Source of the DNA: Leucoraja erinacea | Taxonomy: Eukaryota | Reading direction: 5' to 3' | Assembly (NCBI RefSeq): GCF_028641065.1 | Contig: NC_073416.1 | Coordinates: 6,758,001-6,822,000, forward strand | DNA: 64,000 bases | Shown: one piece after another, positions 1 through 64,000 of the stretch | Layout: every line of letters starts with the position of its first letter | How positions within the stretch are numbered: the first letter of the stretch is position 1 | Translations under genes and position numbers: made by a program | Notes under the pieces: model-generated | Seen by the model: the letters and a program-made list of their open reading frames with translations, nothing else | Databases searched by the model: none | Told to the model about the DNA's origin: nothing

Positions 1-2258
1 ATATATTACAAATTCCCAAACGAGCATCCCGAATCTATTAAATCTAATAGAGGAATTTGGTTCTTTCTCCAGTTATAGAATAAACTGGAATAAAAGTGAA
101 ATTATGCCATTAAAACCCCAGAAAGCGAATCACCTATTAAAATTTCCATTTAAAATTGCAACGGAAAAATTTAAGTATTTGGGTATTCAAGTTACTAGAA
201 GATATAAATCATTATTTAACGCTAATTTTATACCAATATACACTTTTTTTTTTTTTTTTTAAATTAGACACGAATATTTCTAATTTTATTTGGGATTATA
301 AAGCACATAGAATTAAAATAAATCACTTGTGCAAACCCAGAGGTGGGGGGATTTGCACTACCTAACTTATTATATTATTATTGGGCAGTGCATATTAAGA
401 ATATAATTTATTGGTTGGATAGTTCTGCTCAACAGTTGGAATGGATAAGAATGGAGAAAGAGGTTGCTCCCCTTACGATTTAGGAGCGATCATCTTCTCC
501 CCAATAAAACTGAATAATAGAAACATAGAAAATAGGTGCAGGAGTAGGCCATTCGGCCCTTCGAGCCTGCACCGCCATTCAATATGATCATGGCTGATCA
601 TCCAACTCAGTATCCTGTACCTGCCTTCTCTCCATACCCCCTGATCCCTTTAGCCACAAGGGCCACATCTAACTCCCTCTTAAATATAGCCAATGAACTG
701 GCCTCAACTACCTTCTGTGGCAGAGAATTCCAGAGATTCACCACTCTCTGTGTGAAAAATGTTTTCCTCATCTCGATCCTAAAAGATTTCCCCCTTATCC
801 TTAAACTGTGACCCCTTGTTCTGGACTTCCCCAACATCGGGAACAATCTTCCTGCATCTAGCCTGTCCAACCCCTTAAGAATTTTGTAAGTTTCTATAAG
901 ATCCCCCCTCAATCTTCTAAATTCTAGCGAGTACAAACCAAGTCTATCCAGTCTTTCTTCATGTGAAAGTCCTGACATCACAGGAATCAGTCTGGTTATA
1001 TAAGAAGATATGTTATATAAGAAGAATCCAATTATACATAACACAATACGAATCTGGAAACAAATAAAATTAACTTTAAAATTAAGAAACTTATCAGTGC
1101 TAATAGTGAATAACCCAGTATTTAAACCATCTGGTATGGATACAACATATAGACAATGGGAAAGAGTGGGAATTAAAAAGGTAGGTGACTTGTATGAATT
1201 GGGAAATTTATTATCATTCCAACAACTAAAATCAAAATTTAAATTGAATAACAACCAATATTTTAAATATCTACAGGTATGTGATTTTATGAAGAAATAT
1301 ATATACCAAGATTTCAAAGTATAGAATTACCATCAACAGAGGCAACTAAAGAAGACTGGGAAAAAGAATTAATGACAAAAATCTCAAAAGAAACATGGGA
1401 AAAGTATTTGATATATATACACACATAAATGTTCGATCAACGCTAGACATAATTTAATTCAATTTAAAATATTACATAGATTATATTATTCAAAAACTAG
1501 ATTGAATAAATTTTATCCAAATATTTCTCCCATCTGTGATACATGTCTTTCTCAAAATGCCAAGATTACACACTCATTTGTTTCTTGTACAAAACTTTAT
1601 ACATTTTGGTGTGACATATTTGATATATTCTCAAAGTACTTTAAGACAAAAATGGAACCCAATACTGAAATGATTATATTTGGAGTAAGTGGAGATGGGA
1701 ACAAATTAAATACACACCAAAACTCATTTGTCAATTATGGGTTAATAATAGCAAAAAAAACACATACTTAAATTTTGGAAAAATGCTAATATACCAACAT
1801 TTAAAATGTGGATCAGTGATATGTTGGACACAACACATTTGGAAGAAATGAGACTCCTCCTAATAGACAAACAAGACCAATTTTTAATGAGTTGGTCTCC
1901 ATTTATTAATATCTTGGATTCATGTGGTGCCATAGTATCGTGAAAATTAAAAGTTCCAGGTATGGGTGAAAGACGATTCAGAATATAAAAAATTCATCTC
2001 CTTATGGCGATTGAATAAACTCCCTCCTGCTCTCCCTCTTCACTTATTTCTTCTCTTCACTATTCTCTTTATCTGTCTTTCACTCACACTCACTAATCTA
2101 TCCTTCACTTTCTACAACCTCGTTTTCCTTTTTCTCCTCTTACTTTTCTCTTTAAAAAAAAAAGAAAAAAGGAAGTTGTACAGAGAATGTAATATGTTAA
2201 CATAATTTTTGTACCACTGTATTGTACTTACTTCTAATAAAAAAATTTTAAAAAAAAT
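1..2258 (+). mobile_element. Degenerate L1-clade LINE: 3' part of ORF2 (RT end + CCHC zinc knuckle), 3'UTR and A-rich tail; interrupted by a CR1 insertion at 517-996
   Basis: Frames read ..LLNLIEEFGSFSSYRINWNKSEIM..FKYLGIQV.., ..FIWDYKAHRI.., ..LIQFKILHRLYY..CDTC..HSFVSC.. (L1 RT end and zf-RVT-like CCHC). Frameshifts and stops present. AATAAA/A-rich tail at 2236-2258. Confidence 0.85.
517..996 (-). mobile_element. 5'-truncated CR1-clade LINE 3' end (HER1-like) nested in the L1
   Basis: Minus frame: LSHEERLDRLGLYSLEFRRLRGDLIETYKIL..RTRGHSLRI..FFTQRVVNLWNSLP (CR1 ORF2 C-terminus). (CTATGTTT)-type tail at 517-530. Near-identical to the copy at 49611-50211. Confidence 0.92.
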
Positions 2259-5200
2259 TGGCTGTTATCTTTTCTATGTTACGATAGTGACTTCGCTTCA
2301 AGTGTGCCCAGAAATTATACCTTGGTCAGCCAATTTCCACAAAACACAAACAAACCAGTCTCCAATCTCTGTACTGTCAGTACTATTGTGCCATGCACAA
2401 GATGGCTGTCATAACTGTGACAGGAAGTGGAAAAACAAGCCAGTTTAAAGGAGGTACCACAGACCTGGTGATGGGTGGTTAGAGGTGCTGCTCTTTGCTA
2501 TCAAGCAGTCCTCAGCCAAAATTAACACTAGCTCCCTCCAGCAGGAACTGCTGGATAGCAAAGAGCAGCACCTCTAACCACCCATCACCAGGACTTATCC
2601 CACCAGCTAATGACTCTGATCCCAAGGACCTTTTACAATTCCAGCCTATCACCCCACAAGTCAGGGCAGGGAACATCACTTAGATGTCTCATGGCAGCTC
2701 AATCAAATCATGGATTTTGTTTGTCTCTGCAAGTGTAGGAATATGCCAAAGCAGCTGAGCCCTAGCCCAGATTACAAACCCTAGATACATCGAAATGCAA
2801 AAAGCAGAAAGGCGTTTTCATAACCCCAGCCTTCACTCTCTGGGAAAATCTGCAGTGTTGAGCAAAAAGTTTACAAATGCTACAATATTTTACCTTTCAT
2901 TTCATCTCCAGGCAGCCAAGTTTCACTTCATTGACAAGCAAAATGGGAGCAAACTAGAATGTGATCACATACAGCAAGGCTCCCAGCAAACTAGGGCAAC
3001 ACAACACTGCTGGAGGGATTTGGGAAAAAATGTTCCTTTACGCAGCCCTCCCAACATCAATGAAGTCACCAGGACTCTGGCCAATTCCATCACTACACAC
3101 CCATCTACTGATATTTCCCATTCAGAACATCCCATCCTGCTCTTCTGAACCTTAATGTGGCTGCAACATACCACATCTCCTTCTCAAAATTGAAATTCAA
3201 TTAGCCGACTGTCCAAGAACTGATCCCTAACCTCAAACTAGTACAGGTCAAATCAAAACATATTGCCTCTATTATAGGTGTAATAAGTCAAGACACAAAC
3301 AAAGTCATTTGTTTGGCCAAAGGACACACATTAGAGCACCAGACGATAACACAGAAAACTTCCTTGAAGATCCCAGCTGAGAGGTTTCAGTGCACCCATT
3401 AGATGCCAATGACCAAAGCCTCAGGTTCAGAGTAGGCACTGCTCACTTTCACTGCCCACAGTGTACCATTTCCCCAAGGGGTTGGGTGGGTGCAGGCTGG
3501 GGATCAGAGGGCCTTGGGAACAGTCCTTCCAGTGCTAGTGCGGAAGAACATTCTCCTCGGGTGCAGCTAAGTATTTTCATCATCTAGATGTCATTTCAGG
3601 GCAGCATTTCTGCATCGCCCCCATCATGCCCAAGAACCGGTATTCCCAGGACAACACAGTCCAGGTTCCCATGCTTTCCTCTGACTTTGTGGGCAGAAAA
3701 TAGATTGGGGTTCCAAAAGTGACTTGTGGAACCAGGAGATGTTTGGTCCAGATTTTCCCCAAGGTGACTCAACACGATCCAGAAAGTGTCAGTGCGACTT
3801 TTCACTCTGGGAGCAGCAAGGCTGGGGGTGGATAAGTGTTGGAATTAATTCACAATGGATTAACACTGAAAAACAGAACAGCACTACACAAGCAAATATC
3901 CCAACCTGTTCCTCTGTGCTTCTCGTGTTCTTCATCAGAGAACATTTGTCGACCAGCCAAATGCCAATCTGCCTCCTCTCTGTACTCAAGGCAGCCCTGT
4001 ACATCTGCTTCAAGCAGATGTTATTCACTTTACAATGTTGGGAACGAGTGCACCTAGCAACCAGATCAAATGCTTCTCCACACCAGGCAGTCGTGATATG
4101 CTCTGTGCTTGAAGGCCACTTCAGAGGAGTTACTGCTGAATGCAATTTTAATGAATGCATTCACATGACTGAGGCTGAAAATCGATGAGCATTGTGATGG
4201 AGTGCTGTGCTCCTGGCATGCCAGCTAATTTAAGCAATAGCTAACAAAAGGAGGAAAGACTAAGGCAAAACACAAGAGAGCAGCGATGGTCTGGAATTGA
4301 CTGCCTACAGAGGTATGGAAGCACAGCCAGTCGATTTCTGCAAGAGGGAATGGAGAGACACTTGATGGAAAGTAATTTACCGAGATCCAGGGAAAGAGCA
4401 ATGGGCAACAGTACAGACACAATAAGTTGAATGGCCTTCTCCTGTGCTTTTACAAATCTATAATGCAGTTTACTTGCCAATCTTCAAATCCAACCCATGA
4501 TAAAAAGAAGCTCCCAGAAATCCGTTTTAACGAGAGGGTTTTTATTCCCGAAACAGATTCGTACGAGGCATTCTTGTGACAAACTTTAAAGCCAAAACTC
4601 ATCCAGAGATCTTTTAGTTAACTTGAACGACTTTCGGCTGCACCACTGATGAGCACACGCAAACCGCTGGAGCCAATGCCTCACTGTTGCTCACTTAAAG
4701 TCACAAAGCAACTGGAGGGGTTAAATGCGCACAGATCCAGTCATTCCCTCCCCCTGTGCATCTTGACCTGCCATTGACTCATTGCATTATCAAAGAAAAT
4801 AGCCAGCCAATCAGCAGCCCTCAAATCCAGGTTGATGAGAGCTTGCAGAACCTACCCTCAGCCCCTCTCCAGTCCTGTCTATCCAAGCGATCCACATTGA
4901 AAATTCCCAGATCATGGAATCAATCTGCAATGGAAGGATGTTTGTGGATCTACAGGAGTTAGCAGCAGATTCCTTGCCCATAGAGGGGACTCGGGATCTA
5001 ACAATCAGCCTAATGCTTAACCCATCCTGCACTCTACATGCACTACGCTCCCCAAACAACATACATTGTGGCTGAAAGACATCAACAATACGCTGAATCC
5101 CAGAGCTCAATTAACATCACTAACTTGCCATTCTGGAAGTGGCACCAATCCAGGATGCGACCCTCTGATCAGATTCCACCTCTTGGCTCCATTTTCACTC

Positions 5201-7959
5201 TAATGGGGTTTTCGCTTACGAGGGAGCTCTGCAACAGGAGTATGGCCCTGGAGGACTGTTGCCAAAGAAAGCAAGGCACCATGCCAGATTTCAGAAAAAT
5301 TGCTCAATCAAGTCCTCATTCCCGCTCTCTGATGAATTTAAAAGAGCAGAAGGATTATTCACAATGTTCTAAGGACAAATGTTAGCCCTCAAGCAACATC
5401 CTCGGAATAGAATAGCTGGTATTTGTCACATTGCTGCTTACAGGATGCTTAAATTGGCTGCTATTTTACTAACATTACAATGGCAAATATACTTGGGAAG
5501 AATTTCACTGTCCTTGGAAGTACTCAGATGGTCAAGCATCTGTAGAAAGAGAAACAGAGATGACAGGGTCAAAGACCTTTCACCAGAATTGGAAAAGTGA
5601 AACGTTAAATGTTTCTCTTTTCACAGATGTGGCGTGACCTGGTGAGTATCCTCAGTAGTCTGCTTTTATTGGTTTCCTGACATTCACCTCTTGATGTATG
5701 CAGGGCTGTGGATAGTGGTTGGGCTGAGCATGCACCTTTCTGGGCCACGCTGATGAATAGGTGTTTGCTCGTGCAACTCTGTGCATGCATTCATGTTCCA
5801 GCAAGTCTTTGCACAAATATTGTACTTTTCCATGGTAAATGCTGATGACCTGTGGCAATTGCTGGTCACGTTCCAACTGCATATTCATAACTATGCTGAT
5901 AGTTGCACAGGTTTTGCTCTCTGCCTTTAGTTAAAATGGCTAACATTATTGAGACAGTGAAGAAAGGTAGCCCAAATATTCTTCTATTGAATCTGGATAA
6001 ATAATTCCCAACAACTTCTGGGGAAAACAGTTTTCTACATATTGACATTAATATAAAACTCACTCCTTTTTCTTGTCACCCCCTGAAGATGCTCATCGTC
6101 AGTTTTTTGAAGGCATACAAGTGGTAGTCACCCCTTTGCTATTCAATTGGAAAGAGTCGAAAGAATAGTTTAGATTTTGCAGAGAGTGACACGACCAAGC
6201 ATAGTCTTCAGTTAATGTGCAGATCATGCACGAGTTGTTGAAGTAGGGCATCCATTTAACCACCCTATCCTGAAGTGACTACTGTCTTTAATTAACTCAT
6301 GAAATCTGGGTGTCACTGGCAAGGCCAAAATTATTCCCCACCCATTATTATCCTTAGCAAGGTGACAGTGAGCTGCCTTCTTGACTGCAGCAGTCCTTCC
6401 AATGAAGGTGCTCCCACAATACCTTTGCAGAGAGAGACAGAGAGATCTTTCATGAATGGAACGCTTGTCCTGCATAATAGAACATCTCCTCTCCATCAAC
6501 CTGGTACTGCAGATAAGACACCAAGCTAAGATACTCATCTGTCTGATCAAGTGGACATTCATGATCCAGTGGTGGTGTTCAATGAGCTGTTCCCCTTGTG
6601 GCAAGATAACTCTACGCCTTCAAGATGAGATCACCTGGCATCTTTAAGTCACTAGTCAAAGACAATGCATTAAGTCCTGCTTGCATGCCAGGCTGTTCTT
6701 TGAGGTGATTGTTCACAGCACCAAGGGAACAATTCAGAATAATACAGCAAAGAATCCTCAAGAAAATGTCATCAACTCAGTCAACCAAAAGCTTTAGGTT
6801 TAAGTCATAATTATCCTGCACATGCAAAGAATCAAAGAACCAAACGTATACAATAAATCAGTTGCTTGTTCAACTAGGATAGAAAAAAACTGCGGCCTGC
6901 ATTGTTCAAATCTCCCCTCCAAATAGGCTCAGCAAACAAATTGACATTACCATGGAAACGCCTTTGCCATAACCCATTTAAAAACATGTCACATGCAGTC
7001 TGTTCTTGCTGCACTTCAGGTCAGGTCACCGTGCACAATTTACAGAGTTTGGAGGTCCAACAATTGTGTTGGTGTTTAAAGTTTCAGACACTCCCCAGCA
7101 ATTTGGTACATTTATAAATTATACCAATACCTTTACGAGAGACTCATTTACTTTAGGAATGGGACATATTTTAACGCTGGGAAAGGTGAATGCACAGCAA
7201 TCTGCATTGGTTTACGATTGTCATTCAACGTGGACAGTTTGGCGTGGTCCCGCACACATTTGCCAGAGGCCTCAGCCCTTACCAAAGAAAGAACACTTCA
7301 ATCCTGACGAGACAGATAATCCTTCTGGTGCCTATGGCTTCTCAATGGCACTGCTGGTCTGACCACTTGTCCCTTTGCACTGGAGACCAATCATTGGCCA
7401 AGTGGACGTTTTTTTCAGTGATAATGGACACCAAATGAGAAATCTTTTCCAAGGTAGAAGCTAATATTCACCATGGTTGATTTTAAGCTAATTTGTTGAA
7501 GGGTAAAGAAAGGAAAAATAATAATGTAATAATAATAATTAACAAATATTCCCTACAACTAAAAATCACCCCAGAGCTATTACGTATGAAATAAAAGGCA
7601 CACCAAATTAAAGCAATTATTTTTTGTTTGCTGCCTTGGGACAACCAGTTTACGGTCCCATTCACCAATCACCATTCTGTATGCTAATCCACAATGGCTT
7701 CTGTTTAAACACCATCTTGATTTTAAAACTCTCCTACTCATTTCCTGAGCCTGCCATCCATCTTTAATCAGTGCCAATCCAAAACCCATCCCAAATCTGT
7801 GCACTCTTCCAATTCCAGCCTTTTGATCATTCCCGTTTTAACCATTTACTGTCTGGGTCCCAAACTCAGGAATTCCCTCCCTGAATTTCTCCATCCCTCT
7901 CTCTTCTCCTCTGCCAGCTTGTGTAATACACTAAAGTAGTTGGATTTCCATTAACAACA

Positions 7960-8275
7960 GGGACCTCGCTTTCATGCTTAAAATCACACCGTGGCAGCTG
8001 TGGAATTTAAATTTAGTTAAAAATATAATCTGACATTGCGTGAAAAAAGTAATCTTGGCAACAGTAATCTTCAAACTACCAGGCTATTGTAAAAATTCAC
8101 CTGCTGCACTATTGTTGCTCGGGGGAGGAAATCTGCCATCCTTACCCAGTCTGGCCTACATAGGATTTCAGATCCACCAACATGGCTGACTCTTAAATGC
8201 CCTCTGAAATGGCTGAGCAAATTACTAAAACCCAATTACAGCTCACAGCTTCAAGGGGCAATTAGGGATTGGCAC
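7960..8275 (+). mobile_element. Old SINE-like repeat with CR1-type tail
   Basis: Similar to the inverted copy at ~41630-41955 (GAATTTAAATT..; GACTCTTAA.TG.CCC..; AATTAGG tail). Confidence 0.5.
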
Positions 8276-8479
8276 AGAAAGCAGACGTTTTACATTTCAA
8301 CGTGCAGGGCTTTTTGTTTACAGGTTGATTTTTCAATGGTGGACTTCTTTCTGGCCACAATGAAGGGTCCTGGATTGAAAGACCAGTGGATGTACTTGGC
8401 TTCCCTCTCCCTCACACACCTACACATTTCTGCTCCTCACAATTATCTGGTGGTTTAATTCAATTAGTAAAGGCAAAGA

Positions 8480-8569
8480 TAGACACACAACGCTGGAGTA
8501 ACTCAGCGGGCAGGCAGCATCTCTGGAGAGAAGGAATGGGTGACGTTTCAGGTCGAGACCCTTCCTCAG
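8480..8569 (-). mobile_element. Penelope-LTR-derived unit with an intact minimal hammerhead core
   Basis: Reverse complement of 8542-8569: CTGAGGA-A-GGGT-CTCG-ACCT-GAAAC-GTC. Flanked by AGGCAAAGA direct repeats (8471-8479, 8568-8576). Confidence 0.75.
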
Positions 8570-10442
8570 GCAAAGAGTTCTTAATTCTGCTTTTGTCATT
8601 TTACAGGGCTACCAATGGACCAGTAGTTAACAGATTTTATTCAATTGATCAGACCACAATTGACTTGAAGAAGCCAATACCAGGCACAATTTCTATCCAG
8701 TGTTCCCAACAACCTAACTAGAGCAGTTTCCAAAATTAACAGGAACATTTATTCATTTTCAAAGAAATAAGCAACATAGAATCACTACGGTGCAGGTGGA
8801 GACCATATGGCCTATAAAGTCTATGTTAGTTCATACTCAGGCTATCCCATCAGTCCCATTCCCCCCCATAGCCCTGAAAATTATTTTCTCCAAGTGCCCA
8901 TCCAGTTCTCTTTTGAAAGCCCTCCTTGGCTGTGTTTCTAACACCCTTATAAGCCACAAATTCCAAATCATAGGAGACCAGTATCCGCCCACCTTCAGAT
9001 GTAGGTGTCTAGCTGAGCAGATAAAGCAGGGCTGTAAATAACACAGGGGCTCAGTAAAGCAATTTGTTTTTACTCAATGAAGAGTCCACTTCGTTGATCC
9101 CCCTCCATCCTCGAGTGTGAGACACCAACTCCGGCCAAGCAGAGCAGACTCCTCCAGGTCCTGTCAACGACCAGCCTCTGGCAGTAGACCAACACAATCG
9201 GCCAGACTGCCTGGGCACAACAAAATATCAAAGCCCAAGCTCACCCTCAGTCAAGTACAGTTGCGTCCTCCATACTCCCTGTGAAAGAGTTGCTGTCACT
9301 GTAAAACTTTGCTCTCCCCAGTAAATATAAAGTATCTCTTAGCAGTTGCGGTAGTCCATTTAAAAACCAAAAATCACAGGGCACATTGCTGACTAGAGTC
9401 CAGCTGCTGCAGAGATAGAATTGTACTGCATTTATGGTGGGATCACAGTATGATTCATGACCCAGACTTGCAACAGAAGCCGATGAGGAAAACAAATGTC
9501 AACCACCCGAGGATGAAGCAGCATGCTAGACCAAGGATCAAGGTCAAGGATGTCAAGTTCCCAAGAAATCTCTGGAGCAGGACTGGGAATGATTAGGCAG
9601 GAGGAAATTCTCACTTAATTGAACTGTAAAAGAGAGATGTTCAGCCCATCATGCTGATGCCTGGAAGAGCAGCGTAATCAGTCTAATTTCACTGCTCAGC
9701 AAAACATTGTCTTTAGGTTTTGAATTTCATTTCTTTCACTTTATTCACTGTGATCCATCAGCGTGGGCTATACCCATCAGCTTTTACATTCAATTCCAAC
9801 CTTAATCTGTAATCGCCCACAACCAAAATACCTAGTCAGCCTCTCAAAAATACATTTTCCCATTCATCCATTCCACCTCCCCCCCCAATCGAAAATAAGC
9901 AGCTTGAATTAGGTTTATCAGCTGAGGTGAAGTAATAATACATTTTACATGTTCCTATTAATGCAAATCATTTCACATTCACTTGACCTCTGCCAAAGTG
10001 GATACAGATTCATGCTTCGCAAAACTGGGTTCCCTTAGAACCAGCGTATTTGGGGAACATTTCCCCCATTTTAGTGCCCTGGTAATTCTACCCTTCCTGC
10101 TACTTACAGGAAAACAATCCTGCTTTCGTCAAAATACACTGTTATAGTTTGGACTATGAATTCAGTTTGCTGCATCTCATACTCAGTAAAATAGACTGGC
10201 TTTGCTCTTAGTTCTGCTACAATACCAGCTAAATCCCACACCACTGAACGCATTGGCCAATTGTGGTGCAGATACTCTATGGAACATCTTCTTTGCTCTA
10301 CCTATTGTATTTGAGTTCAGTTGGGTTGTATCTACAGTATGTATAGTACTATCTGATTTGACAGCATGCAAAATAAAGATTTTCACTGTAACTCAGTGCA
10401 CACCACAATAATAAATCCAAGCCTACTATCAAATATACCAAA

Positions 10443-10520
10443 GATAGACACAAAAAGCTGGAGTAACTCGGCGGGACAGACAGCATCTGGGTGACGTTTT
10501 GGGTTGAAACCCTCTTCAGA
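10443..10520 (-). mobile_element. Penelope-LTR-derived unit, hammerhead core with GAAA>AAAA change
   Basis: Reverse complement: CTGAAGA-GGGT-TTCA-ACCC-AAAAC-GTC. Shares the family body GATAGACACAAAAAGCTGGAGTAACTC. Confidence 0.7.
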
Positions 10521-12874
10521 CATGCGGGCATTCCAAACCGGATCGGAGAATATTCCACCTCTTAACTTTATTACTAATAACTTGAACAAAAAGACCTTTG
10601 ATATTTGGCCACCTCCATTGCCAGCACCTCCTTGGAGGCAATTTGCATGATCAGTTAGAGTACGTCATGGTCGAGTTAATTCTCGGAGAGTATAAAAGCA
10701 CTTCCCATAAATAGCTCCATTCATTAAGGGAAATTTATGGGGATCATATGTAACAATGTAAAATGCATTAATTACATTTTGGTGGAGTCAGATAATCATG
10801 CATCATTTGTCTAATTGCTCAGTGACAAGCTGTCTGCTCGTCATTAATATGCTGAATGAAATGATCAGTAACAGCAACTGAGATTGGGGCTGCACACCTA
10901 TACCCGGGTTTTGACATACATCAACCAGTCCAGTCCATAAAAGATTACTTTGGTTTCCCTTAACATCGCTACGCACAGCAATTATCTCCTTAATTTTTAC
11001 TTAATTCGAGAATCTTGCCAGTGTTGTATCAAGAATCAACCCATGATTAACAGGAGGAAGGCTGCTGTATGCAATTACAGCATTGTAAAAATTACAGTTA
11101 AATTAAGTATCACTGAGTGTGAACATCTCAATGAGATGGTTCTCACGATTCAATGAAAGTGCTCGTCACATTGATTGCCCAGAGAACTGGAGCCCCAACA
11201 TGATGAGATGATAGCGATTCAGACATTATTGAATTGGTTACGAGGCAATTGTCATACTTACATTTAAAAAACATTTGTAAGAAGAGTTTAACATTGATTG
11301 GCACAAAGCTTTGCATGGAGGCTTTCATGAGGCATAATAAAAAAGGGATTTTATTGTACAGAGGCTTCATTCTCTGAATCATTTTATACTTATAGCGCAG
11401 AGTCACCAAGTGTAATGATGACATCATTTAGCTGTGGAGTCATCCGTTCCTCCCTACATTTATAGCCCATGCCAATGACATCAGGAATACTGTGGAGACC
11501 ATCACTAAAAGAAAACAGTCATCAGCCATATTATCTTATGTTACCCTACAAGTCGTATCATCAGCCACCCTTGGTTGTAACACAAACAACTAGCTAATCA
11601 GAAACCCAAAGAGAGAGAGAGATAGTCATCAGGGCCTGCCAGTTCGGAATTAGATGAGAGAGATTTTAAAAAAATTATCAAGGCCTCAAGTCCAACAGAT
11701 GAGGAACAAGCAACTCACCCACTTGACCTTTGACGTTATAACCCATCCCGATGCAAATATGTGCATCAAGTTCAAAGCTTCGATGAAAGAGCAGACAAAT
11801 AATTTGTAACATAACACACCAACAACAGAAAATTCGAGAGCCACTTACACCTTACACCTTGTACTAAGAGCCACCAATTCCACTGACAACCAGACACTCT
11901 CACACTTAAGCAAACGTTGCCTCTTATGCAGTGGATTATTCTTGGCAGACAACAGCAATCCTAAATTTATACATAGAATAAGAAGGTTGTGGCTTATATA
12001 TGGCTATTGAAGTTTAGTCAAATGTACTTGAACAGCTCACTTCATCCCACCGCTTTCACTGGTGCAGCTAAGGGCAGAATGAAGATATTTCTTCAGTTCT
12101 CCTCTACATGGCTCTAGACATTCTTTTTAACTCTAGATTCAATAGATCTGCATCCCTCGGAACATCAAGATGAAATTATTCAGCCCCTCGAGCAGCTTCT
12201 ATCATTCAATTAGATCACAGCCAATTTGTCACTTATTCCATCTACTCATCTTGGTTACGTCAACTTCCTTGAACTTATCCAGCACAAAGTCGTATCAATG
12301 CATCTGGAATTTTTCAATTAATGTGCAGCTTATACAGCTTCTGCTGGTGTGATAGGAAAATAAACCAGTTCCACATTTCCACTACCCTACAAGTGAAGTG
12401 TATCCCGTTTTCATTCCTGAATGTCCCATCTACAAATTTAACAGCATGGCCACCTTATTCTGGAGTTCCAAAATAAAAACATCTTAAAGGAAAGCACTAA
12501 AATTCTTGCAAGGAAGTAGAGGTAGATTTCCACCTTTGTTTGAATGCAGCGGTCCATAGTTCACCATTAAAAAAAACAATGTATTACACCTTCATCCAGG
12601 GATTGAAAGCAATATTTTAGAATCAATATCACAAAATGATGGCTATTGAACAGTTTTAATAGGCGCAACCTTCAAGGCTAAATTCTGTGTATATTTGCTG
12701 GTGTGCACTAATGGCACATTCACACCCAAACTGAATACAGGGATCACTGCTGCAAAATAAGCCTCTTGCAAATTCCTTACTACTTTGCATAAATTGATCT
12801 AGACCATACAAGGACAGGTCAGAAGATGGGTGTCCTGTAGTGAGCGACTCACCTCCTGATGCCAAAAAGCTTTT

Positions 12875-13600
12875 CCCACAAAGCACAGTTTAGATGTGAT
12901 GGAATACTTGCTTGGGTGAGTGCTGCTTCAACACTTATGGTTGACACCACCCAGGACAAAGCAACTGCTGGTTTGGCATTCACCACCAGTGCAGTGTGGC
13001 TTCAGTGTGTATACCGTGACAATGGAGGACCTGGCGTGGGAGACCACCGTGAGGGGGGTAAGAAAAATGGACAATGGAGGACATGGCATGGGGGGGGGGG
13101 GGGGGGGGGGGGGTCGTCGCCATGAGGGAGGGGGAGAACAAAGGGGGACCTGACGTGGATACTGTGTATACTTTGGAACTTTGTCAGCACCCTTATGTGG
13201 TGACTTTTGCATACCTTGGGTTTGCAAACAAAGAATTTCACTGTGACTTGTTACATGTGACAATAAAGTATTCATTCATTCATCCTACCTACAAAATGCA
13301 GCTAGCACTCCAACATCACCTCACAAATAAATGGCTGCTGTCACCAAGAGATAAGGACAATGGGGACTTCATAACCTGCAGTCGCCCCTCCGAGTCACAC
13401 ACTACCGTGACTTGGAAACATATCACCATTCCTTCATCGTTAATAGATCTAAATTCTGGAACTCCCTCCGCAACAGCTCCAGAAATACTGTCACCAGAAG
13501 GACCGAAACAGTTCAAGGCGGCAGGCAACTCACCACTACTGCTGAGTGCAGATATGGGTGCGCAATAAACGTTGATCTCGCTCATGATAAACATCCCAAC
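12875..13600 (+). mobile_element. Old CR1-like LINE 3' fragment interrupted at ~13016-13283 by a non-autonomous Rex1-tailed element
   Basis: KAQFR..LAWVSAASTL..DTTQDKA resembles the CR1 RT end. The insert has internal ACAATGGAGGAC../GAACAAAGGGGGACC units, a poly-G tract and the tail GAATTTCACTGTG..TGACAATAAA(ATTC)n. Confidence 0.6.
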
Positions 13601-13684
13601 AAGACAATTTCTCCGAACAACAAAATAACTTTATTCTGTATAGACATTGCATTCAACATCAGCACTTTGTTATTTCTTCACGTT

Positions 13685-13850
13685 AGCTGCGGCTCAGCGG
13701 TCTTTGTTTCAGAATCAGAACCTGTGGCTTTAAATGGGCACACTAGAGATTCCAGTACCCAAGAAGAACCGCACTAACCGTGAAACTGCCTTTCAGAGAT
13801 GTTAAATCAACGCCTCGTCTGCTCTTTCAGGTAGAAATAAACTATCATAT
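13685..13850 (+). mobile_element. Degenerate Deu-type (SacSINE1-like) tRNA-derived SINE
   Basis: GCTCAG..TCAGAA..TGTGG..; GAGATGTTAAA..CCTCGTCTGCTCT. Resembles the copies at ~45750 and ~57120. Confidence 0.45.
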
Positions 13851-13999
13851 TGTAAAATGAAAAGACAGCAAATTCTGAAAATATGAATTGAAAATAGAAA
13901 GTACCAGAAAATATTAAATTGCGAAAGAAATGAGAATTCAAAATAAAGGGAGATGGGAATAAGAAACAAGCTATGAATAAATGGGAATGGCAGAATCAG

Positions 14000-14140
14000 T
14001 GCCTGAAATGACTGAACTCGGTGACAAGTCCAGAAGACTACAAAGTGCCTAGTGAGAGAAGGTTCTGTTCCTCAAGCTCAAATTGAGTTTTGTTGGAACA
14101 GCAGAGGAGGTCAAAGACAAAGAGGTTGAAGTGAACATGC
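14000..14140 (-). pseudogene. Penelope-like GIY-YIG endonuclease C-terminal remnant
   Basis: Minus frames read LFVFDLLCCSN..LEEQNLL..LGTL*SSGLVTEFSHFR, matching the remnant at 54135-54306. Confidence 0.55.
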
Positions 14141-15439
14141 ATAGCGTTGGCGATTTACGAAATCCCATCGGCTTACATCCTTGAATGTGGAAGATGGTAG
14201 AGTGGGTGCTGAGGGTAAAGGAAGATCTTATCCTACTTCCTGTCACGAGAAATGGTAGCATTCAACTCTTGGATATTGTCAACATTTTTTCTTGTTAAAG
14301 AGAAAGAAAGATATGCACTACAGAAATAAATAGTGACAAATAGCTACAATTTTATCTTCGAGTCAGTCCAGGCCCTGTCCTTCACCTCTGACCTTACTCC
14401 ATCATCCTGCAATTTGTATCTCCAAGTACCGGTCCCTTCAGAAAGCCCCATCTGCCTCCACTGTCCCATCAAAGAATGTGGAGAAGAGTTTCCTCAGATC
14501 TCCTTTGTTGCTCTCACCAATTACCTTAAATTTGCTTCTTAACCCTCACGTTTGAGTGTTCTGAACTAATTATAAACTTACTTTATCACGCAACGTCACC
14601 AACCAGGGGTCAGTTGTGGTATGATTATCTATTATGTTGGCTGAATTTGTAACTTTAAAAGACATGACTTGAATCAGTGGAGTTGGTAAAAGGAAAAACA
14701 GAGCTTCAAAGGACAAGAATGGAACTTGCAACATGTGATAAAGTTCAGAGATTTTAATCTGGTGCTATGGTCAAAGAGAACCTGTACAAGCAGGCTGTTA
14801 TATAGCACACATTGTCTTCATTTAGTAATCTTCTTAACTTAGTAGGTCAAGGGTCTTGGATAATTTTTAAACACCTCATGGACTGTTGTTTGACGCAGCA
14901 CTTATGTAAAATATTGACCCATTGCTGTGGAAAGGGGCGATTTTTCACTGCAAATTGTCTAAATGGTCAAAAGCTTGCTTGGGAGTTTTGCAAGCGGTTG
15001 GGGAGTCAGGTGTGCATAGTGTACAGGGAAGCAAGAGAGAGTAATCTCTGGCACACAAATTTAAATACTCATTTGTACTTATTGAAGCTTGCACATCTTG
15101 CACCTGTCTGTGGACTTTAGTAAAATGGATGCAACCAATCACGACAGTCGGCATTCACAATATGCGGAGTCAGAGAGAACAGACAAGAAGGCTTCCCTCA
15201 TCTGCGTGAAAGGTGAAAACACGTACATTTCATTTTGGGTTTAAATACAGTACACTCCAGATAAAACAAACCAGACACTTTGTACACAAAACCATGAGGA
15301 TAGAGTAAAACTATTTTTCACCTGCATCTCAATGATATACAATAGTCAAAACAGGCAATAGTGTGGACAAAGTTGATGAGAATACACTGACCCTTTATGT
15401 TAGCAAGCTACAAGAACTGCTCAATGACTAAACAAAGTT

Positions 15440-16370
15440 TTTTTAGAACATAGAAAAGAACAGCACATGAACAGCCCAGCCTACATATGCCTATTTTTTA
15501 GAACATAGAAAAGAACAGCACATGAACACGGTCACCCTCCGTATAAAAAACAAAAACTTGCCCCGCACATCTCCTTCACACTTAGCCCCTCTCACGTTAA
15601 ACCAATGCCCTCTAGTATTTGATTTTTCCATCCTGGGAAAAAGATGGACTGCCTATCCTATCTATGCCTCTCATAATTTTAGATACTTCCATCAGATCTC
15701 CCCACAACCTCCGGCTTTCCAGAGAAAATAATCCAAGTCCATCCATCCTCTCCCTTTAGCTAATACCCCCTAAACCAGGCATCATTCTGGCAAACCTCCT
15801 GGCAAAGCATCCATATCTTTCCAGTAATGGGGTGACCAGAACTGCAAACGAAACTCCAAAAACAGCCTAACCAAATCTTACTAAGCTGAATCATGATATC
15901 CTGACTTTTGTATTCAATGGCCCAACCTATGAAAGCAAGCACACTATAGGCATTCTTTAACATTCTATCTACTAGTGTTGCCACTTTCAAAGTGTTATGG
16001 ACTTGGACCCCAAGATTCCTCTGTACATCAATGCTGTTAGGGATCATGCCATTGTGTATTTTCCCCTTACATTTGACCTCACAAAATGCAACACATCATT
16101 TTTGCTTGGATTAACTCCATCTGTCATTTCTCCAGCTGATCTATATCCCGCTGTATACTTTGATAGCCTTCCTCATAATCTACAACCCCAATGTATATCA
16201 TAAAGAGACGCTCTAGCACAGATCCCTGCAGAACTCCTCTGGTCTTAGACCTTCAGCCAGGATTTCTCACTTCCACCACAACCCTGTCTTCCATCAGCAA
16301 GCCAGTTCCAATTCATACGACAAGTCACTATTAATCCCATGTATCTTAATCTTCTGGATCATCCTTTGAA
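15440..16370 (-). mobile_element. Decayed CR1-clade LINE fragment
   Basis: Minus ORF ..QRNLGVQVHNTLKVATLVDRMLKNAYSVLAFIGWAIEYKSQD.. is a CR1 RT end. Tail-like AGAACATAGAA at the left end. Confidence 0.75.
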
Positions 16371-17384
16371 TGTATTCTGGTGAATACATTATATATGCCT
16401 CAGTTAGCAATGCTTCATGTTATTATTCTGTTATGAAACAGCAAAGTTGCGTCTTTCCCACATTTCTTGCGTTCACCATTAGGAGGAACACCACTGCTAG
16501 CAATAGGTCTCAGATCCATCCATCCTTCTGGAAAGAAGCTATGTCTACACTTACACTATGGAACTGTGGTCTAGGGAAAAAAATGTAAAGACACAACTGT
16601 TGGTATTCATCAGCACTCTGCTGCTCCCTCAACTCAACATCATCACATTCCTTATTGCGATCTCACTGGCTCTCCACTGGACCACAACAAAACACACATC
16701 AGGCTGTTGTTCATAGACTACACTTCGGAGTTCAACATCATCATCCCCTACAAACTTGTTGCCAAGCACAGGGAACTGGGTCTCTGCGCATCCCTTTGTA
16801 ACTGGATACTCTACTTCCTCATGAACAGAACACAGTTGGTACAAATTGGCTACAACACTTCCTCCTCAATAACCATTAACACAGAGGCACCAAAATGATG
16901 GGTGTTCGGTCCCCTGCTCTGCTCACTTTATACCCATGACTGTGTAGCCAGACACAGTTGCAACACCAACTTTAAATTCGCCGATGACACCAACATTGCT
17001 GGAGGAATTATGGATGAGTCAGTGAAGAGGGAGATCGATCGTCTGATTGAATGGTACCAGAAGAACAACCTTGTTCTCAATATCAGTAAAACCAAGGAAC
17101 TGTTTGTTGACTTTAGAAGAGGCAGGCCGAGGATCCACAAACCCATCTTCAACAACAGGTCAGTAGAGGTCAGTCAACAACTTCAAATTCCTGGGCGTGC
17201 ATATCTCTGAAGATCTGACCTCGACCCGGCACATTGATGCAATCATTTTTTTTTAAAATGAATGCCTCTACTTCCTTAGAAGATTGAGGAGATTTGGTAC
17301 ATCGACAAATACTCTCTTGAACTTCTATGGGTGTATGGTAGATAGCATATTGACTGGTTATATCACTGCCTGGTTCGGCTTTCA

Positions 17385-19198
17385 TTAGTCAGAACATGAG
17401 TATAGAGGTTGGGAGGTCATATTGCAGTTGTACAAGACGTAGGTGAGACCGCATTTAGAGTATTGTGTTCAGTTTTGGACACCATGTTAGAGGAAAGATG
17501 GTGTCAAGCTGGAAAGGGTGCAGAGAAGATTTACAACGGCCTGCGCTTTGGGGAGAGCTTGAGCAAGTTGGGACTCTATTCCTTTGAGCACAGGAGGATG
17601 ACAGGTGATCTTATACAGGTGTACAAAATCATGAGGGGAATAGATCAGGTAGATGCACAGAGTCTCTTGCCCAGAGTAGGGGAATCGAGAACCAGAGGAC
17701 ATAGGTTTCAGTTTGCCTACCGCAAGAACAGGAGTAGGGAGGATGCCATCTCAACGGCACTTCACTCCGCCCTCTCCCACCTCGACAACAGAGACACTTA
17801 CGTAAGAATGCTGTTCATCGATTACAGCTCAGCATTCAACACCATTATTCCATCAAAACTGATCACCAAACTCGGTAACCTGGGCATCGACCCCTCCCTC
17901 TGCAACTGGATACTGGACTTTCTAACCAACAGACCCCAGTCTGTGAGGTTAGACAAGCACACCTCTTCAACCCTCACCCTGAACACCGGCGTTCCACAGG
18001 GCTGTGTGCTGAGCCCCCTCCTCTACTCCCTCTTCACCTATGACTGCACACCTGTACATGGTACTAACACCATCATCAAGTATGCAGATGATACAACGGT
18101 GATTGGCCTCATCAGCAACAACGATGAGCTGGCCTACAGGGAGGAGGTCCAGCACTTAGCAGCATGGTGCGCTGACAACAACCTGGCCCTTAACTCCAAG
18201 AAGACCAAGGAGCTCATTGTAGACTTCAGGAAGTCCAGAGGCGGCACGCACACCCCCATCCACATTAACGGGACGAAGGTGGAACGTGTTTCTAGCTTCA
18301 GGTTCCTGGGAGTCAACATCTCCGATGACCTCTCTTGGACCCACAATACTTCTACTCTGATCAAGAAGGCTCATCAGCGTCTCTTCTTCCTGAGGAGACT
18401 GAAGAAGGTCCATCTGTCTCCTCAGATCCTGGTGAACTTCTACCGCTGCACCATCGAGAGCATCCTTACCAACTGCATCACAGTATGGTATGGCAACTGC
18501 TCTGTCTCCGACCGGAAGGCATTGCAGAGGGTGGTGAAAATTGCCCAACGCATCACCGGTTCCACGCTCCCCTCCATTGAGTCTGTCCAAAGCAAGCGCT
18601 GTCTGCGGAGGGCGCTCAGCATCGCCAAGGACTGCTCTCACCCCAACCATGGACTGTTTACCCTCCTACCATCCGGGAGGCGCTACAGGTCTCTCCGTTG
18701 CCAGCAGGTCGAGGAACAGCTTCTTTCTGGCGGCTGTCACTCTACTCAACAACGTACCTCGGTGACTGCCAATCACCACCCCCCCCCCCCGGACACTTAT
18801 TATTTTTTCATTCAAATCGTTTGCTATGTCGCTCTTCAAGGGAGATGCTAAATGCATTTCGTTGTCTCTGTACTGTACACTGACAATGACAATTAAAATT
18901 GAATCTGAATCTGAATAGGTCTAAGGTGAGGGGGGAAAGATTCCATAAGAATCGGAGGGGTAACGTTTTCACGCAAAGGCTGTTATGTGCATGGAACGAG
19001 CTGCCAGAGGAGGTAATTGGCGCAGATACTATTGCAATGTTTAAGAAATATTTAGACAGGTACATGGATAGGATAGGTTTAGAGGGATAGGGGCCAAACG
19101 CAGGTAGGTCGGACTAGTGTAAATGGGACATGTTGGCCGGTGTGGGTAAGTTCGGCTGAAGGGCCAGTTTCCACGCTGTAAGATTCTATGACTCTATA
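17385..19198 (+). mobile_element. CR1 3' fragment (17385-17706 and 18915-19198) split by a younger Rex1 insertion
   Basis: [28 protein letters not shown] | SKVRGERF..FTQRLLCAWNELPEEV. Ends in a CTATGACT-type tail. Confidence 0.85.
17707..18914 (+). mobile_element. Young 5'-truncated Rex1/Babar LINE (RT domain to tail)
   Basis: [44 protein letters not shown]. Tail (TGAATC)n. TSD ATAGGT at 17701-17706 and 18915-18920. Confidence 0.93.
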
Positions 19199-21819
19199 AC
19201 TTGAATGCCCAGGATCGATGAAGATTACAAAAAAGTGGTGATCACTGCCTGGTCCATCACAGTTACTGACGTCCCCACCATCCAGGAGATCTACAGGAGA
19301 AGCTGCCTTAAAAGGTCAACCTGCATCATTAAGGACCCCTCCTCCCAGGCCACGCTCTCATTCCACTCCTGCCTTCAGGAAGGTGGTATAGGAATGTGAA
19401 AACAGGTTCAGGAATAACTTCTTCCCAACAACCATCAAGCTATTGAACACTACAACTAAACTCCGAACCACAAACTCCTTTGGTTGTACAAGGGAATTCA
19501 GACTGAGTTTTGGATTGAATTGTTCCATAAAACTCTCTTGACTCTCTCTCTTATTCAAGTGGCAGGATTTTTTTTTGTCCATTGCATTCACACGCGGCGG
19601 GAGGGTGCAACTTTCGGCAGCTTTCTTGCCAGCATTCGCAAGGAGGTGCAATTCAAAAATAGGACTATTTTCCATCCACCACCTTCATAAACTCCATGCC
19701 TTTTGTCAAGACACTCCTTCAGAGCTCTTATTTTGACCAAGTCTTAAGTTCTTGTGCCTGATGACAATTTTTTAATTGACATTCAAGAAGCATCTCAGGA
19801 CATTTTACTAATACAAATGTTATTTCTTTGCAGGCTTCCCAATCATACAGGAACCATAATAAAGCCCCAAAGGAAACTTGTAATTTCAACAAAACACAAT
19901 TTTAAGCCCAAACATTTTTTGCATTTCTCCCCAGCTTCATTTAGCCCATTTTTAGGGCCACGTCTCAAAGCATTTAGGACGCAAATTGTGAAATTCCCTT
20001 GCTCCATTAGTTCGCTGATGAAGCTTTGGGTCATCTCTCCCTATACGCGGTTCAGGATCATGGTTTTTTTGATTAAGTTCACTTGAGACACATTACGATG
20101 TTTTCCTAGATTAAAAACACAATTGCTATTGATTTTCAACCATTCAACCAACATAGCTCGTCTTCCTCCTGGTTACAATCACTAACAGAAACTTTAATCT
20201 GTAACAAGTTCACTTGATACGATTCCACTTGTGCAACATGTGTCTGTCCATTAAGTATTACAAACAATGAAATAAATGACTTGTGGCATTACTTTGAAAA
20301 ATGGATAAACATCGAGCAAGCACAGTAGCATTCTTGTCCAGCCAAGTGGGTATCCTGACTCTTGACTCTGCCAAAGATGCAAACTAGCTCAGGGAATACA
20401 AACAATGCTGACATTTATTGCCTCCTCTCTAGTTACCCTGAGTGGTGGTATGACTTTGAATTGACTCAAGGTATTTGCAATGAAGGCACTCCAATAGCCT
20501 GTAGTGAAACCTTCTCTCTTACCTACAGTCTTCTGATTCTCCACAGCAAACACACTAAAAGTCATTCAAGACTTCACCTGCAAGACTACTGGTTTTCAAT
20601 GTTCTGCAGAAAGTGCAAGGGATTACACAAGGATCAAGAGATTCCCAGTTCCATCTCCCAAAATAAGCAGTGATCCTGACTGCAGAGAACAACAACTACT
20701 TGGCTGAAATGTTTACTATGTTAATAGAAAGTTGAGGAACAAACACCATCCCCAACCCCCCTACCCCCAACCTCCGAGCAGCTTCAGTTGTATGCTTTGT
20801 AATTAAGAGGCACCAAAGCCAAATCTTTCAAAATGGGGCATGGCGTCCTTGCTAAATAAAACTTCATTTTAGTGATTAAGAAAATGCAGTATTGGAGATG
20901 GACCGATTAATATTGTATCAATTTTGTTGCTGCTCAGTGTTACTGCCGTGTGCTGCCCTTGGGCAGGAATTCATTATAAACAAACTAGCTAAGAGTCCTT
21001 GCACAACATTTCAAAAATCACACTTAAAAGTTGCAGAACGTCTTAACAGTAGCTTTAGTGGGATAAAAGATTTAAAAAATAAGCACTGCCAAAGGGGTCA
21101 GCACAGAATTACAACAGAAATTAATAAACAAAAGCCTAAACCACAATTATACAGTGAGAGTATACAGTAGTGTACGCCCCATTACATTCCCCAAGACCTT
21201 TAAATACATTAGTTAACCATAAAACCAGCGGAACCATCAATTCATAGGGACCAATAATTACAGTACCACCGCTCCTTGTTTACATTCCACCAAATTAACT
21301 ATTAGTAAGTTTACATCAAAGAATGTGATCGATGTAAATTTTAATCAATGCGGAGCAAAAAAGGATTCTAAATATACCGAGAAATATAACATACGGAGAT
21401 ATGTAGAGTTCAGAAAAGAACAGCAGGTAGCAACCATATGTCGTATGTTTCACCGTAGTTTACCAGGTATCAGCAGAAGAATGCACGCACTATGTTGCAG
21501 CTGACTTTTTTCCCCCAAAAAACTGTAATTACGAACGAATTGTGTTTGATAACTTGCACAGCTACTGGTTAACGGGGCAATATATCACTCCAAAAAGATA
21601 AATAAAGAGGTGGCATTTAACACAACATGATTCATCAACTGATCACTGGCTCTGACGAAAATTTACCGGCGACTATCCCGGAAACCGCATCATAAACGGT
21701 GTCAAGGCTTGTTTATAGCCAGCCCGACCATTAAACAGCAGCAAAAAAAAAACAACGTTCTGCCATCCTTGTAATTCCAGATTAACAATAAGGCACAAAC
21801 AAAAAAGGAATTTCCCTAC

Positions 21820-22200
21820 CTTAAGTGTAGATTCTAATCGTCAGGTTCCCTTCTACTTAAGTGCTGTACAGGGATTTAAATGGCGCTTGTCTGGGCGAGT
21901 CTTCTTTTTTTTCCAGAGCAGTCTTTACAGAATAAATATATATATATATATATGTATATATTTATTCTGTAAGTATATCCTGTGCATATAAATATATATA
22001 TTCAGCCCCTTTTCCAAACAGATCTGCGTTAATGAAAGTGTTTTTTTTGGTCGGTAGAAGTGTTTGCGTTTGTTCTGATCAGCGTGGTGGGCAGGCAATG
22101 GCTTGGAGGTAGGTGCGGGGCGGGGGGGGGGGGGGGGGGGGGTCGGGGACTGGATGAAATCTGCCGGTAAAATTGACTTGCCGCAGCCCCTACTCGGAAC
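21820..22200 (-). other. Candidate non-coding first exon of an unidentified divergently transcribed gene
   Basis: Minus-strand donor CTTAAG|GTAGGG at 21820/21819, just left of a CpG-rich promoter. No coding exon recognised in 1-21.8 kb, and the start position is a guess. Confidence 0.35.
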
Positions 22201-22340
22201 CGCTACTATGTAGCAACCTATCTAACAATGGGCTCGACGTTCCTCATCGCCGCTATTTATTGACGTGACGTCTGCCGGCGAAGCTGAGCGCCTGCGTGAG
22301 GCGTCCAATGCATGCTGGGGCTTGTGGTCCGTCTTTCTTG
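22110..22340. promoter_or_regulatory. CpG-rich, probably bidirectional promoter
   Basis: GC box plus G-tract (22116-22149). Tandem CRE-like TGACGTGACGTC (22261-22272). CCAAT (22305). GCATGCTGGGGCTTGTGGTCC (22310-22330) resembles the ZNF143/THAP11 ACTACA..TCCCA motif on the minus strand. Confidence 0.65.
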
Positions 22341-22766
22341 CACAGGCTCTTGGTTTTTTCCGTTGTACACTTATTCAAAGAACCTCCCAATAGAGTCCTA
22401 ACCTAATGTTGAAATTCCGAAATAAAAAAACGAAAATGCTGCTGATGCTCAGATCAGGCAACACGTGTGGAGAGGGAAACAGATATTTAACGTTTCAATT
22501 CCTGAGAACTTGCAGTGTTAGCAGTGAAATACACACTAGCAAACGTCATGTCAAGTTCTGACCAACGCTGTCGTCAGCACAGGTAAACAATCATTCATTC
22601 ATGACACGTGGCTGTAAGTGTGTAAAGAACGATGTGGGAATTCGCACACCCTCACCCGCCGGCTACGCGATTCCACTGTGAGGGAAAAGTCACCAAGTGT
22701 ACACGGCATTTTTTTTTGACTATTTGAACGCTTTGTTGTCCTGTTGGCTGCCTCAAAGTTAAGTCC

Positions 22767-22892
22767 ATGGACAGTTGTGAGGAGACCTGCGACACTGTTC
22801 TGATGGCCAGGGGAAACGTTTGCGAACTCTCCGCCACAGTCAAACGGGCTATCGGAAAAATCGAGGCAGCACAGCTGGTTCGTGCAAGACAG
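22767..22892 (+). CDS. FAM186: FAM186-family gene, coding exon 1
   Basis: MDSCEETCDTVLMARGNVCELSATVKRAIGKIEAAQLVRARQ matches the FAM186 N-terminal motif SVK..I..IEAAQL.RA. In-frame upstream TGA at 22725. Donor CAG|GTAAAA, phase 0. Confidence 0.88.
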
Positions 22893-23604
22893 GTAAAATA
22901 ATTACCAGCGAAAAATGTGATCAGTTTTCAAGAGAAAATAAAAACACTTTTTTTCATGTCATCCCAAATTTAAAAGAATGATTTCTGACTTACCTTCGTA
23001 ATTACATCTATTTTCGACTAAACGCCCAGCTGAAGCCCCGCGATGGTTTTCAGCACCTTTGTGCCATTGTAACATATTATTCTAAAGTATTGACAGGGTG
23101 AAAAAAGATGAATATAACACTACCCCCACCAGCATCCAAACAATTTTTATATCTCACGGGTTAATACTCCAGGTGAGAGCGACCAGCGAAGTTGCACTCG
23201 TTACAGCTTCAAAACCAATGAGCGCGAGAATTTGGGTCGATCCACCCATTTCAGTCTCTATGCGCCCAGCATCTCTTGGCAAGAAGTGGATTAATTAATT
23301 GAAGGCGTCTCGCCTGGGAAATTGCTCACGAGCCTTCCTGGTGGCTGCCTGTCTGGGCAGAGGTCAGGAAGACTAACACCTTGGCCGGTCCCACCTTCAT
23401 CTATCGTCCTCATTTGTCGTTTCTCTGATTCACTCGTGGCTTCACCTCGCGTCCATTAATCTCCGTGTTGCTTCCGAAAGCAAAATACAGTAGATGCTCG
23501 AAATCTGAATTCAAAACAGAAAATGCTTAAACTACGGCATCGGGCCATTCAGTATTTGTGAAGCAACAGAATTAACGTTTGAGGTCAATGAACTTTCATC
23601 AGAA

Positions 23605-23766
23605 CGAGATAGACACAAAAAGCTGGATCAGCGGGTCAGGCAGCATCTCTGGAGAGAAGGAATGGGTGACGTTTCGGGTCCAGACCCTGCATCAGACGAC
23701 TGAAGAAGTGTCTCGACCCGAAACGTCACCGATTTAAACCAGCACCTGCAGTTCTTTCCTACACAT
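23605..23766. mobile_element. Inverted pair of Penelope-LTR hammerhead units inserted into an older related unit
   Basis: Minus core CTGATGC-A-GGGT-CTGG-ACCC-GAAACGTC and plus core CTGAAGA-A-GTGT-CTCG-ACCC-GAAACGTC (23700-23727). Flanking TTTCA(T/C)CAGAAC repeats. Confidence 0.75.
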
Positions 23767-25114
23767 TTCACCAGAACTATCCAGTTTCTCTCTCCACATA
23801 AGCTGCCAGAGCAGCATAGTTCATGTGTCAGAGGAGCAGAATTGGGCCATTTGGCCCATCTAGTCTACTCTGCCATTCAATCATGGCTGATCTATCTTTC
23901 CCTCTCAACCCCAATCTCCTGCCTTTTTCCCATAACCCTCCACACCCTTACTCACCAACAGTATTCTAGCATCATTTTTATTCCCCTAGCCTCTCCATCA
24001 CTGGCCCCATTTCAACACAATAACAGGGCAGAGGAATGGTCCCAACACCAAATGTCGTCTTTCCATTCCCTCCACAGATGATGCGTTGCCCGCTGAATTC
24101 CTCCAGCATTTTATGCTTGATAAAATTAAAACATACATACCTGAAAATAAAGGATTCTTCTATTCAAACTCAGAGATTATAAAGTGCAGAGCAGAGTACA
24201 AGGATTTTTTTTTAAATGTAACAAATAAAATTCCTCTTCCTGCGATTCTGTATTGAGTATGATCAAGTAGTTAACATGGATTAACCTTTCTGCAAAGTTT
24301 GAGGAAAGGAACTTGGTGTACTTCAGAGTTGGGGCACTAACGGCATGATTTGAGTCCACTTTATTTGGCAGCATGATTGGCAAACATAATTTTCCCCACT
24401 TTTTCTCCATTCTCATTTCCTTACAACATGGGAGGCTTTTTGGCCCATCAAAGCAGAGAAAATATGATCTAATCTGTTCATCCTTGGATGTATCCTCACA
24501 TTTCTGAGATGATCCTTGTAAATCTCTTCATCCTCTCCAGCATCCTTTACCCTTTTATATAATAAGGTGACCAGTGGCCACCCTGTGGTCTAACTATGAT
24601 TCAATACAGGAACATCAGTGCACCTGCCCAGCATTTGTAGTAGGTACACATCATAATCAGTGAAAAGATCTGAAGCAATTAAAAAAAAATATGCTTGACC
24701 CTAGCTAGGACACAAATTCACCTGTATGTGGACATTGAGTTTTGTCTATGGAACTGGAGTGCTACAATGCACTGCAGTGCTGAGAACTATATTCTGTACT
24801 CTGTATCTTCCCCTTTGTGCTATATTTCAGTTTGACTTGATTGTATTTATATATGGGAAATCAGATCAATTTGGATAGCATGCAAAACAAAATGACACAT
24901 GACAATAGTAAACTTAAATCTATAAATGCAAGTCATTGTTTAATGAAATACAATCACTTTATTTTTCATTTTAAACACAAGAGACACAGGTAGGACAAGG
25001 GAAGTGATTTGGGGTCTCTTGATTGAGATTTCAAACAAAATGACCAAGATTTATTGAACCATTTGCTCACACATTTAACTCCTTTTGATTTCTCCTTTTA
25101 ATATTTGCCAACAG

Positions 25115-25325
25115 GAAGTTGCGGACCGCTTAAAAGACATTCTGGAAAAAGTTAATTTTGCACTGAACAGCGCAAGATGTGACCACCACCAAATGCGAAA
25201 CGTCTCCTTTGCCTCTGAGGAAAAGGAAAGGGAGTGGTTGACAGATGCAATCACGGAGTTCGCAACTAGCACAAGCATCAAAGAGGAAATCCTAAAGTTT
25301 ATTCTCCAATGGCTGTCAGACAGCA
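25115..25325 (+). CDS. FAM186: FAM186-family gene, coding exon 2
   Basis: Acceptor ..TTTGCCAACAG|. Reads EVADRLKDILEKVNFALN..IKEEILKFILQWLSDS (cf. FAM186B LSDILDNVN..KEKHLYDILRWL, from memory). Donor A|GTAGGT, phase 1. Confidence 0.88.
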
Positions 25326-25389
25326 GTAGGTGATGAATATAAACTCGTCAGTCTCCAGTGGCTTTACACAGATGAAGCAATTTTAACTA

Positions 25390-25524
25390 CTTCTTCTTGC
25401 GTATGGGGTGCACAGCCTAAAGTTGTAGGACAACTTGTTCTATTTGATCTTATTTGATTGTGCACGCCGGGTTGATTGCATTTGTTGAAACAGGGACCAC
25501 GTGAAGGTTGCAATCATCCACGCC
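25390..25524 (-). mobile_element. 135-bp (AAG)n-tailed retroposon with a degenerate 5' HDV-like ribozyme
   Basis: Perfect 15-bp TSD AAGCAATTTTAACTA (25375-25389, 25525-25539). Homologous to 41970-42110. Confidence 0.85.
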
Positions 25525-25617
25525 AAGCAATTTTAACTAATTTAGGGATCTGACAGAATTGTGTATAATATTGGTTTAACACCTTGTCCAACTTGACTCG
25601 CTGCTCTACTTGTCTTT

Positions 25618-26471
25618 GGGGGCGCTGTCCTGTGCACGGCTGCCCTGCCAGCAGTTGTCTGTCTTTTCACCGTTTTATTTTTATTTTTAGTTAGCTAAAG
25701 TGTTTTGTTTGGAGGTCTAGACTTTTTTTGTGTGTGGGGGGGGGGGGGGGGGGGGGGAAACTGCCTTTCAGGGTCCCTACCTGGTCGGAGAGGCAGCTTT
25801 TCTCCGGGCTGCAGCTTCGACCCATCCTTGCGGCCTACCAGCGGGCCTGGAGCGGCGTTTCCTGTCGCGGACCGCCCAGAACGTCGGCTTCGGCGGCGGC
25901 ACAGCGCTGGAGCGCTATCGTGGAGCGGGCGATGCCTTGCCCGGGTCGCCGCGCTGGAGCTCCGGTGAGCTGAGACCGCCGGGTAAAACATCGCGGAGCT
26001 GCGGGACTGTGGTGCGACCAGCTGCGGCGCTGAACTTTACACCGGGAGCCTGGGATCTCACGACGAGATCGCCAGTTGTGGAGCTCCAACCGGCGCGGCC
26101 TTGTCGGCTTCGGAAGCCGCGGCCTCTAGTACGGAGGCGGCCGTTCCAGGGTTCCCATGCCGCTATGAGGACTCTCCGGACGCCGGAGCACCACCACCCG
26201 GCGAGAACGGCCAGGAACATCGGGCCTCCGTAGAGGCAACTGTGGAGGCCTCAATAGGCCCGACTATGGGTGAACTGGGGTTGGGGACTGGACTTTGTGC
26301 CTTCCCTCATGGTGGGAGCCATTGTGGGGGGATGTTCTTTGTGTTTAAGACTCTCATTGGTGTTATGTCTGTATTCTTTCTTTGTGTGCTGCAAAATGGC
26401 AAAAACCATTTCACTTCATTGCACCTCGGTGTATGTGAATGTGACCAATAAAATACCTTTGATACCTTTGA
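25618..26471 (+). mobile_element. ~850-bp GC-rich non-autonomous retroposon with Rex1-like 3' tail
   Basis: Ends ATTTCACT..GTGTATGTG..CAATAAAA(TACCTTTGA)2. A related inverted copy lies at 49254-50719. No tRNA head and no recognisable protein. Confidence 0.65.
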
Positions 26472-26701
26472 TTTGTTGGGACATTGTAGAGAGCTTGACT
26501 GTATCTAACGTAGTTTTTTTGTTTTCTACTGTGAGCTTGATTCTCGATGTAACTTTTTTTTCCTTTTAATTTCGCTTTTACAGAGAGAGCCAGATATATA
26601 TATATATATATATGTTTAAATGTTTTTGTCACTTTTATTAAAGTTATTTATAGAACAGAAAAAAAAAGACTTATCTTATTATTATTTTATTATTATTATT
26701 A

Positions 26702-27718
26702 TTATATTACTAAAAGTCTGTTCTTGACCGGTTTTGGCCATCTGTGCTGCGATGTCCGAGAGAACGCCGCCACCTACGGCCGTCATTTTTGGCCACCTTG
26801 CTCAGAGCCCCCCTCCGCCATATGTGTGCCGAGGATTTTTCCCGTCAATGAAAAATGACAGAGATATTAATTATTTTACAAAATTCCCCATTCTCTCTGC
26901 TGCCCCTGCTGGTGGCAGGGGGGAGGGACTATAAAACCAGGAAGTGGTGTGCTTCAATCAGTGTCTGCAAGCTGGAGGAAGGCAGAGGGTCACGTTTCTC
27001 CGAGCTGTGAATAACACTGAACACATGTCTACTCAAATGTAAGTGGCCTTAGTGGTTCTAAAACGCTTGCAGAATGTGTTTATTGGTTTTAAAATGTTTG
27101 TAAAAAGTGTCTCTTTTGGTTCTACAATGCTTGCAGAATGTGTCTTTTTTGGTTCTAAAATGTTTTTTAGGTTCTCTCCCCCCCCCCCCCCCCCCCCCCC
27201 CCCTCCCCCCCCCCCTCCTCTCCCCCCTCCCCCCCCCTCCCCACCCCTCCCTCCTCCCCCCCCCCCTCTCCTCCTCCTCCCCCCCCCCCCTCCCCCTCCT
27301 CTCCCCCCCCTCTCCTCTCCTCCCCCCCTCCTCCTCCTCCTCCCCCCCCCCCCTCTCTCCTCTCCCCCCCTCTCCCTCTCCTCCCTCCTCTGTCCCCCCC
27401 CTCTCTCCCCTACTCCCACACTCCTCTCCTCCCCTCATTTTTCCCCCACCCTCCCCTAAACCCCCTCCCCTCCACACCCCCTACCCTCTTCCCTCTGTGA
27501 CTACAAGTTGGGGGCTATGCGTCAGTAGATAGGGTGGTTATGGTGTAAAAGGAGCAAATTAATAATATTAATATAATATCAAGGGGGTAATTAGCGTGAG
27601 TGCGGGGGGGGGGGGGGGGGGGGGGAATAGTGTGTGTGACGCTGCGTGCCGCCTTCCCCCCCCCCCCCCCAAACCGCACGTTGGGGCAACAGACCCAACG
27701 GGTCTGCACTTGGTCTAG
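26702..27718 (+). mobile_element. Non-autonomous Helitron
   Basis: 3' hairpin CAGACCC-AAC-GGGTCTG (27690-27706), then terminal CTAG (27715-27718) followed by T. 5' TATATTACTAAAA start merges into a (TTA)n tract. Internal C-rich low-complexity tract at 27175-27480. Confidence 0.75.
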
Positions 27719-27891
27719 TATATATATATTTTCTGTACTATAAATAACTTTATTAAAAGTGACTGCATCCTTTGCCTTAATAGGCTCAAAAGGAACATTG
27801 AAGTGTGATATTTTATCCTGAAACATATAGCCAAGTGCAATAGCCTGGTGTTTTGGAAAAAATAATTTAATGTTATTCACGTGATATGCAG

Positions 27892-28086
27892 ATCAAATTT
27901 TAATTGATGAAGAAGAGATGGAGGAGGATGAAGAACTTGAGAAATTGTCAACAGAATGGATTGCGGAAGTTAACTTGAAGGTGCAATCAAGCCTGGCTTC
28001 CTCCCAAACCTGCATAGATTATCTATATTTCCTATCCAAAGCCCTGTTTCGCCTTCAACGTAGACATTTAAAATCAAGATCAACAG
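27892..28086 (+). CDS. FAM186: FAM186-family gene, coding exon 3
   Basis: Acceptor TATGCAG|. Reads QILIDEEEMEEDEELEKLSTEWIAEVNLKVQSSLASSQTCIDYL..KSRST. Donor G|GTAAAT. Phases 1/1 fit the neighbours. Confidence 0.85.
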
Positions 28087-28169
28087 GTAAATTTAGAGAG
28101 GTGTTTGTTTCTGCTTTGTATCCCAGTGTCCACTTCCACAGTGTTGAGATCTGGACAATCATTGATTTA

Positions 28170-28475
28170 GCATTGGATGTAAAATGGAGGGGATGGTAAA
28201 GAGTATCGGCAGCAAGCTGATAGAGATAGGAAGTAGAGATGTAGGTCGGTTTTCTTTATGATTGCATCAATGTGCTGGTTCCAAGACAGTTCAGAGATAA
28301 GCAGGCCCAGGAATTTGAAGCTTTTGACTTTCTCCACCACCATCCCGTCAATGAAGACAGGTTTGCGGATCCTCATCCTTCCTCTTCCAAAGTCTACAAC
28401 TAGTTAATTGAGAGAAAGGTTGTTGTTCTGACACCATTTGGTCAGTCGATCAATTTCCCTCCAATACTCCGATCT
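28170..28475 (-). mobile_element. Decayed Rex1/Babar RT fragment
   Basis: Minus ORF RKPVFIDGMVVEKVKSFKFLGLLISELSWNQHID..LYFL. Confidence 0.7.
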
Positions 28476-28776
28476 CTCACCAGCAAGAATGCAGTCCTGA
28501 CCTCCCAATTACCTCATTGGAGTCCTTTGATCTTTAATTGCACTTTATCTTGCACTAAATGAAATACCCATTATCCTGTATCTGTACACTATGGACGGCA
28601 TGATTGTAATCACGTATAGTCCTTTCATTGACTGAATAGCACGCAACAAAAAGCTTTTCACTGTACTAAACTAAAATACCAAGCCAAACTAAAATACCAA
28701 GGATTTGCCAAATGCCTTGAATATTTCAGAGGTTGACCGATTCCCTTAAAGCACAAGAAAATTGCTTTATCTATTC

Positions 28777-29014
28777 CAGGGGTTCCCAACCTTTTTCGTC
28801 CCGTTTACCCCCTGGCAACTTTCCGAAAGTAAATTTGCCCCCACCCTGTTTTGTTCAGTAATTTGCGTCTACACTTCTACCATAATAAAGCAACCGACAA
28901 AGGGGAAATTTTAAAATACTGTTTTGAACAAATCCAGAATCAACAAATTTACCTCCTGGGTAGGCGAAATTTACCCCCGGGGGGGGTAAAGTTACCCTAG
29001 GTTGGGAACCCTTG
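28777..29014. mobile_element. hAT (Charlie-like) MITE, 238 bp
   Basis: TIRs CAGGGGTTCCCAACCT / AGGTTGGGAACCCTTG. 8-bp TSD ATCTATTC (28769-28776, 29015-29022). Confidence 0.9.
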
Positions 29015-29502
29015 ATCTATTCCTTTCTAGGATGTTGTAGGAGTAGCAAGGCACAATGCTGGACATGTAATGGGCTCTGGACAGTCAATACTGATGATGT
29101 AATAATAGGAATTTGATGATTTTGACAGATGTTAGACACACTTCCTTCACCTCCGTCCTCTGCTTTGACTATTTATTTTGAAGAGGACAAGAATAGTTCA
29201 TGCAAAAGGTTTTGATTGACTGTATTTTTGCAAGAGAGAATTATTACCTGGCAGACAATGTGACTGTTTAAACGCAGAAGTGAAATTGGCTGTTCCCTTA
29301 TTTATTCCAAAACAAATCAAGTATTATGGTACATATTACATTTGATGTTAGATTCATAGTCCTGATTTAAAGTTAACAAATATATTATTGGACTTAATGT
29401 TAAATTCTATTATGAAGGCATATTCTGATGGTTCCTCCCCACCCATCTCTCCTTTTTATTTTGTAGATAGGTTGATTGCTGTCCAGTCCCTTATTGGGAT
29501 AT

Positions 29503-29687
29503 GTGTAGGAGGGAACTGCAGATGCTAGTTTACATAAAGGATAGATACATAATGCTGGAAAAGCAAAAAATGCTGGAACCTAGTGAACAGGCTCTGAAGA
29601 AGGTTCTTAACCCAAAACATCACCCATTCATTCCTTCTATCTAGAGATGCTGCCTGTCCCCGAGTTTCTCCAGCGTTTTATATCTAT
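29503..29687. mobile_element. Penelope-LTR-derived inverted unit, degenerate hammerhead
   Basis: CTGAAGAAGGTTCTTAACCCAAAACATC at ~29594. Flanks CCCT(T/A)ATTGGGATA. Confidence 0.65.
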
Positions 29688-30699
29688 CCCTAATTGGGAT
29701 AGACCACTTACAACATAGTGTAGCCTTGTGGCTTACATTAAGTTGTATAGTATGCACCACTGATTTAATATAAAAGCAGAACATAGGAAATACACAGCAG
29801 GTTTAGAAACACATGTGGAGGAAGAAACATATTAACATTTCAGGTCCAAATCTTTTCACTTAACATGAAGCACACTACATGGAAAGCATGAGAAAATATG
29901 CAGGTGTAATTGGCATCCTTAACAAGCCTTTAAAAAGCTATCACCTGGTCTATTGCATCAAATTGCTCCCCGGAGTAACATGGTTTTGAAGGGCTCCAAT
30001 TCCATACAGGTTAAAGTATCAAATTACCACACACTAATAGATAGAGTCATGAAATCAGCGCAGCTCAAATTAAAGAAAGAACTTCAAAAACAATGAATAC
30101 TCAGCATGTGGAGATAATCATTAAGATGCCAATTAGTGCACCACCTCGGCTGGAGTTCCTTCTTGAACTGTTTCACAATTTGACACAACCGAAGGGTTAG
30201 TTTTGTGTGAAACCACCGGTTTCCTTGATTCAAACATTGTTTATGTTCGGTTTGTTCCTTGGTGATTGCTTTTGTTTTCCACTAATATTGAGTTTTTTTC
30301 CTTCTTTTTTTGTTGTTATGCATCTATTGCGAACTGTGTTTTCAGATCTGTTCTACTGCTACAAGTACAAGTACAAACACTCTTGACTCTTAAATCAGTA
30401 AATAAACCTGAAATACTGCAGATGTAAAAAAAAGCTGAAAACCCCCCAATTCTGATTGTGCACAGTCGGCGAGGCAGCGTATGGGGAGGGAAACATTACC
30501 ACAGTCAGTACAACTGTTCCTGACTACAGTAATATTAAGACCTTACAAAAAAAAAACTACAAGACTGATGCAAAATATGATTTTTTTAACTGTAATTTGT
30601 AAAAGTCAGTCGGCACACTCGTTTTACGAGAAGCGGCTTAAATTAAACAATATTTTTTATACTTAGTAACATTTTCTACCTGTTATAACGACGCTCCTG

Positions 30700-30875
30700 G
30701 ATTAGGAAGGAACTGCAGATGCTGCTTTAAACCGAAGATAGACACAACATGCTGGAGCAGTCTGACACAACATGCTGGAGCAGTCTGAAAAAGGGTCTCG
30801 ACCCGAAACGTCACCCATTCCTTCTCTCCAGAGATGCTGCCTGTCCCGCTGAGTTACTCCAGCTTGTTGTGTCTG
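30700..30875. mobile_element. Penelope-LTR-derived inverted unit with 14-bp TSD
   Basis: TSD TAACGACGCTCCTG (30686-30699, 30876-30889). Core CTGAAAA-A-GGGT-CTCG-ACCC-GAAACGTC. Confidence 0.8.
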
Positions 30876-31260
30876 TAACGACGCTCCTGTTGCGAGCCAC
30901 CTTCAGCGGCCATTCCTCAACGGGGATTGATGGTCCGGAGTGAAGCGGTTACTTCGCTCTCTCATGCACAAGGGAGAGATGCGGCCTCGACGCTCGGCCC
31001 GGCCCGGCCCGGCCAGTCATCTGCCTCTCGAGCACAGGGACTTCTGCAAACATTCCATCATTTTTCCCGCTCTCTCGAAAGCATTGGCCGAGCCACCCCC
31101 TGCCGCGCACGCGCCCCGTCCCCTCCGATGCCGCTCGCTGCTGCTGCTCCTTTCCCCAGTCACCGAGCGTCCCAAAGTCAGTCCCCGCGTCAGGGACGGA
31201 GTGAGGCGGCACTCGGCGCTGCTGATCGTGGGTGAAACAAAACAAAATCCTGGCCACACT

Positions 31261-31350
31261 TGTCTGAAGAAGGCTCCCGAACCGAAACGTCACCAACCCA
31301 TGTTCTCCAGAGATGCTGCCTGACCCCCTGAGTTACTTCAGCACTTTGCT
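31261..31350 (+). mobile_element. Penelope-LTR-derived unit, hammerhead core retained
   Basis: CTGAAGA-A-GGCT-CCCG-AACC-GAAAC-GTC (31264-31291), then the family body CCAGAGATGCTGCCTGACC..GAGTTAC. Confidence 0.7.
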
Positions 31351-32314
31351 TTTTTGGGTGTGGCCACACAAGAGACTGCTGCTGATGCTGGCATATGCAG
31401 TCAATTCACTATCCCTCTGCTGATGCTGTCTGACTCGCTGAGTTCCTCCAGCAGCTCGAAAAAAAGTCTCGGATTGCAGAATCCGCAGTTTCCACAAACG
31501 AGTCAATTTAAGTCATTGCAGCGTCTCCCGTGTCCACGAAATGTACCGTGCGGCCAACTGGTTATTTCTGAAATGCCATCACAGTTTGTAGTTCAGTATG
31601 CACACTATATGGCACACAGATAGGGATCATGTGTATACAGATGAGATTACTTTATCTTGGCGGACAATGTGGCCTGCTCATGTGCTGTACCTTTCTATGT
31701 TCTAATCATGAATGAATGAATAAGTTTATTGGCCAATTATTCACATACAAGGAATTTGCTTTGGTGCTCCACCCGCAAGTGACAACAACATACAGTGATA
31801 GTTAGGAATGACACATAAAACATTAAACATTAATAATAAAACATTATTGATTAAAAATTAGAATACCAGAGCAAAAGGAGGCAACAGATTTTTGGTTATT
31901 GAGTAGAGCTAGTAAATTATAATCATATCTAGTAAACTAGTTTAAAATGTCTTTGGTCAGGGATAAATGTTAGCTCGATTCCTTGCATTTACTTCACAAT
32001 GCATCCAGGAATATTTTCAATCCATCTGAATGGGAAGGAGAGGATTCAGTTGAATGTTTTCCACCCTCCCCAATATTGCAGTTCCTCATTACTGAGCTGC
32101 TCCATCAGCCCATGATGGTCAGTGAACACCTGGACGGAGGACCTGGTGCTAAAGTCGGTCTGCGCACCCCTTGTCACGAGATCACTGACATACAATTTCA
32201 TTTTAAAGAAAGACTTGTATTGACATAGCATCTTGACTTTAAATAAAACACTGTCAAAATGTCTTGGAGCGTAATGACATGCAGAGTGATTGGTTTTACA
32301 CTGATTCTTTCCAG

Positions 32315-34136
32315 AACCTGGCGATAAACAACCCACTGGCAAACGGTGGAGGCAGAAAAAGATGGAATCCAAATCGCTCGTGTATTTCCAGGATATGCAA
32401 CCAATGAGCACTGCAACAATGCTGGAACCACACATTGCAAAACAGTTGGAAGCAGCAGTGGGAGAGATTAATATTGTATTCACAAACATCACAAAGTATC
32501 TTCCTTTCAAGAAGGTCCAGACAATTGCCTTCAGATACATTGGAAAATTCATAGGGAATCTTTACAAGGCATTTCTCGTTCGTTCACATGAATATTTTGA
32601 GGTGGAAAATGAACTAAGAAAGGCTGAGTCTTTTGGATCCCAGAGATCTGAATGTAATCTGGTTACTGAGGTGAAAGGTCTTCAAGAACACAGCTGTGCC
32701 CTCAAAACACGGGCAGAATTAGCGGAATATCATTACAGGGAGGTGTCCAGCATGAACCGTGACCTGGAAAAAAACATCAAATGTTTGAGGTCCAAAATTG
32801 AGCAGCTACAAAATGGTGAGAAAGTCACTGCTGATTTGCTAGTGAGCGCAAAGCAGGCGAGCAAAACAAGTAAAAGTAAAGCACTGGTGAAAAAATCAAA
32901 ACATCTCTCCAGTGAGGAGCCCAAAAATATTATTTTTGACAGGCATGATACAACTACAGACCAAAGGGTTGTCCCAGGGGAAAGCATTCCCATTGGAGAA
33001 TCAGAGGAACAAAAGGCTGGCCGGGAAGTATCCAAGAAGGAAAACATTCCCTTTGATGAACCTACAGGGGAAAGTATTCCCAAGGAACTTACCATTGGAA
33101 GGATAACTCCAATATTAACCAAATTCGAAACAGTGCTTAGTGAAGCAGTGAAGGGAAAAATGTTTAAATCCAACTCGAATGCAGGAAAGAATCAGAGAGC
33201 ATGGGTTCAGAAAGAAGAATTGAAGACTCAAGCTCAGCAGATGGTTGTGGGTTTGCTGACAGATTTTCAAACTGCTGTTTTGTATTCACTGGACCATGGG
33301 TTACGCAGTGGCAAAGACCTTGCACCAGATGATATCTGTAAGGTGCATGCTCTTCTCAAGTCTGAGGAGTTAAAGAATCTTTATGAAGTGATTGAGAAAG
33401 CAATCAAAGAAATCTCAATGCAGAAGCTCAAACAAGAGCCAAAAGAGCAACCTGTTCAAGATAGAAAGCCACTGGAAGAAAACTTGGCAGAGATATCAAA
33501 AGAAAGGGAACCTGATTTAACCAATTTTGCTGAACTTCTCGAGGAAGTATCCAGATTTGGAATTATTCAAGAGATTGCCCTCGATGAATTGAGTGCCCAA
33601 GTTCAATATTTAATCGAAGAAGCCAAACAGGACCAGAGCTTGTCGCAGGAAGAAACACACTTCCATGAAAAGACCCTGCAAGCCTTGGACACAATTCTAA
33701 CACTGGAGAAAATGTCCTCTCGGGCTGGAATGGATCAGTTAATTAGGATTCGAGAGACAATCAGTAACATATATTCCAGCAACAGTGCCCTTGAGCTCAA
33801 TAAAAAGGAAGTAAAACTGCAGGCAGAATGTTACAAGGAAGGGGCTTCTCTCCCTGAAACTCCATCAGCAACACCAGCAAAAATAATTCAACCCAGCGGA
33901 AATGTCCTCCAGGCTGCCGAAGGCGAGAAAGTAGTGGACTTGTCATATATTGTGAACGTGACATATCTCCGATCAACCTGTAAAACTTTGGACCAAGCAG
34001 TATGCGATGGCATCATTTCCAGACAACTCCATACCACCGCTACACACCTGATACACAAAACGCTATCAATAATTCAGCTCCGACTGGCTTATCTGTTTCG
34101 AAAGTACATGGCTTTCCGACAGATCGAAATCTTTAG
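32315..34136 (+). CDS. FAM186: FAM186-family gene, large coding exon 4 (1822 nt)
   Basis: Acceptor TTCTTTCCAG|, open frame contains the 592-aa ORF. Motifs AFRYIGKFIGNLYKAF (cf. AIRYM..VENLNKAL), a coiled-coil-like stretch, and LRLAYLFRKYMAFRQIEIFR (cf. LRLQYLCHKYIFYRRLQSLR). Donor AG|GTAAAG, phase 2. Confidence 0.92.
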
Positions 34137-34557
34137 GTAAAGAATAGCTGTTATTATTTTGGGGGTGGGGGCGGGTGCGTGTAGGAACAATATAATTGTC
34201 TGCACATATACTCATGCCAGGCAGCATCTGTGGAGGAGAAAGGACAGATGACGTTTTGGGCTGGGACCCTTCTTCAGTCTCTAAATGTTATCTGTCCGTT
34301 TTGCTCTGGTGATGCTACCTGTCCTGCTGAGTTCCTCCAGCACTGATTTATGCTCATGATTGCAATCTCTCATCTCTCCATATTCCAGAACTATCACCCT
34401 CCCAGGGCGAAGCAGGGATACCCGGTTAGGCCTTGTGATTTCGGCCAAGAAAATAGCTCTGAACACAATTCAATCAGAATATGTGCCACAGAGACACTTA
34501 AAGCAAGGGACAAATTGTGTTTATTCATCTCTTTAATGTGATTATTTCTCTCTTCAG

Positions 34558-34747
34558 AAAGTACTTGAACAGCAGGTTGTTGGATCTAAGCAATAAGGAT
34601 GATGAGGTTCCTAAGGCGCTGTACAGATTTGCCAGCAGACTCAAAACACGTTTAATATCCACCATGCGGCACTGGGAAACAAGACAGCAACTGATTAACC
34701 AGAGTCGCCAAAGACACTTGAATCAAATGATCAATGTATTCAGTCAG
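34558..34747 (+). CDS. FAM186: FAM186-family gene, coding exon 5
   Basis: Acceptor TCTCTTCAG|. Reads KYLNSRLLDL..ALYRFASRL..WETRQQLINQSRQRHLNQMINVFSQ. Donor CAG|GTAGGT, phase 0. Confidence 0.88.
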
Positions 34748-34899
34748 GTAGGTGCAGATTTCTGGATGTACATTTTGAATAAAGGCAGAGGACACTGGGA
34801 ATACTCAGTATCTGTGGACTGAGAAACGGTGTTTCATTTGATGATCTTTCATCACGACTGAGAAAAATGTAAGATAAACAAGTTTTAAGAGGCTTTAGA

Positions 34900-35370
34900 G
34901 AGGGTGCAATATAGGTTTATCAGGATGTTGCCTGGATTAGTGAGTATTATCTATACGGAGAGGTTGGACAAACTTGGGATTGTTTTCCCTGGAACATCAG
35001 AGAAGGAAGGGGAGGGGAAGAAGAGACCTGATAGATGTATCTAAAAATTATGAGTCATAGGCAGGGTAGACAGTCAGAATCTTTACCCCAGGGTGGAAAT
35101 GTCAAACACTAGAGGACATAGCTTTAAGGCGAGAGGGGCAAAATTGGAAGGAAATGTTTACACAGGTGGTGGATGCCTGGACGCGCTGCCAGGGATGGTG
35201 GTGGAGGCAGCTCCGATAGTGGCATTTAAGAGGCTTTTGGATAGGCACGTGGATATGCAGGGAATGGAGGGATATAGATCACGTGCAGGCAGAGGAGATT
35301 AGTTTAACTTGGCACCATGTTCAGTGTGGATATTGTGGGGCAAAGGGCCTGTTCCTGTGCTATACATCTA
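34900..35370 (+). mobile_element. CR1 3' fragment
   Basis: SNTRGHSFKARG..LPGMVVEA..AFKRLLDRH. CR1-type 3'UTR GGGCCTGTTCCTGTGCT. Confidence 0.8.
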
Positions 35371-35682
35371 TGCTACAGAGAAATTCTGATGAAAGGTCAT
35401 CGACTTGAAATATTGCCCCCAGGGGCTTGAGGCCATATAATCATTTGAATTATATATGAAAATATGATTACATATTTAAAAATATGGTGATGATTATGAT
35501 CGTGAAAGATATGTGTTGTCAAGTTATAGATGTGTATCCACATGTTCATCCCAAAGCATTAAGGACATGAACGCCTACTTCTCTGTTCATGCCCCTGTTC
35601 CACCATGGAGAAATTAATTCAACAGATTTGAAAGGTCATGATCAAAATAAATAAATCCATTACCATTGTATTCCTTTGATAG

Positions 35683-35861
35683 GTTAAACACCACACGGGC
35701 CTAGTGTTGCTCAGTCCATTTCTGGCCACCAGATCACCAGACACAAAGATGCGGAAGCAGTTTGGACCCCCGTTCCAGCCAACACTAGTGGTGGCATCTG
35801 AGAGACCGTGTTGTCCCCATGGTCAAGGCAATGGTACCCCGTCTACTTTGCTCAGAACAAG
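35683..35861 (+). CDS. FAM186: FAM186-family gene, coding exon 6
   Basis: Acceptor CCTTTGATAG|. Open frame VKHHTGLVLLSPF..PSTLLRT. Donor AAG|GTAGGA. Phases 0/2 fit exons 5 and 7. Confidence 0.78.
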
Positions 35862-36470
35862 GTAGGAATTCAGCATTCCAAATTCAGAGAATTTCATGTT
35901 CAATTCGGTATTCCTTGTAGACAGTCTGTCAGGGCAGCTGTCCGTTGGCAATTACTGATAAAACGTAAGGTTTAATCAATCCTTGCTTCATGCTCTGGAG
36001 GCAGTTTACAATATTCACTATATTTTGTGCTTTTTACTTGGTTTGCTACCTCTGAGAATTCTTTAGTGAGATTGACTGTTGGATGATTCAGGGATTTCCC
36101 CAAGAACAAGGAATACATTTTATGAGTTTAAAATATAATATTTCCATTTTGAAATCTATAATATTTTGAAATGTTAATCTGATGAAATTGCAATTCCTAC
36201 ACATAAAGTATAATGTTCAGAGTGCTAACGAATCGATATCAGGGTTTCTCTGCCATTTCAAACTTAGTTATATAGGATGACGTACAGTGAGAACACTTCC
36301 TACATAACTAAATGTGTAGGAAGGAACTGCAGATGCTGGTTTAACCCGAAGATAGACACAAAAAGCTGGAGTAACTCAGCGGGGCAGAGATGCTGCCTGT
36401 CCCACTGAGTTACTCCCGTTTTTTGTGTCTATCCTAAAGTAAAGTTATTGTCGGATTGTTGATTTCTCAT

Positions 36471-36825
36471 GATAGATAGATGGATAGATAGATAACTTTA
36501 TTCGTCAAGGTATAGTCAAATTCTTTGATTTTGCATATATAGTACACAAAAGGGTCGCCACAAGGTGCAGACAAAGTTACAAAGTACACTTAAATATTGT
36601 TGGTCGTCCCCCCCTTCTTCCCCCCCCCCCCCCCCCCCCCATCCCCCACCACAGGTGCCCTTTGTTCTTGGCGGCCCACCACGCTGGGCTCCCCCTTTGT
36701 TCTCAGCGACCCCCCCCCCCCCACACCAGATCCCTTTGTTCTTCTTGACCCCGGCCTCCAGGGACTCCGACCTCAAGTTCCACTTCGGAGGCGCAGGCTC
36801 AAGGGGCCAAATCCTGCCCCTTTTA
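36471..36825 (-). mobile_element. Non-autonomous Rex1-tailed element (same family as 13016-13283), head-to-head with the Rex1 LINE
   Basis: Minus-strand (CTAT)n tail at 36471-36492. Internal GAACAAAGG repeats and poly-C tracts. Confidence 0.6.
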
Positions 36826-39800
36826 CATTACATCAAAATGGCGGCGCACACAGTTGCAGCGGCTCGATGTCCCCCCGGTCAGTACTTCGTTATTTTTTGT
36901 GTATGTGTACGTGTTGTTTTATGCTCCGTGTACTTATTGTCGGGCGAACAACGCCTACGGCTGGCAGGATCTTCTTAGGATTGGAGCCGGTCGCGAACGG
37001 GAGGTTACCGCCGAGTTTGTCCGCTCATATGAGATCCCAGCGGACATAGCAAGGAGCCCCGACTCTCCATGGATCACCATCCCCGCGCGGAGGAGGCGAA
37101 GACGGCGCAGAGATAGAAGGCAAAAGCGAGGCTGCAGGGCCGGCGCGCTAGCGAGGCTACGGAGGCAGCCACTGAAACCACCGCTTCCCAGCCTGTTTCT
37201 ATCGAACGCCAGATCCCTCGCTAACAAGATGGATGAACTGAGGCTACAGACTGCAGCTAACAACGTCGTGAAGGACAGCAGTATCCTGTTGATCACGGAG
37301 ACCTGGCTTCATTCTTTCATTCCGGACTCTGCTATCGAGCTAGCAGGCTACACAGCACAGCGTCATGACAGGACAAGAGACTCTGGTAAGAGCAGAGGTG
37401 GAGGGCTCTGTGTGTACGTGAACAACACCTGGTGTACAAACACGGTGATTGTGGACAGTCACTGCTCCCCGAACCTGGAGTATGTGACTGTTATCTCCCT
37501 AGAGAGTTTACTGTTGTCATGATAACTGCTGTGTACATACCACCGGATGCTAATGCTAACTCGGCTATCGGTCATTTGTATGGTAGCATTAGCAGTCAAC
37601 AGAGCATATATCCTGACGGTGTTCACATCATAGCAGGGGACTTTAATCACGCGGACTTGAAGAAAATGCTGCCCAAATTCTACCAGCATGTTAAATGTGC
37701 TACAAGAGGAGCTAACACACTGGACAAGGTCTACTCCAACATCAAGCTGGGCTACAGGGCTAGACCACTACCACACCTGGGCCAGTCTGACCATATGTCC
37801 CTGCTCTTAATTCCTGCATATGCCCCCCTCAGGAAAACCGCTCCTACTATTACAAAGACCATCACAACCTGGCCTGATGGTGCTTCTCAGCAGCTGCAGG
37901 ACTGTTTCGACAGGACCAACTGGGAGGTGTTTGAACACCGGGACCTGGAGGTGTTCACAGACAGTGTACTGTGTTACATTAACAACTGCATGGACACTGT
38001 CACAGTGGACAAACGCATCCGGGTCTACCCCAACCAGAAGCCCTGGATGACCCGGGAGGTCCAGCGGCTGTTGAAAGAGAGGAACACTGCTTTTAGGTCT
38101 GGCGATAGGGCTTTATACAGCACGGCCCGAGCTGACCTGAAGAGAGGCATCAGAGAGGCCAAATCAAACTACAGGAGGAAGATAGAGGACCACCTAGACA
38201 GTAACAACAGCAGGCAAGTGTGGCAGGGGATCCAGTATCTCACCAACTATAAGACCAACCTTGGAGCTGTTGAAGGTGACGCCTCGTTGGCAGAGGAGCT
38301 GAACCACTTCTTTGCTCGCTTTGAAGTGGAGCCACCCGAGACAGCCACATCACAGCACATGGTCTACAGCAGCCTAACCCTCAAGATAGAGGAGCATGAG
38401 GTGAGGCGCACGCTGCAGGCCATCAATCCAAGGAAGGCTACTGGACCTGACGGCGTCTCTGGACGCGTGTTGAAGGACTGCGCAGACCAGCTGGCTGGAG
38501 TCTGTACGAGGATTTTTAACCAGTCTCTGGCCCAGTCCACTGTTCCACCCTGTCTGAAGTCCTCCACCATAGTCCCCTTGCCCAAAAAAAACAACATCTC
38601 CAGCCTCAACGACTACCGGCCAGTCATACTCACACCAGTGGTGATGAAGTGTTTTGAAAAACTGGTCCGGGGTCATATCACATCACTCCTGCCCCGAAGC
38701 TTTGACCCCCACCAGTTTGCGTACAGAGCAAATAGATCTACAGAGGACGCTGTAGCCACAGCTCTCCATGCTGCACTGTCTCACCTGGAGCAGCGGGGGA
38801 GCGACGTGCGGATGCTCTTTGTGGACTACAGCTCTGCTTTTAATACCATCCTTCCCCACAAACTGGTGGACAAACTGGGGGACTTGGGACTTCCACACTC
38901 CACCTGCACGTGGATAAATAGCTTCCTGTCGGGTCGCAGCCAGAGAGTCAGAGTGGGCCATCATACATCCACGGCCCTCAGCCTCAGTACCGGCTCTCCA
39001 CAGGGCTGCGTACTGAGCCCCCTGCTCTACACCATCTACACACATGACTGCACCCCCGCCCACCACAGCAACACCATTGTCAAATTTGCGGATGACACTA
39101 CGGTGGTGGGACTCATCTCCGGGGGGGACGAGTACGCCTACCGGGATGAGGCGGAGCAGCTGACAGTGTGGTGTGAAGAAAATAACCTGCTCCTCAACAC
39201 CTTAAAGACAAAGGAATTAATAATAGACTTTAGGAAGAATAAAACTGACATGGTACCATTGATTATCAGAGGGGACTGTGTGGAGAGTGTGGCGGATTTC
39301 CGCTTCCTGGGAATCCATATTGAGGAGGACCTGACATGGAGCGTGAACACCACTGCGCTGCTGAAAAAGGTCCAGCAGAGACTGCACTTCCTGAGGGTGC
39401 TCAGGAAGAATAACATCACTCAGAGACTGCTGCTGTCCTTTTATCGGTGCTCCATTGAGAGAATACTAACATACTGTGTATGCGTGTGGTACACCAGCTG
39501 CACAGCGGCTCAGAGGAAAGCGCTCCAGAGGGCCATTGACAACGCCCAGAGGATTGTCGGCTGCCCTCTCCTTACCTTGGAGGACTTACACAGTTCCTGC
39601 TGCATCAAAAAATCCCAGAGTATCATAAAGGACATTTCCCACCCCGGACACTCCCTGTTTGAACTGTTGCCGTCAGGCAGACGGTACAGATCTACAAGGA
39701 CAAGGACGAACAGACTAAAAAACAGTTTTTACCCCACTGCTATAAAAGCACTAAATGTAGCCGCCAAGGAACGCAGGGGCGATACATACTAAGGGACTGT

Positions 39801-40030
39801 GGTACACTGTGAAATCAACAGAAGGATGGAGGGTTGGGTGTTTATGCGTGCTATTTTCGTGATATTTATTTTAGTTGTTTATCTTTTAATATTTTATCTT
39901 GTATGTATCGTTAGCTTTTAGAAATGTTTGAATGGTGCACTGACTGGCTGACATTTTAAAATTTCGTTGTACATGGTTCATGTTACAATGGCAATAAAGA
40001 AACTATTCTATTCTATGCTATTCTATTATT
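36826..40030 (+). mobile_element. Near-full-length Rex1/Babar non-LTR retrotransposon (APE + RT), one frameshift at ~37490
   Basis: Arg-rich N-terminus. APE motifs NARSL..K, ITETWL, GGG, VYIPP, AGDFN, LD, SDH. RT motifs [34 protein letters not shown]. 5' CAAAATGGCGGC (YY1-like). 3' AATAAA + (CTATT)n. Lies in FAM186 intron 6. Confidence 0.95.
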
Positions 40031-40322
40031 TTGTTTCTCATCTGGAGCCCTGAAATGACAAGACCCATTTATGTGTATCGGGTAGTCCTTGAAAAAGGTG
40101 ATATTCAGTCTTGGGTCAGGGTTTGGATTGGACATGGTTGGGATGCATTAGGCTCAGCTGTGGGTGGGTTGTGTTTAGATTGGCTAAAGTTGGGTCAAGT
40201 TTGGATTTGCCATGATCGCATTCAGATCGACCATGGTCATATTGGGTTTGGGTTTTAATTTTTATCCCCAAGTGGACTTGCAGCTGCACTCATTCCATTA
40301 ATAATTCCTCATGTTTTGTCAG

Positions 40323-40436
40323 GAACACCCATTTATGGTCAACAAATATTGTGGATGGAAGTTTTCCGATTGCCAAGAAGGACCCTGCCACCCCGATTAT
40401 GTTCCCAGCGACGCCTAAATTAGTGACAATGGATGG
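40323..40436 (+). CDS. FAM186: FAM186-family gene, coding exon 7
   Basis: Acceptor TTTTGTCAG|. Reads NTHLWSTNIVDGSFPIAKKDPA..PATPKLVTMD (cf. FAM186B VWKTEVASSSYAIEKKTP..IPRLLTLD). Donor GG|GTAAGA; read-through gives TAA at 40438-40440. Confidence 0.87.
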
Positions 40437-40586
40437 GTAAGAATTCCAGTTTGCCATCTGTTATTCCTCTAGACGTTGTTCACTGTCTCTTACCTTTGAA
40501 AGGAATTTTCAGTGAAGAAACTGAGAAATGTAAAGTGTTATGTTTCTGATTGAAAGAATGAGAAAAGATAATATCCCTGGAGGGTA

Positions 40587-40905
40587 CAGGCCATCTCTGC
40601 GTTACAAATGCCTAACTTACAGATACCCGTCCATAAGAACGAGCTCCCATGATATTATTAAACTCAAAAGTCCAACATACAGTATGTATAAATATTCATT
40701 TCTATGAATGACAGAACTAGTTTCCTGTCTTTCTTCACTTGTGATTTTTTTTTTAATCGATCTTGTGTACTTTTGATGGCATTCTTTACATTTCTGTGGA
40801 GGTATGGTTACCATATTGCGTGATTTTTGTGTATTTTTCACTGACGGACAAAATTGACATGGGCATTTGCAAAAATGGAACCCTTTGTTACCTGGGGACG
40901 CCCCC
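40587..40905. mobile_element. Possible decayed Tigger/pogo-type MITE
   Basis: TA-flanked with imperfect TIRs CAGGCCATCTCTGCGTTAC / GTTACCTGGGGACGCCCCC. Confidence 0.45.
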
Positions 40906-41969
40906 TACAATTCTGAAAAGAGAACAAGAGCAGAGAGGTCTGGGGGTAAATCTGCATATTTTGTTCAAAGTTAAGAAAATAGAAAGCATGCATGAGGCTC
41001 ATGAAGAGAGGTATAAAGTACATGAGCAAGGAAGCAACTATGAACCTTTATAAAGCACTGGTTCAGCCACTGAGTTAACAAAAGAAATTGGGTTTTCAGT
41101 TTCTCAGTTCTAAGGCTTGGTGACTGTTCTGTTAATTGGATTCCAGTTCTGTTTGCATCAGGTATTGGACCCATCAGTAACATTTGCAGAGAGCAAATGT
41201 TCGATTTGTTGGTTTGAAAAATATCTCAACATAGTAGCAAGTTAGTCCCCAGACTTGGCCTGCATTTACACATGTTTCACACCAGTTAAGCGAGCACAAC
41301 ATCCACTGATCCCCTTGGATTTTAACAGATTAATTGACATTGGGGAATTTAAATATTAATCTTGGTGTCCCCTCAGCCATTGAGTGGCAGTTTGGTTGAT
41401 TATCATACATTTCTGTCATAAATCAGAAACCACTTCTCGCCCTTTTTTGATTTGTAAGTTTGTAGTTTCTAGGAGCAGAATTAGGCCATTCTGCCCATCA
41501 GGTCTACCCCACTATTCAATCATGGCTGATCTATCTTTCCCTCACAACCCCATTCACCGTCCTTCTCTCCATATCCTGACACCTGTTACCTACTATGATC
41601 TGTTTGTTCGCGGGATGTGGGAGTCACCAACAATGACAATATTTATTGTTCATTCCTAAATAATCCTGAACCAAGGGGACAATTAAGAGTCAACCACATT
41701 GGTGGACCTGGAGTCATAAACAGACCAGACCAGGTAATGATGGCTGATTCCCTCCCCTGAGACCCAGATAGACTTTTATGACAAAGTGATCGTTTTGTGG
41801 TTACTGTCAATGAGACATTTCAAATTATTTTTTTATTTAATTAGTTGAATTTAAATTCTTCGCCAACTGTCATGGTGGGATGTGAACTGACATCTCTGGA
41901 TCAATGGCCCAGAACTCTGGATGCTAATCCAATAACTTAACCAGTACACTGCCATACCCAATTTTACCT

Positions 41970-42023
41970 GGGGTGGGAGATTGCAACCTTCACGTGGTCC
42001 GCCCCGTTTCGACGAATGTATTC
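41970..42023 (+). ncRNA. Predicted minimal HDV-like self-cleaving ribozyme
   Basis: P1 GGGGTGG/CCGCCCC; P2 GATTGCA/TGTATTC (TGCAATC in the other copy); P3 ACC/GGT; L3 TTCACGT; minimal P4 T-TTCG-A; J4/2 CGAA with candidate catalytic C at 42013. Activity untested. Confidence 0.75.
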
Positions 42024-42110
42024 AACCTGGCATGCACAATCAAATAAGATCAAATAGAACAAGTTGTCTTACTTGTAAGTTGTGCACACCACACGCAAGA
42101 AGAAGAAGAA
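41970..42110 (+). mobile_element. ~140-bp (AAG)n-tailed retroposon headed by an HDV-like ribozyme fold
   Basis: Homologous to 25390-25524. Tail CGC(AAG)4. Confidence 0.85.
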
Positions 42111-42158
42111 AACTCACCTCTGCAGTTTTGCTTCAATCATTTTCACTATTTTCTTCAG

Positions 42159-42345
42159 CAGAAAGAATTCTTTTCGGCAAATGGTGACGAACACGCAAAT
42201 GAGTATTGTGGGAGAGAGCCTACACATACCAACAAAGAGCCTTCCTATCCCATCGGAATCATATGTCCCATTGTTCTTGGACAAAAATATGGCCTTTGCC
42301 ATCGCCACATCTTCAAACAAGTTTAATTTCTTTCAGCAGGCATAA
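42159..42345 (+). CDS. FAM186: FAM186-family gene, probable terminal coding exon 8
   Basis: Polypyrimidine tract + CAG|CAG acceptor. Phase 2 matches the exon 7 donor. Open frame RKNSFRQMV..FFQQA*. AATAAA at 42433. No homology support recognised. Confidence 0.65.
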
Positions 42346-42432
42346 ATATGTTGCTGCAATGACAGTTGGGCTTCCCTATAAGAGTCATGCTTCTGGTTCT
42401 ATTTTTGTTCTCTGTAATGTTTTCCTTGTTTA

Positions 42433-42438
42433 AATAAA
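42433..42438 (+). terminator. Candidate polyadenylation signal of the FAM186-family gene
   Basis: AATAAA ~90 nt after the exon 8 stop. Confidence 0.55.
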
Positions 42439-43394
42439 ATCAATTTAACATCAACAGATTTCAGTTCCTTATTCCAGCTCTTTCACAATGGTGATGGTTA
42501 ACAATTGTGAATATTGGAACATGATCTTTGTGTCTGTTCTGCCATTTGCAAACCAGCTTTACATCCTGCAATGGTAAGGAGCAAGCTCAGTATCTGTTCC
42601 AGCCAGGTTCCCAAGTGTTGTTTTTCAAATCAAACCCCGATAATACGTTAATCTGCAATCCTGGCCTCATGCTGGTTAAACAGATGCAAAAATCCAACTG
42701 AACCCCTTGGATTTTAGCAGGTTAATTGACATTGGGAAATTGAAGTATTAGCATGTGTAAATATTAGGAGATGCAAGGAAGCACAGATGCTGGTTAACCA
42801 ACAATACACAAAGTGCTGGAATAACTCAGCAGGTCAGGCATTTCTAGAGAACATAGACATATGACGTTTCGGGTTGGGACTCTGCCACTGTACCGCCCTG
42901 ATTTTTGATTGATCTGATATTTTTCCTTTGGTTGCAATATATATTAAACAAATCTACTCAATATTAAAATTTTGCTATTTATATAAAATTGATTAATATT
43001 CAAATATGATTTTCATTTTAATACTTTTTTTCATATAAATATATTTAAATGTTTCCAATAGTGGTTCCTGGTTCAGTTGGGAGTTTCTCGCTATACAATG
43101 TGATACTCCTGTAGACGAGCAATAGACTAGACAAGTAATAAATTAGGATAATGGAAAGTTGAGGTTAAATATTTTCACCCAGATACTGGCGGGAGTTTGA
43201 TTTAGAATACACGCATTATATTTAAAAAGTACCTGAATGAACACTTACTGTGCTGTGACCTTGATTGAGATCTGGGCAATGGGATGAGGCTGGATACTTC
43301 TTACAAGCTGCCGGCACTTACGTCGTGGGTCTAATGGCTCCCTCGGTGACTCTCAACTCCTACGATTCTATGATTATCTTTAGAATGGCGACAT

Positions 43395-43650
43395 GGAGGA
43401 ATTTCTTTATCCAGTGAATATGTGGAAATCATTGCCACAGACAGCTGTGGAGATCAAGTCATTGGGTATTTTTAAGGTGGAGGTTGATAGGCTCTTGATG
43501 AATAAGGGTGTCAAAAGTTACAGGAAGAAGGCAGGAGAATGGGGGGGGGGGGGGGTGAGAGGGAAAGATAGATCAGCCATGATTGAATGGCGGAGTAGAC
43601 TCGATGGGCCGAATGGCATAATCCTGCTCCTGCGTCCCATGATTATATGG
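43395..43650 (+). mobile_element. CR1 3' fragment
   Basis: VNMWKSLPQTAVE..IFKVEVDRLL; 3'UTR GATCAGCCATGATTGAATGGCGG..GGCCGAATGG. Confidence 0.8.
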
Positions 43651-44111
43651 AGAAAGCGCAGCAATTCGGCCACAGCCCAGCAAGTGGCGTATCCGCGCCA
43701 AATATCTTGTCTCTGTTGAAATATCGCAATTCTTTAGGGGGCACTGTCTTCAGAGGAGGACCTCGGGGGCCAAATGACAGCGGGACCTAATGCTGCCCCA
43801 GCGCCCCCGCAGCCTCGGAGGACCAGTAGGAGCGCTCGATACCTCTTTCCGACCGAGGTTCACCATTGACACCTTAGCGCCCCCTGCAGGCTGGATGACC
43901 GCAAGGGTCCTGGGCTCAGACGCGCTGAGGTCATTTGCTGGTGCGTGGCTTCAAAACTCGAGGCAGCGCCGTCAGTCTGGGAAATTGGAACAGGCGCAGT
44001 GGCGGCAGGTGCGTTGTTCGACCTGTGTGTGAGAACGAGTTTTTTTTGCCGGAAGAGCTCACCTTTGCTTGACATTTGAAAAATACAGTCAGAAGAAGAA
44101 CGCCCGATAAG
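43650..44111 (+). promoter_or_regulatory. CpG-rich promoter and non-coding first exon of an unidentified downstream gene
   Basis: Non-repetitive CpG-rich stretch. ETS-like CCGGAAG at ~44049. Strong donor AAG|GTGAGG at 44111. Followed by T-rich intron-like sequence to the window end. Confidence 0.6.
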
Positions 44112-44361
44112 GTGAGGAGAAAGAAAATCTAACATTAAAAAGTGTGTGATGTTGTGGAAATGTTGTGTCAAAAACTTGTTGGCCGGACCGAGCCACTGAA
44201 AAGGGTCAAATCGTCCTCTGGGCTTGCGGTTAAAATAAAACTAGACGACTTTTCTGCGTGTTTCTCAAGTATTCTACTATTTTGAGTGACTTATATAAAA
44301 TATAAAGTTGCGCTTTGGTGTTGTTAAATGTAATGAACTGATATCTAATTTTTCTCTGTAG

Positions 44362-44395
44362 TATTATATTTGCATCTATTAATCCACTTGTTAAG
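44362..44395 (+). other. Candidate 34-nt non-coding exon
   Basis: TTTTTCTCTGTAG| acceptor and AAG|GTGAGC donor. Confidence 0.45.
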
Positions 44396-47080
44396 GTGAG
44401 CTCCCCCGTGCCATCACATTCAGGTATTCAATATTTCTTCGTTTAATCTCAATTGCTTCTTCTCGAATGAGTCTATTCATTTTCGTGGAGTATTACCTCG
44501 GGACCAACTTTGGAAGGACTCGATGAGTAATAATTTCCAAATTAAAAGTAAAATCCAAAACGAATGTTAATGGATTCGTGAGGGGTGGCTGATGTCTATT
44601 CTCACTCTTTATTTTGCACTGATATTAAACTTCAAAATTATTCTTCTATGGCTCCATCGAATTACTGATACCTTGTGATTTGCTTTCCTGTATGTTTTAT
44701 TTCTTGATAGTGCAAAGAGTTGTTAATAACTTGACATTTGTTGTCTCCATAATACTGAATTGTGATCTGCTATTGAGTTGTGTTTTGAGAAGTTGTTTGA
44801 ATGCGTTTACACCTTTTAAAATAAAATGTCGATCGAAAATGATATCTTCAGTTAAGAAGTTGCTGGTTGTAGCCTTTTATACTTATTACTGAAAGACACA
44901 CTGAGTTAAGTCAGAGTTTCAAAAGTGTCTTTTTAATGTTAATTTATTTTCAGTGTAAGACCCATGCATGTACTGTTTCTACTTTTTGGTTTAGTGTCCC
45001 ATCTTATCATACGTTTTGTAAAGCTGCTCTGTGAGACCATTGTGGAATGAAAAATTTGCTTCAATTAAAATAACTGGAAGAATTAACAGAAAACTTGTAG
45101 AATTTACTGAGTACCTTGGGGGGGAGAGAAATAGTTTTGGGGAAATGTGACTGTAATCAAGTGACTTGTTAAATTGAGCAAATGGAATGAAACACTTCCT
45201 TATTGATGCACCTTTTATTTGTTTGGGCGGGGAAGGAAAAAAACTGGTTCAAAGAATCCTGAGATAAACACAATGCTGGAATAACTCAGCAGGTCAGGCA
45301 GCATCCCTGGAGAAAATGGTTACGTGACATTTTGGGTTGGGACCTTTTGTCAGTCATAACAGATTGAGGGGGGGGGAAGATAGCAAGTTGATGTTCCCAT
45401 TTGAGGAGATGGCTCTCAAGTCACTAAGTCAGTTGGTGTAATGGATTAACAGAAGGTTGGTTGTAGGAACACACTCTAGCTCCAATCTGATATTCCCCAT
45501 GTAATGCCATTAATACTTTGTTTAAAAATAGTACATTGTCCTTTTAATATTAATGAAAGGAAAATCTGGGAGGCTTGAATTAAAATATTTACTGTTGACT
45601 GGAAATTCCCTCCACCTTTTCCTGGTGAGTCAGAATTATGAATTGTGTACTTAAGGATGTATTATTGTGCCAGATGTTTGACTGCGATGCCAAGCTTCAA
45701 TTTAACATATAAAACAAAATGTGGGCTTGTCGAATAGACTATTCAAGTGACCTCAGCCAATGGGTTCAAGCCATGCTCCAAGTTGGTACTTAAATGCTTG
45801 ACGGAGGGGGTACTGAATAGTTCGGAATTGCTATCTGTTTACCATTTATACACTGGGATCTATCAATCTATTCAGATGGAGGGGGTGAAAAGACCCCAGA
45901 ATTTCTGGTTAATGATCAGCTGAGTTCTGGCAAAATATTTCTCCCTCGGCCAGAATTTCCACACAGATTGAGCAAATGGAATGCTGTTCGGGTTGTACAA
46001 CCAGCTGTTCGGGTTGTACAAACCAGCGACCGCGGTTGCTTGTGAAACAATGATTAAGGTGCCTTGGATGCAAGGAGCAGTGTAAATGTAAGTTGGTCAC
46101 TCCTTTTTGCATTGGATTAAGAAATGAATACAGTGCATCAGGCGGTGTCTCACCGACTGATCCCCACTGTAAAATTGTCAGCTAAGGGGAGAACTGGATT
46201 TAACTTGTATTTTTCTGTCTCCCCTTGTCAAAGCCACCTGACACTTCATCGTCTAGACAATGTGATGAGAAACTCCAGTGTGAATCACCATCCATTGGGA
46301 GAAGAGGGTGGTAGTTGCGATTATATGTAAAAGATACATAATGGTTTAAGTAATGGTTCGTGTGACAGCACAGCAAACTATGCTCAAATGGTTACGTTAC
46401 TGCCCATGTAAGGTTTGATTTGTTGATCTGCCAAAGATTGTTCCATGATGTTGAGAAGTTGCTTTTTGTTTTGTGCTCATCAACAGCTGCTGTTCTCATT
46501 TTCCAGTTGTGCAACAAAGCTGCAAAACCAGCTTGCCTTTTTTTTTAATGACTGTTAAGTTTTTAATCAAACTGACTTTCCTCTTCAACCTGACGTACAA
46601 CTTTACATTTTTCCATCCTCTGACATGGCAATTATTTGGGAAGTACGGGGAATAATTTTTGTACTTTGTACATGGTAGGCAGTGAAGCATGTGAAGTGTT
46701 TTTGGCACAAAGACTGTAATGAGATGTAATTTAGAAACCAGATTGTGGTGGGTGGGAACCACTGAAATTAAATCGCTGTGTTCTCACCATCTTCCTGTCT
46801 CCCCAGAATGTTTCCTTGCATTAACTCACCTGCAATTATCTGCCTTATTTAATTTCAATTCCTTTGAAATGTCTCTATCTCTGTATCTGTCATCCAGGGA
46901 GCACTGCACCCTGGACTGGTGATGATACACGTGCTTCCTGATGGCTGTGGTTTTGTGCCCCTCATTTGAGACTGGGATTATTCAATGCACCTTCTTGTTA
47001 TGTTGTTGCAGATTTTTTTTAATGAAGCATTTAAACTTTGGGTTCCTGTGACTGCCAACTAGGGTGGATTGCAGTGGAGT

Positions 47081-47121
<41 letters not shown>

Positions 47122-47159
47122 ATAGGGTAGCGAGGTATAAACACTTGCTGGTTTGGGGA

Positions 47160-47650
47160 TATAATAATAATAATGCATTTTATTTGCTAGCGCCTTTCTG
47201 GACACCCAAGGACACCTTACAGGACATAAAATCACAATACATTTATCAATATTAAAATCAAGTTGATTAAAAACAAAAACAAAAAAACACACAACATTTG
47301 AAGTCATGAAAATCAGGGTGAACATGGTGGAAGTTATGTCGGGTATGCTAATCTAAACAGGTGTGTTTTGAGTTGTGATTTGAATTGATCGATAGTGTCC
47401 AGGTGACGGATGGGAGGTGGGAGAGTGTTCCAGAGACGTGGGGCAGAGCAGCTGAAGGCTCTGGCACCCATGGTGCTGAGTCTAAATGTGGGGACAGTTA
47501 AAATTGCAGCTGAGGAGGAACGAAGTGACCGGGAAGGAGTGTATGGTAGCAGCAGGTCAGAGAGGTATTGGGGAGCAAGGTGGTGTAGGGCTTTGAAGGT
47601 CAGCAGTAAAATCTTGTAGTTAATCCGGTGGTGCACAGGGAGCCAGTCCC
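47160..47650 (-). mobile_element. L2-clade LINE 3' end
   Basis: WLPVHHRINYKILLLTFKAL..YLSDLL..RSLRSS..GARAFSCSAPRLWNTLP..FKSQLKTHLF. (TAT)n tail. Confidence 0.9.
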
Positions 47651-49253
47651 CTTCCCCCCATCCCCCCCCGCCCCCCTCACCTTGAACCTCTAACTTCATA
47701 GATGTGGAAGAGTAATGCCACAGGAGATTTGTCCTGGGCAATTCAGAACATGTATATCTTCAACATGCGCAAATGCACCCACCCATCCACTATGTTTACT
47801 TCTCTGATTTGTCTTCTGAGGTGTGGAAAGTGACCTGGCTTAAAGGCATTTTTCTCCCTCCTGCCCTGTAAGAGCTTTGTTTTAGTCCCTTGATCCGGCG
47901 TTTAGCATTTCTCTTGCTCTGCCTCACTTTGTGGTGACGTAAGCCAATGGACTTTACCCAGTGTGAAGCAAGATGTCAGTCTCTGATGTTTGCTCCAACT
48001 TCAACCTGCGGTTGGCTGCATTTAGAAAGCACCTCTGGTTCCGTCAATGGGGAAACTACAATGAATCAAACAGCAGGAAAACCAGGATGTAGTTTTGTGT
48101 GTTTCCTTGTTCCTTTTTGTTCCTCTTTGCATTGGGAGGGGGTTTATTTTATTATCCTTTCCAGAAATGGATGAGATGCTCAGCTTGTAGTTGTGCGGTA
48201 AAGATCATGGCTCCTGGTGTAAGCCAACTCCTTGAGAAGGCTGTTAAAAGTCCTGCTCGGAGTCAAAGGATCTTGTTAACAATATTGCTGCAGTTGGTAG
48301 CAGCGCAGTAAAGGGAAATATCATCAGAATCCCTGAATCACCAGCTCGTAAAACTGAAGAGGCTCGGAGTTCCTGGAATTCCCACTGCTTAGTTATCAGT
48401 TCCTGAGCACTCCGCATTTATTCAAGTTTCAAATTGTGAATACCAGGAATGTCTTAATGGGTGGGAACCAGAATAGCTGCAACTGTACTCTGGTAAATGA
48501 TTTGACTTTAATTCAAAAGGTGACAGAAATTGTTTTGAAATGCAGAATGTAGGAGTGGTGGTAATACAGATTTGAAAGATTGGCATTGCTTAATATTTGC
48601 TTCCTCTTTTGCTCATTCCTTTCTTGGTTTAAGATTTGCCAGATAGATTACCCTGGTGAGTCATTCATGGGAGGGACAAGGTGTACCTTTTCAACAGAGG
48701 ATTTGGGAAGAGGTTTGAGAGCTCTTTGATTCCTCGACAATTAAATTTGTAATCTCAGCAGCAGGTGTATAAATTGCCTTAAATGTTGCTGTGCTGAGGG
48801 AACGGCTTACTCCACATATGCTTCTCTAGTTGAGGTTGATGAATTAATTTTCAGTTTTGGTCATTTTAAAGAAAACATTTCTGATTGTTGCTTTGGGCCG
48901 TGAATTAACTTCCAAGTGTGAATGGGACAGTCCAGTTCTTGCCTCGGGCCACATTGCCTATGCACTTTGAAAGAGTTCTCCAATTAGTACTACTCTCACC
49001 ACTCTTTCTTAATAGTGTATGTGTATGCCTTTAACACAAAGTTGGAAGAGGTGCTTCAAACCTGTGATCATGGCTGGTCTTCACTCTTCACTTCTGTGCC
49101 AGTTCCCTATAGCTTTCAATTGCCCAATCGTTCCAACTTGACTACTTAAGGCAGTTTATTCCACATGATGTCATTTTGTTTAGTTCAGAGATACAGTGTG
49201 GAAACGGGCCCTTTGGCCCACTGAGTGCATGCTGACCAGCGATTCTCGTACAC

Positions 49254-50719
49254 AAAGGACAACGGACATTTATTGTCACATACACCAATTGGTGCAGTGA
49301 AATTTGAGTTGCCATGCAGCACACAAATAAGATAAACACGACACTTTAGAATTTAACATTAAACATAAACCCCCCCCCCCCCCCAGCGGAATCAACGTTT
49401 CCCACTGAGGGAAGGCACCAAAGTTCAGTCCTCTTCCTCAGATCACCCGTGGTTGGGGCCCATTGAGGTCTCCGCAGTCGCAGCTACGGCCCGATGTTTC
49501 AGGCCCTCGAACGGAAGACCACTCTCAGCGACCCGGAGCCTCCAAATCGGCCACTTCTTACAGGAGACCACGGCTTCCGAAGTCCACAGGCCGAGCTGGG
49601 CGGAGATTCATAGAAACATAGAAAATAGGTGCAGGAGTAGGCCCTTCGAGCCTGCACTGCCATTCAATATGATCATGGCTGATCATCCAACTCGGTATCC
49701 TGTACCTGCCTTCTCTCCATACCCCCTGATCCCTTTAGCCACAAGGGCCACATCTAACTCTCTCTTAAATATAGCCAATGAACTGGCCTCAACTACCTTC
49801 TGTGGCAGAGAATTCCAGAGATTCACCACTCATGTGTGAAAAATGTTTTCCTCATCTCGGTCCTAAAAGATTTCCCTCTTATCCTTAAACTGTGACCCCC
49901 TTGTTCTGGACTTCCCCAACATCGGGAACAATCTTCCTGCATCTAGCCTGTCCAACCACTTAAGAATTTTGTAAGTTTCTATAAGATCCCCCCTCAATCT
50001 TCTAAATTCTAGTGAGTACAAACCGAGTCTATCCAGTCTTTCTTCATATGAAAGTCCTGACATCCCAGGAATCAGTCTGGTGAACCTTCTCTGCACTCCC
50101 TAGATGGCAAGAATGTCTTTCCTCAGATTAGGAGACCAAAACTGTACGCAATACTCCAGTTGTGGTCTCACCAAGACCCTGTACAACTGCAGTAGAACCT
50201 CCCTGCTCCCTGATTCAATGCTGGTGACCTCGGCGAGAGATCCCAGGGCTCCGCGATGTTAAAGTCAGTGCTGCCCGTCACTGGAAAGTCAGCGCCGCCT
50301 GCGGCTGAAAGCTCCACAGACCACAGCTCCACCGTGTCAAAGTCGGCAGTCCCAACACTCAGGAGCTTCAACACGGCGACCCCGGTAAGGCATCGCTCGC
50401 TCCGCGATGGAATCCAGTGCTGCGCTGCCGCTGCTGAAGCTGGGGGTGAGGCAGCATCTATGGAGCGAAGGAATGCTTGTCCCACCTCCAGGTGGTAGGC
50501 CGCGAGGAGAGGAGGGGAGGGGCGAAGATGCGGCTCAGAGAATAGTCGCATCCTCGACCAGGAAGTGACCAAGAAAACAGTTGTTCCCTCCCCCCACATA
50601 AAAAAGACTAAAACATCTTCAGAAACAAACTTTAAAACAGACTAAAACTAACAAAAAGAATGAAAGGACAGACAGCTGCAGGCTAGGCAGCCACATTTGA
50701 TGGCACCACCACTCGTCAC
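49254..50719 (-). mobile_element. GC-rich non-autonomous Rex1-tailed retroposon, itself interrupted by a CR1
   Basis: Related to 25618-26471 at both ends. Minus-strand tail GTGTATGTGACAATAAA. Confidence 0.65.
49611..50211 (-). mobile_element. Young 5'-truncated CR1
   Basis: QRRFTRLIPGMSGLSYEERLDRLGLYSLEFRRLRGDLIE. TSD GATTCA (49605-49610, 50212-50217). Confidence 0.92.
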
Positions 50720-52554
50720 CACTAGTTCTATCCTATGGACTAGGTACAATTTACAGAAGCCAATTAACCTACAAACCTGCACATCTATGTGATGTGGGAG
50801 GAAACCCACATGATCACAGGGAGAACGTGCAAACTCCATACAGACAGCACCGAGAGTCGGGAATGAACCAGTTTCTGGCACTGTGTGTGAGGCAGCGACT
50901 CTACCACTGTGGCGGCCCTTGCTTCAGTGTAATTATTGGCTGACAGTGTTGCCAATGGGTTTGTTCATTCACATTGAGCAAATAGTCAGTTGTACAGCAG
51001 ACAGTTAAAGAAAAGAGTAAATAGTCTGTAAAAGCAGAGTTAAATTTCAAAAAATGGATGAAATGTGCATAAAATCTTCTTCAGTTGCAGCACATTAGAA
51101 AGGAATTGTCCTATTATCTTCACTTTGGTCATAATGTGAAGCCTTTTTTTTAACAGAACAAATCTCGCCTCTTTTCCCCATCCCTCCCTGATTTTTTTTT
51201 TTTTTTTTTTTTCTTTTTTTTTTTGCCCATCGTCTTAAAATTTGACCTGGTTACTAACCAACCGCTAACCAAATGTTTAATGCAGATGCTGGAAAAATCG
51301 AAGGTAGACAAAAAAAGCTGGAGAAACTCAGCGGGTGAGGCAAAATCTATGGAGTGAAGGAATAGGCGACGTTTCTGGACGAGCCCTCAGACAAAGCTAG
51401 AGAAAAGTTTTTTGTTTAGTTCAGAGATACCGTGTTGAAACAGGCCCTTCGGTCCACTGAGTATACGATGAACAGCGACTGGAAACGTTGCCTATTCCTT
51501 CTCTCCATAGATGCTGCCTCACCCGCTGAGTTTCTCCAGCTTTATTGGCTCACCAAATGTTCTCTCTTTTCTCCTTCCAAATCCATTGCTGTTTGTGTGA
51601 AAACTATAAAGGCAGCTGACAAATTTAAAAGCATGTGTTGATGTTGTGTAGGGACCTGGAATCTTTACATCTTGTCATGTGTTGGCCTTGCCACCAATAC
51701 CCACATCACAAGAATGAGTAATAAAAGTCAAGTCGCAATTGTTCCTCCTGCAAAACTTGCTAAAACCACTCTTCAACCACCCCTTGTGTTCTTGGCAGTT
51801 TGATGAAGACCTTCTGGTTAAAGTCTATGTGATGTATGTAAAGTCTATATTCCTTCGCTCCATAGATGCTGCTGCACCCGCTGAGTTTCTCCAGCTTTTT
51901 TGTGTAACCTTCTGGTTAAAGTCGCTGTGCTCTCTAAGTTTGTGGGTTGTGTCCACAATATAACCTTCCTCCAATACTACATTATGGACACAAACGGCAG
52001 ATGCTGGTTTACATAAAAAGACACAAAGTGCTGGAGCAATTTAATTGGTCAGGCAGCGCCTCTATTCTCCAGGGATGCTGCCTGACCCACTGAGTTACTC
52101 AGCGCTCCCATTATTGGTCGCTTGTATTTCCCAAATGAATTGTTCCTTCACTACACTTTTTTTACTTTCAAATATTTAGAACATTCCATGTATCAACAGC
52201 AAAAAGCAACAAGAAAAACTGCCCATGCTGCAAAACTAAAATAAAAGCAGAAAATGCTGGAAATACTCAGCAGGTCACATGTTCTGAATGTTCCTTTCAC
52301 TCCAATTTGGGCACAATCTTTAAAATTCAAAGCTGGTGTATATGACCTGTAAAGCTTCTCCAGGAGGTTGAATCTACCCTGTAACTAGATGCTCTTTACT
52401 CAAATGGTTCACAAAACATGTGAATAATTTGGATAACGTTGCATATTCATGTCTTGTAGTACATGAAATATTCAGTGGTGAAACACTAGCGTGATGAAAT
52501 AATTAAATTGGGCATGCTGGGAGGTTTGGGACATTTATTTATTGTTGAATTTAG

Positions 52555-53015
52555 TCACATAGTCATAGAGTGATAGTGTGGAAACTGACCCTTCGGCCCA
52601 ACCTGCCCACACTGGCCAACATGTCCCAGCTACACTAGTCCCACCTGCCTGCGATTGGTCAATATCCCTCCAAACCTGTCCTATCCATGTACCTGTCCAA
52701 CTGTTCCTGAAACGTTGGGATAGTCCCAGCCTCAACTACCTCCTCCAGCAGCTCGTTCCATACACCCACCACCTTTTGTGTGGATAAAGTTACCCCTCGG
52801 ATCCCTATTTAATAATTTCCCCTTCACCTTGAACCTATGGTCCTTAATTCCCCTACTCTGGGCAAGAGTCACTGTGCATTTAGCTAAGCTATTCCTCTCA
52901 TGATTTTGTACACCTCTATAAGATCATCCCTCATCCTCCTGCGTGCAAGGAATAGAGACCCAACCTACTCAACCTCTCCCTAAAGCTCGCACCCTCTAGT
53001 CCTGGCAACATCCTC
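52555..53015 (-). mobile_element. CR1 3' fragment
   Basis: Reverse complement resembles the CR1 at 17385-19198 (GGCCGAAGGG..GTTTCCAC..CTATGACT tail). Confidence 0.8.
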
Positions 53016-54134
53016 TTGCTGTTGTTAAAATGTTATGTAGAAACGAGGAACTGCAGAGGCTGGTTAACAAAAGAGAACATGAAGTGCTGCAGTAACTGAC
53101 TCGGCAGGTTGACCTGCACTTTGTGTATTGTTCAATGTTAATGTTTTATTTACTCGACACAGACGTGGTCAGTGGAAATTTCTAATGGGATGGTGTCAAA
53201 CACTTCATAGATTGGTGAAGCATTAAAAAGCAAGATGATGGAGAGCTAAGTCCATCTCCTTGTGTGAAGAATAATCATAATCACAATAACTTGCAATGCA
53301 TCCAAATCTGCTGCGCGAGCATGTGCCCAGGAGTCGATACTCCATGCATGGTAGTTGGTTTCTTTTGAAGCTGAAATCTGAGCCAGCATATCTCAACCTG
53401 GTCATTTGTAGTGAGAGGCAAATATCTTTATTTAACAAAAGCCGCAATTGATACGAAAAAATTTTTCAAGTTCAATAATGGTTTTTTTTTTTTTGTTTAT
53501 ACGAGGGGTGTAACATTGAAGTACTAGTAATGCTCAAAATCCCCACGTTTATGTTTGGCGGGGTAGTGTGGATATAACCTGGAGTTGTGGTTGTATAGCA
53601 CAGCAACAGGCCCCTCACTCATCCCCCCCCATGTGGACCATTGTACTTGTCCACACGGGGGGGGGGGGGTCCCATTTAGCTGCAAAGGGGAACTATTCAA
53701 AACTTGAGTTGTAGATTATTGTCCATCTTTCCTTTTCTGAGTTTCCAGCCCCATTCTGTCACTAGGTACGTATTTGGTAAGCATGATGTTGGAGTCCTTG
53801 TGTTCGCAATCTTAAAGTGGGACGTGAGCATCGGGGGAAGGAAGTAAATGACTGGGAATAAAGAGCAGAAGTAGCAGGCTTTTTAGTTTGACCTGTTCAT
53901 TCACAGCACTGAGTACTCTTCTGCATGTATTTTGTGGTGTTTTAGTCTATAGCAGACTTTTTTTGGGAGGAGATGGGTGAACAGGTAGCTTTGTTTGCTG
54001 GCTGATCAATTCCGCCTTCTCACTTCATTCGTACCTTTTTGCAGAGATCTAGGATCATCTAATAACTGCAAAACTTCAATACCTTTGTTTGTAGTAGCAT
54101 CGCTACTCTACCAATTATATTTGGGTTTTTTTTA

Positions 54135-54600
54135 AACAGTTGCCAAATACTTTAACTCTCCCTCCCATTCCCATACTGACCTTTCTGTTGTGGGCCTCCA
54201 CTGTCAGAATGAGGCCCAGTGACAATTGGAGGAACAGCACCTCTTATTTCACTTGGGCAGCTTGCAACCCAGCAGTATGAATATTGATTTTTCTAACTTC
54301 AAGTAACCCTTGCTTTCCCACTATCTCTGTCCCTCCCCACCCTAGTTTTCTGACTAGTTTTACTGTCCTGATTAATTGTACTGGTTTTTGACTGACTGTA
54401 TGCCCCGTTGTCACCTTCCCCATGGTTAATAATGTACCATTCTACATTTCCTTCAACTACGTCTGCTTTGATCTGTCGTTTTCCCACCTTGCCCTTCCAT
54501 ATCTCTCGAATCCCTCTCCCCTGACTCTTAGTCTCAAGAAAAGTCTCGACCTGACATGTCTCCAGAGATGCTGCCTATCTTGCTGAGTTTGTCTATCTTC
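54135..54600 (+). mobile_element. Penelope-like element 3' end: GIY-YIG C-terminal remnant followed by LTR with a decayed hammerhead
   Basis: VAKYFNSPSHSHTDLSVVGL..LEEQHLLFHLGSLQPSSMNIDFSNFK* (to ~54306). Then a pyrimidine-rich LTR ending in CTCAAGAAAAGTCTCGACCTGA..CCAGAGATGCTGCCT. Confidence 0.8.
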
Positions 54601-57117
54601 TGTGTTGACTGCAATTGTCTTTTGCATAACTCCTTTTTATACGAGCCTGAACTGAAGAATTCCCCCTTTTATCATTTCTCTTCTGTTAACACTCATTGTT
54701 CATACAAAGACTTGATCAATAAAGGCGTGCCTGAAAGGGAGAAGGTATCTAGAATGGAAATTTGTAAGTATGGATAACAAAATTTGCACAACTAATCAAA
54801 CATGGATTTTATTACCTTAAAGCAAATTGCATTTATCGCCAACACCATGAAGTTTCCTAATTTGTTTGATACTGCCAGTAACCTGACATGATAATTCAGC
54901 AACATGCGTACTGATTTTCTTTCTTAGCCTCGGCTGACTCACCGTTTTACAGGATACTGCCTGCCACGCCTTTATCTCCTTGACTCAAACCTTCCACTGC
55001 AGTCCTGCCCATTCTATTCTCTGTAAATTTGAGGTAACCAAAAACACTTCCACCTTGTATCTTGACGCACTAAATTGCACCTGCCCTTCTTCCCTATGCT
55101 TGCTAAATTACACTGGCTCTCAGTTAAACAGTTTCAAAACTTCTCAGCCTTTCTTTCAAATCACACCAAAGTTTGTTTTTTTCCCTCTGCTTTCCTTGTC
55201 AGCCCTTAGATCGTTGTGCCTCTCCAATTTTACCCTCTTGATAAACTCATTCTATCATCCAAGGCCAATCATTTATCTGACAGGGAGCTAATCTCAGAGG
55301 CCTTCCGCAAACTGCTCTTTCTTGAGTGTATGCACCCCTTCTTCAAACGTGCTTTTTGCATCTACTTGTCCGACCAAATCTCTGACCAACCCCATTTTAA
55401 TGTCATGGAGTCACGCAGTGCAGTATTGGGTCCTTCAGCCACTGAGAGTGTGCTGACTCATTTGCCCATTTAGTGGCCAATTAACCTATCGACTGTCGTG
55501 TCTTTGTGATGTGGGAGGAAACTCTGAGGGAGAACAAGCAGACAGCACCTGAGGACAGGATTGAACCCTGGTCTCGGGCACTTTGAAGCAGTGGTTCTTC
55601 ACGGTGCATCACTGGCTCTAATATCTTTTTGTCCTGCTGCTGCTAAATTCCTTTTGGCTTTTTTTTAAGGATCCAATATAAATGCTTTTGTTGGGAATAG
55701 GAGGATTGCACGTCCTACCTAGTTCTTCCCCTCCCTCGGGTTTAAATCGTATGTTGTCCCAGCTTGAATATAAAGCTTGGTGCTTGGGTTTATGAAAGCT
55801 GCTTTGCTCTGGGACAGTGCCTCCAAGTGAGCACCATCTTGCAATGGAAAGAAGGTTATTCAAAAAATTTATTTCCAGTTTCTTGACTATTTTATTTTAA
55901 AAAGTTGTCTCTTTTATAAAAATAAATAATAATCATTTGTCCTATTTGCTGTTCATGGTACAAGGCAGACAACACTGATCCATTTAAAGTGAGTTTAGGG
56001 TGGAGGCTTATCTTATGTAATATTCAGTTTTTGTTCTTGCCTATTAATATAGATGGAAGATTTTAATTTGGGCTTGCAGCTGGGTGTGGATTGCAACAAA
56101 TGAAAATAGTGCCAGCTGCAGATTTTTTATAAAAGGAACTGTTGGCAAGGAATGATGGAAAGAAGGGAAATGTTGGAAATGTACTTTGAGTTGGTACAGA
56201 GGGGCTAGCTTTGCTGTCCTCCTACATAATTGTCTTTGGAGTTCGAACTGGGCACAAATGAGCATTTCCATATTTCTGCCCAACTGCCACATAGAAACCT
56301 TTGGGTCTGAGGTTTTTTTTAATGAGCGAGATGTTGTCATGAAGCTTGAATAGCTTTGTTTCTAATTAAAGAAGCATGGGGAGTTTTTTGAATGAAAATC
56401 ACAGCACAATCTGATCCAAGATCAAATAAATAATTTTCATAGATGGATTGATTAATAGTTTGGTGGGGGCTTGTGTAATTGTGCTTTGCACCTCCACAGA
56501 CAAGTATGAGCGGTTATTTTTGGATGCTATTAATTTTCTTGCTTCTCCCTGTGTATGTAGCACTTGGCATTATGTTTGAGAACACAAATTACATGTTTCT
56601 TTTGCAGAAAACCTGGCCCTAAATACAAGGGTTAAAAGCTGTTCCCAAAATGTGGCGGCAATTTGTGTACTGTGCAAAGCTGCCCCAACCTTTCCGGTGG
56701 TTTGTGTCTGGAGACTATTCGCACTCAACTGAGATGGGACTTTCTTTACCTCGCATCACCACTCCCCAACCTCCATTAAAGGCATAGCCTACTTTCCAAA
56801 ATCTTTGTCACCAAAAGTCTGTCTGATTTATGACAGTGAGTGCTGTTATGTCAATATGATACTGCTGCTTAAAAGGCACAGCTAAAATGAATTTGACATT
56901 TGAGATTTAACCAGTGTGGAAATATTGCCCTGAAGTCCTGCCTTTCACATTCTTTTACGGCCTGAAGTCCCACAACCTGAATAACCAGGCGGTGGAGCTT
57001 TGTTCACCAGCATCAAATACTTGGAGGCTTCATTTTGATGCTTGAACTAAAATTTAACTTTTATTCATGTTGCCACATAACAATTTTGACAATTTAAACT
57101 GAAGCACTGATGTCCGT

Positions 57118-57226
57118 CACTGCTCAGTGGTTAATGCCCTCATCCCAATTGAAAGGTTGTGGGTTCAAGTCCGTCTATGGAGACTCAGACCCAAATCTGA
57201 GCTGACACCCCAGTGCAGTACTGAGA
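57118..57226 (+). mobile_element. Deu-type SINE tRNA-derived head
   Basis: A-box-like GCTCAGTGG, B-box-like GGTTCAAGTCC, then GGAGACT..GCTGACAC.CCAGTGCAGTACTGAG. Confidence 0.6.
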
Positions 57227-57694
57227 ACACAAGCCCAATTTTTGTTTTTTCCCAGTTTGGCCAATCTATAATTGTATCTACAATTCTCCAGCTCTGGCAA
57301 CATCCTCGTAAATCTCTGTGCCATATTGAGTGAGGTTCAAAGCAGTTGTATTCAAATCTGGGACGAGGGAATTTTTTAGCGGATGTGTCACTCCTGGCTA
57401 GTTTCCTCTACACAGTAATATTGCTGGAAAAATAAGAAAAACAATTGATATTTGCTGCGTTTTACTTGGACTTTTTCTTTCCCCCTTGTGCATCTTATAG
57501 CTGTTGTGAAATTTGTTGAAATTTAAAATGTTATTGGATTATTGTGTAAATAAAAAGCTGTGTTTCAAGTGTCACCAGCAGGTATCAATAAATAATCCCA
57601 ATTTTGAATTTGTGAATTTTTGAAGGGTTTGTAAATGTGGCAGTCGGTTTGTAGATTCTAGTCTCTGGGGCATTTACTTTTTCTTGAGTGAGTT

Positions 57695-57890
57695 TTTAGT
57701 TTAGGAGATGCAGCATGGAAACTGGCTGTTTGTCCCACCGGGTCCCCACCAACGATCGATCATCCATTCACAATAGTTCCATGCTATCCCCCTTTCTCAT
57801 CCACTCCCGACACACTGGGGGCAATTTGCAGAGGTCAATTAACCTGCAAAACCGCACGTCATTGGGATGTGGGAGGAAACTGGAGCGGCT
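57695..57890 (-). mobile_element. V-SINE (HE1-like) 3' part
   Basis: Contains GGGAGGAAACTGGAGC and CAATTAACCT.CAAA, shared with the other V-SINE copies. Confidence 0.7.
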
Positions 57891-58012
57891 GCAGAGAATA
57901 TGGAGACGACCAAATTCTGTTCATGCTGTGGTCTAGTTCCATTCCAGCTCAGTTGTTGGAGGCAAGGTGTAGTATTGCAGTGAGAAAGGCTGGTGTGATG
58001 ACATAGCCTACT

Positions 58013-58365
58013 TAGAAACATAGAAAAATAGGTGCAGGAGTAGATCATTCGGTCCTTCGAACCAGCACCGCCATTCAATATAATCATGGCTGATTGTCTA
58101 AAATCGTTCCTGCTTTTCCCCCATATCCCTTGATTTCTTTAGCTCCAAGAGCTAAATCTAACTCTCTCCAGAAAACATCCAGTGAATTTGCCTCCACTTC
58201 CTTTTGTGGCAGAGAATTCCACAGATTCACAACTCTCTGGGTAAAATCTTTGTCCTCATTTCAGTCTAAAATGGCCTACCACTTATTCTTAAACTCTGAC
58301 CCTTGATTCTGGACTCTCCCAACATCGGGAACATTTTTCCTGCATCTATCCCGTCCAATCCTTTG
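58013..58365 (-). mobile_element. CR1 3' fragment
   Basis: Diverged copy of 517-996. Confidence 0.85.
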
Positions 58366-58896
58366 CAACTTTACCCATCAAGGTTTGGCTCTGTGGTGGG
58401 ATTCTGGCTTGCATGATTTGCTGTACAAATTAACAACACCAAGCAGAGTCCAAGTATTTTTTTTTTCCCCTGTCAATGAGATTTGGTAACACTCTGCTTT
58501 GAGTGAGTGTTTGATTTCTCTGGATGTTAATGTAGCCATATTCTGCTCCCATTTTCTTTTGAAGAAATTATGGCAACTTTTCTCAATGAAAGGGTAATTT
58601 CTGCTTTGAGTAAAATGACTTTGCTGTGCAGTAAGGAGTTGGGGATGAGCTGTATGCTGAGCATTAGAAAGTGAAGAAATCGGGAACTGCTCAGCAAGTG
58701 CGGCAGAATCTACAGATTTTCTTTTATCCTCGGTTTGCGATAAGTGTGGAGTATATCCGACATTTTCAGTTTTTATCATAAATACTTAATGTCGGCCTCT
58801 GATTCAGACTAAGCCACCTGCAAGTGCTTGTATGATTGTAATTTGGGAAGATTTGCATATTTCCCCACCGTGAATCAGAATTCCACTGTAAAGGTA

Positions 58897-59344
58897 GAAC
58901 ATAAAAAAAGTGCTGATGCTGATTTATACCAAAGATAGACATAAAGTCCTGGAGTAACTCAGCTGGTCAGGCAGCATCTCTAGAGGAAAAGAATAGGTGA
59001 CATTTCTTCAGCCTGTGAAGAAGGGTCCTGACCTTGTGGAGTTTTTACGTTCTCCACGTGACCTGCATGGATTTTCTCTGGGTGCTCCAGTTTCCACCCA
59101 CACTCCAAAAAAAGTACAGGTTTGTAGGTGAATTGGCTTCAGTAAAATAGTGTAATTGTCCCTAGTGTGTAGGATAGTGTTCGTGTGCGGGGATCGCTGG
59201 TCGGCGAGATGCTGCCGGGGGTTATGGGGAGAAGGCCTGTTTCCACGCTGTATCTCTAAACTAAACCTCAAATGTCACCTATCCTTTTCCTGCAAAGATG
59301 CTGCCTGACCTGCCGAGTTACTCCAGCACTTTGTATCAATCTTT
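58897..59344. mobile_element. Penelope-LTR inverted unit with a V-SINE (59035-59266, +) inserted into its hammerhead stem
   Basis: TSD CACTGTAAAGGTA (58884-58896, 59345-59357). TGAAGAAGGGTCCTGACC | SINE | CTCAAATGTCACC. Confidence 0.75.
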
Positions 59345-60990
59345 CACTGTAAAGGTACTGATTTTGAAAGGGTATATGTGTGTGAATAAATGCATACTCA
59401 ATATTTTTATTCAATTTATCCTTGAGTTATTAATGTAGTCTCTGGACCTCAGCCTGTGCTTAATCTATCCTCGTCCTCTCTGTTTAGTGTTAGTTGAACT
59501 TCAAAGTAGTTTAAACTTGTGTTTTGTTTGGGCATTGTAGATGTGTGTATCTGAGCTTCAATCTGAAATTTGTAGGTTATTTTTGAAAAGCCTTTTGAAC
59601 TTGGGGTGAGTACTTTTGTTTTGGATTGATATTTTGTGAGATCTATTTGAGTTCTGACTGCTTCTAAAAATTCTGTGTTTCAGGCAGATTATAAATCCCA
59701 AAACAATGGTTCCATTAAAATAAGCTTTCCTGCAACAAGTTAGTATCACTTATCGAACCAAGCAGGCACACTATCTGTTGGTAACAAAGCCAGATTATTT
59801 GGTTATAAATAGCTGCAAAGTAACTCTTGTAGCTCACAAACAATGAGGCTCTGTATTCTGCTATTTTAAATTTGAATTTCAATGCTTTTTTTGTTTTGCT
59901 CTTATCTGATGTTATTTGGAGATGTGCATTACTTAAACGCATATAACGTTGAGACCACTTCACTGGGAAATTGGTCGGGAGTCCATTGGTGCAGGGCATC
60001 TTTATGTGGTGATTTCCTTCGCTCCATAGATGCTGCTGCACCCACTGAGTTTCTCCAGCATTTTTGTGTACCTTCGATTTTCTAGCATCTTCAGTTCCTT
60101 CTTGAACACTCTATGTGGTGAGTGTTTGGTTTGACAAGATGGATCGATTTGCCACACTGGATGCAAAAAAAAAAAAATCTCTTTGGAATGGTCCCACTGC
60201 CACCTGCAGTCCAATGAGATGGGTATTAACAGTAAAACAAAGTGCTGGAGGAGCTCAGCGGGTCAGCCAGTATCTGTGGAGGGAATGGATAGGTAACATT
60301 TTGAGCTGCTGCCTGACCCGCTGAGTTGCTCCAGTGCTTTTAGTTTTGCTCAAGATTCTAGTTCCTTGTGGCTCTGTGGGCATCAAATGCTTGGCTTGAT
60401 TGTATTCTTAGATCTTGCGAGGGCATGTGAATAGGCTCTCCAGTTCTGTACTTGCCAATGGATGTTGGGAGTATGGTAAAGTGAAGGGTCCCAAATGCTT
60501 TTTATTATTTAAGAAACTACTTTGTCAACTTGCCCTGCCACTCTTAATGAAGTGATACCCACTGATCTCTCTGTTCTAGTGCCCCCTTAGGAGTTTATAT
60601 TGCCCTTAACTAAAGTTTCTCCATATTAAGTTTCAATTGCTACTTATCTGCCTGTGCTTCCAGCCTCTCTCCATCTCCTTGCTATCTTTCAAACATTTTG
60701 TGACATTTCCAAGTGGCGTGTCCTCTGCAAATTTGGAAACAGTACTTTAAAACTTCACGTACAAATCCTTAATAAATTAAGTTAGAGTTGGTCCAAGTGT
60801 TGACCCTTTTAGAAACTTCATTGCATACATTCCTCCTGTCTGAAAAAGATATTTCACCGCTGTTGTTTAAACAATTAATCACTTGACCATTTTTTCTCCA
60901 TGCTGCTGAAGCTCCTCTATTTCATGGGCTTCATTCATGATGACAAGCCTTTTTATTTTTAAGTCCATGAACTGTGTTTACCTGATCAAA

Positions 60991-61285
60991 GGGTGGCAGA
61001 GTGATGCAGCGGGTAGAGCTGCTGCCTCACAGAATGAGAGACCTGCATTCTATCCAGACCTTGGATGATTTCTGTGTGTAGTTTGCATGTTCTCCCTGTG
61101 ACTGCATGGGCTTCCTCCCAGATCCCAAAGGTGGGTTTGTAGGTTAATTGGCCTCTAAATTTCCCCAAGCGTGTAGGGAGTGGATGCCAAAGCAGGATAA
61201 CATAGAACTAATGCGAGCGGGTGATCTATGGTTGGCATGAACTTGATGGGCATGGAGTCTGTTTCAATGCTGTACCTCCAAACAA
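60991..61285 (+). mobile_element. V-SINE (HE1-like), near full length
   Basis: tRNA-like head GGTGGCAGAGTGATGCAGCGG..GCTGCCTCACAG; GTTTGCATGTTCTCCCTGTGAC; GGTTTGTAGGTTAATTGG; CR1-type tail. Confidence 0.8.
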
Positions 61286-62024
61286 AAATATACAAAAAAA
61301 ATACTGGATGAAGTTTAGCTTGGACCATCCATGCTGTTTTCTCTACTAAAGTCACATTTGTCCAAGTGACTGTTATTTCTTGCCACAAAGATTAAAGTAG
61401 GCTATAGTTAGTGGATTATCCCTACACATGGTGTAACATTTGCAGGCCTGTCCTTGGGTGCCACCCTTCAAACTACTGATTATGGTCAGGGCCTCTGCAA
61501 TTTCCTCCTCCTCCTCTTGAGAAATCTTGGATAAATCGCATTTGGACCATGTTATTTGTCTACTTTTAGTGCCACCAGCCTTCCGCTACATCCTTGATCA
61601 CTTTTTCAGTCAGTACATCACCTCTGTCCCTTTTGCAAATCCACCGCACGTATTGTTCTCATTTTGTACCTCGTGTCCTCTGCCTCCGTGAGTAGATTTC
61701 TGTTTGGATCTTTGCTCAACCTTACTATTTTCCTTACACTTATTTTTCCTGTTTGCATGCTTGCAAAATATTTTACATTCTTTTTATCTCTTGTTTTCTT
61801 ATTTCAGGGAGGGGGGGTGGCCGCAAATACTTTCTGCGATTGGGGTAGTTCCTGCTTGTGTTAGTAACCTGGTATCAGATTATTCTCCCCAGTTCAATGC
61901 TGGGAGCTCTGGATTTAACGTTCCTTGATAAAGGAGGGTATGTAATGTATCTGGACTATGGATAAAATATTTTCCATGTTTTGGAAGCTGTTTTGTTCTC
62001 TTTGTGTTGCCTGTCGAGCTTTGA

Positions 62025-62365
62025 GGGGTGGAGTAGCGGCAGAGTTGCTGCCTTGCAGCACCAAAGACCCGGGTTTGATCCTGAGTACGGGTTCTGTCTT
62101 TACGGAGTTTGTACGTTCTACGTGTGACCGTGTGGGTTTCTGTCCACATTCTAAAGACGTGAGGGTTTGTATGTTAATTGGTTTCTTTTAAAATTGCCCC
62201 TGGTGTGTTGGGAGTGAATGAGATTAAAAGACATTTGGATAGGTTCATGGATAGGATAGGTTTGGAGGCATATGGGCCAAATGCAGGTGGGACGAGCGTA
62301 GGTGGGGCATCTTGGTTGCCGTGGGCAAGCTAGGTCAAAGGTCCTGTTCCCATACTTTGACTCCA
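62025..62365 (+). mobile_element. V-SINE (62025-62220) followed by a CR1 3' end (62225-62365)
   Basis: GAGTTGCTGCCTTGCAGCACCAAAGACCCGGGTTTGATCC head, then GACATTTGGATAGG..GGGCCAAATGCAGG CR1 end. Confidence 0.75.
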
Positions 62366-62875
62366 CATTTTATATAGTTTGTACTCCTCGCTCCCAATGT
62401 AGAAAAAAACCATGGCTGCAATTTACCTGCCAACTTGATTTGCATTCTCTTCCTGCTAGTTAGCAGCCTATTGAATGATTCCTGCACAGTAATTACATCT
62501 TTCTTAATTTTAAACCAATTCTGTCCTTGTTCGATCCAGGACATTCTCTCCCTCTTCAACTTTGTTTTCTCCTTTTCAATACTACCATTGCTCCGCCTTT
62601 CCTCCGATCCCTGTCTTACCTGAACTTTGGAATGATTGGAATCCTTCACTTCCAATCTTGTTTAATCTACTTCTTCGGTTTGCATGTATGTAAACATATC
62701 TTGGTCCTTCCTGCAGTCTCTTAGTCTGGGCTTGTCTGATAACTTTTGATTTGTTGTGTGCTATTTATCTCTTCCAATCCTTTGCAACTTTCTGTCTGGG
62801 CATAAACTATTGTTTTAATGCCAACCTGTAAAAGCTGTGGGGTGGAAATAGTGTTCCCAATGAATCTTTAAAATG

Positions 62876-62971
62876 TTTAGGAAGGAACTGCTTCAGAAGC
62901 AAGGTTTCCCATTCCTTCTCTCCAGAGATGCTGCCTGTCCCGCTGAGTTACTCCAGCATTTTGTGTCTACA
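62876..62971 (+). mobile_element. Short Penelope-LTR-derived unit with 13-bp TSD
   Basis: TSD AATCTTTAAAATG (62863-62875, 62972-62984). Family body CCATTCCTTCTCTCCAGAGATGCTGCCTGTCCCGCTGAGTTACTCCAGC. Confidence 0.75.
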
Positions 62972-64000
62972 AATCTTTAAAATGACTCATTTTAAATTAT
63001 TTTAAAATGCACTCCAGGGTACTTTTTTTTTTCCCAGTGGATCCTCAATTCTAAGATAAGTGTTTTGTTCTCCAGATTCTTGAATATTGCACAAATATGC
63101 TTAAGTGTTAGAATATGTTAGTCAATGTATATCAGGGTGGGTGTGTGCTGAAAATTAGTTTCATTTTTAGCAAGGGTTAATATGGTTTGAGGTGCAAATT
63201 ATTTATTTGATGGAAGTGCTTCAGAACTGGAAAACTCTCACCTTAAGACGTTGGATAGATTACACTTTAAAAAGCTCTTAAACCGCATGGCCCTTGCCTT
63301 TCCTCGTTTGACACGTTTATCAGAATAAAATGAGATTGTGCTTGATCCCACTGCTGACTTCCTCTTGTATTTAAAAATGGAAAAAATGTGCTGCAGTTGT
63401 ATTGAGATGACTTGCACTAACTGCAATTACTCTTTTTAAAATGCCCTTTTTTTATATTGCTCTGAAATATAATCTGTACAGCTTCAATTATCAGCCATAT
63501 AGAAATGACACAAAGTCCATTGGGAATTGGGTTATACTGCAACAGAATTGAGTCGTGTGTATGTTTTTTTTTAAATTACTGCAGAAGCGAAGATCTAGCA
63601 GTACAGCAAAATTGACAAATTGTACCCGATATTGCTGCCTAGTTGAAGCATTTCAATCTTACAAGAGTTGTATACAGATGAGTTGCTGGGCTATGATGGG
63701 CCAAAGAGCCACCTTCTGTGAAATAAGTTTGTTCCCAACCACGCAAAACCTAAAGACGTCACCCAGAAACCAAGAGCAATAATAATGAGACTTGATTGAG
63801 GGTATAAAACTTGATTTATTTATTACATATAATTAAATATTGCTGTGTTCAGCGAACGAAGTAAGCAAAGTGCTGCACTTTAAGTAACAGTTATTGTGCT
63901 ATGGAACTTGCTAACATGATTATATTGTAATTCTGGCAGCCATTTTGCCATGTGTTTTGAAACGGAATATTTGAAATTTAGTCTTTGTTTGGAGTTTTTT

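Follow-up and report, generated by a model that had tools for sequence, protein, structure and literature searches.

Mostly decayed pseudo-LTR end-pieces of a Penelope-like retrotransposon carrying a minimal hammerhead motif in Leucoraja erinacea

Repeat copies in the window and genome-wide

The window, i.e., the whole analysed stretch of 64,000 nucleotides of the skate Leucoraja erinacea, contains a dispersed repeat family, for which a profile of the repeat end yields 29 matches. The same profile gives 199 matches across 44 blind 10-kb loci and none in reversed controls. A copy or remnant is present at all 12 sites listed in the original prediction. The consensus proposed there has 15,936 exact occurrences in the whole genome (control 0) but none in the window, where the copies are more decayed than had been implied. 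Of the 29 window matches, 11 span the ribozyme stretch, and in 1 of these 11 the palindrome is kept along with all 12 core positions and the 4 stem II pairs.

Among the mini-elements, the copy at 8467..8571 (minus strand) has a hammerhead at 8542-8569 with intact core and stem II and a broken stem I (U2.1 changed), followed by a tail; its flanks share a 9-bp word, likely a target-site duplication (TSD). The minus-strand copy at 10430..10521 starts 2 nt before the core; its hammerhead (10493-10519) has lost the extra A and carries G12A, and its tail has a 15-nt deletion. On the plus strand, the copies at 29501..29700 (hammerhead from 29594, G12A; 9-bp shared flank word) and 30703..30876 (hammerhead 30785-30812, G8A; 14-bp TSD) each have an inverted tail piece, which lies upstream in the former. 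The plus-strand copy at 31259..31353 shows an intact core (hammerhead 31264-31291), 3 of 4 stem II pairs, a 2-bp stem I and a 9-bp shared flank word. At 45248..45355 (minus), a mini-element starts at the core, with G8A and G12A in its hammerhead (45326-45353).

Head-to-head pairs are found at 23602..23734 (minus copy 23602-23697 with A9C; plus member 23698-23734 with intact core and a stem II mismatch), at 34216..34344 (older subfamily; minus hammerhead 34253-34280 with G12A), at 36317..36444 (tails only, by profile) and at 51289..51552 (enclosing another insert; flanks share a 10-bp word). The plus-strand element at 54139..54605 is 5'-truncated and comprises a broken endonuclease C-terminus (54139-54300, 64% identity), the 3' UTR, a degenerate hammerhead at 54533 and the tail. 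The region 58908..59040 combines a minus-strand tail copy (58908-59007) with a 5' hammerhead half near 59013 (plus), while the copy at 42803..42883 (minus; profile match), which covers the site near 42863, lacks the 5' half of the core. Within the region 51849..52100, a plus-strand tail-only copy of the young subfamily (51849-51919, 98% to L076) lies beside an old tail pair (51994-52100). Another tail-only copy occupies 62902..62980 (plus; 10-bp shared flank word). The remaining profile matches are an old decayed copy at 24029..24118 (plus) and tail remnants at 31415..31457 (plus), 50440..50475 (minus), 59265-59353 (plus), 60014-60098 (plus), 60227-60305 (minus) and 60303-60360 (plus). A second, older and divergent repeat with a hammerhead-like motif has left a remnant at 23571..23602 (minus) and an isolated core at 35386..35413 (plus; 5-nt loop II, no tail), the latter matching the hammerhead descriptor but missed by the profile. 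Head-to-tail arrays of the hammerhead unit were not found within the window.

Extrapolation gives about 10^6 profile matches in the genome. A strict hammerhead descriptor finds 22 matches in 500 kb, 0 in the reversed sequence and 0 in five Markov controls; from these 22 per 500 kb we extrapolate about 10^5 descriptor-intact motifs genome-wide. The predicted abundance of a ribozyme-derived repeat thus stands, but most copies are broken. An Rfam covariance-model scan, suggested alongside the original prediction, returned no hammerhead family among its 23 matches at E<=10. In summary, the window repeats are mostly decayed end-pieces (the pseudo-LTR, pLTR, end) of a Penelope-like retrotransposon carrying a known minimal hammerhead (min-HHR) motif. 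Since hammerheads have been reported in Penelope-like elements (PLEs) since 2014 (PMC4209133), the motif itself is ordinary here.

Parent element and hammerhead motif

Longer copies extend upstream into a GIY-YIG endonuclease (EN), a CX4CxxC linker and a reverse transcriptase (RT), which substantiates the Penelope link that had earlier only been inferred. The full unit measures 4,143 bp, with a hammerhead in each pLTR such that the two hammerheads lie 4,143 bp apart. Locus L076 holds an 825-aa open frame that ends 119 bp before the core and has the CX4CxxC linker between RT and EN. Homologs of this frame carry PF00078 and in part PF01541; the isolated EN piece alone reaches only E=0.0096, below the cut-off. 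The likely ATG lies 164 nt after the core start. Partial pLTR tandems occur at L216, L217 and L218, an inverted partner accompanies 27/97 young tail-anchored copies, and target duplications measure 9-14 bp. The 3' ends form two clusters, at 8-18 and at 45-52 nt past the anchor, i.e., there are two ends about 36 nt apart that reflect an optional 30-40-bp tail. Neptune elements are defined by a CX2-5CxxC linker between RT and EN (PMC8557442); this linker is common to Nematis and is therefore not exclusive to Neptune. The motif listed for Acropora Neptune is present in a relative with 47% identity (L117). As judged from the linker and the Acropora-type motif of this relative, the element is assigned to the Neptune clade.

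With regard to the motif, subfamily majorities show the min-HHR core (CUGANGA, GAAA, UH), the extra nucleotide after A9, G10.1-C11.1 and the palindromic 15.2/16.2, all published min-HHR traits (PMC4209133), in accordance with the minimal type I hammerhead originally proposed. Stem I measures 2 bp throughout the lineage, also as proposed, and a third stem I pair is absent in the skate lineage. The core is invariant across subfamilies out to coral relatives, while compatible changes are seen in the loop, at N7 and H17 and in both stems. In 69 young copies, core sites are changed in 0-3, and the amplified variants fall on H17 (51 U/18 C), position 1.1 (61 G/8 A) and the loop. The expected core conservation is seen at the level of lineages; among individual copies, the core shows no visible advantage over the tail in this respect. 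Freeing 9 core sites genome-wide adds 208 matches to 5,328 (0.43% per site); the substitution control (7,265) is dominated by copies beginning within the pattern, and we therefore give no core/non-core ratio. The expected stem II covariation is seen in coral relatives as a double-sided change at pair 4, and in stem I the second pair also changes on both sides, but total covariation in the alignment (25 rows, 12 of them picked for pairing) amounts to about two independent events.

Among protein-anchored relatives in metagenome contigs, 23/48 loci have a hammerhead at a distance of about 95 nt from the stop (controls 0 and 0.05), and this hammerhead is the Acropora Neptune motif given in Fig. 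S3 of PMC4209133. The active dimer is predicted at -6 to -7 kcal/mol, whereas the best fold reaches -21 to -25. Read ends from four RNA runs do not pile up at the cut site or at -3; these libraries (poly(A) and single-cell only) are ill suited to showing such ends, and the signal is swamped by reads from stubs. All three copies of one insertion carry A6G. A spreading core-dead lineage was rejected, as its 3 matches lie at a single locus, and A-to-I editing there is unsupported, since A>G makes up 8/24 changes, like at L220 (7/22). Core, stems and placement support the assignment as a minimal type I hammerhead, for which cleavage is a prediction.

The 5' boundary of copies and its origin

For 58 of the 97 young tail-anchored copies, the 5' end lies within -8..+9 of the core (42 at -8..0, 16 at +1..+9), while none ends at -19..-9. 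The stop rate at this boundary is 0.068 versus 0.002 per nt, i.e., about 30-fold over background (p ~1e-54), and in the blind loci 38/69 copies at risk stop at -8..0. Only 1/97 ends lies within 2 nt of the cut site, and the cleavage site was rejected as the 5' boundary on this ground. The ends of the copies point to uncut templates. The flanks of the minis are host DNA, with no element match in 40/42. An upstream exon spliced in at a YAG before the core was also considered and rejected, as these 40 flanks lack an element match and the other 2 are inverted pieces; the RNA reads hold no such joint among the 15 joints listed.

An initiator-like YYRNWYY overlaps the boundary in 52/62 long copies, a TATA-like motif lies at -32/-30 in 21/39 and a GC-box-like motif at -17 in 20/23, while coral-type copies have TATAAA at -37 in 41/65; these motifs are short and their counts come without a shuffled control. 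The minis fall into discrete sizes of 79-102 and 119-136 bp. Tail types are distributed as 28/23/5 of 63 in minis and 13/10/1 of 27 in long copies, and both share a long/short tail ratio of 1:2. Since sub-lineages and tail ratio match those of the long copies, the minis are no separate ribozyme-driven family. In the literature searched, we found no report of a sharp 5' boundary at the core; the supplements of the retrozyme preprint (bioRxiv 10.64898/2026.07.22.740005), whose sample includes one chondrichthyan, and the coverage plots in Fig. S2 of the PAc study may bear on its novelty.

These are mostly pLTR-end insertions of which about half start at the 5' edge of the ribozyme, probably because tail-primed reverse transcription ran off an uncut transcript. 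Given the boundary near the core, the single end at the cut site, the two tail ends and the promoter-like motifs, the 80-135-bp minis are likely run-off cDNAs. A polymerase II transcript would begin some 3 nt ahead of the core, where an initiator overlaps stem I. The element protein would nick target DNA and prime cDNA at one of two tail sites, as PAc, the anole element, has been shown to do. The 80-135-bp stub would result where cDNA is primed in the upstream tail copy, and longer copies with random 5' truncation where it is primed in the downstream one. A lone ribozyme could not close stem III, so that cutting would occur only as an ACGU:ACGU dimer; such cutting would be weak, probably protein-helped, and confined to source-element RNA. 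Most genomic copies would be inert passengers in host transcripts. Run-off from an uncut 5' end would also explain the 2-bp stem I.

Against run-off, the 5' ends cover about 18 nt rather than one base, the four (poorly suited) RNA runs show no read-end pile at -3, and D. virilis Penelope starts about 125 nt upstream of its hammerhead with an intron between (PMC2377424 and Table S1 of PMC4209133). The predicted dimer energy, the copy-level conservation of the core and the small number of independent covariation events also weigh against this reading.

The same element and motif could also have obtained the boundary on DNA, with the endonuclease of the element or a repair step resolving the intermediate at a preferred site just before the core, or from RT stalling there on a longer template, which we consider unlikely. 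The PAc endonuclease does cut its own pLTR DNA (PMC11167929), the ends spread from -7 to +11 and 27/97 copies have an inverted partner. However, the hot spot holds across subfamilies that differ in upstream sequence, the site lacks the AT-richness that PAc prefers, and promoter-like motifs are in register. Copies that pass the site continue at background rate (0/27 stop in the next 11 nt).

Still less probable are minis as a self-propagating non-autonomous family (SINE- or monomeric-retrozyme-like), transcribed from minis and copied in trans. The roughly 10^6 extrapolated matches, the discrete sizes and the heavy RNA read depth would fit such a family, and internal priming would need no poly(A). 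However, no mini-specific sub-lineage exists (tail types are alike in long copies), tandem arrays of the unit are absent from the window, and 95% of bulk reads continue into unlike sequence. A vestigial or non-catalytic motif (promoter, protein-binding site or splice acceptor region) that resembles a hammerhead only in looks in this lineage is very improbable: the 2-bp stem I, the unfavourable dimer energy, the lack of cut ends in RNA reads, the A6G insertion, PAc core mutants that still insert in vitro (PMC11167929) and 8/9 Xenopus dimers that did not cut (bioRxiv 10.64898/2026.07.22.740005) speak for it, but the core is invariant out to coral relatives amid compatible changes, and A6G occurs at one locus only versus 5,328 intact matches.

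Returning to run-off, its most specific form is somewhat more tentative, i.e., that the transcript begins three bases before the hammerhead and that the dominant stub is an integrated 'strong-stop'-like cDNA reaching from the internal tail priming site to the cap. If true, several hundred thousand insertions map a transcription start and two RT start sites in vivo, and the ribozyme is normally uncut when copied. Stem I would have shrunk to 2 bp because the 5' copy has nothing upstream. A cut would remove a 31-nt capped leader, such that the ribozyme would act to switch the mRNA of the element itself and would not be an insertion step.

The skate genome bears on the role of PLE hammerheads and on the steps of PLE transposition, both treated as questions in PMC11167929 and PMC8557442. 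It offers a very large in vivo record in which 5' ends are sharply placed at the edge of the ribozyme, 3' ends are of two kinds and hardly any end falls on the cut site, as well as young near-intact source elements usable for tests. The presence of the repeat in host RNA, with about 10^5 descriptor-intact motifs, raises the question whether such motifs ever cut host transcripts.

Comparison with known systems

The motif resembles the metazoan min-HHRs (Cervera and de la Pena 2014, PMC4209133), above all that of Acropora digitifera Neptune. Shared are CUGANGA, the extra nucleotide, G10.1-C11.1, a 4-bp stem II, GAAA, the palindromic CG and UH, as well as the site in the pLTR after the ORF and the mostly dispersed single copies (PMC4209133). 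The skate stem I has 2 bp (U-A or U.G, G-C) versus 3 bp in the coral motif, and cartilaginous fish do not appear among the min-HHR rows of Fig. S3 (PMC4209133) that were compared. Exact copies number 15,936 in skate versus about 4,000 in coelacanth and 9,000 in Xenopus (PMC4209133).

With Neptune PLEs (Craig et al. 2021, PMC8557442) the element shares the RT, the CX2-5CxxC linker and the C-terminal GIY-YIG as well as partial tandems, an inverted 5'-truncated partner and an optional 30-40-bp tail. In contrast, the dominant discrete 80-135-bp stub class with its sharp 5' boundary is a skate feature for which no counterpart among Neptune PLEs was found in PMC8557442. Poseidon PAc of Anolis (Frangieh et al. 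2024, PMC11167929), which belongs to another clade without the Zn linker, likewise has its tail defined by a pair of RT start sites that lie downstream of the hammerhead, uses uncut RNA as template and shows no reads ending at the cut site. Its ORF starts in stem II, whereas the likely skate ATG follows the core start by 164 nt. Non-LTR retrozymes (bioRxiv 10.64898/2026.07.22.740005) also have a type I hammerhead and are pLTR-derived and non-coding; they form tandem arrays, whereas the skate copies occur dispersed, singly or as head-to-head pairs, and have TSDs.

The hammerhead repeat and its constraint

The motif was found at every place where the original prediction had put a hammerhead, though in decayed form. 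The predicted consensus has 15,936 exact matches in the genome but none in the window, and for the proposed Rfam scan there was no fitting hammerhead model. A profile made from 54 repeat ends gave 29 hits in the window and 199 in 44 blind loci (ten-kb genome pieces at round coordinates), with 0 hits in reversed-sequence controls. This extrapolates to ~10^6 hits per 2.19-Gb genome (paired halves counted twice), i.e., the repeat is very abundant, as had been proposed. The ribozyme is spanned by 11 window hits; in only one of them are stem II, the palindrome and every core position preserved, and in the blind loci this holds for 19/103.

By its sequence, the motif fits the minimal hammerhead (min-HHR) of PMC4209133. 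The subfamily majorities (143 copies) keep the core, while loop II, pair 10.4/11.4, H17 and 1.1 (hammerhead numbering) vary. Relatives were also collected by protein alone (80 loci fetched, 48 usable for the motif count); 23 of these 48, i.e., those with sufficient downstream DNA, carry the motif, compared to 0 and 0.05 in controls. Their motif is identical to the one that PMC4209133 gives for Acropora Neptune. Relative to it, double-sided changes are observed (stem II pair 4, stem I pair 2; 25 rows), where 12/25 rows were picked by a pairing descriptor and about two independent events are represented.

Among young copies, the core is not visibly better kept than the tail: in 69 of these, core sites are altered in 0-3 copies, similar to tail sites (0-6), and amplified variants sit at tolerated positions. 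It is thus the source elements, rather than their copies, that are under constraint.

Two further features were noted. A small tail hairpin (e.g., window 30847-30863), whose stem is retained although the subfamilies differ in its 3-nt loop, is a candidate stem-loop for protein binding or priming. A second hammerhead-bearing repeat, which is older and has a 5-nt loop II, has left remnants at window 35386-35413 (+) and 23571-23602 (-).

Parent elements and neighbouring features

The predicted Penelope link holds, i.e., upstream extension of the repeat leads to GIY-YIG endonuclease and reverse transcriptase (RT) motifs. The 30 matches to this extension differ in how far they extend across the pyrimidine-rich 3' UTR and into both motifs. 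Among 150 scored of 12,395 RT-query candidates, the longest open frame has 825 aa (RT, CX4CxxC linker, GIY-YIG), with 119 bp between its end and the core. Chiloscyllium provides the best homolog (69%) and rays and sharks further ones, which points to a cartilaginous fish as host. Element L218 has a hammerhead pair spaced 4,143 bp plus an inverted partner, its likely ATG being 164 nt past the first core. The window itself holds a truncated element (54139-54605) with a broken endonuclease end, UTR and a degenerate hammerhead. Judged from sequence, these features are the hallmarks of Neptune-type Penelope-like elements (PLEs; PMC8557442).

Several individual loci deserve mention. One insertion (L216, G000:C2:33644407-33649533) has an A6G/N7G core change in each of its three pseudo-LTR copies, and the rest of the genome lacks this change. 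The three copies also share 6/6 private changes in a 350-bp overlap and probably stem from a single template segment or from a lost parent. At locus L076, a 15-bp target-site duplication (TSD; L076:3518-3532 and 6337-6351) marks a young element within an older PLE 3' UTR, and RNA reads join the empty-site form. Within the window, a 611-aa open exon (32305-34140, +) has weak N- and C-terminal FAM186A/B matches below cut-off; several stubs (short repeat copies) likely lie within introns of the gene to which this exon belongs. LINE-type RT frames (RVT_1 plus ALKBH8_N) at 37390-39792 (+) and 17406-18851 (+), 800 and 481 aa open, are unrelated to the PLE. A long C-rich low-complexity tract (27178-27353) is a source of spurious miRNA matches.

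Putative ribozyme activity and RNA reads

In the putative ribozyme of this lineage, monomer stem III is unable to close because its loop has only 2 nt, and the dimer fold lies 15-18 kcal/mol above the best fold (folding energies). Published min-HHRs cleave weakly as dimers (PMC4209133), and the ribozyme of PAc, an Anolis Poseidon-clade PLE, requires protein and is dispensable for in vitro insertion (PMC11167929).

In four raw-read RNA runs that bear the same species label (1-5% of each sampled), depth per orientation is 1,100-4,600-fold over the stub region, compared to about 2-20-fold over the unique 5' UTR. Of the reads placed from bulk libraries, 87-95% continue into unlike sequence, and read ends pile up neither at the cut site nor at -3 in any of the four runs. 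The signal shows passive transcription within host RNA and is unable to place a start. One dominant loose-end sequence per stub side (L218:8177 and 8267; 350-560 bulk reads), with a TSD-like word common to both, likely reflects a single highly expressed host transcript with a mini, i.e., a short copy of motif plus tail. Every subfamily retains two YAG words, one that closes a pyrimidine run 20-25 nt past the cut site (window 30818-30831 and equivalents) and one immediately before stem I; both are possible splice acceptors by sequence, and no read joint at either is among the joints listed.

The 5' boundary and known elements

Many copies in a control search begin just ahead of the core. For an unbiased test of the ends, an exact 35-nt word in the tail (49,427 genome matches) served to collect copies, and 97 among the first 100 listed were analysed. 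Counted from C3, 42 start at -8..0, 16 at +1..+9, 27 further upstream than -19 and 0/97 at -19..-9; only 1/97 starts ≤2 nt from the cut site. The stop rate is 0.068 per nt vs. 0.002 per nt background. Among blind loci of all ages (114 copies), 38/69 at-risk copies stop at -8..0.

The simplest reading of this boundary is run-off from the RNA 5' end; a preferred DNA nick or stall is one rival. Words that resemble promoter motifs in kind and spacing occur here (raw motif counts): initiator-like YYRNWYY across the boundary in 52/62 long copies, a TATA-like word at -32/-30 in 21/39 non-B copies and a GC-box-like word at -17 in 20/23 B copies. In coral-type copies, TATAAA is found at -37 in 41/65 (raw count).

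Minis measure 79-102 or 119-136 bp and are flanked by host DNA; 3' ends form two clusters spaced about 36 nt, and a TSD-like word, mostly 9-14 bp, is present in 30/70 copies without inverted partner. In the other rival reading, minis would be a self-propagating SINE-like lineage; their sub-lineages and tail ratio are common to long copies. Under run-off with internal priming as in PAc, by analogy, the upstream tail copy would yield a stub and the downstream one long truncated copies.

In the literature searched, we found neither a report of such elements from sharks or rays nor a description of a boundary at the ribozyme edge; a retrozyme preprint (bioRxiv, 10.64898/2026.07.22.740005) includes one chondrichthyan. 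The kind of element is already known, and one feature of it, which can be tested, did not turn up in the papers searched. TATA plus Inr are noted for an Adineta pseudo-LTR (PMC3846280). In D. virilis, unlike the boundary-edge start proposed here, the start lies about 125 nt upstream and there is an intron (PMC2377424).
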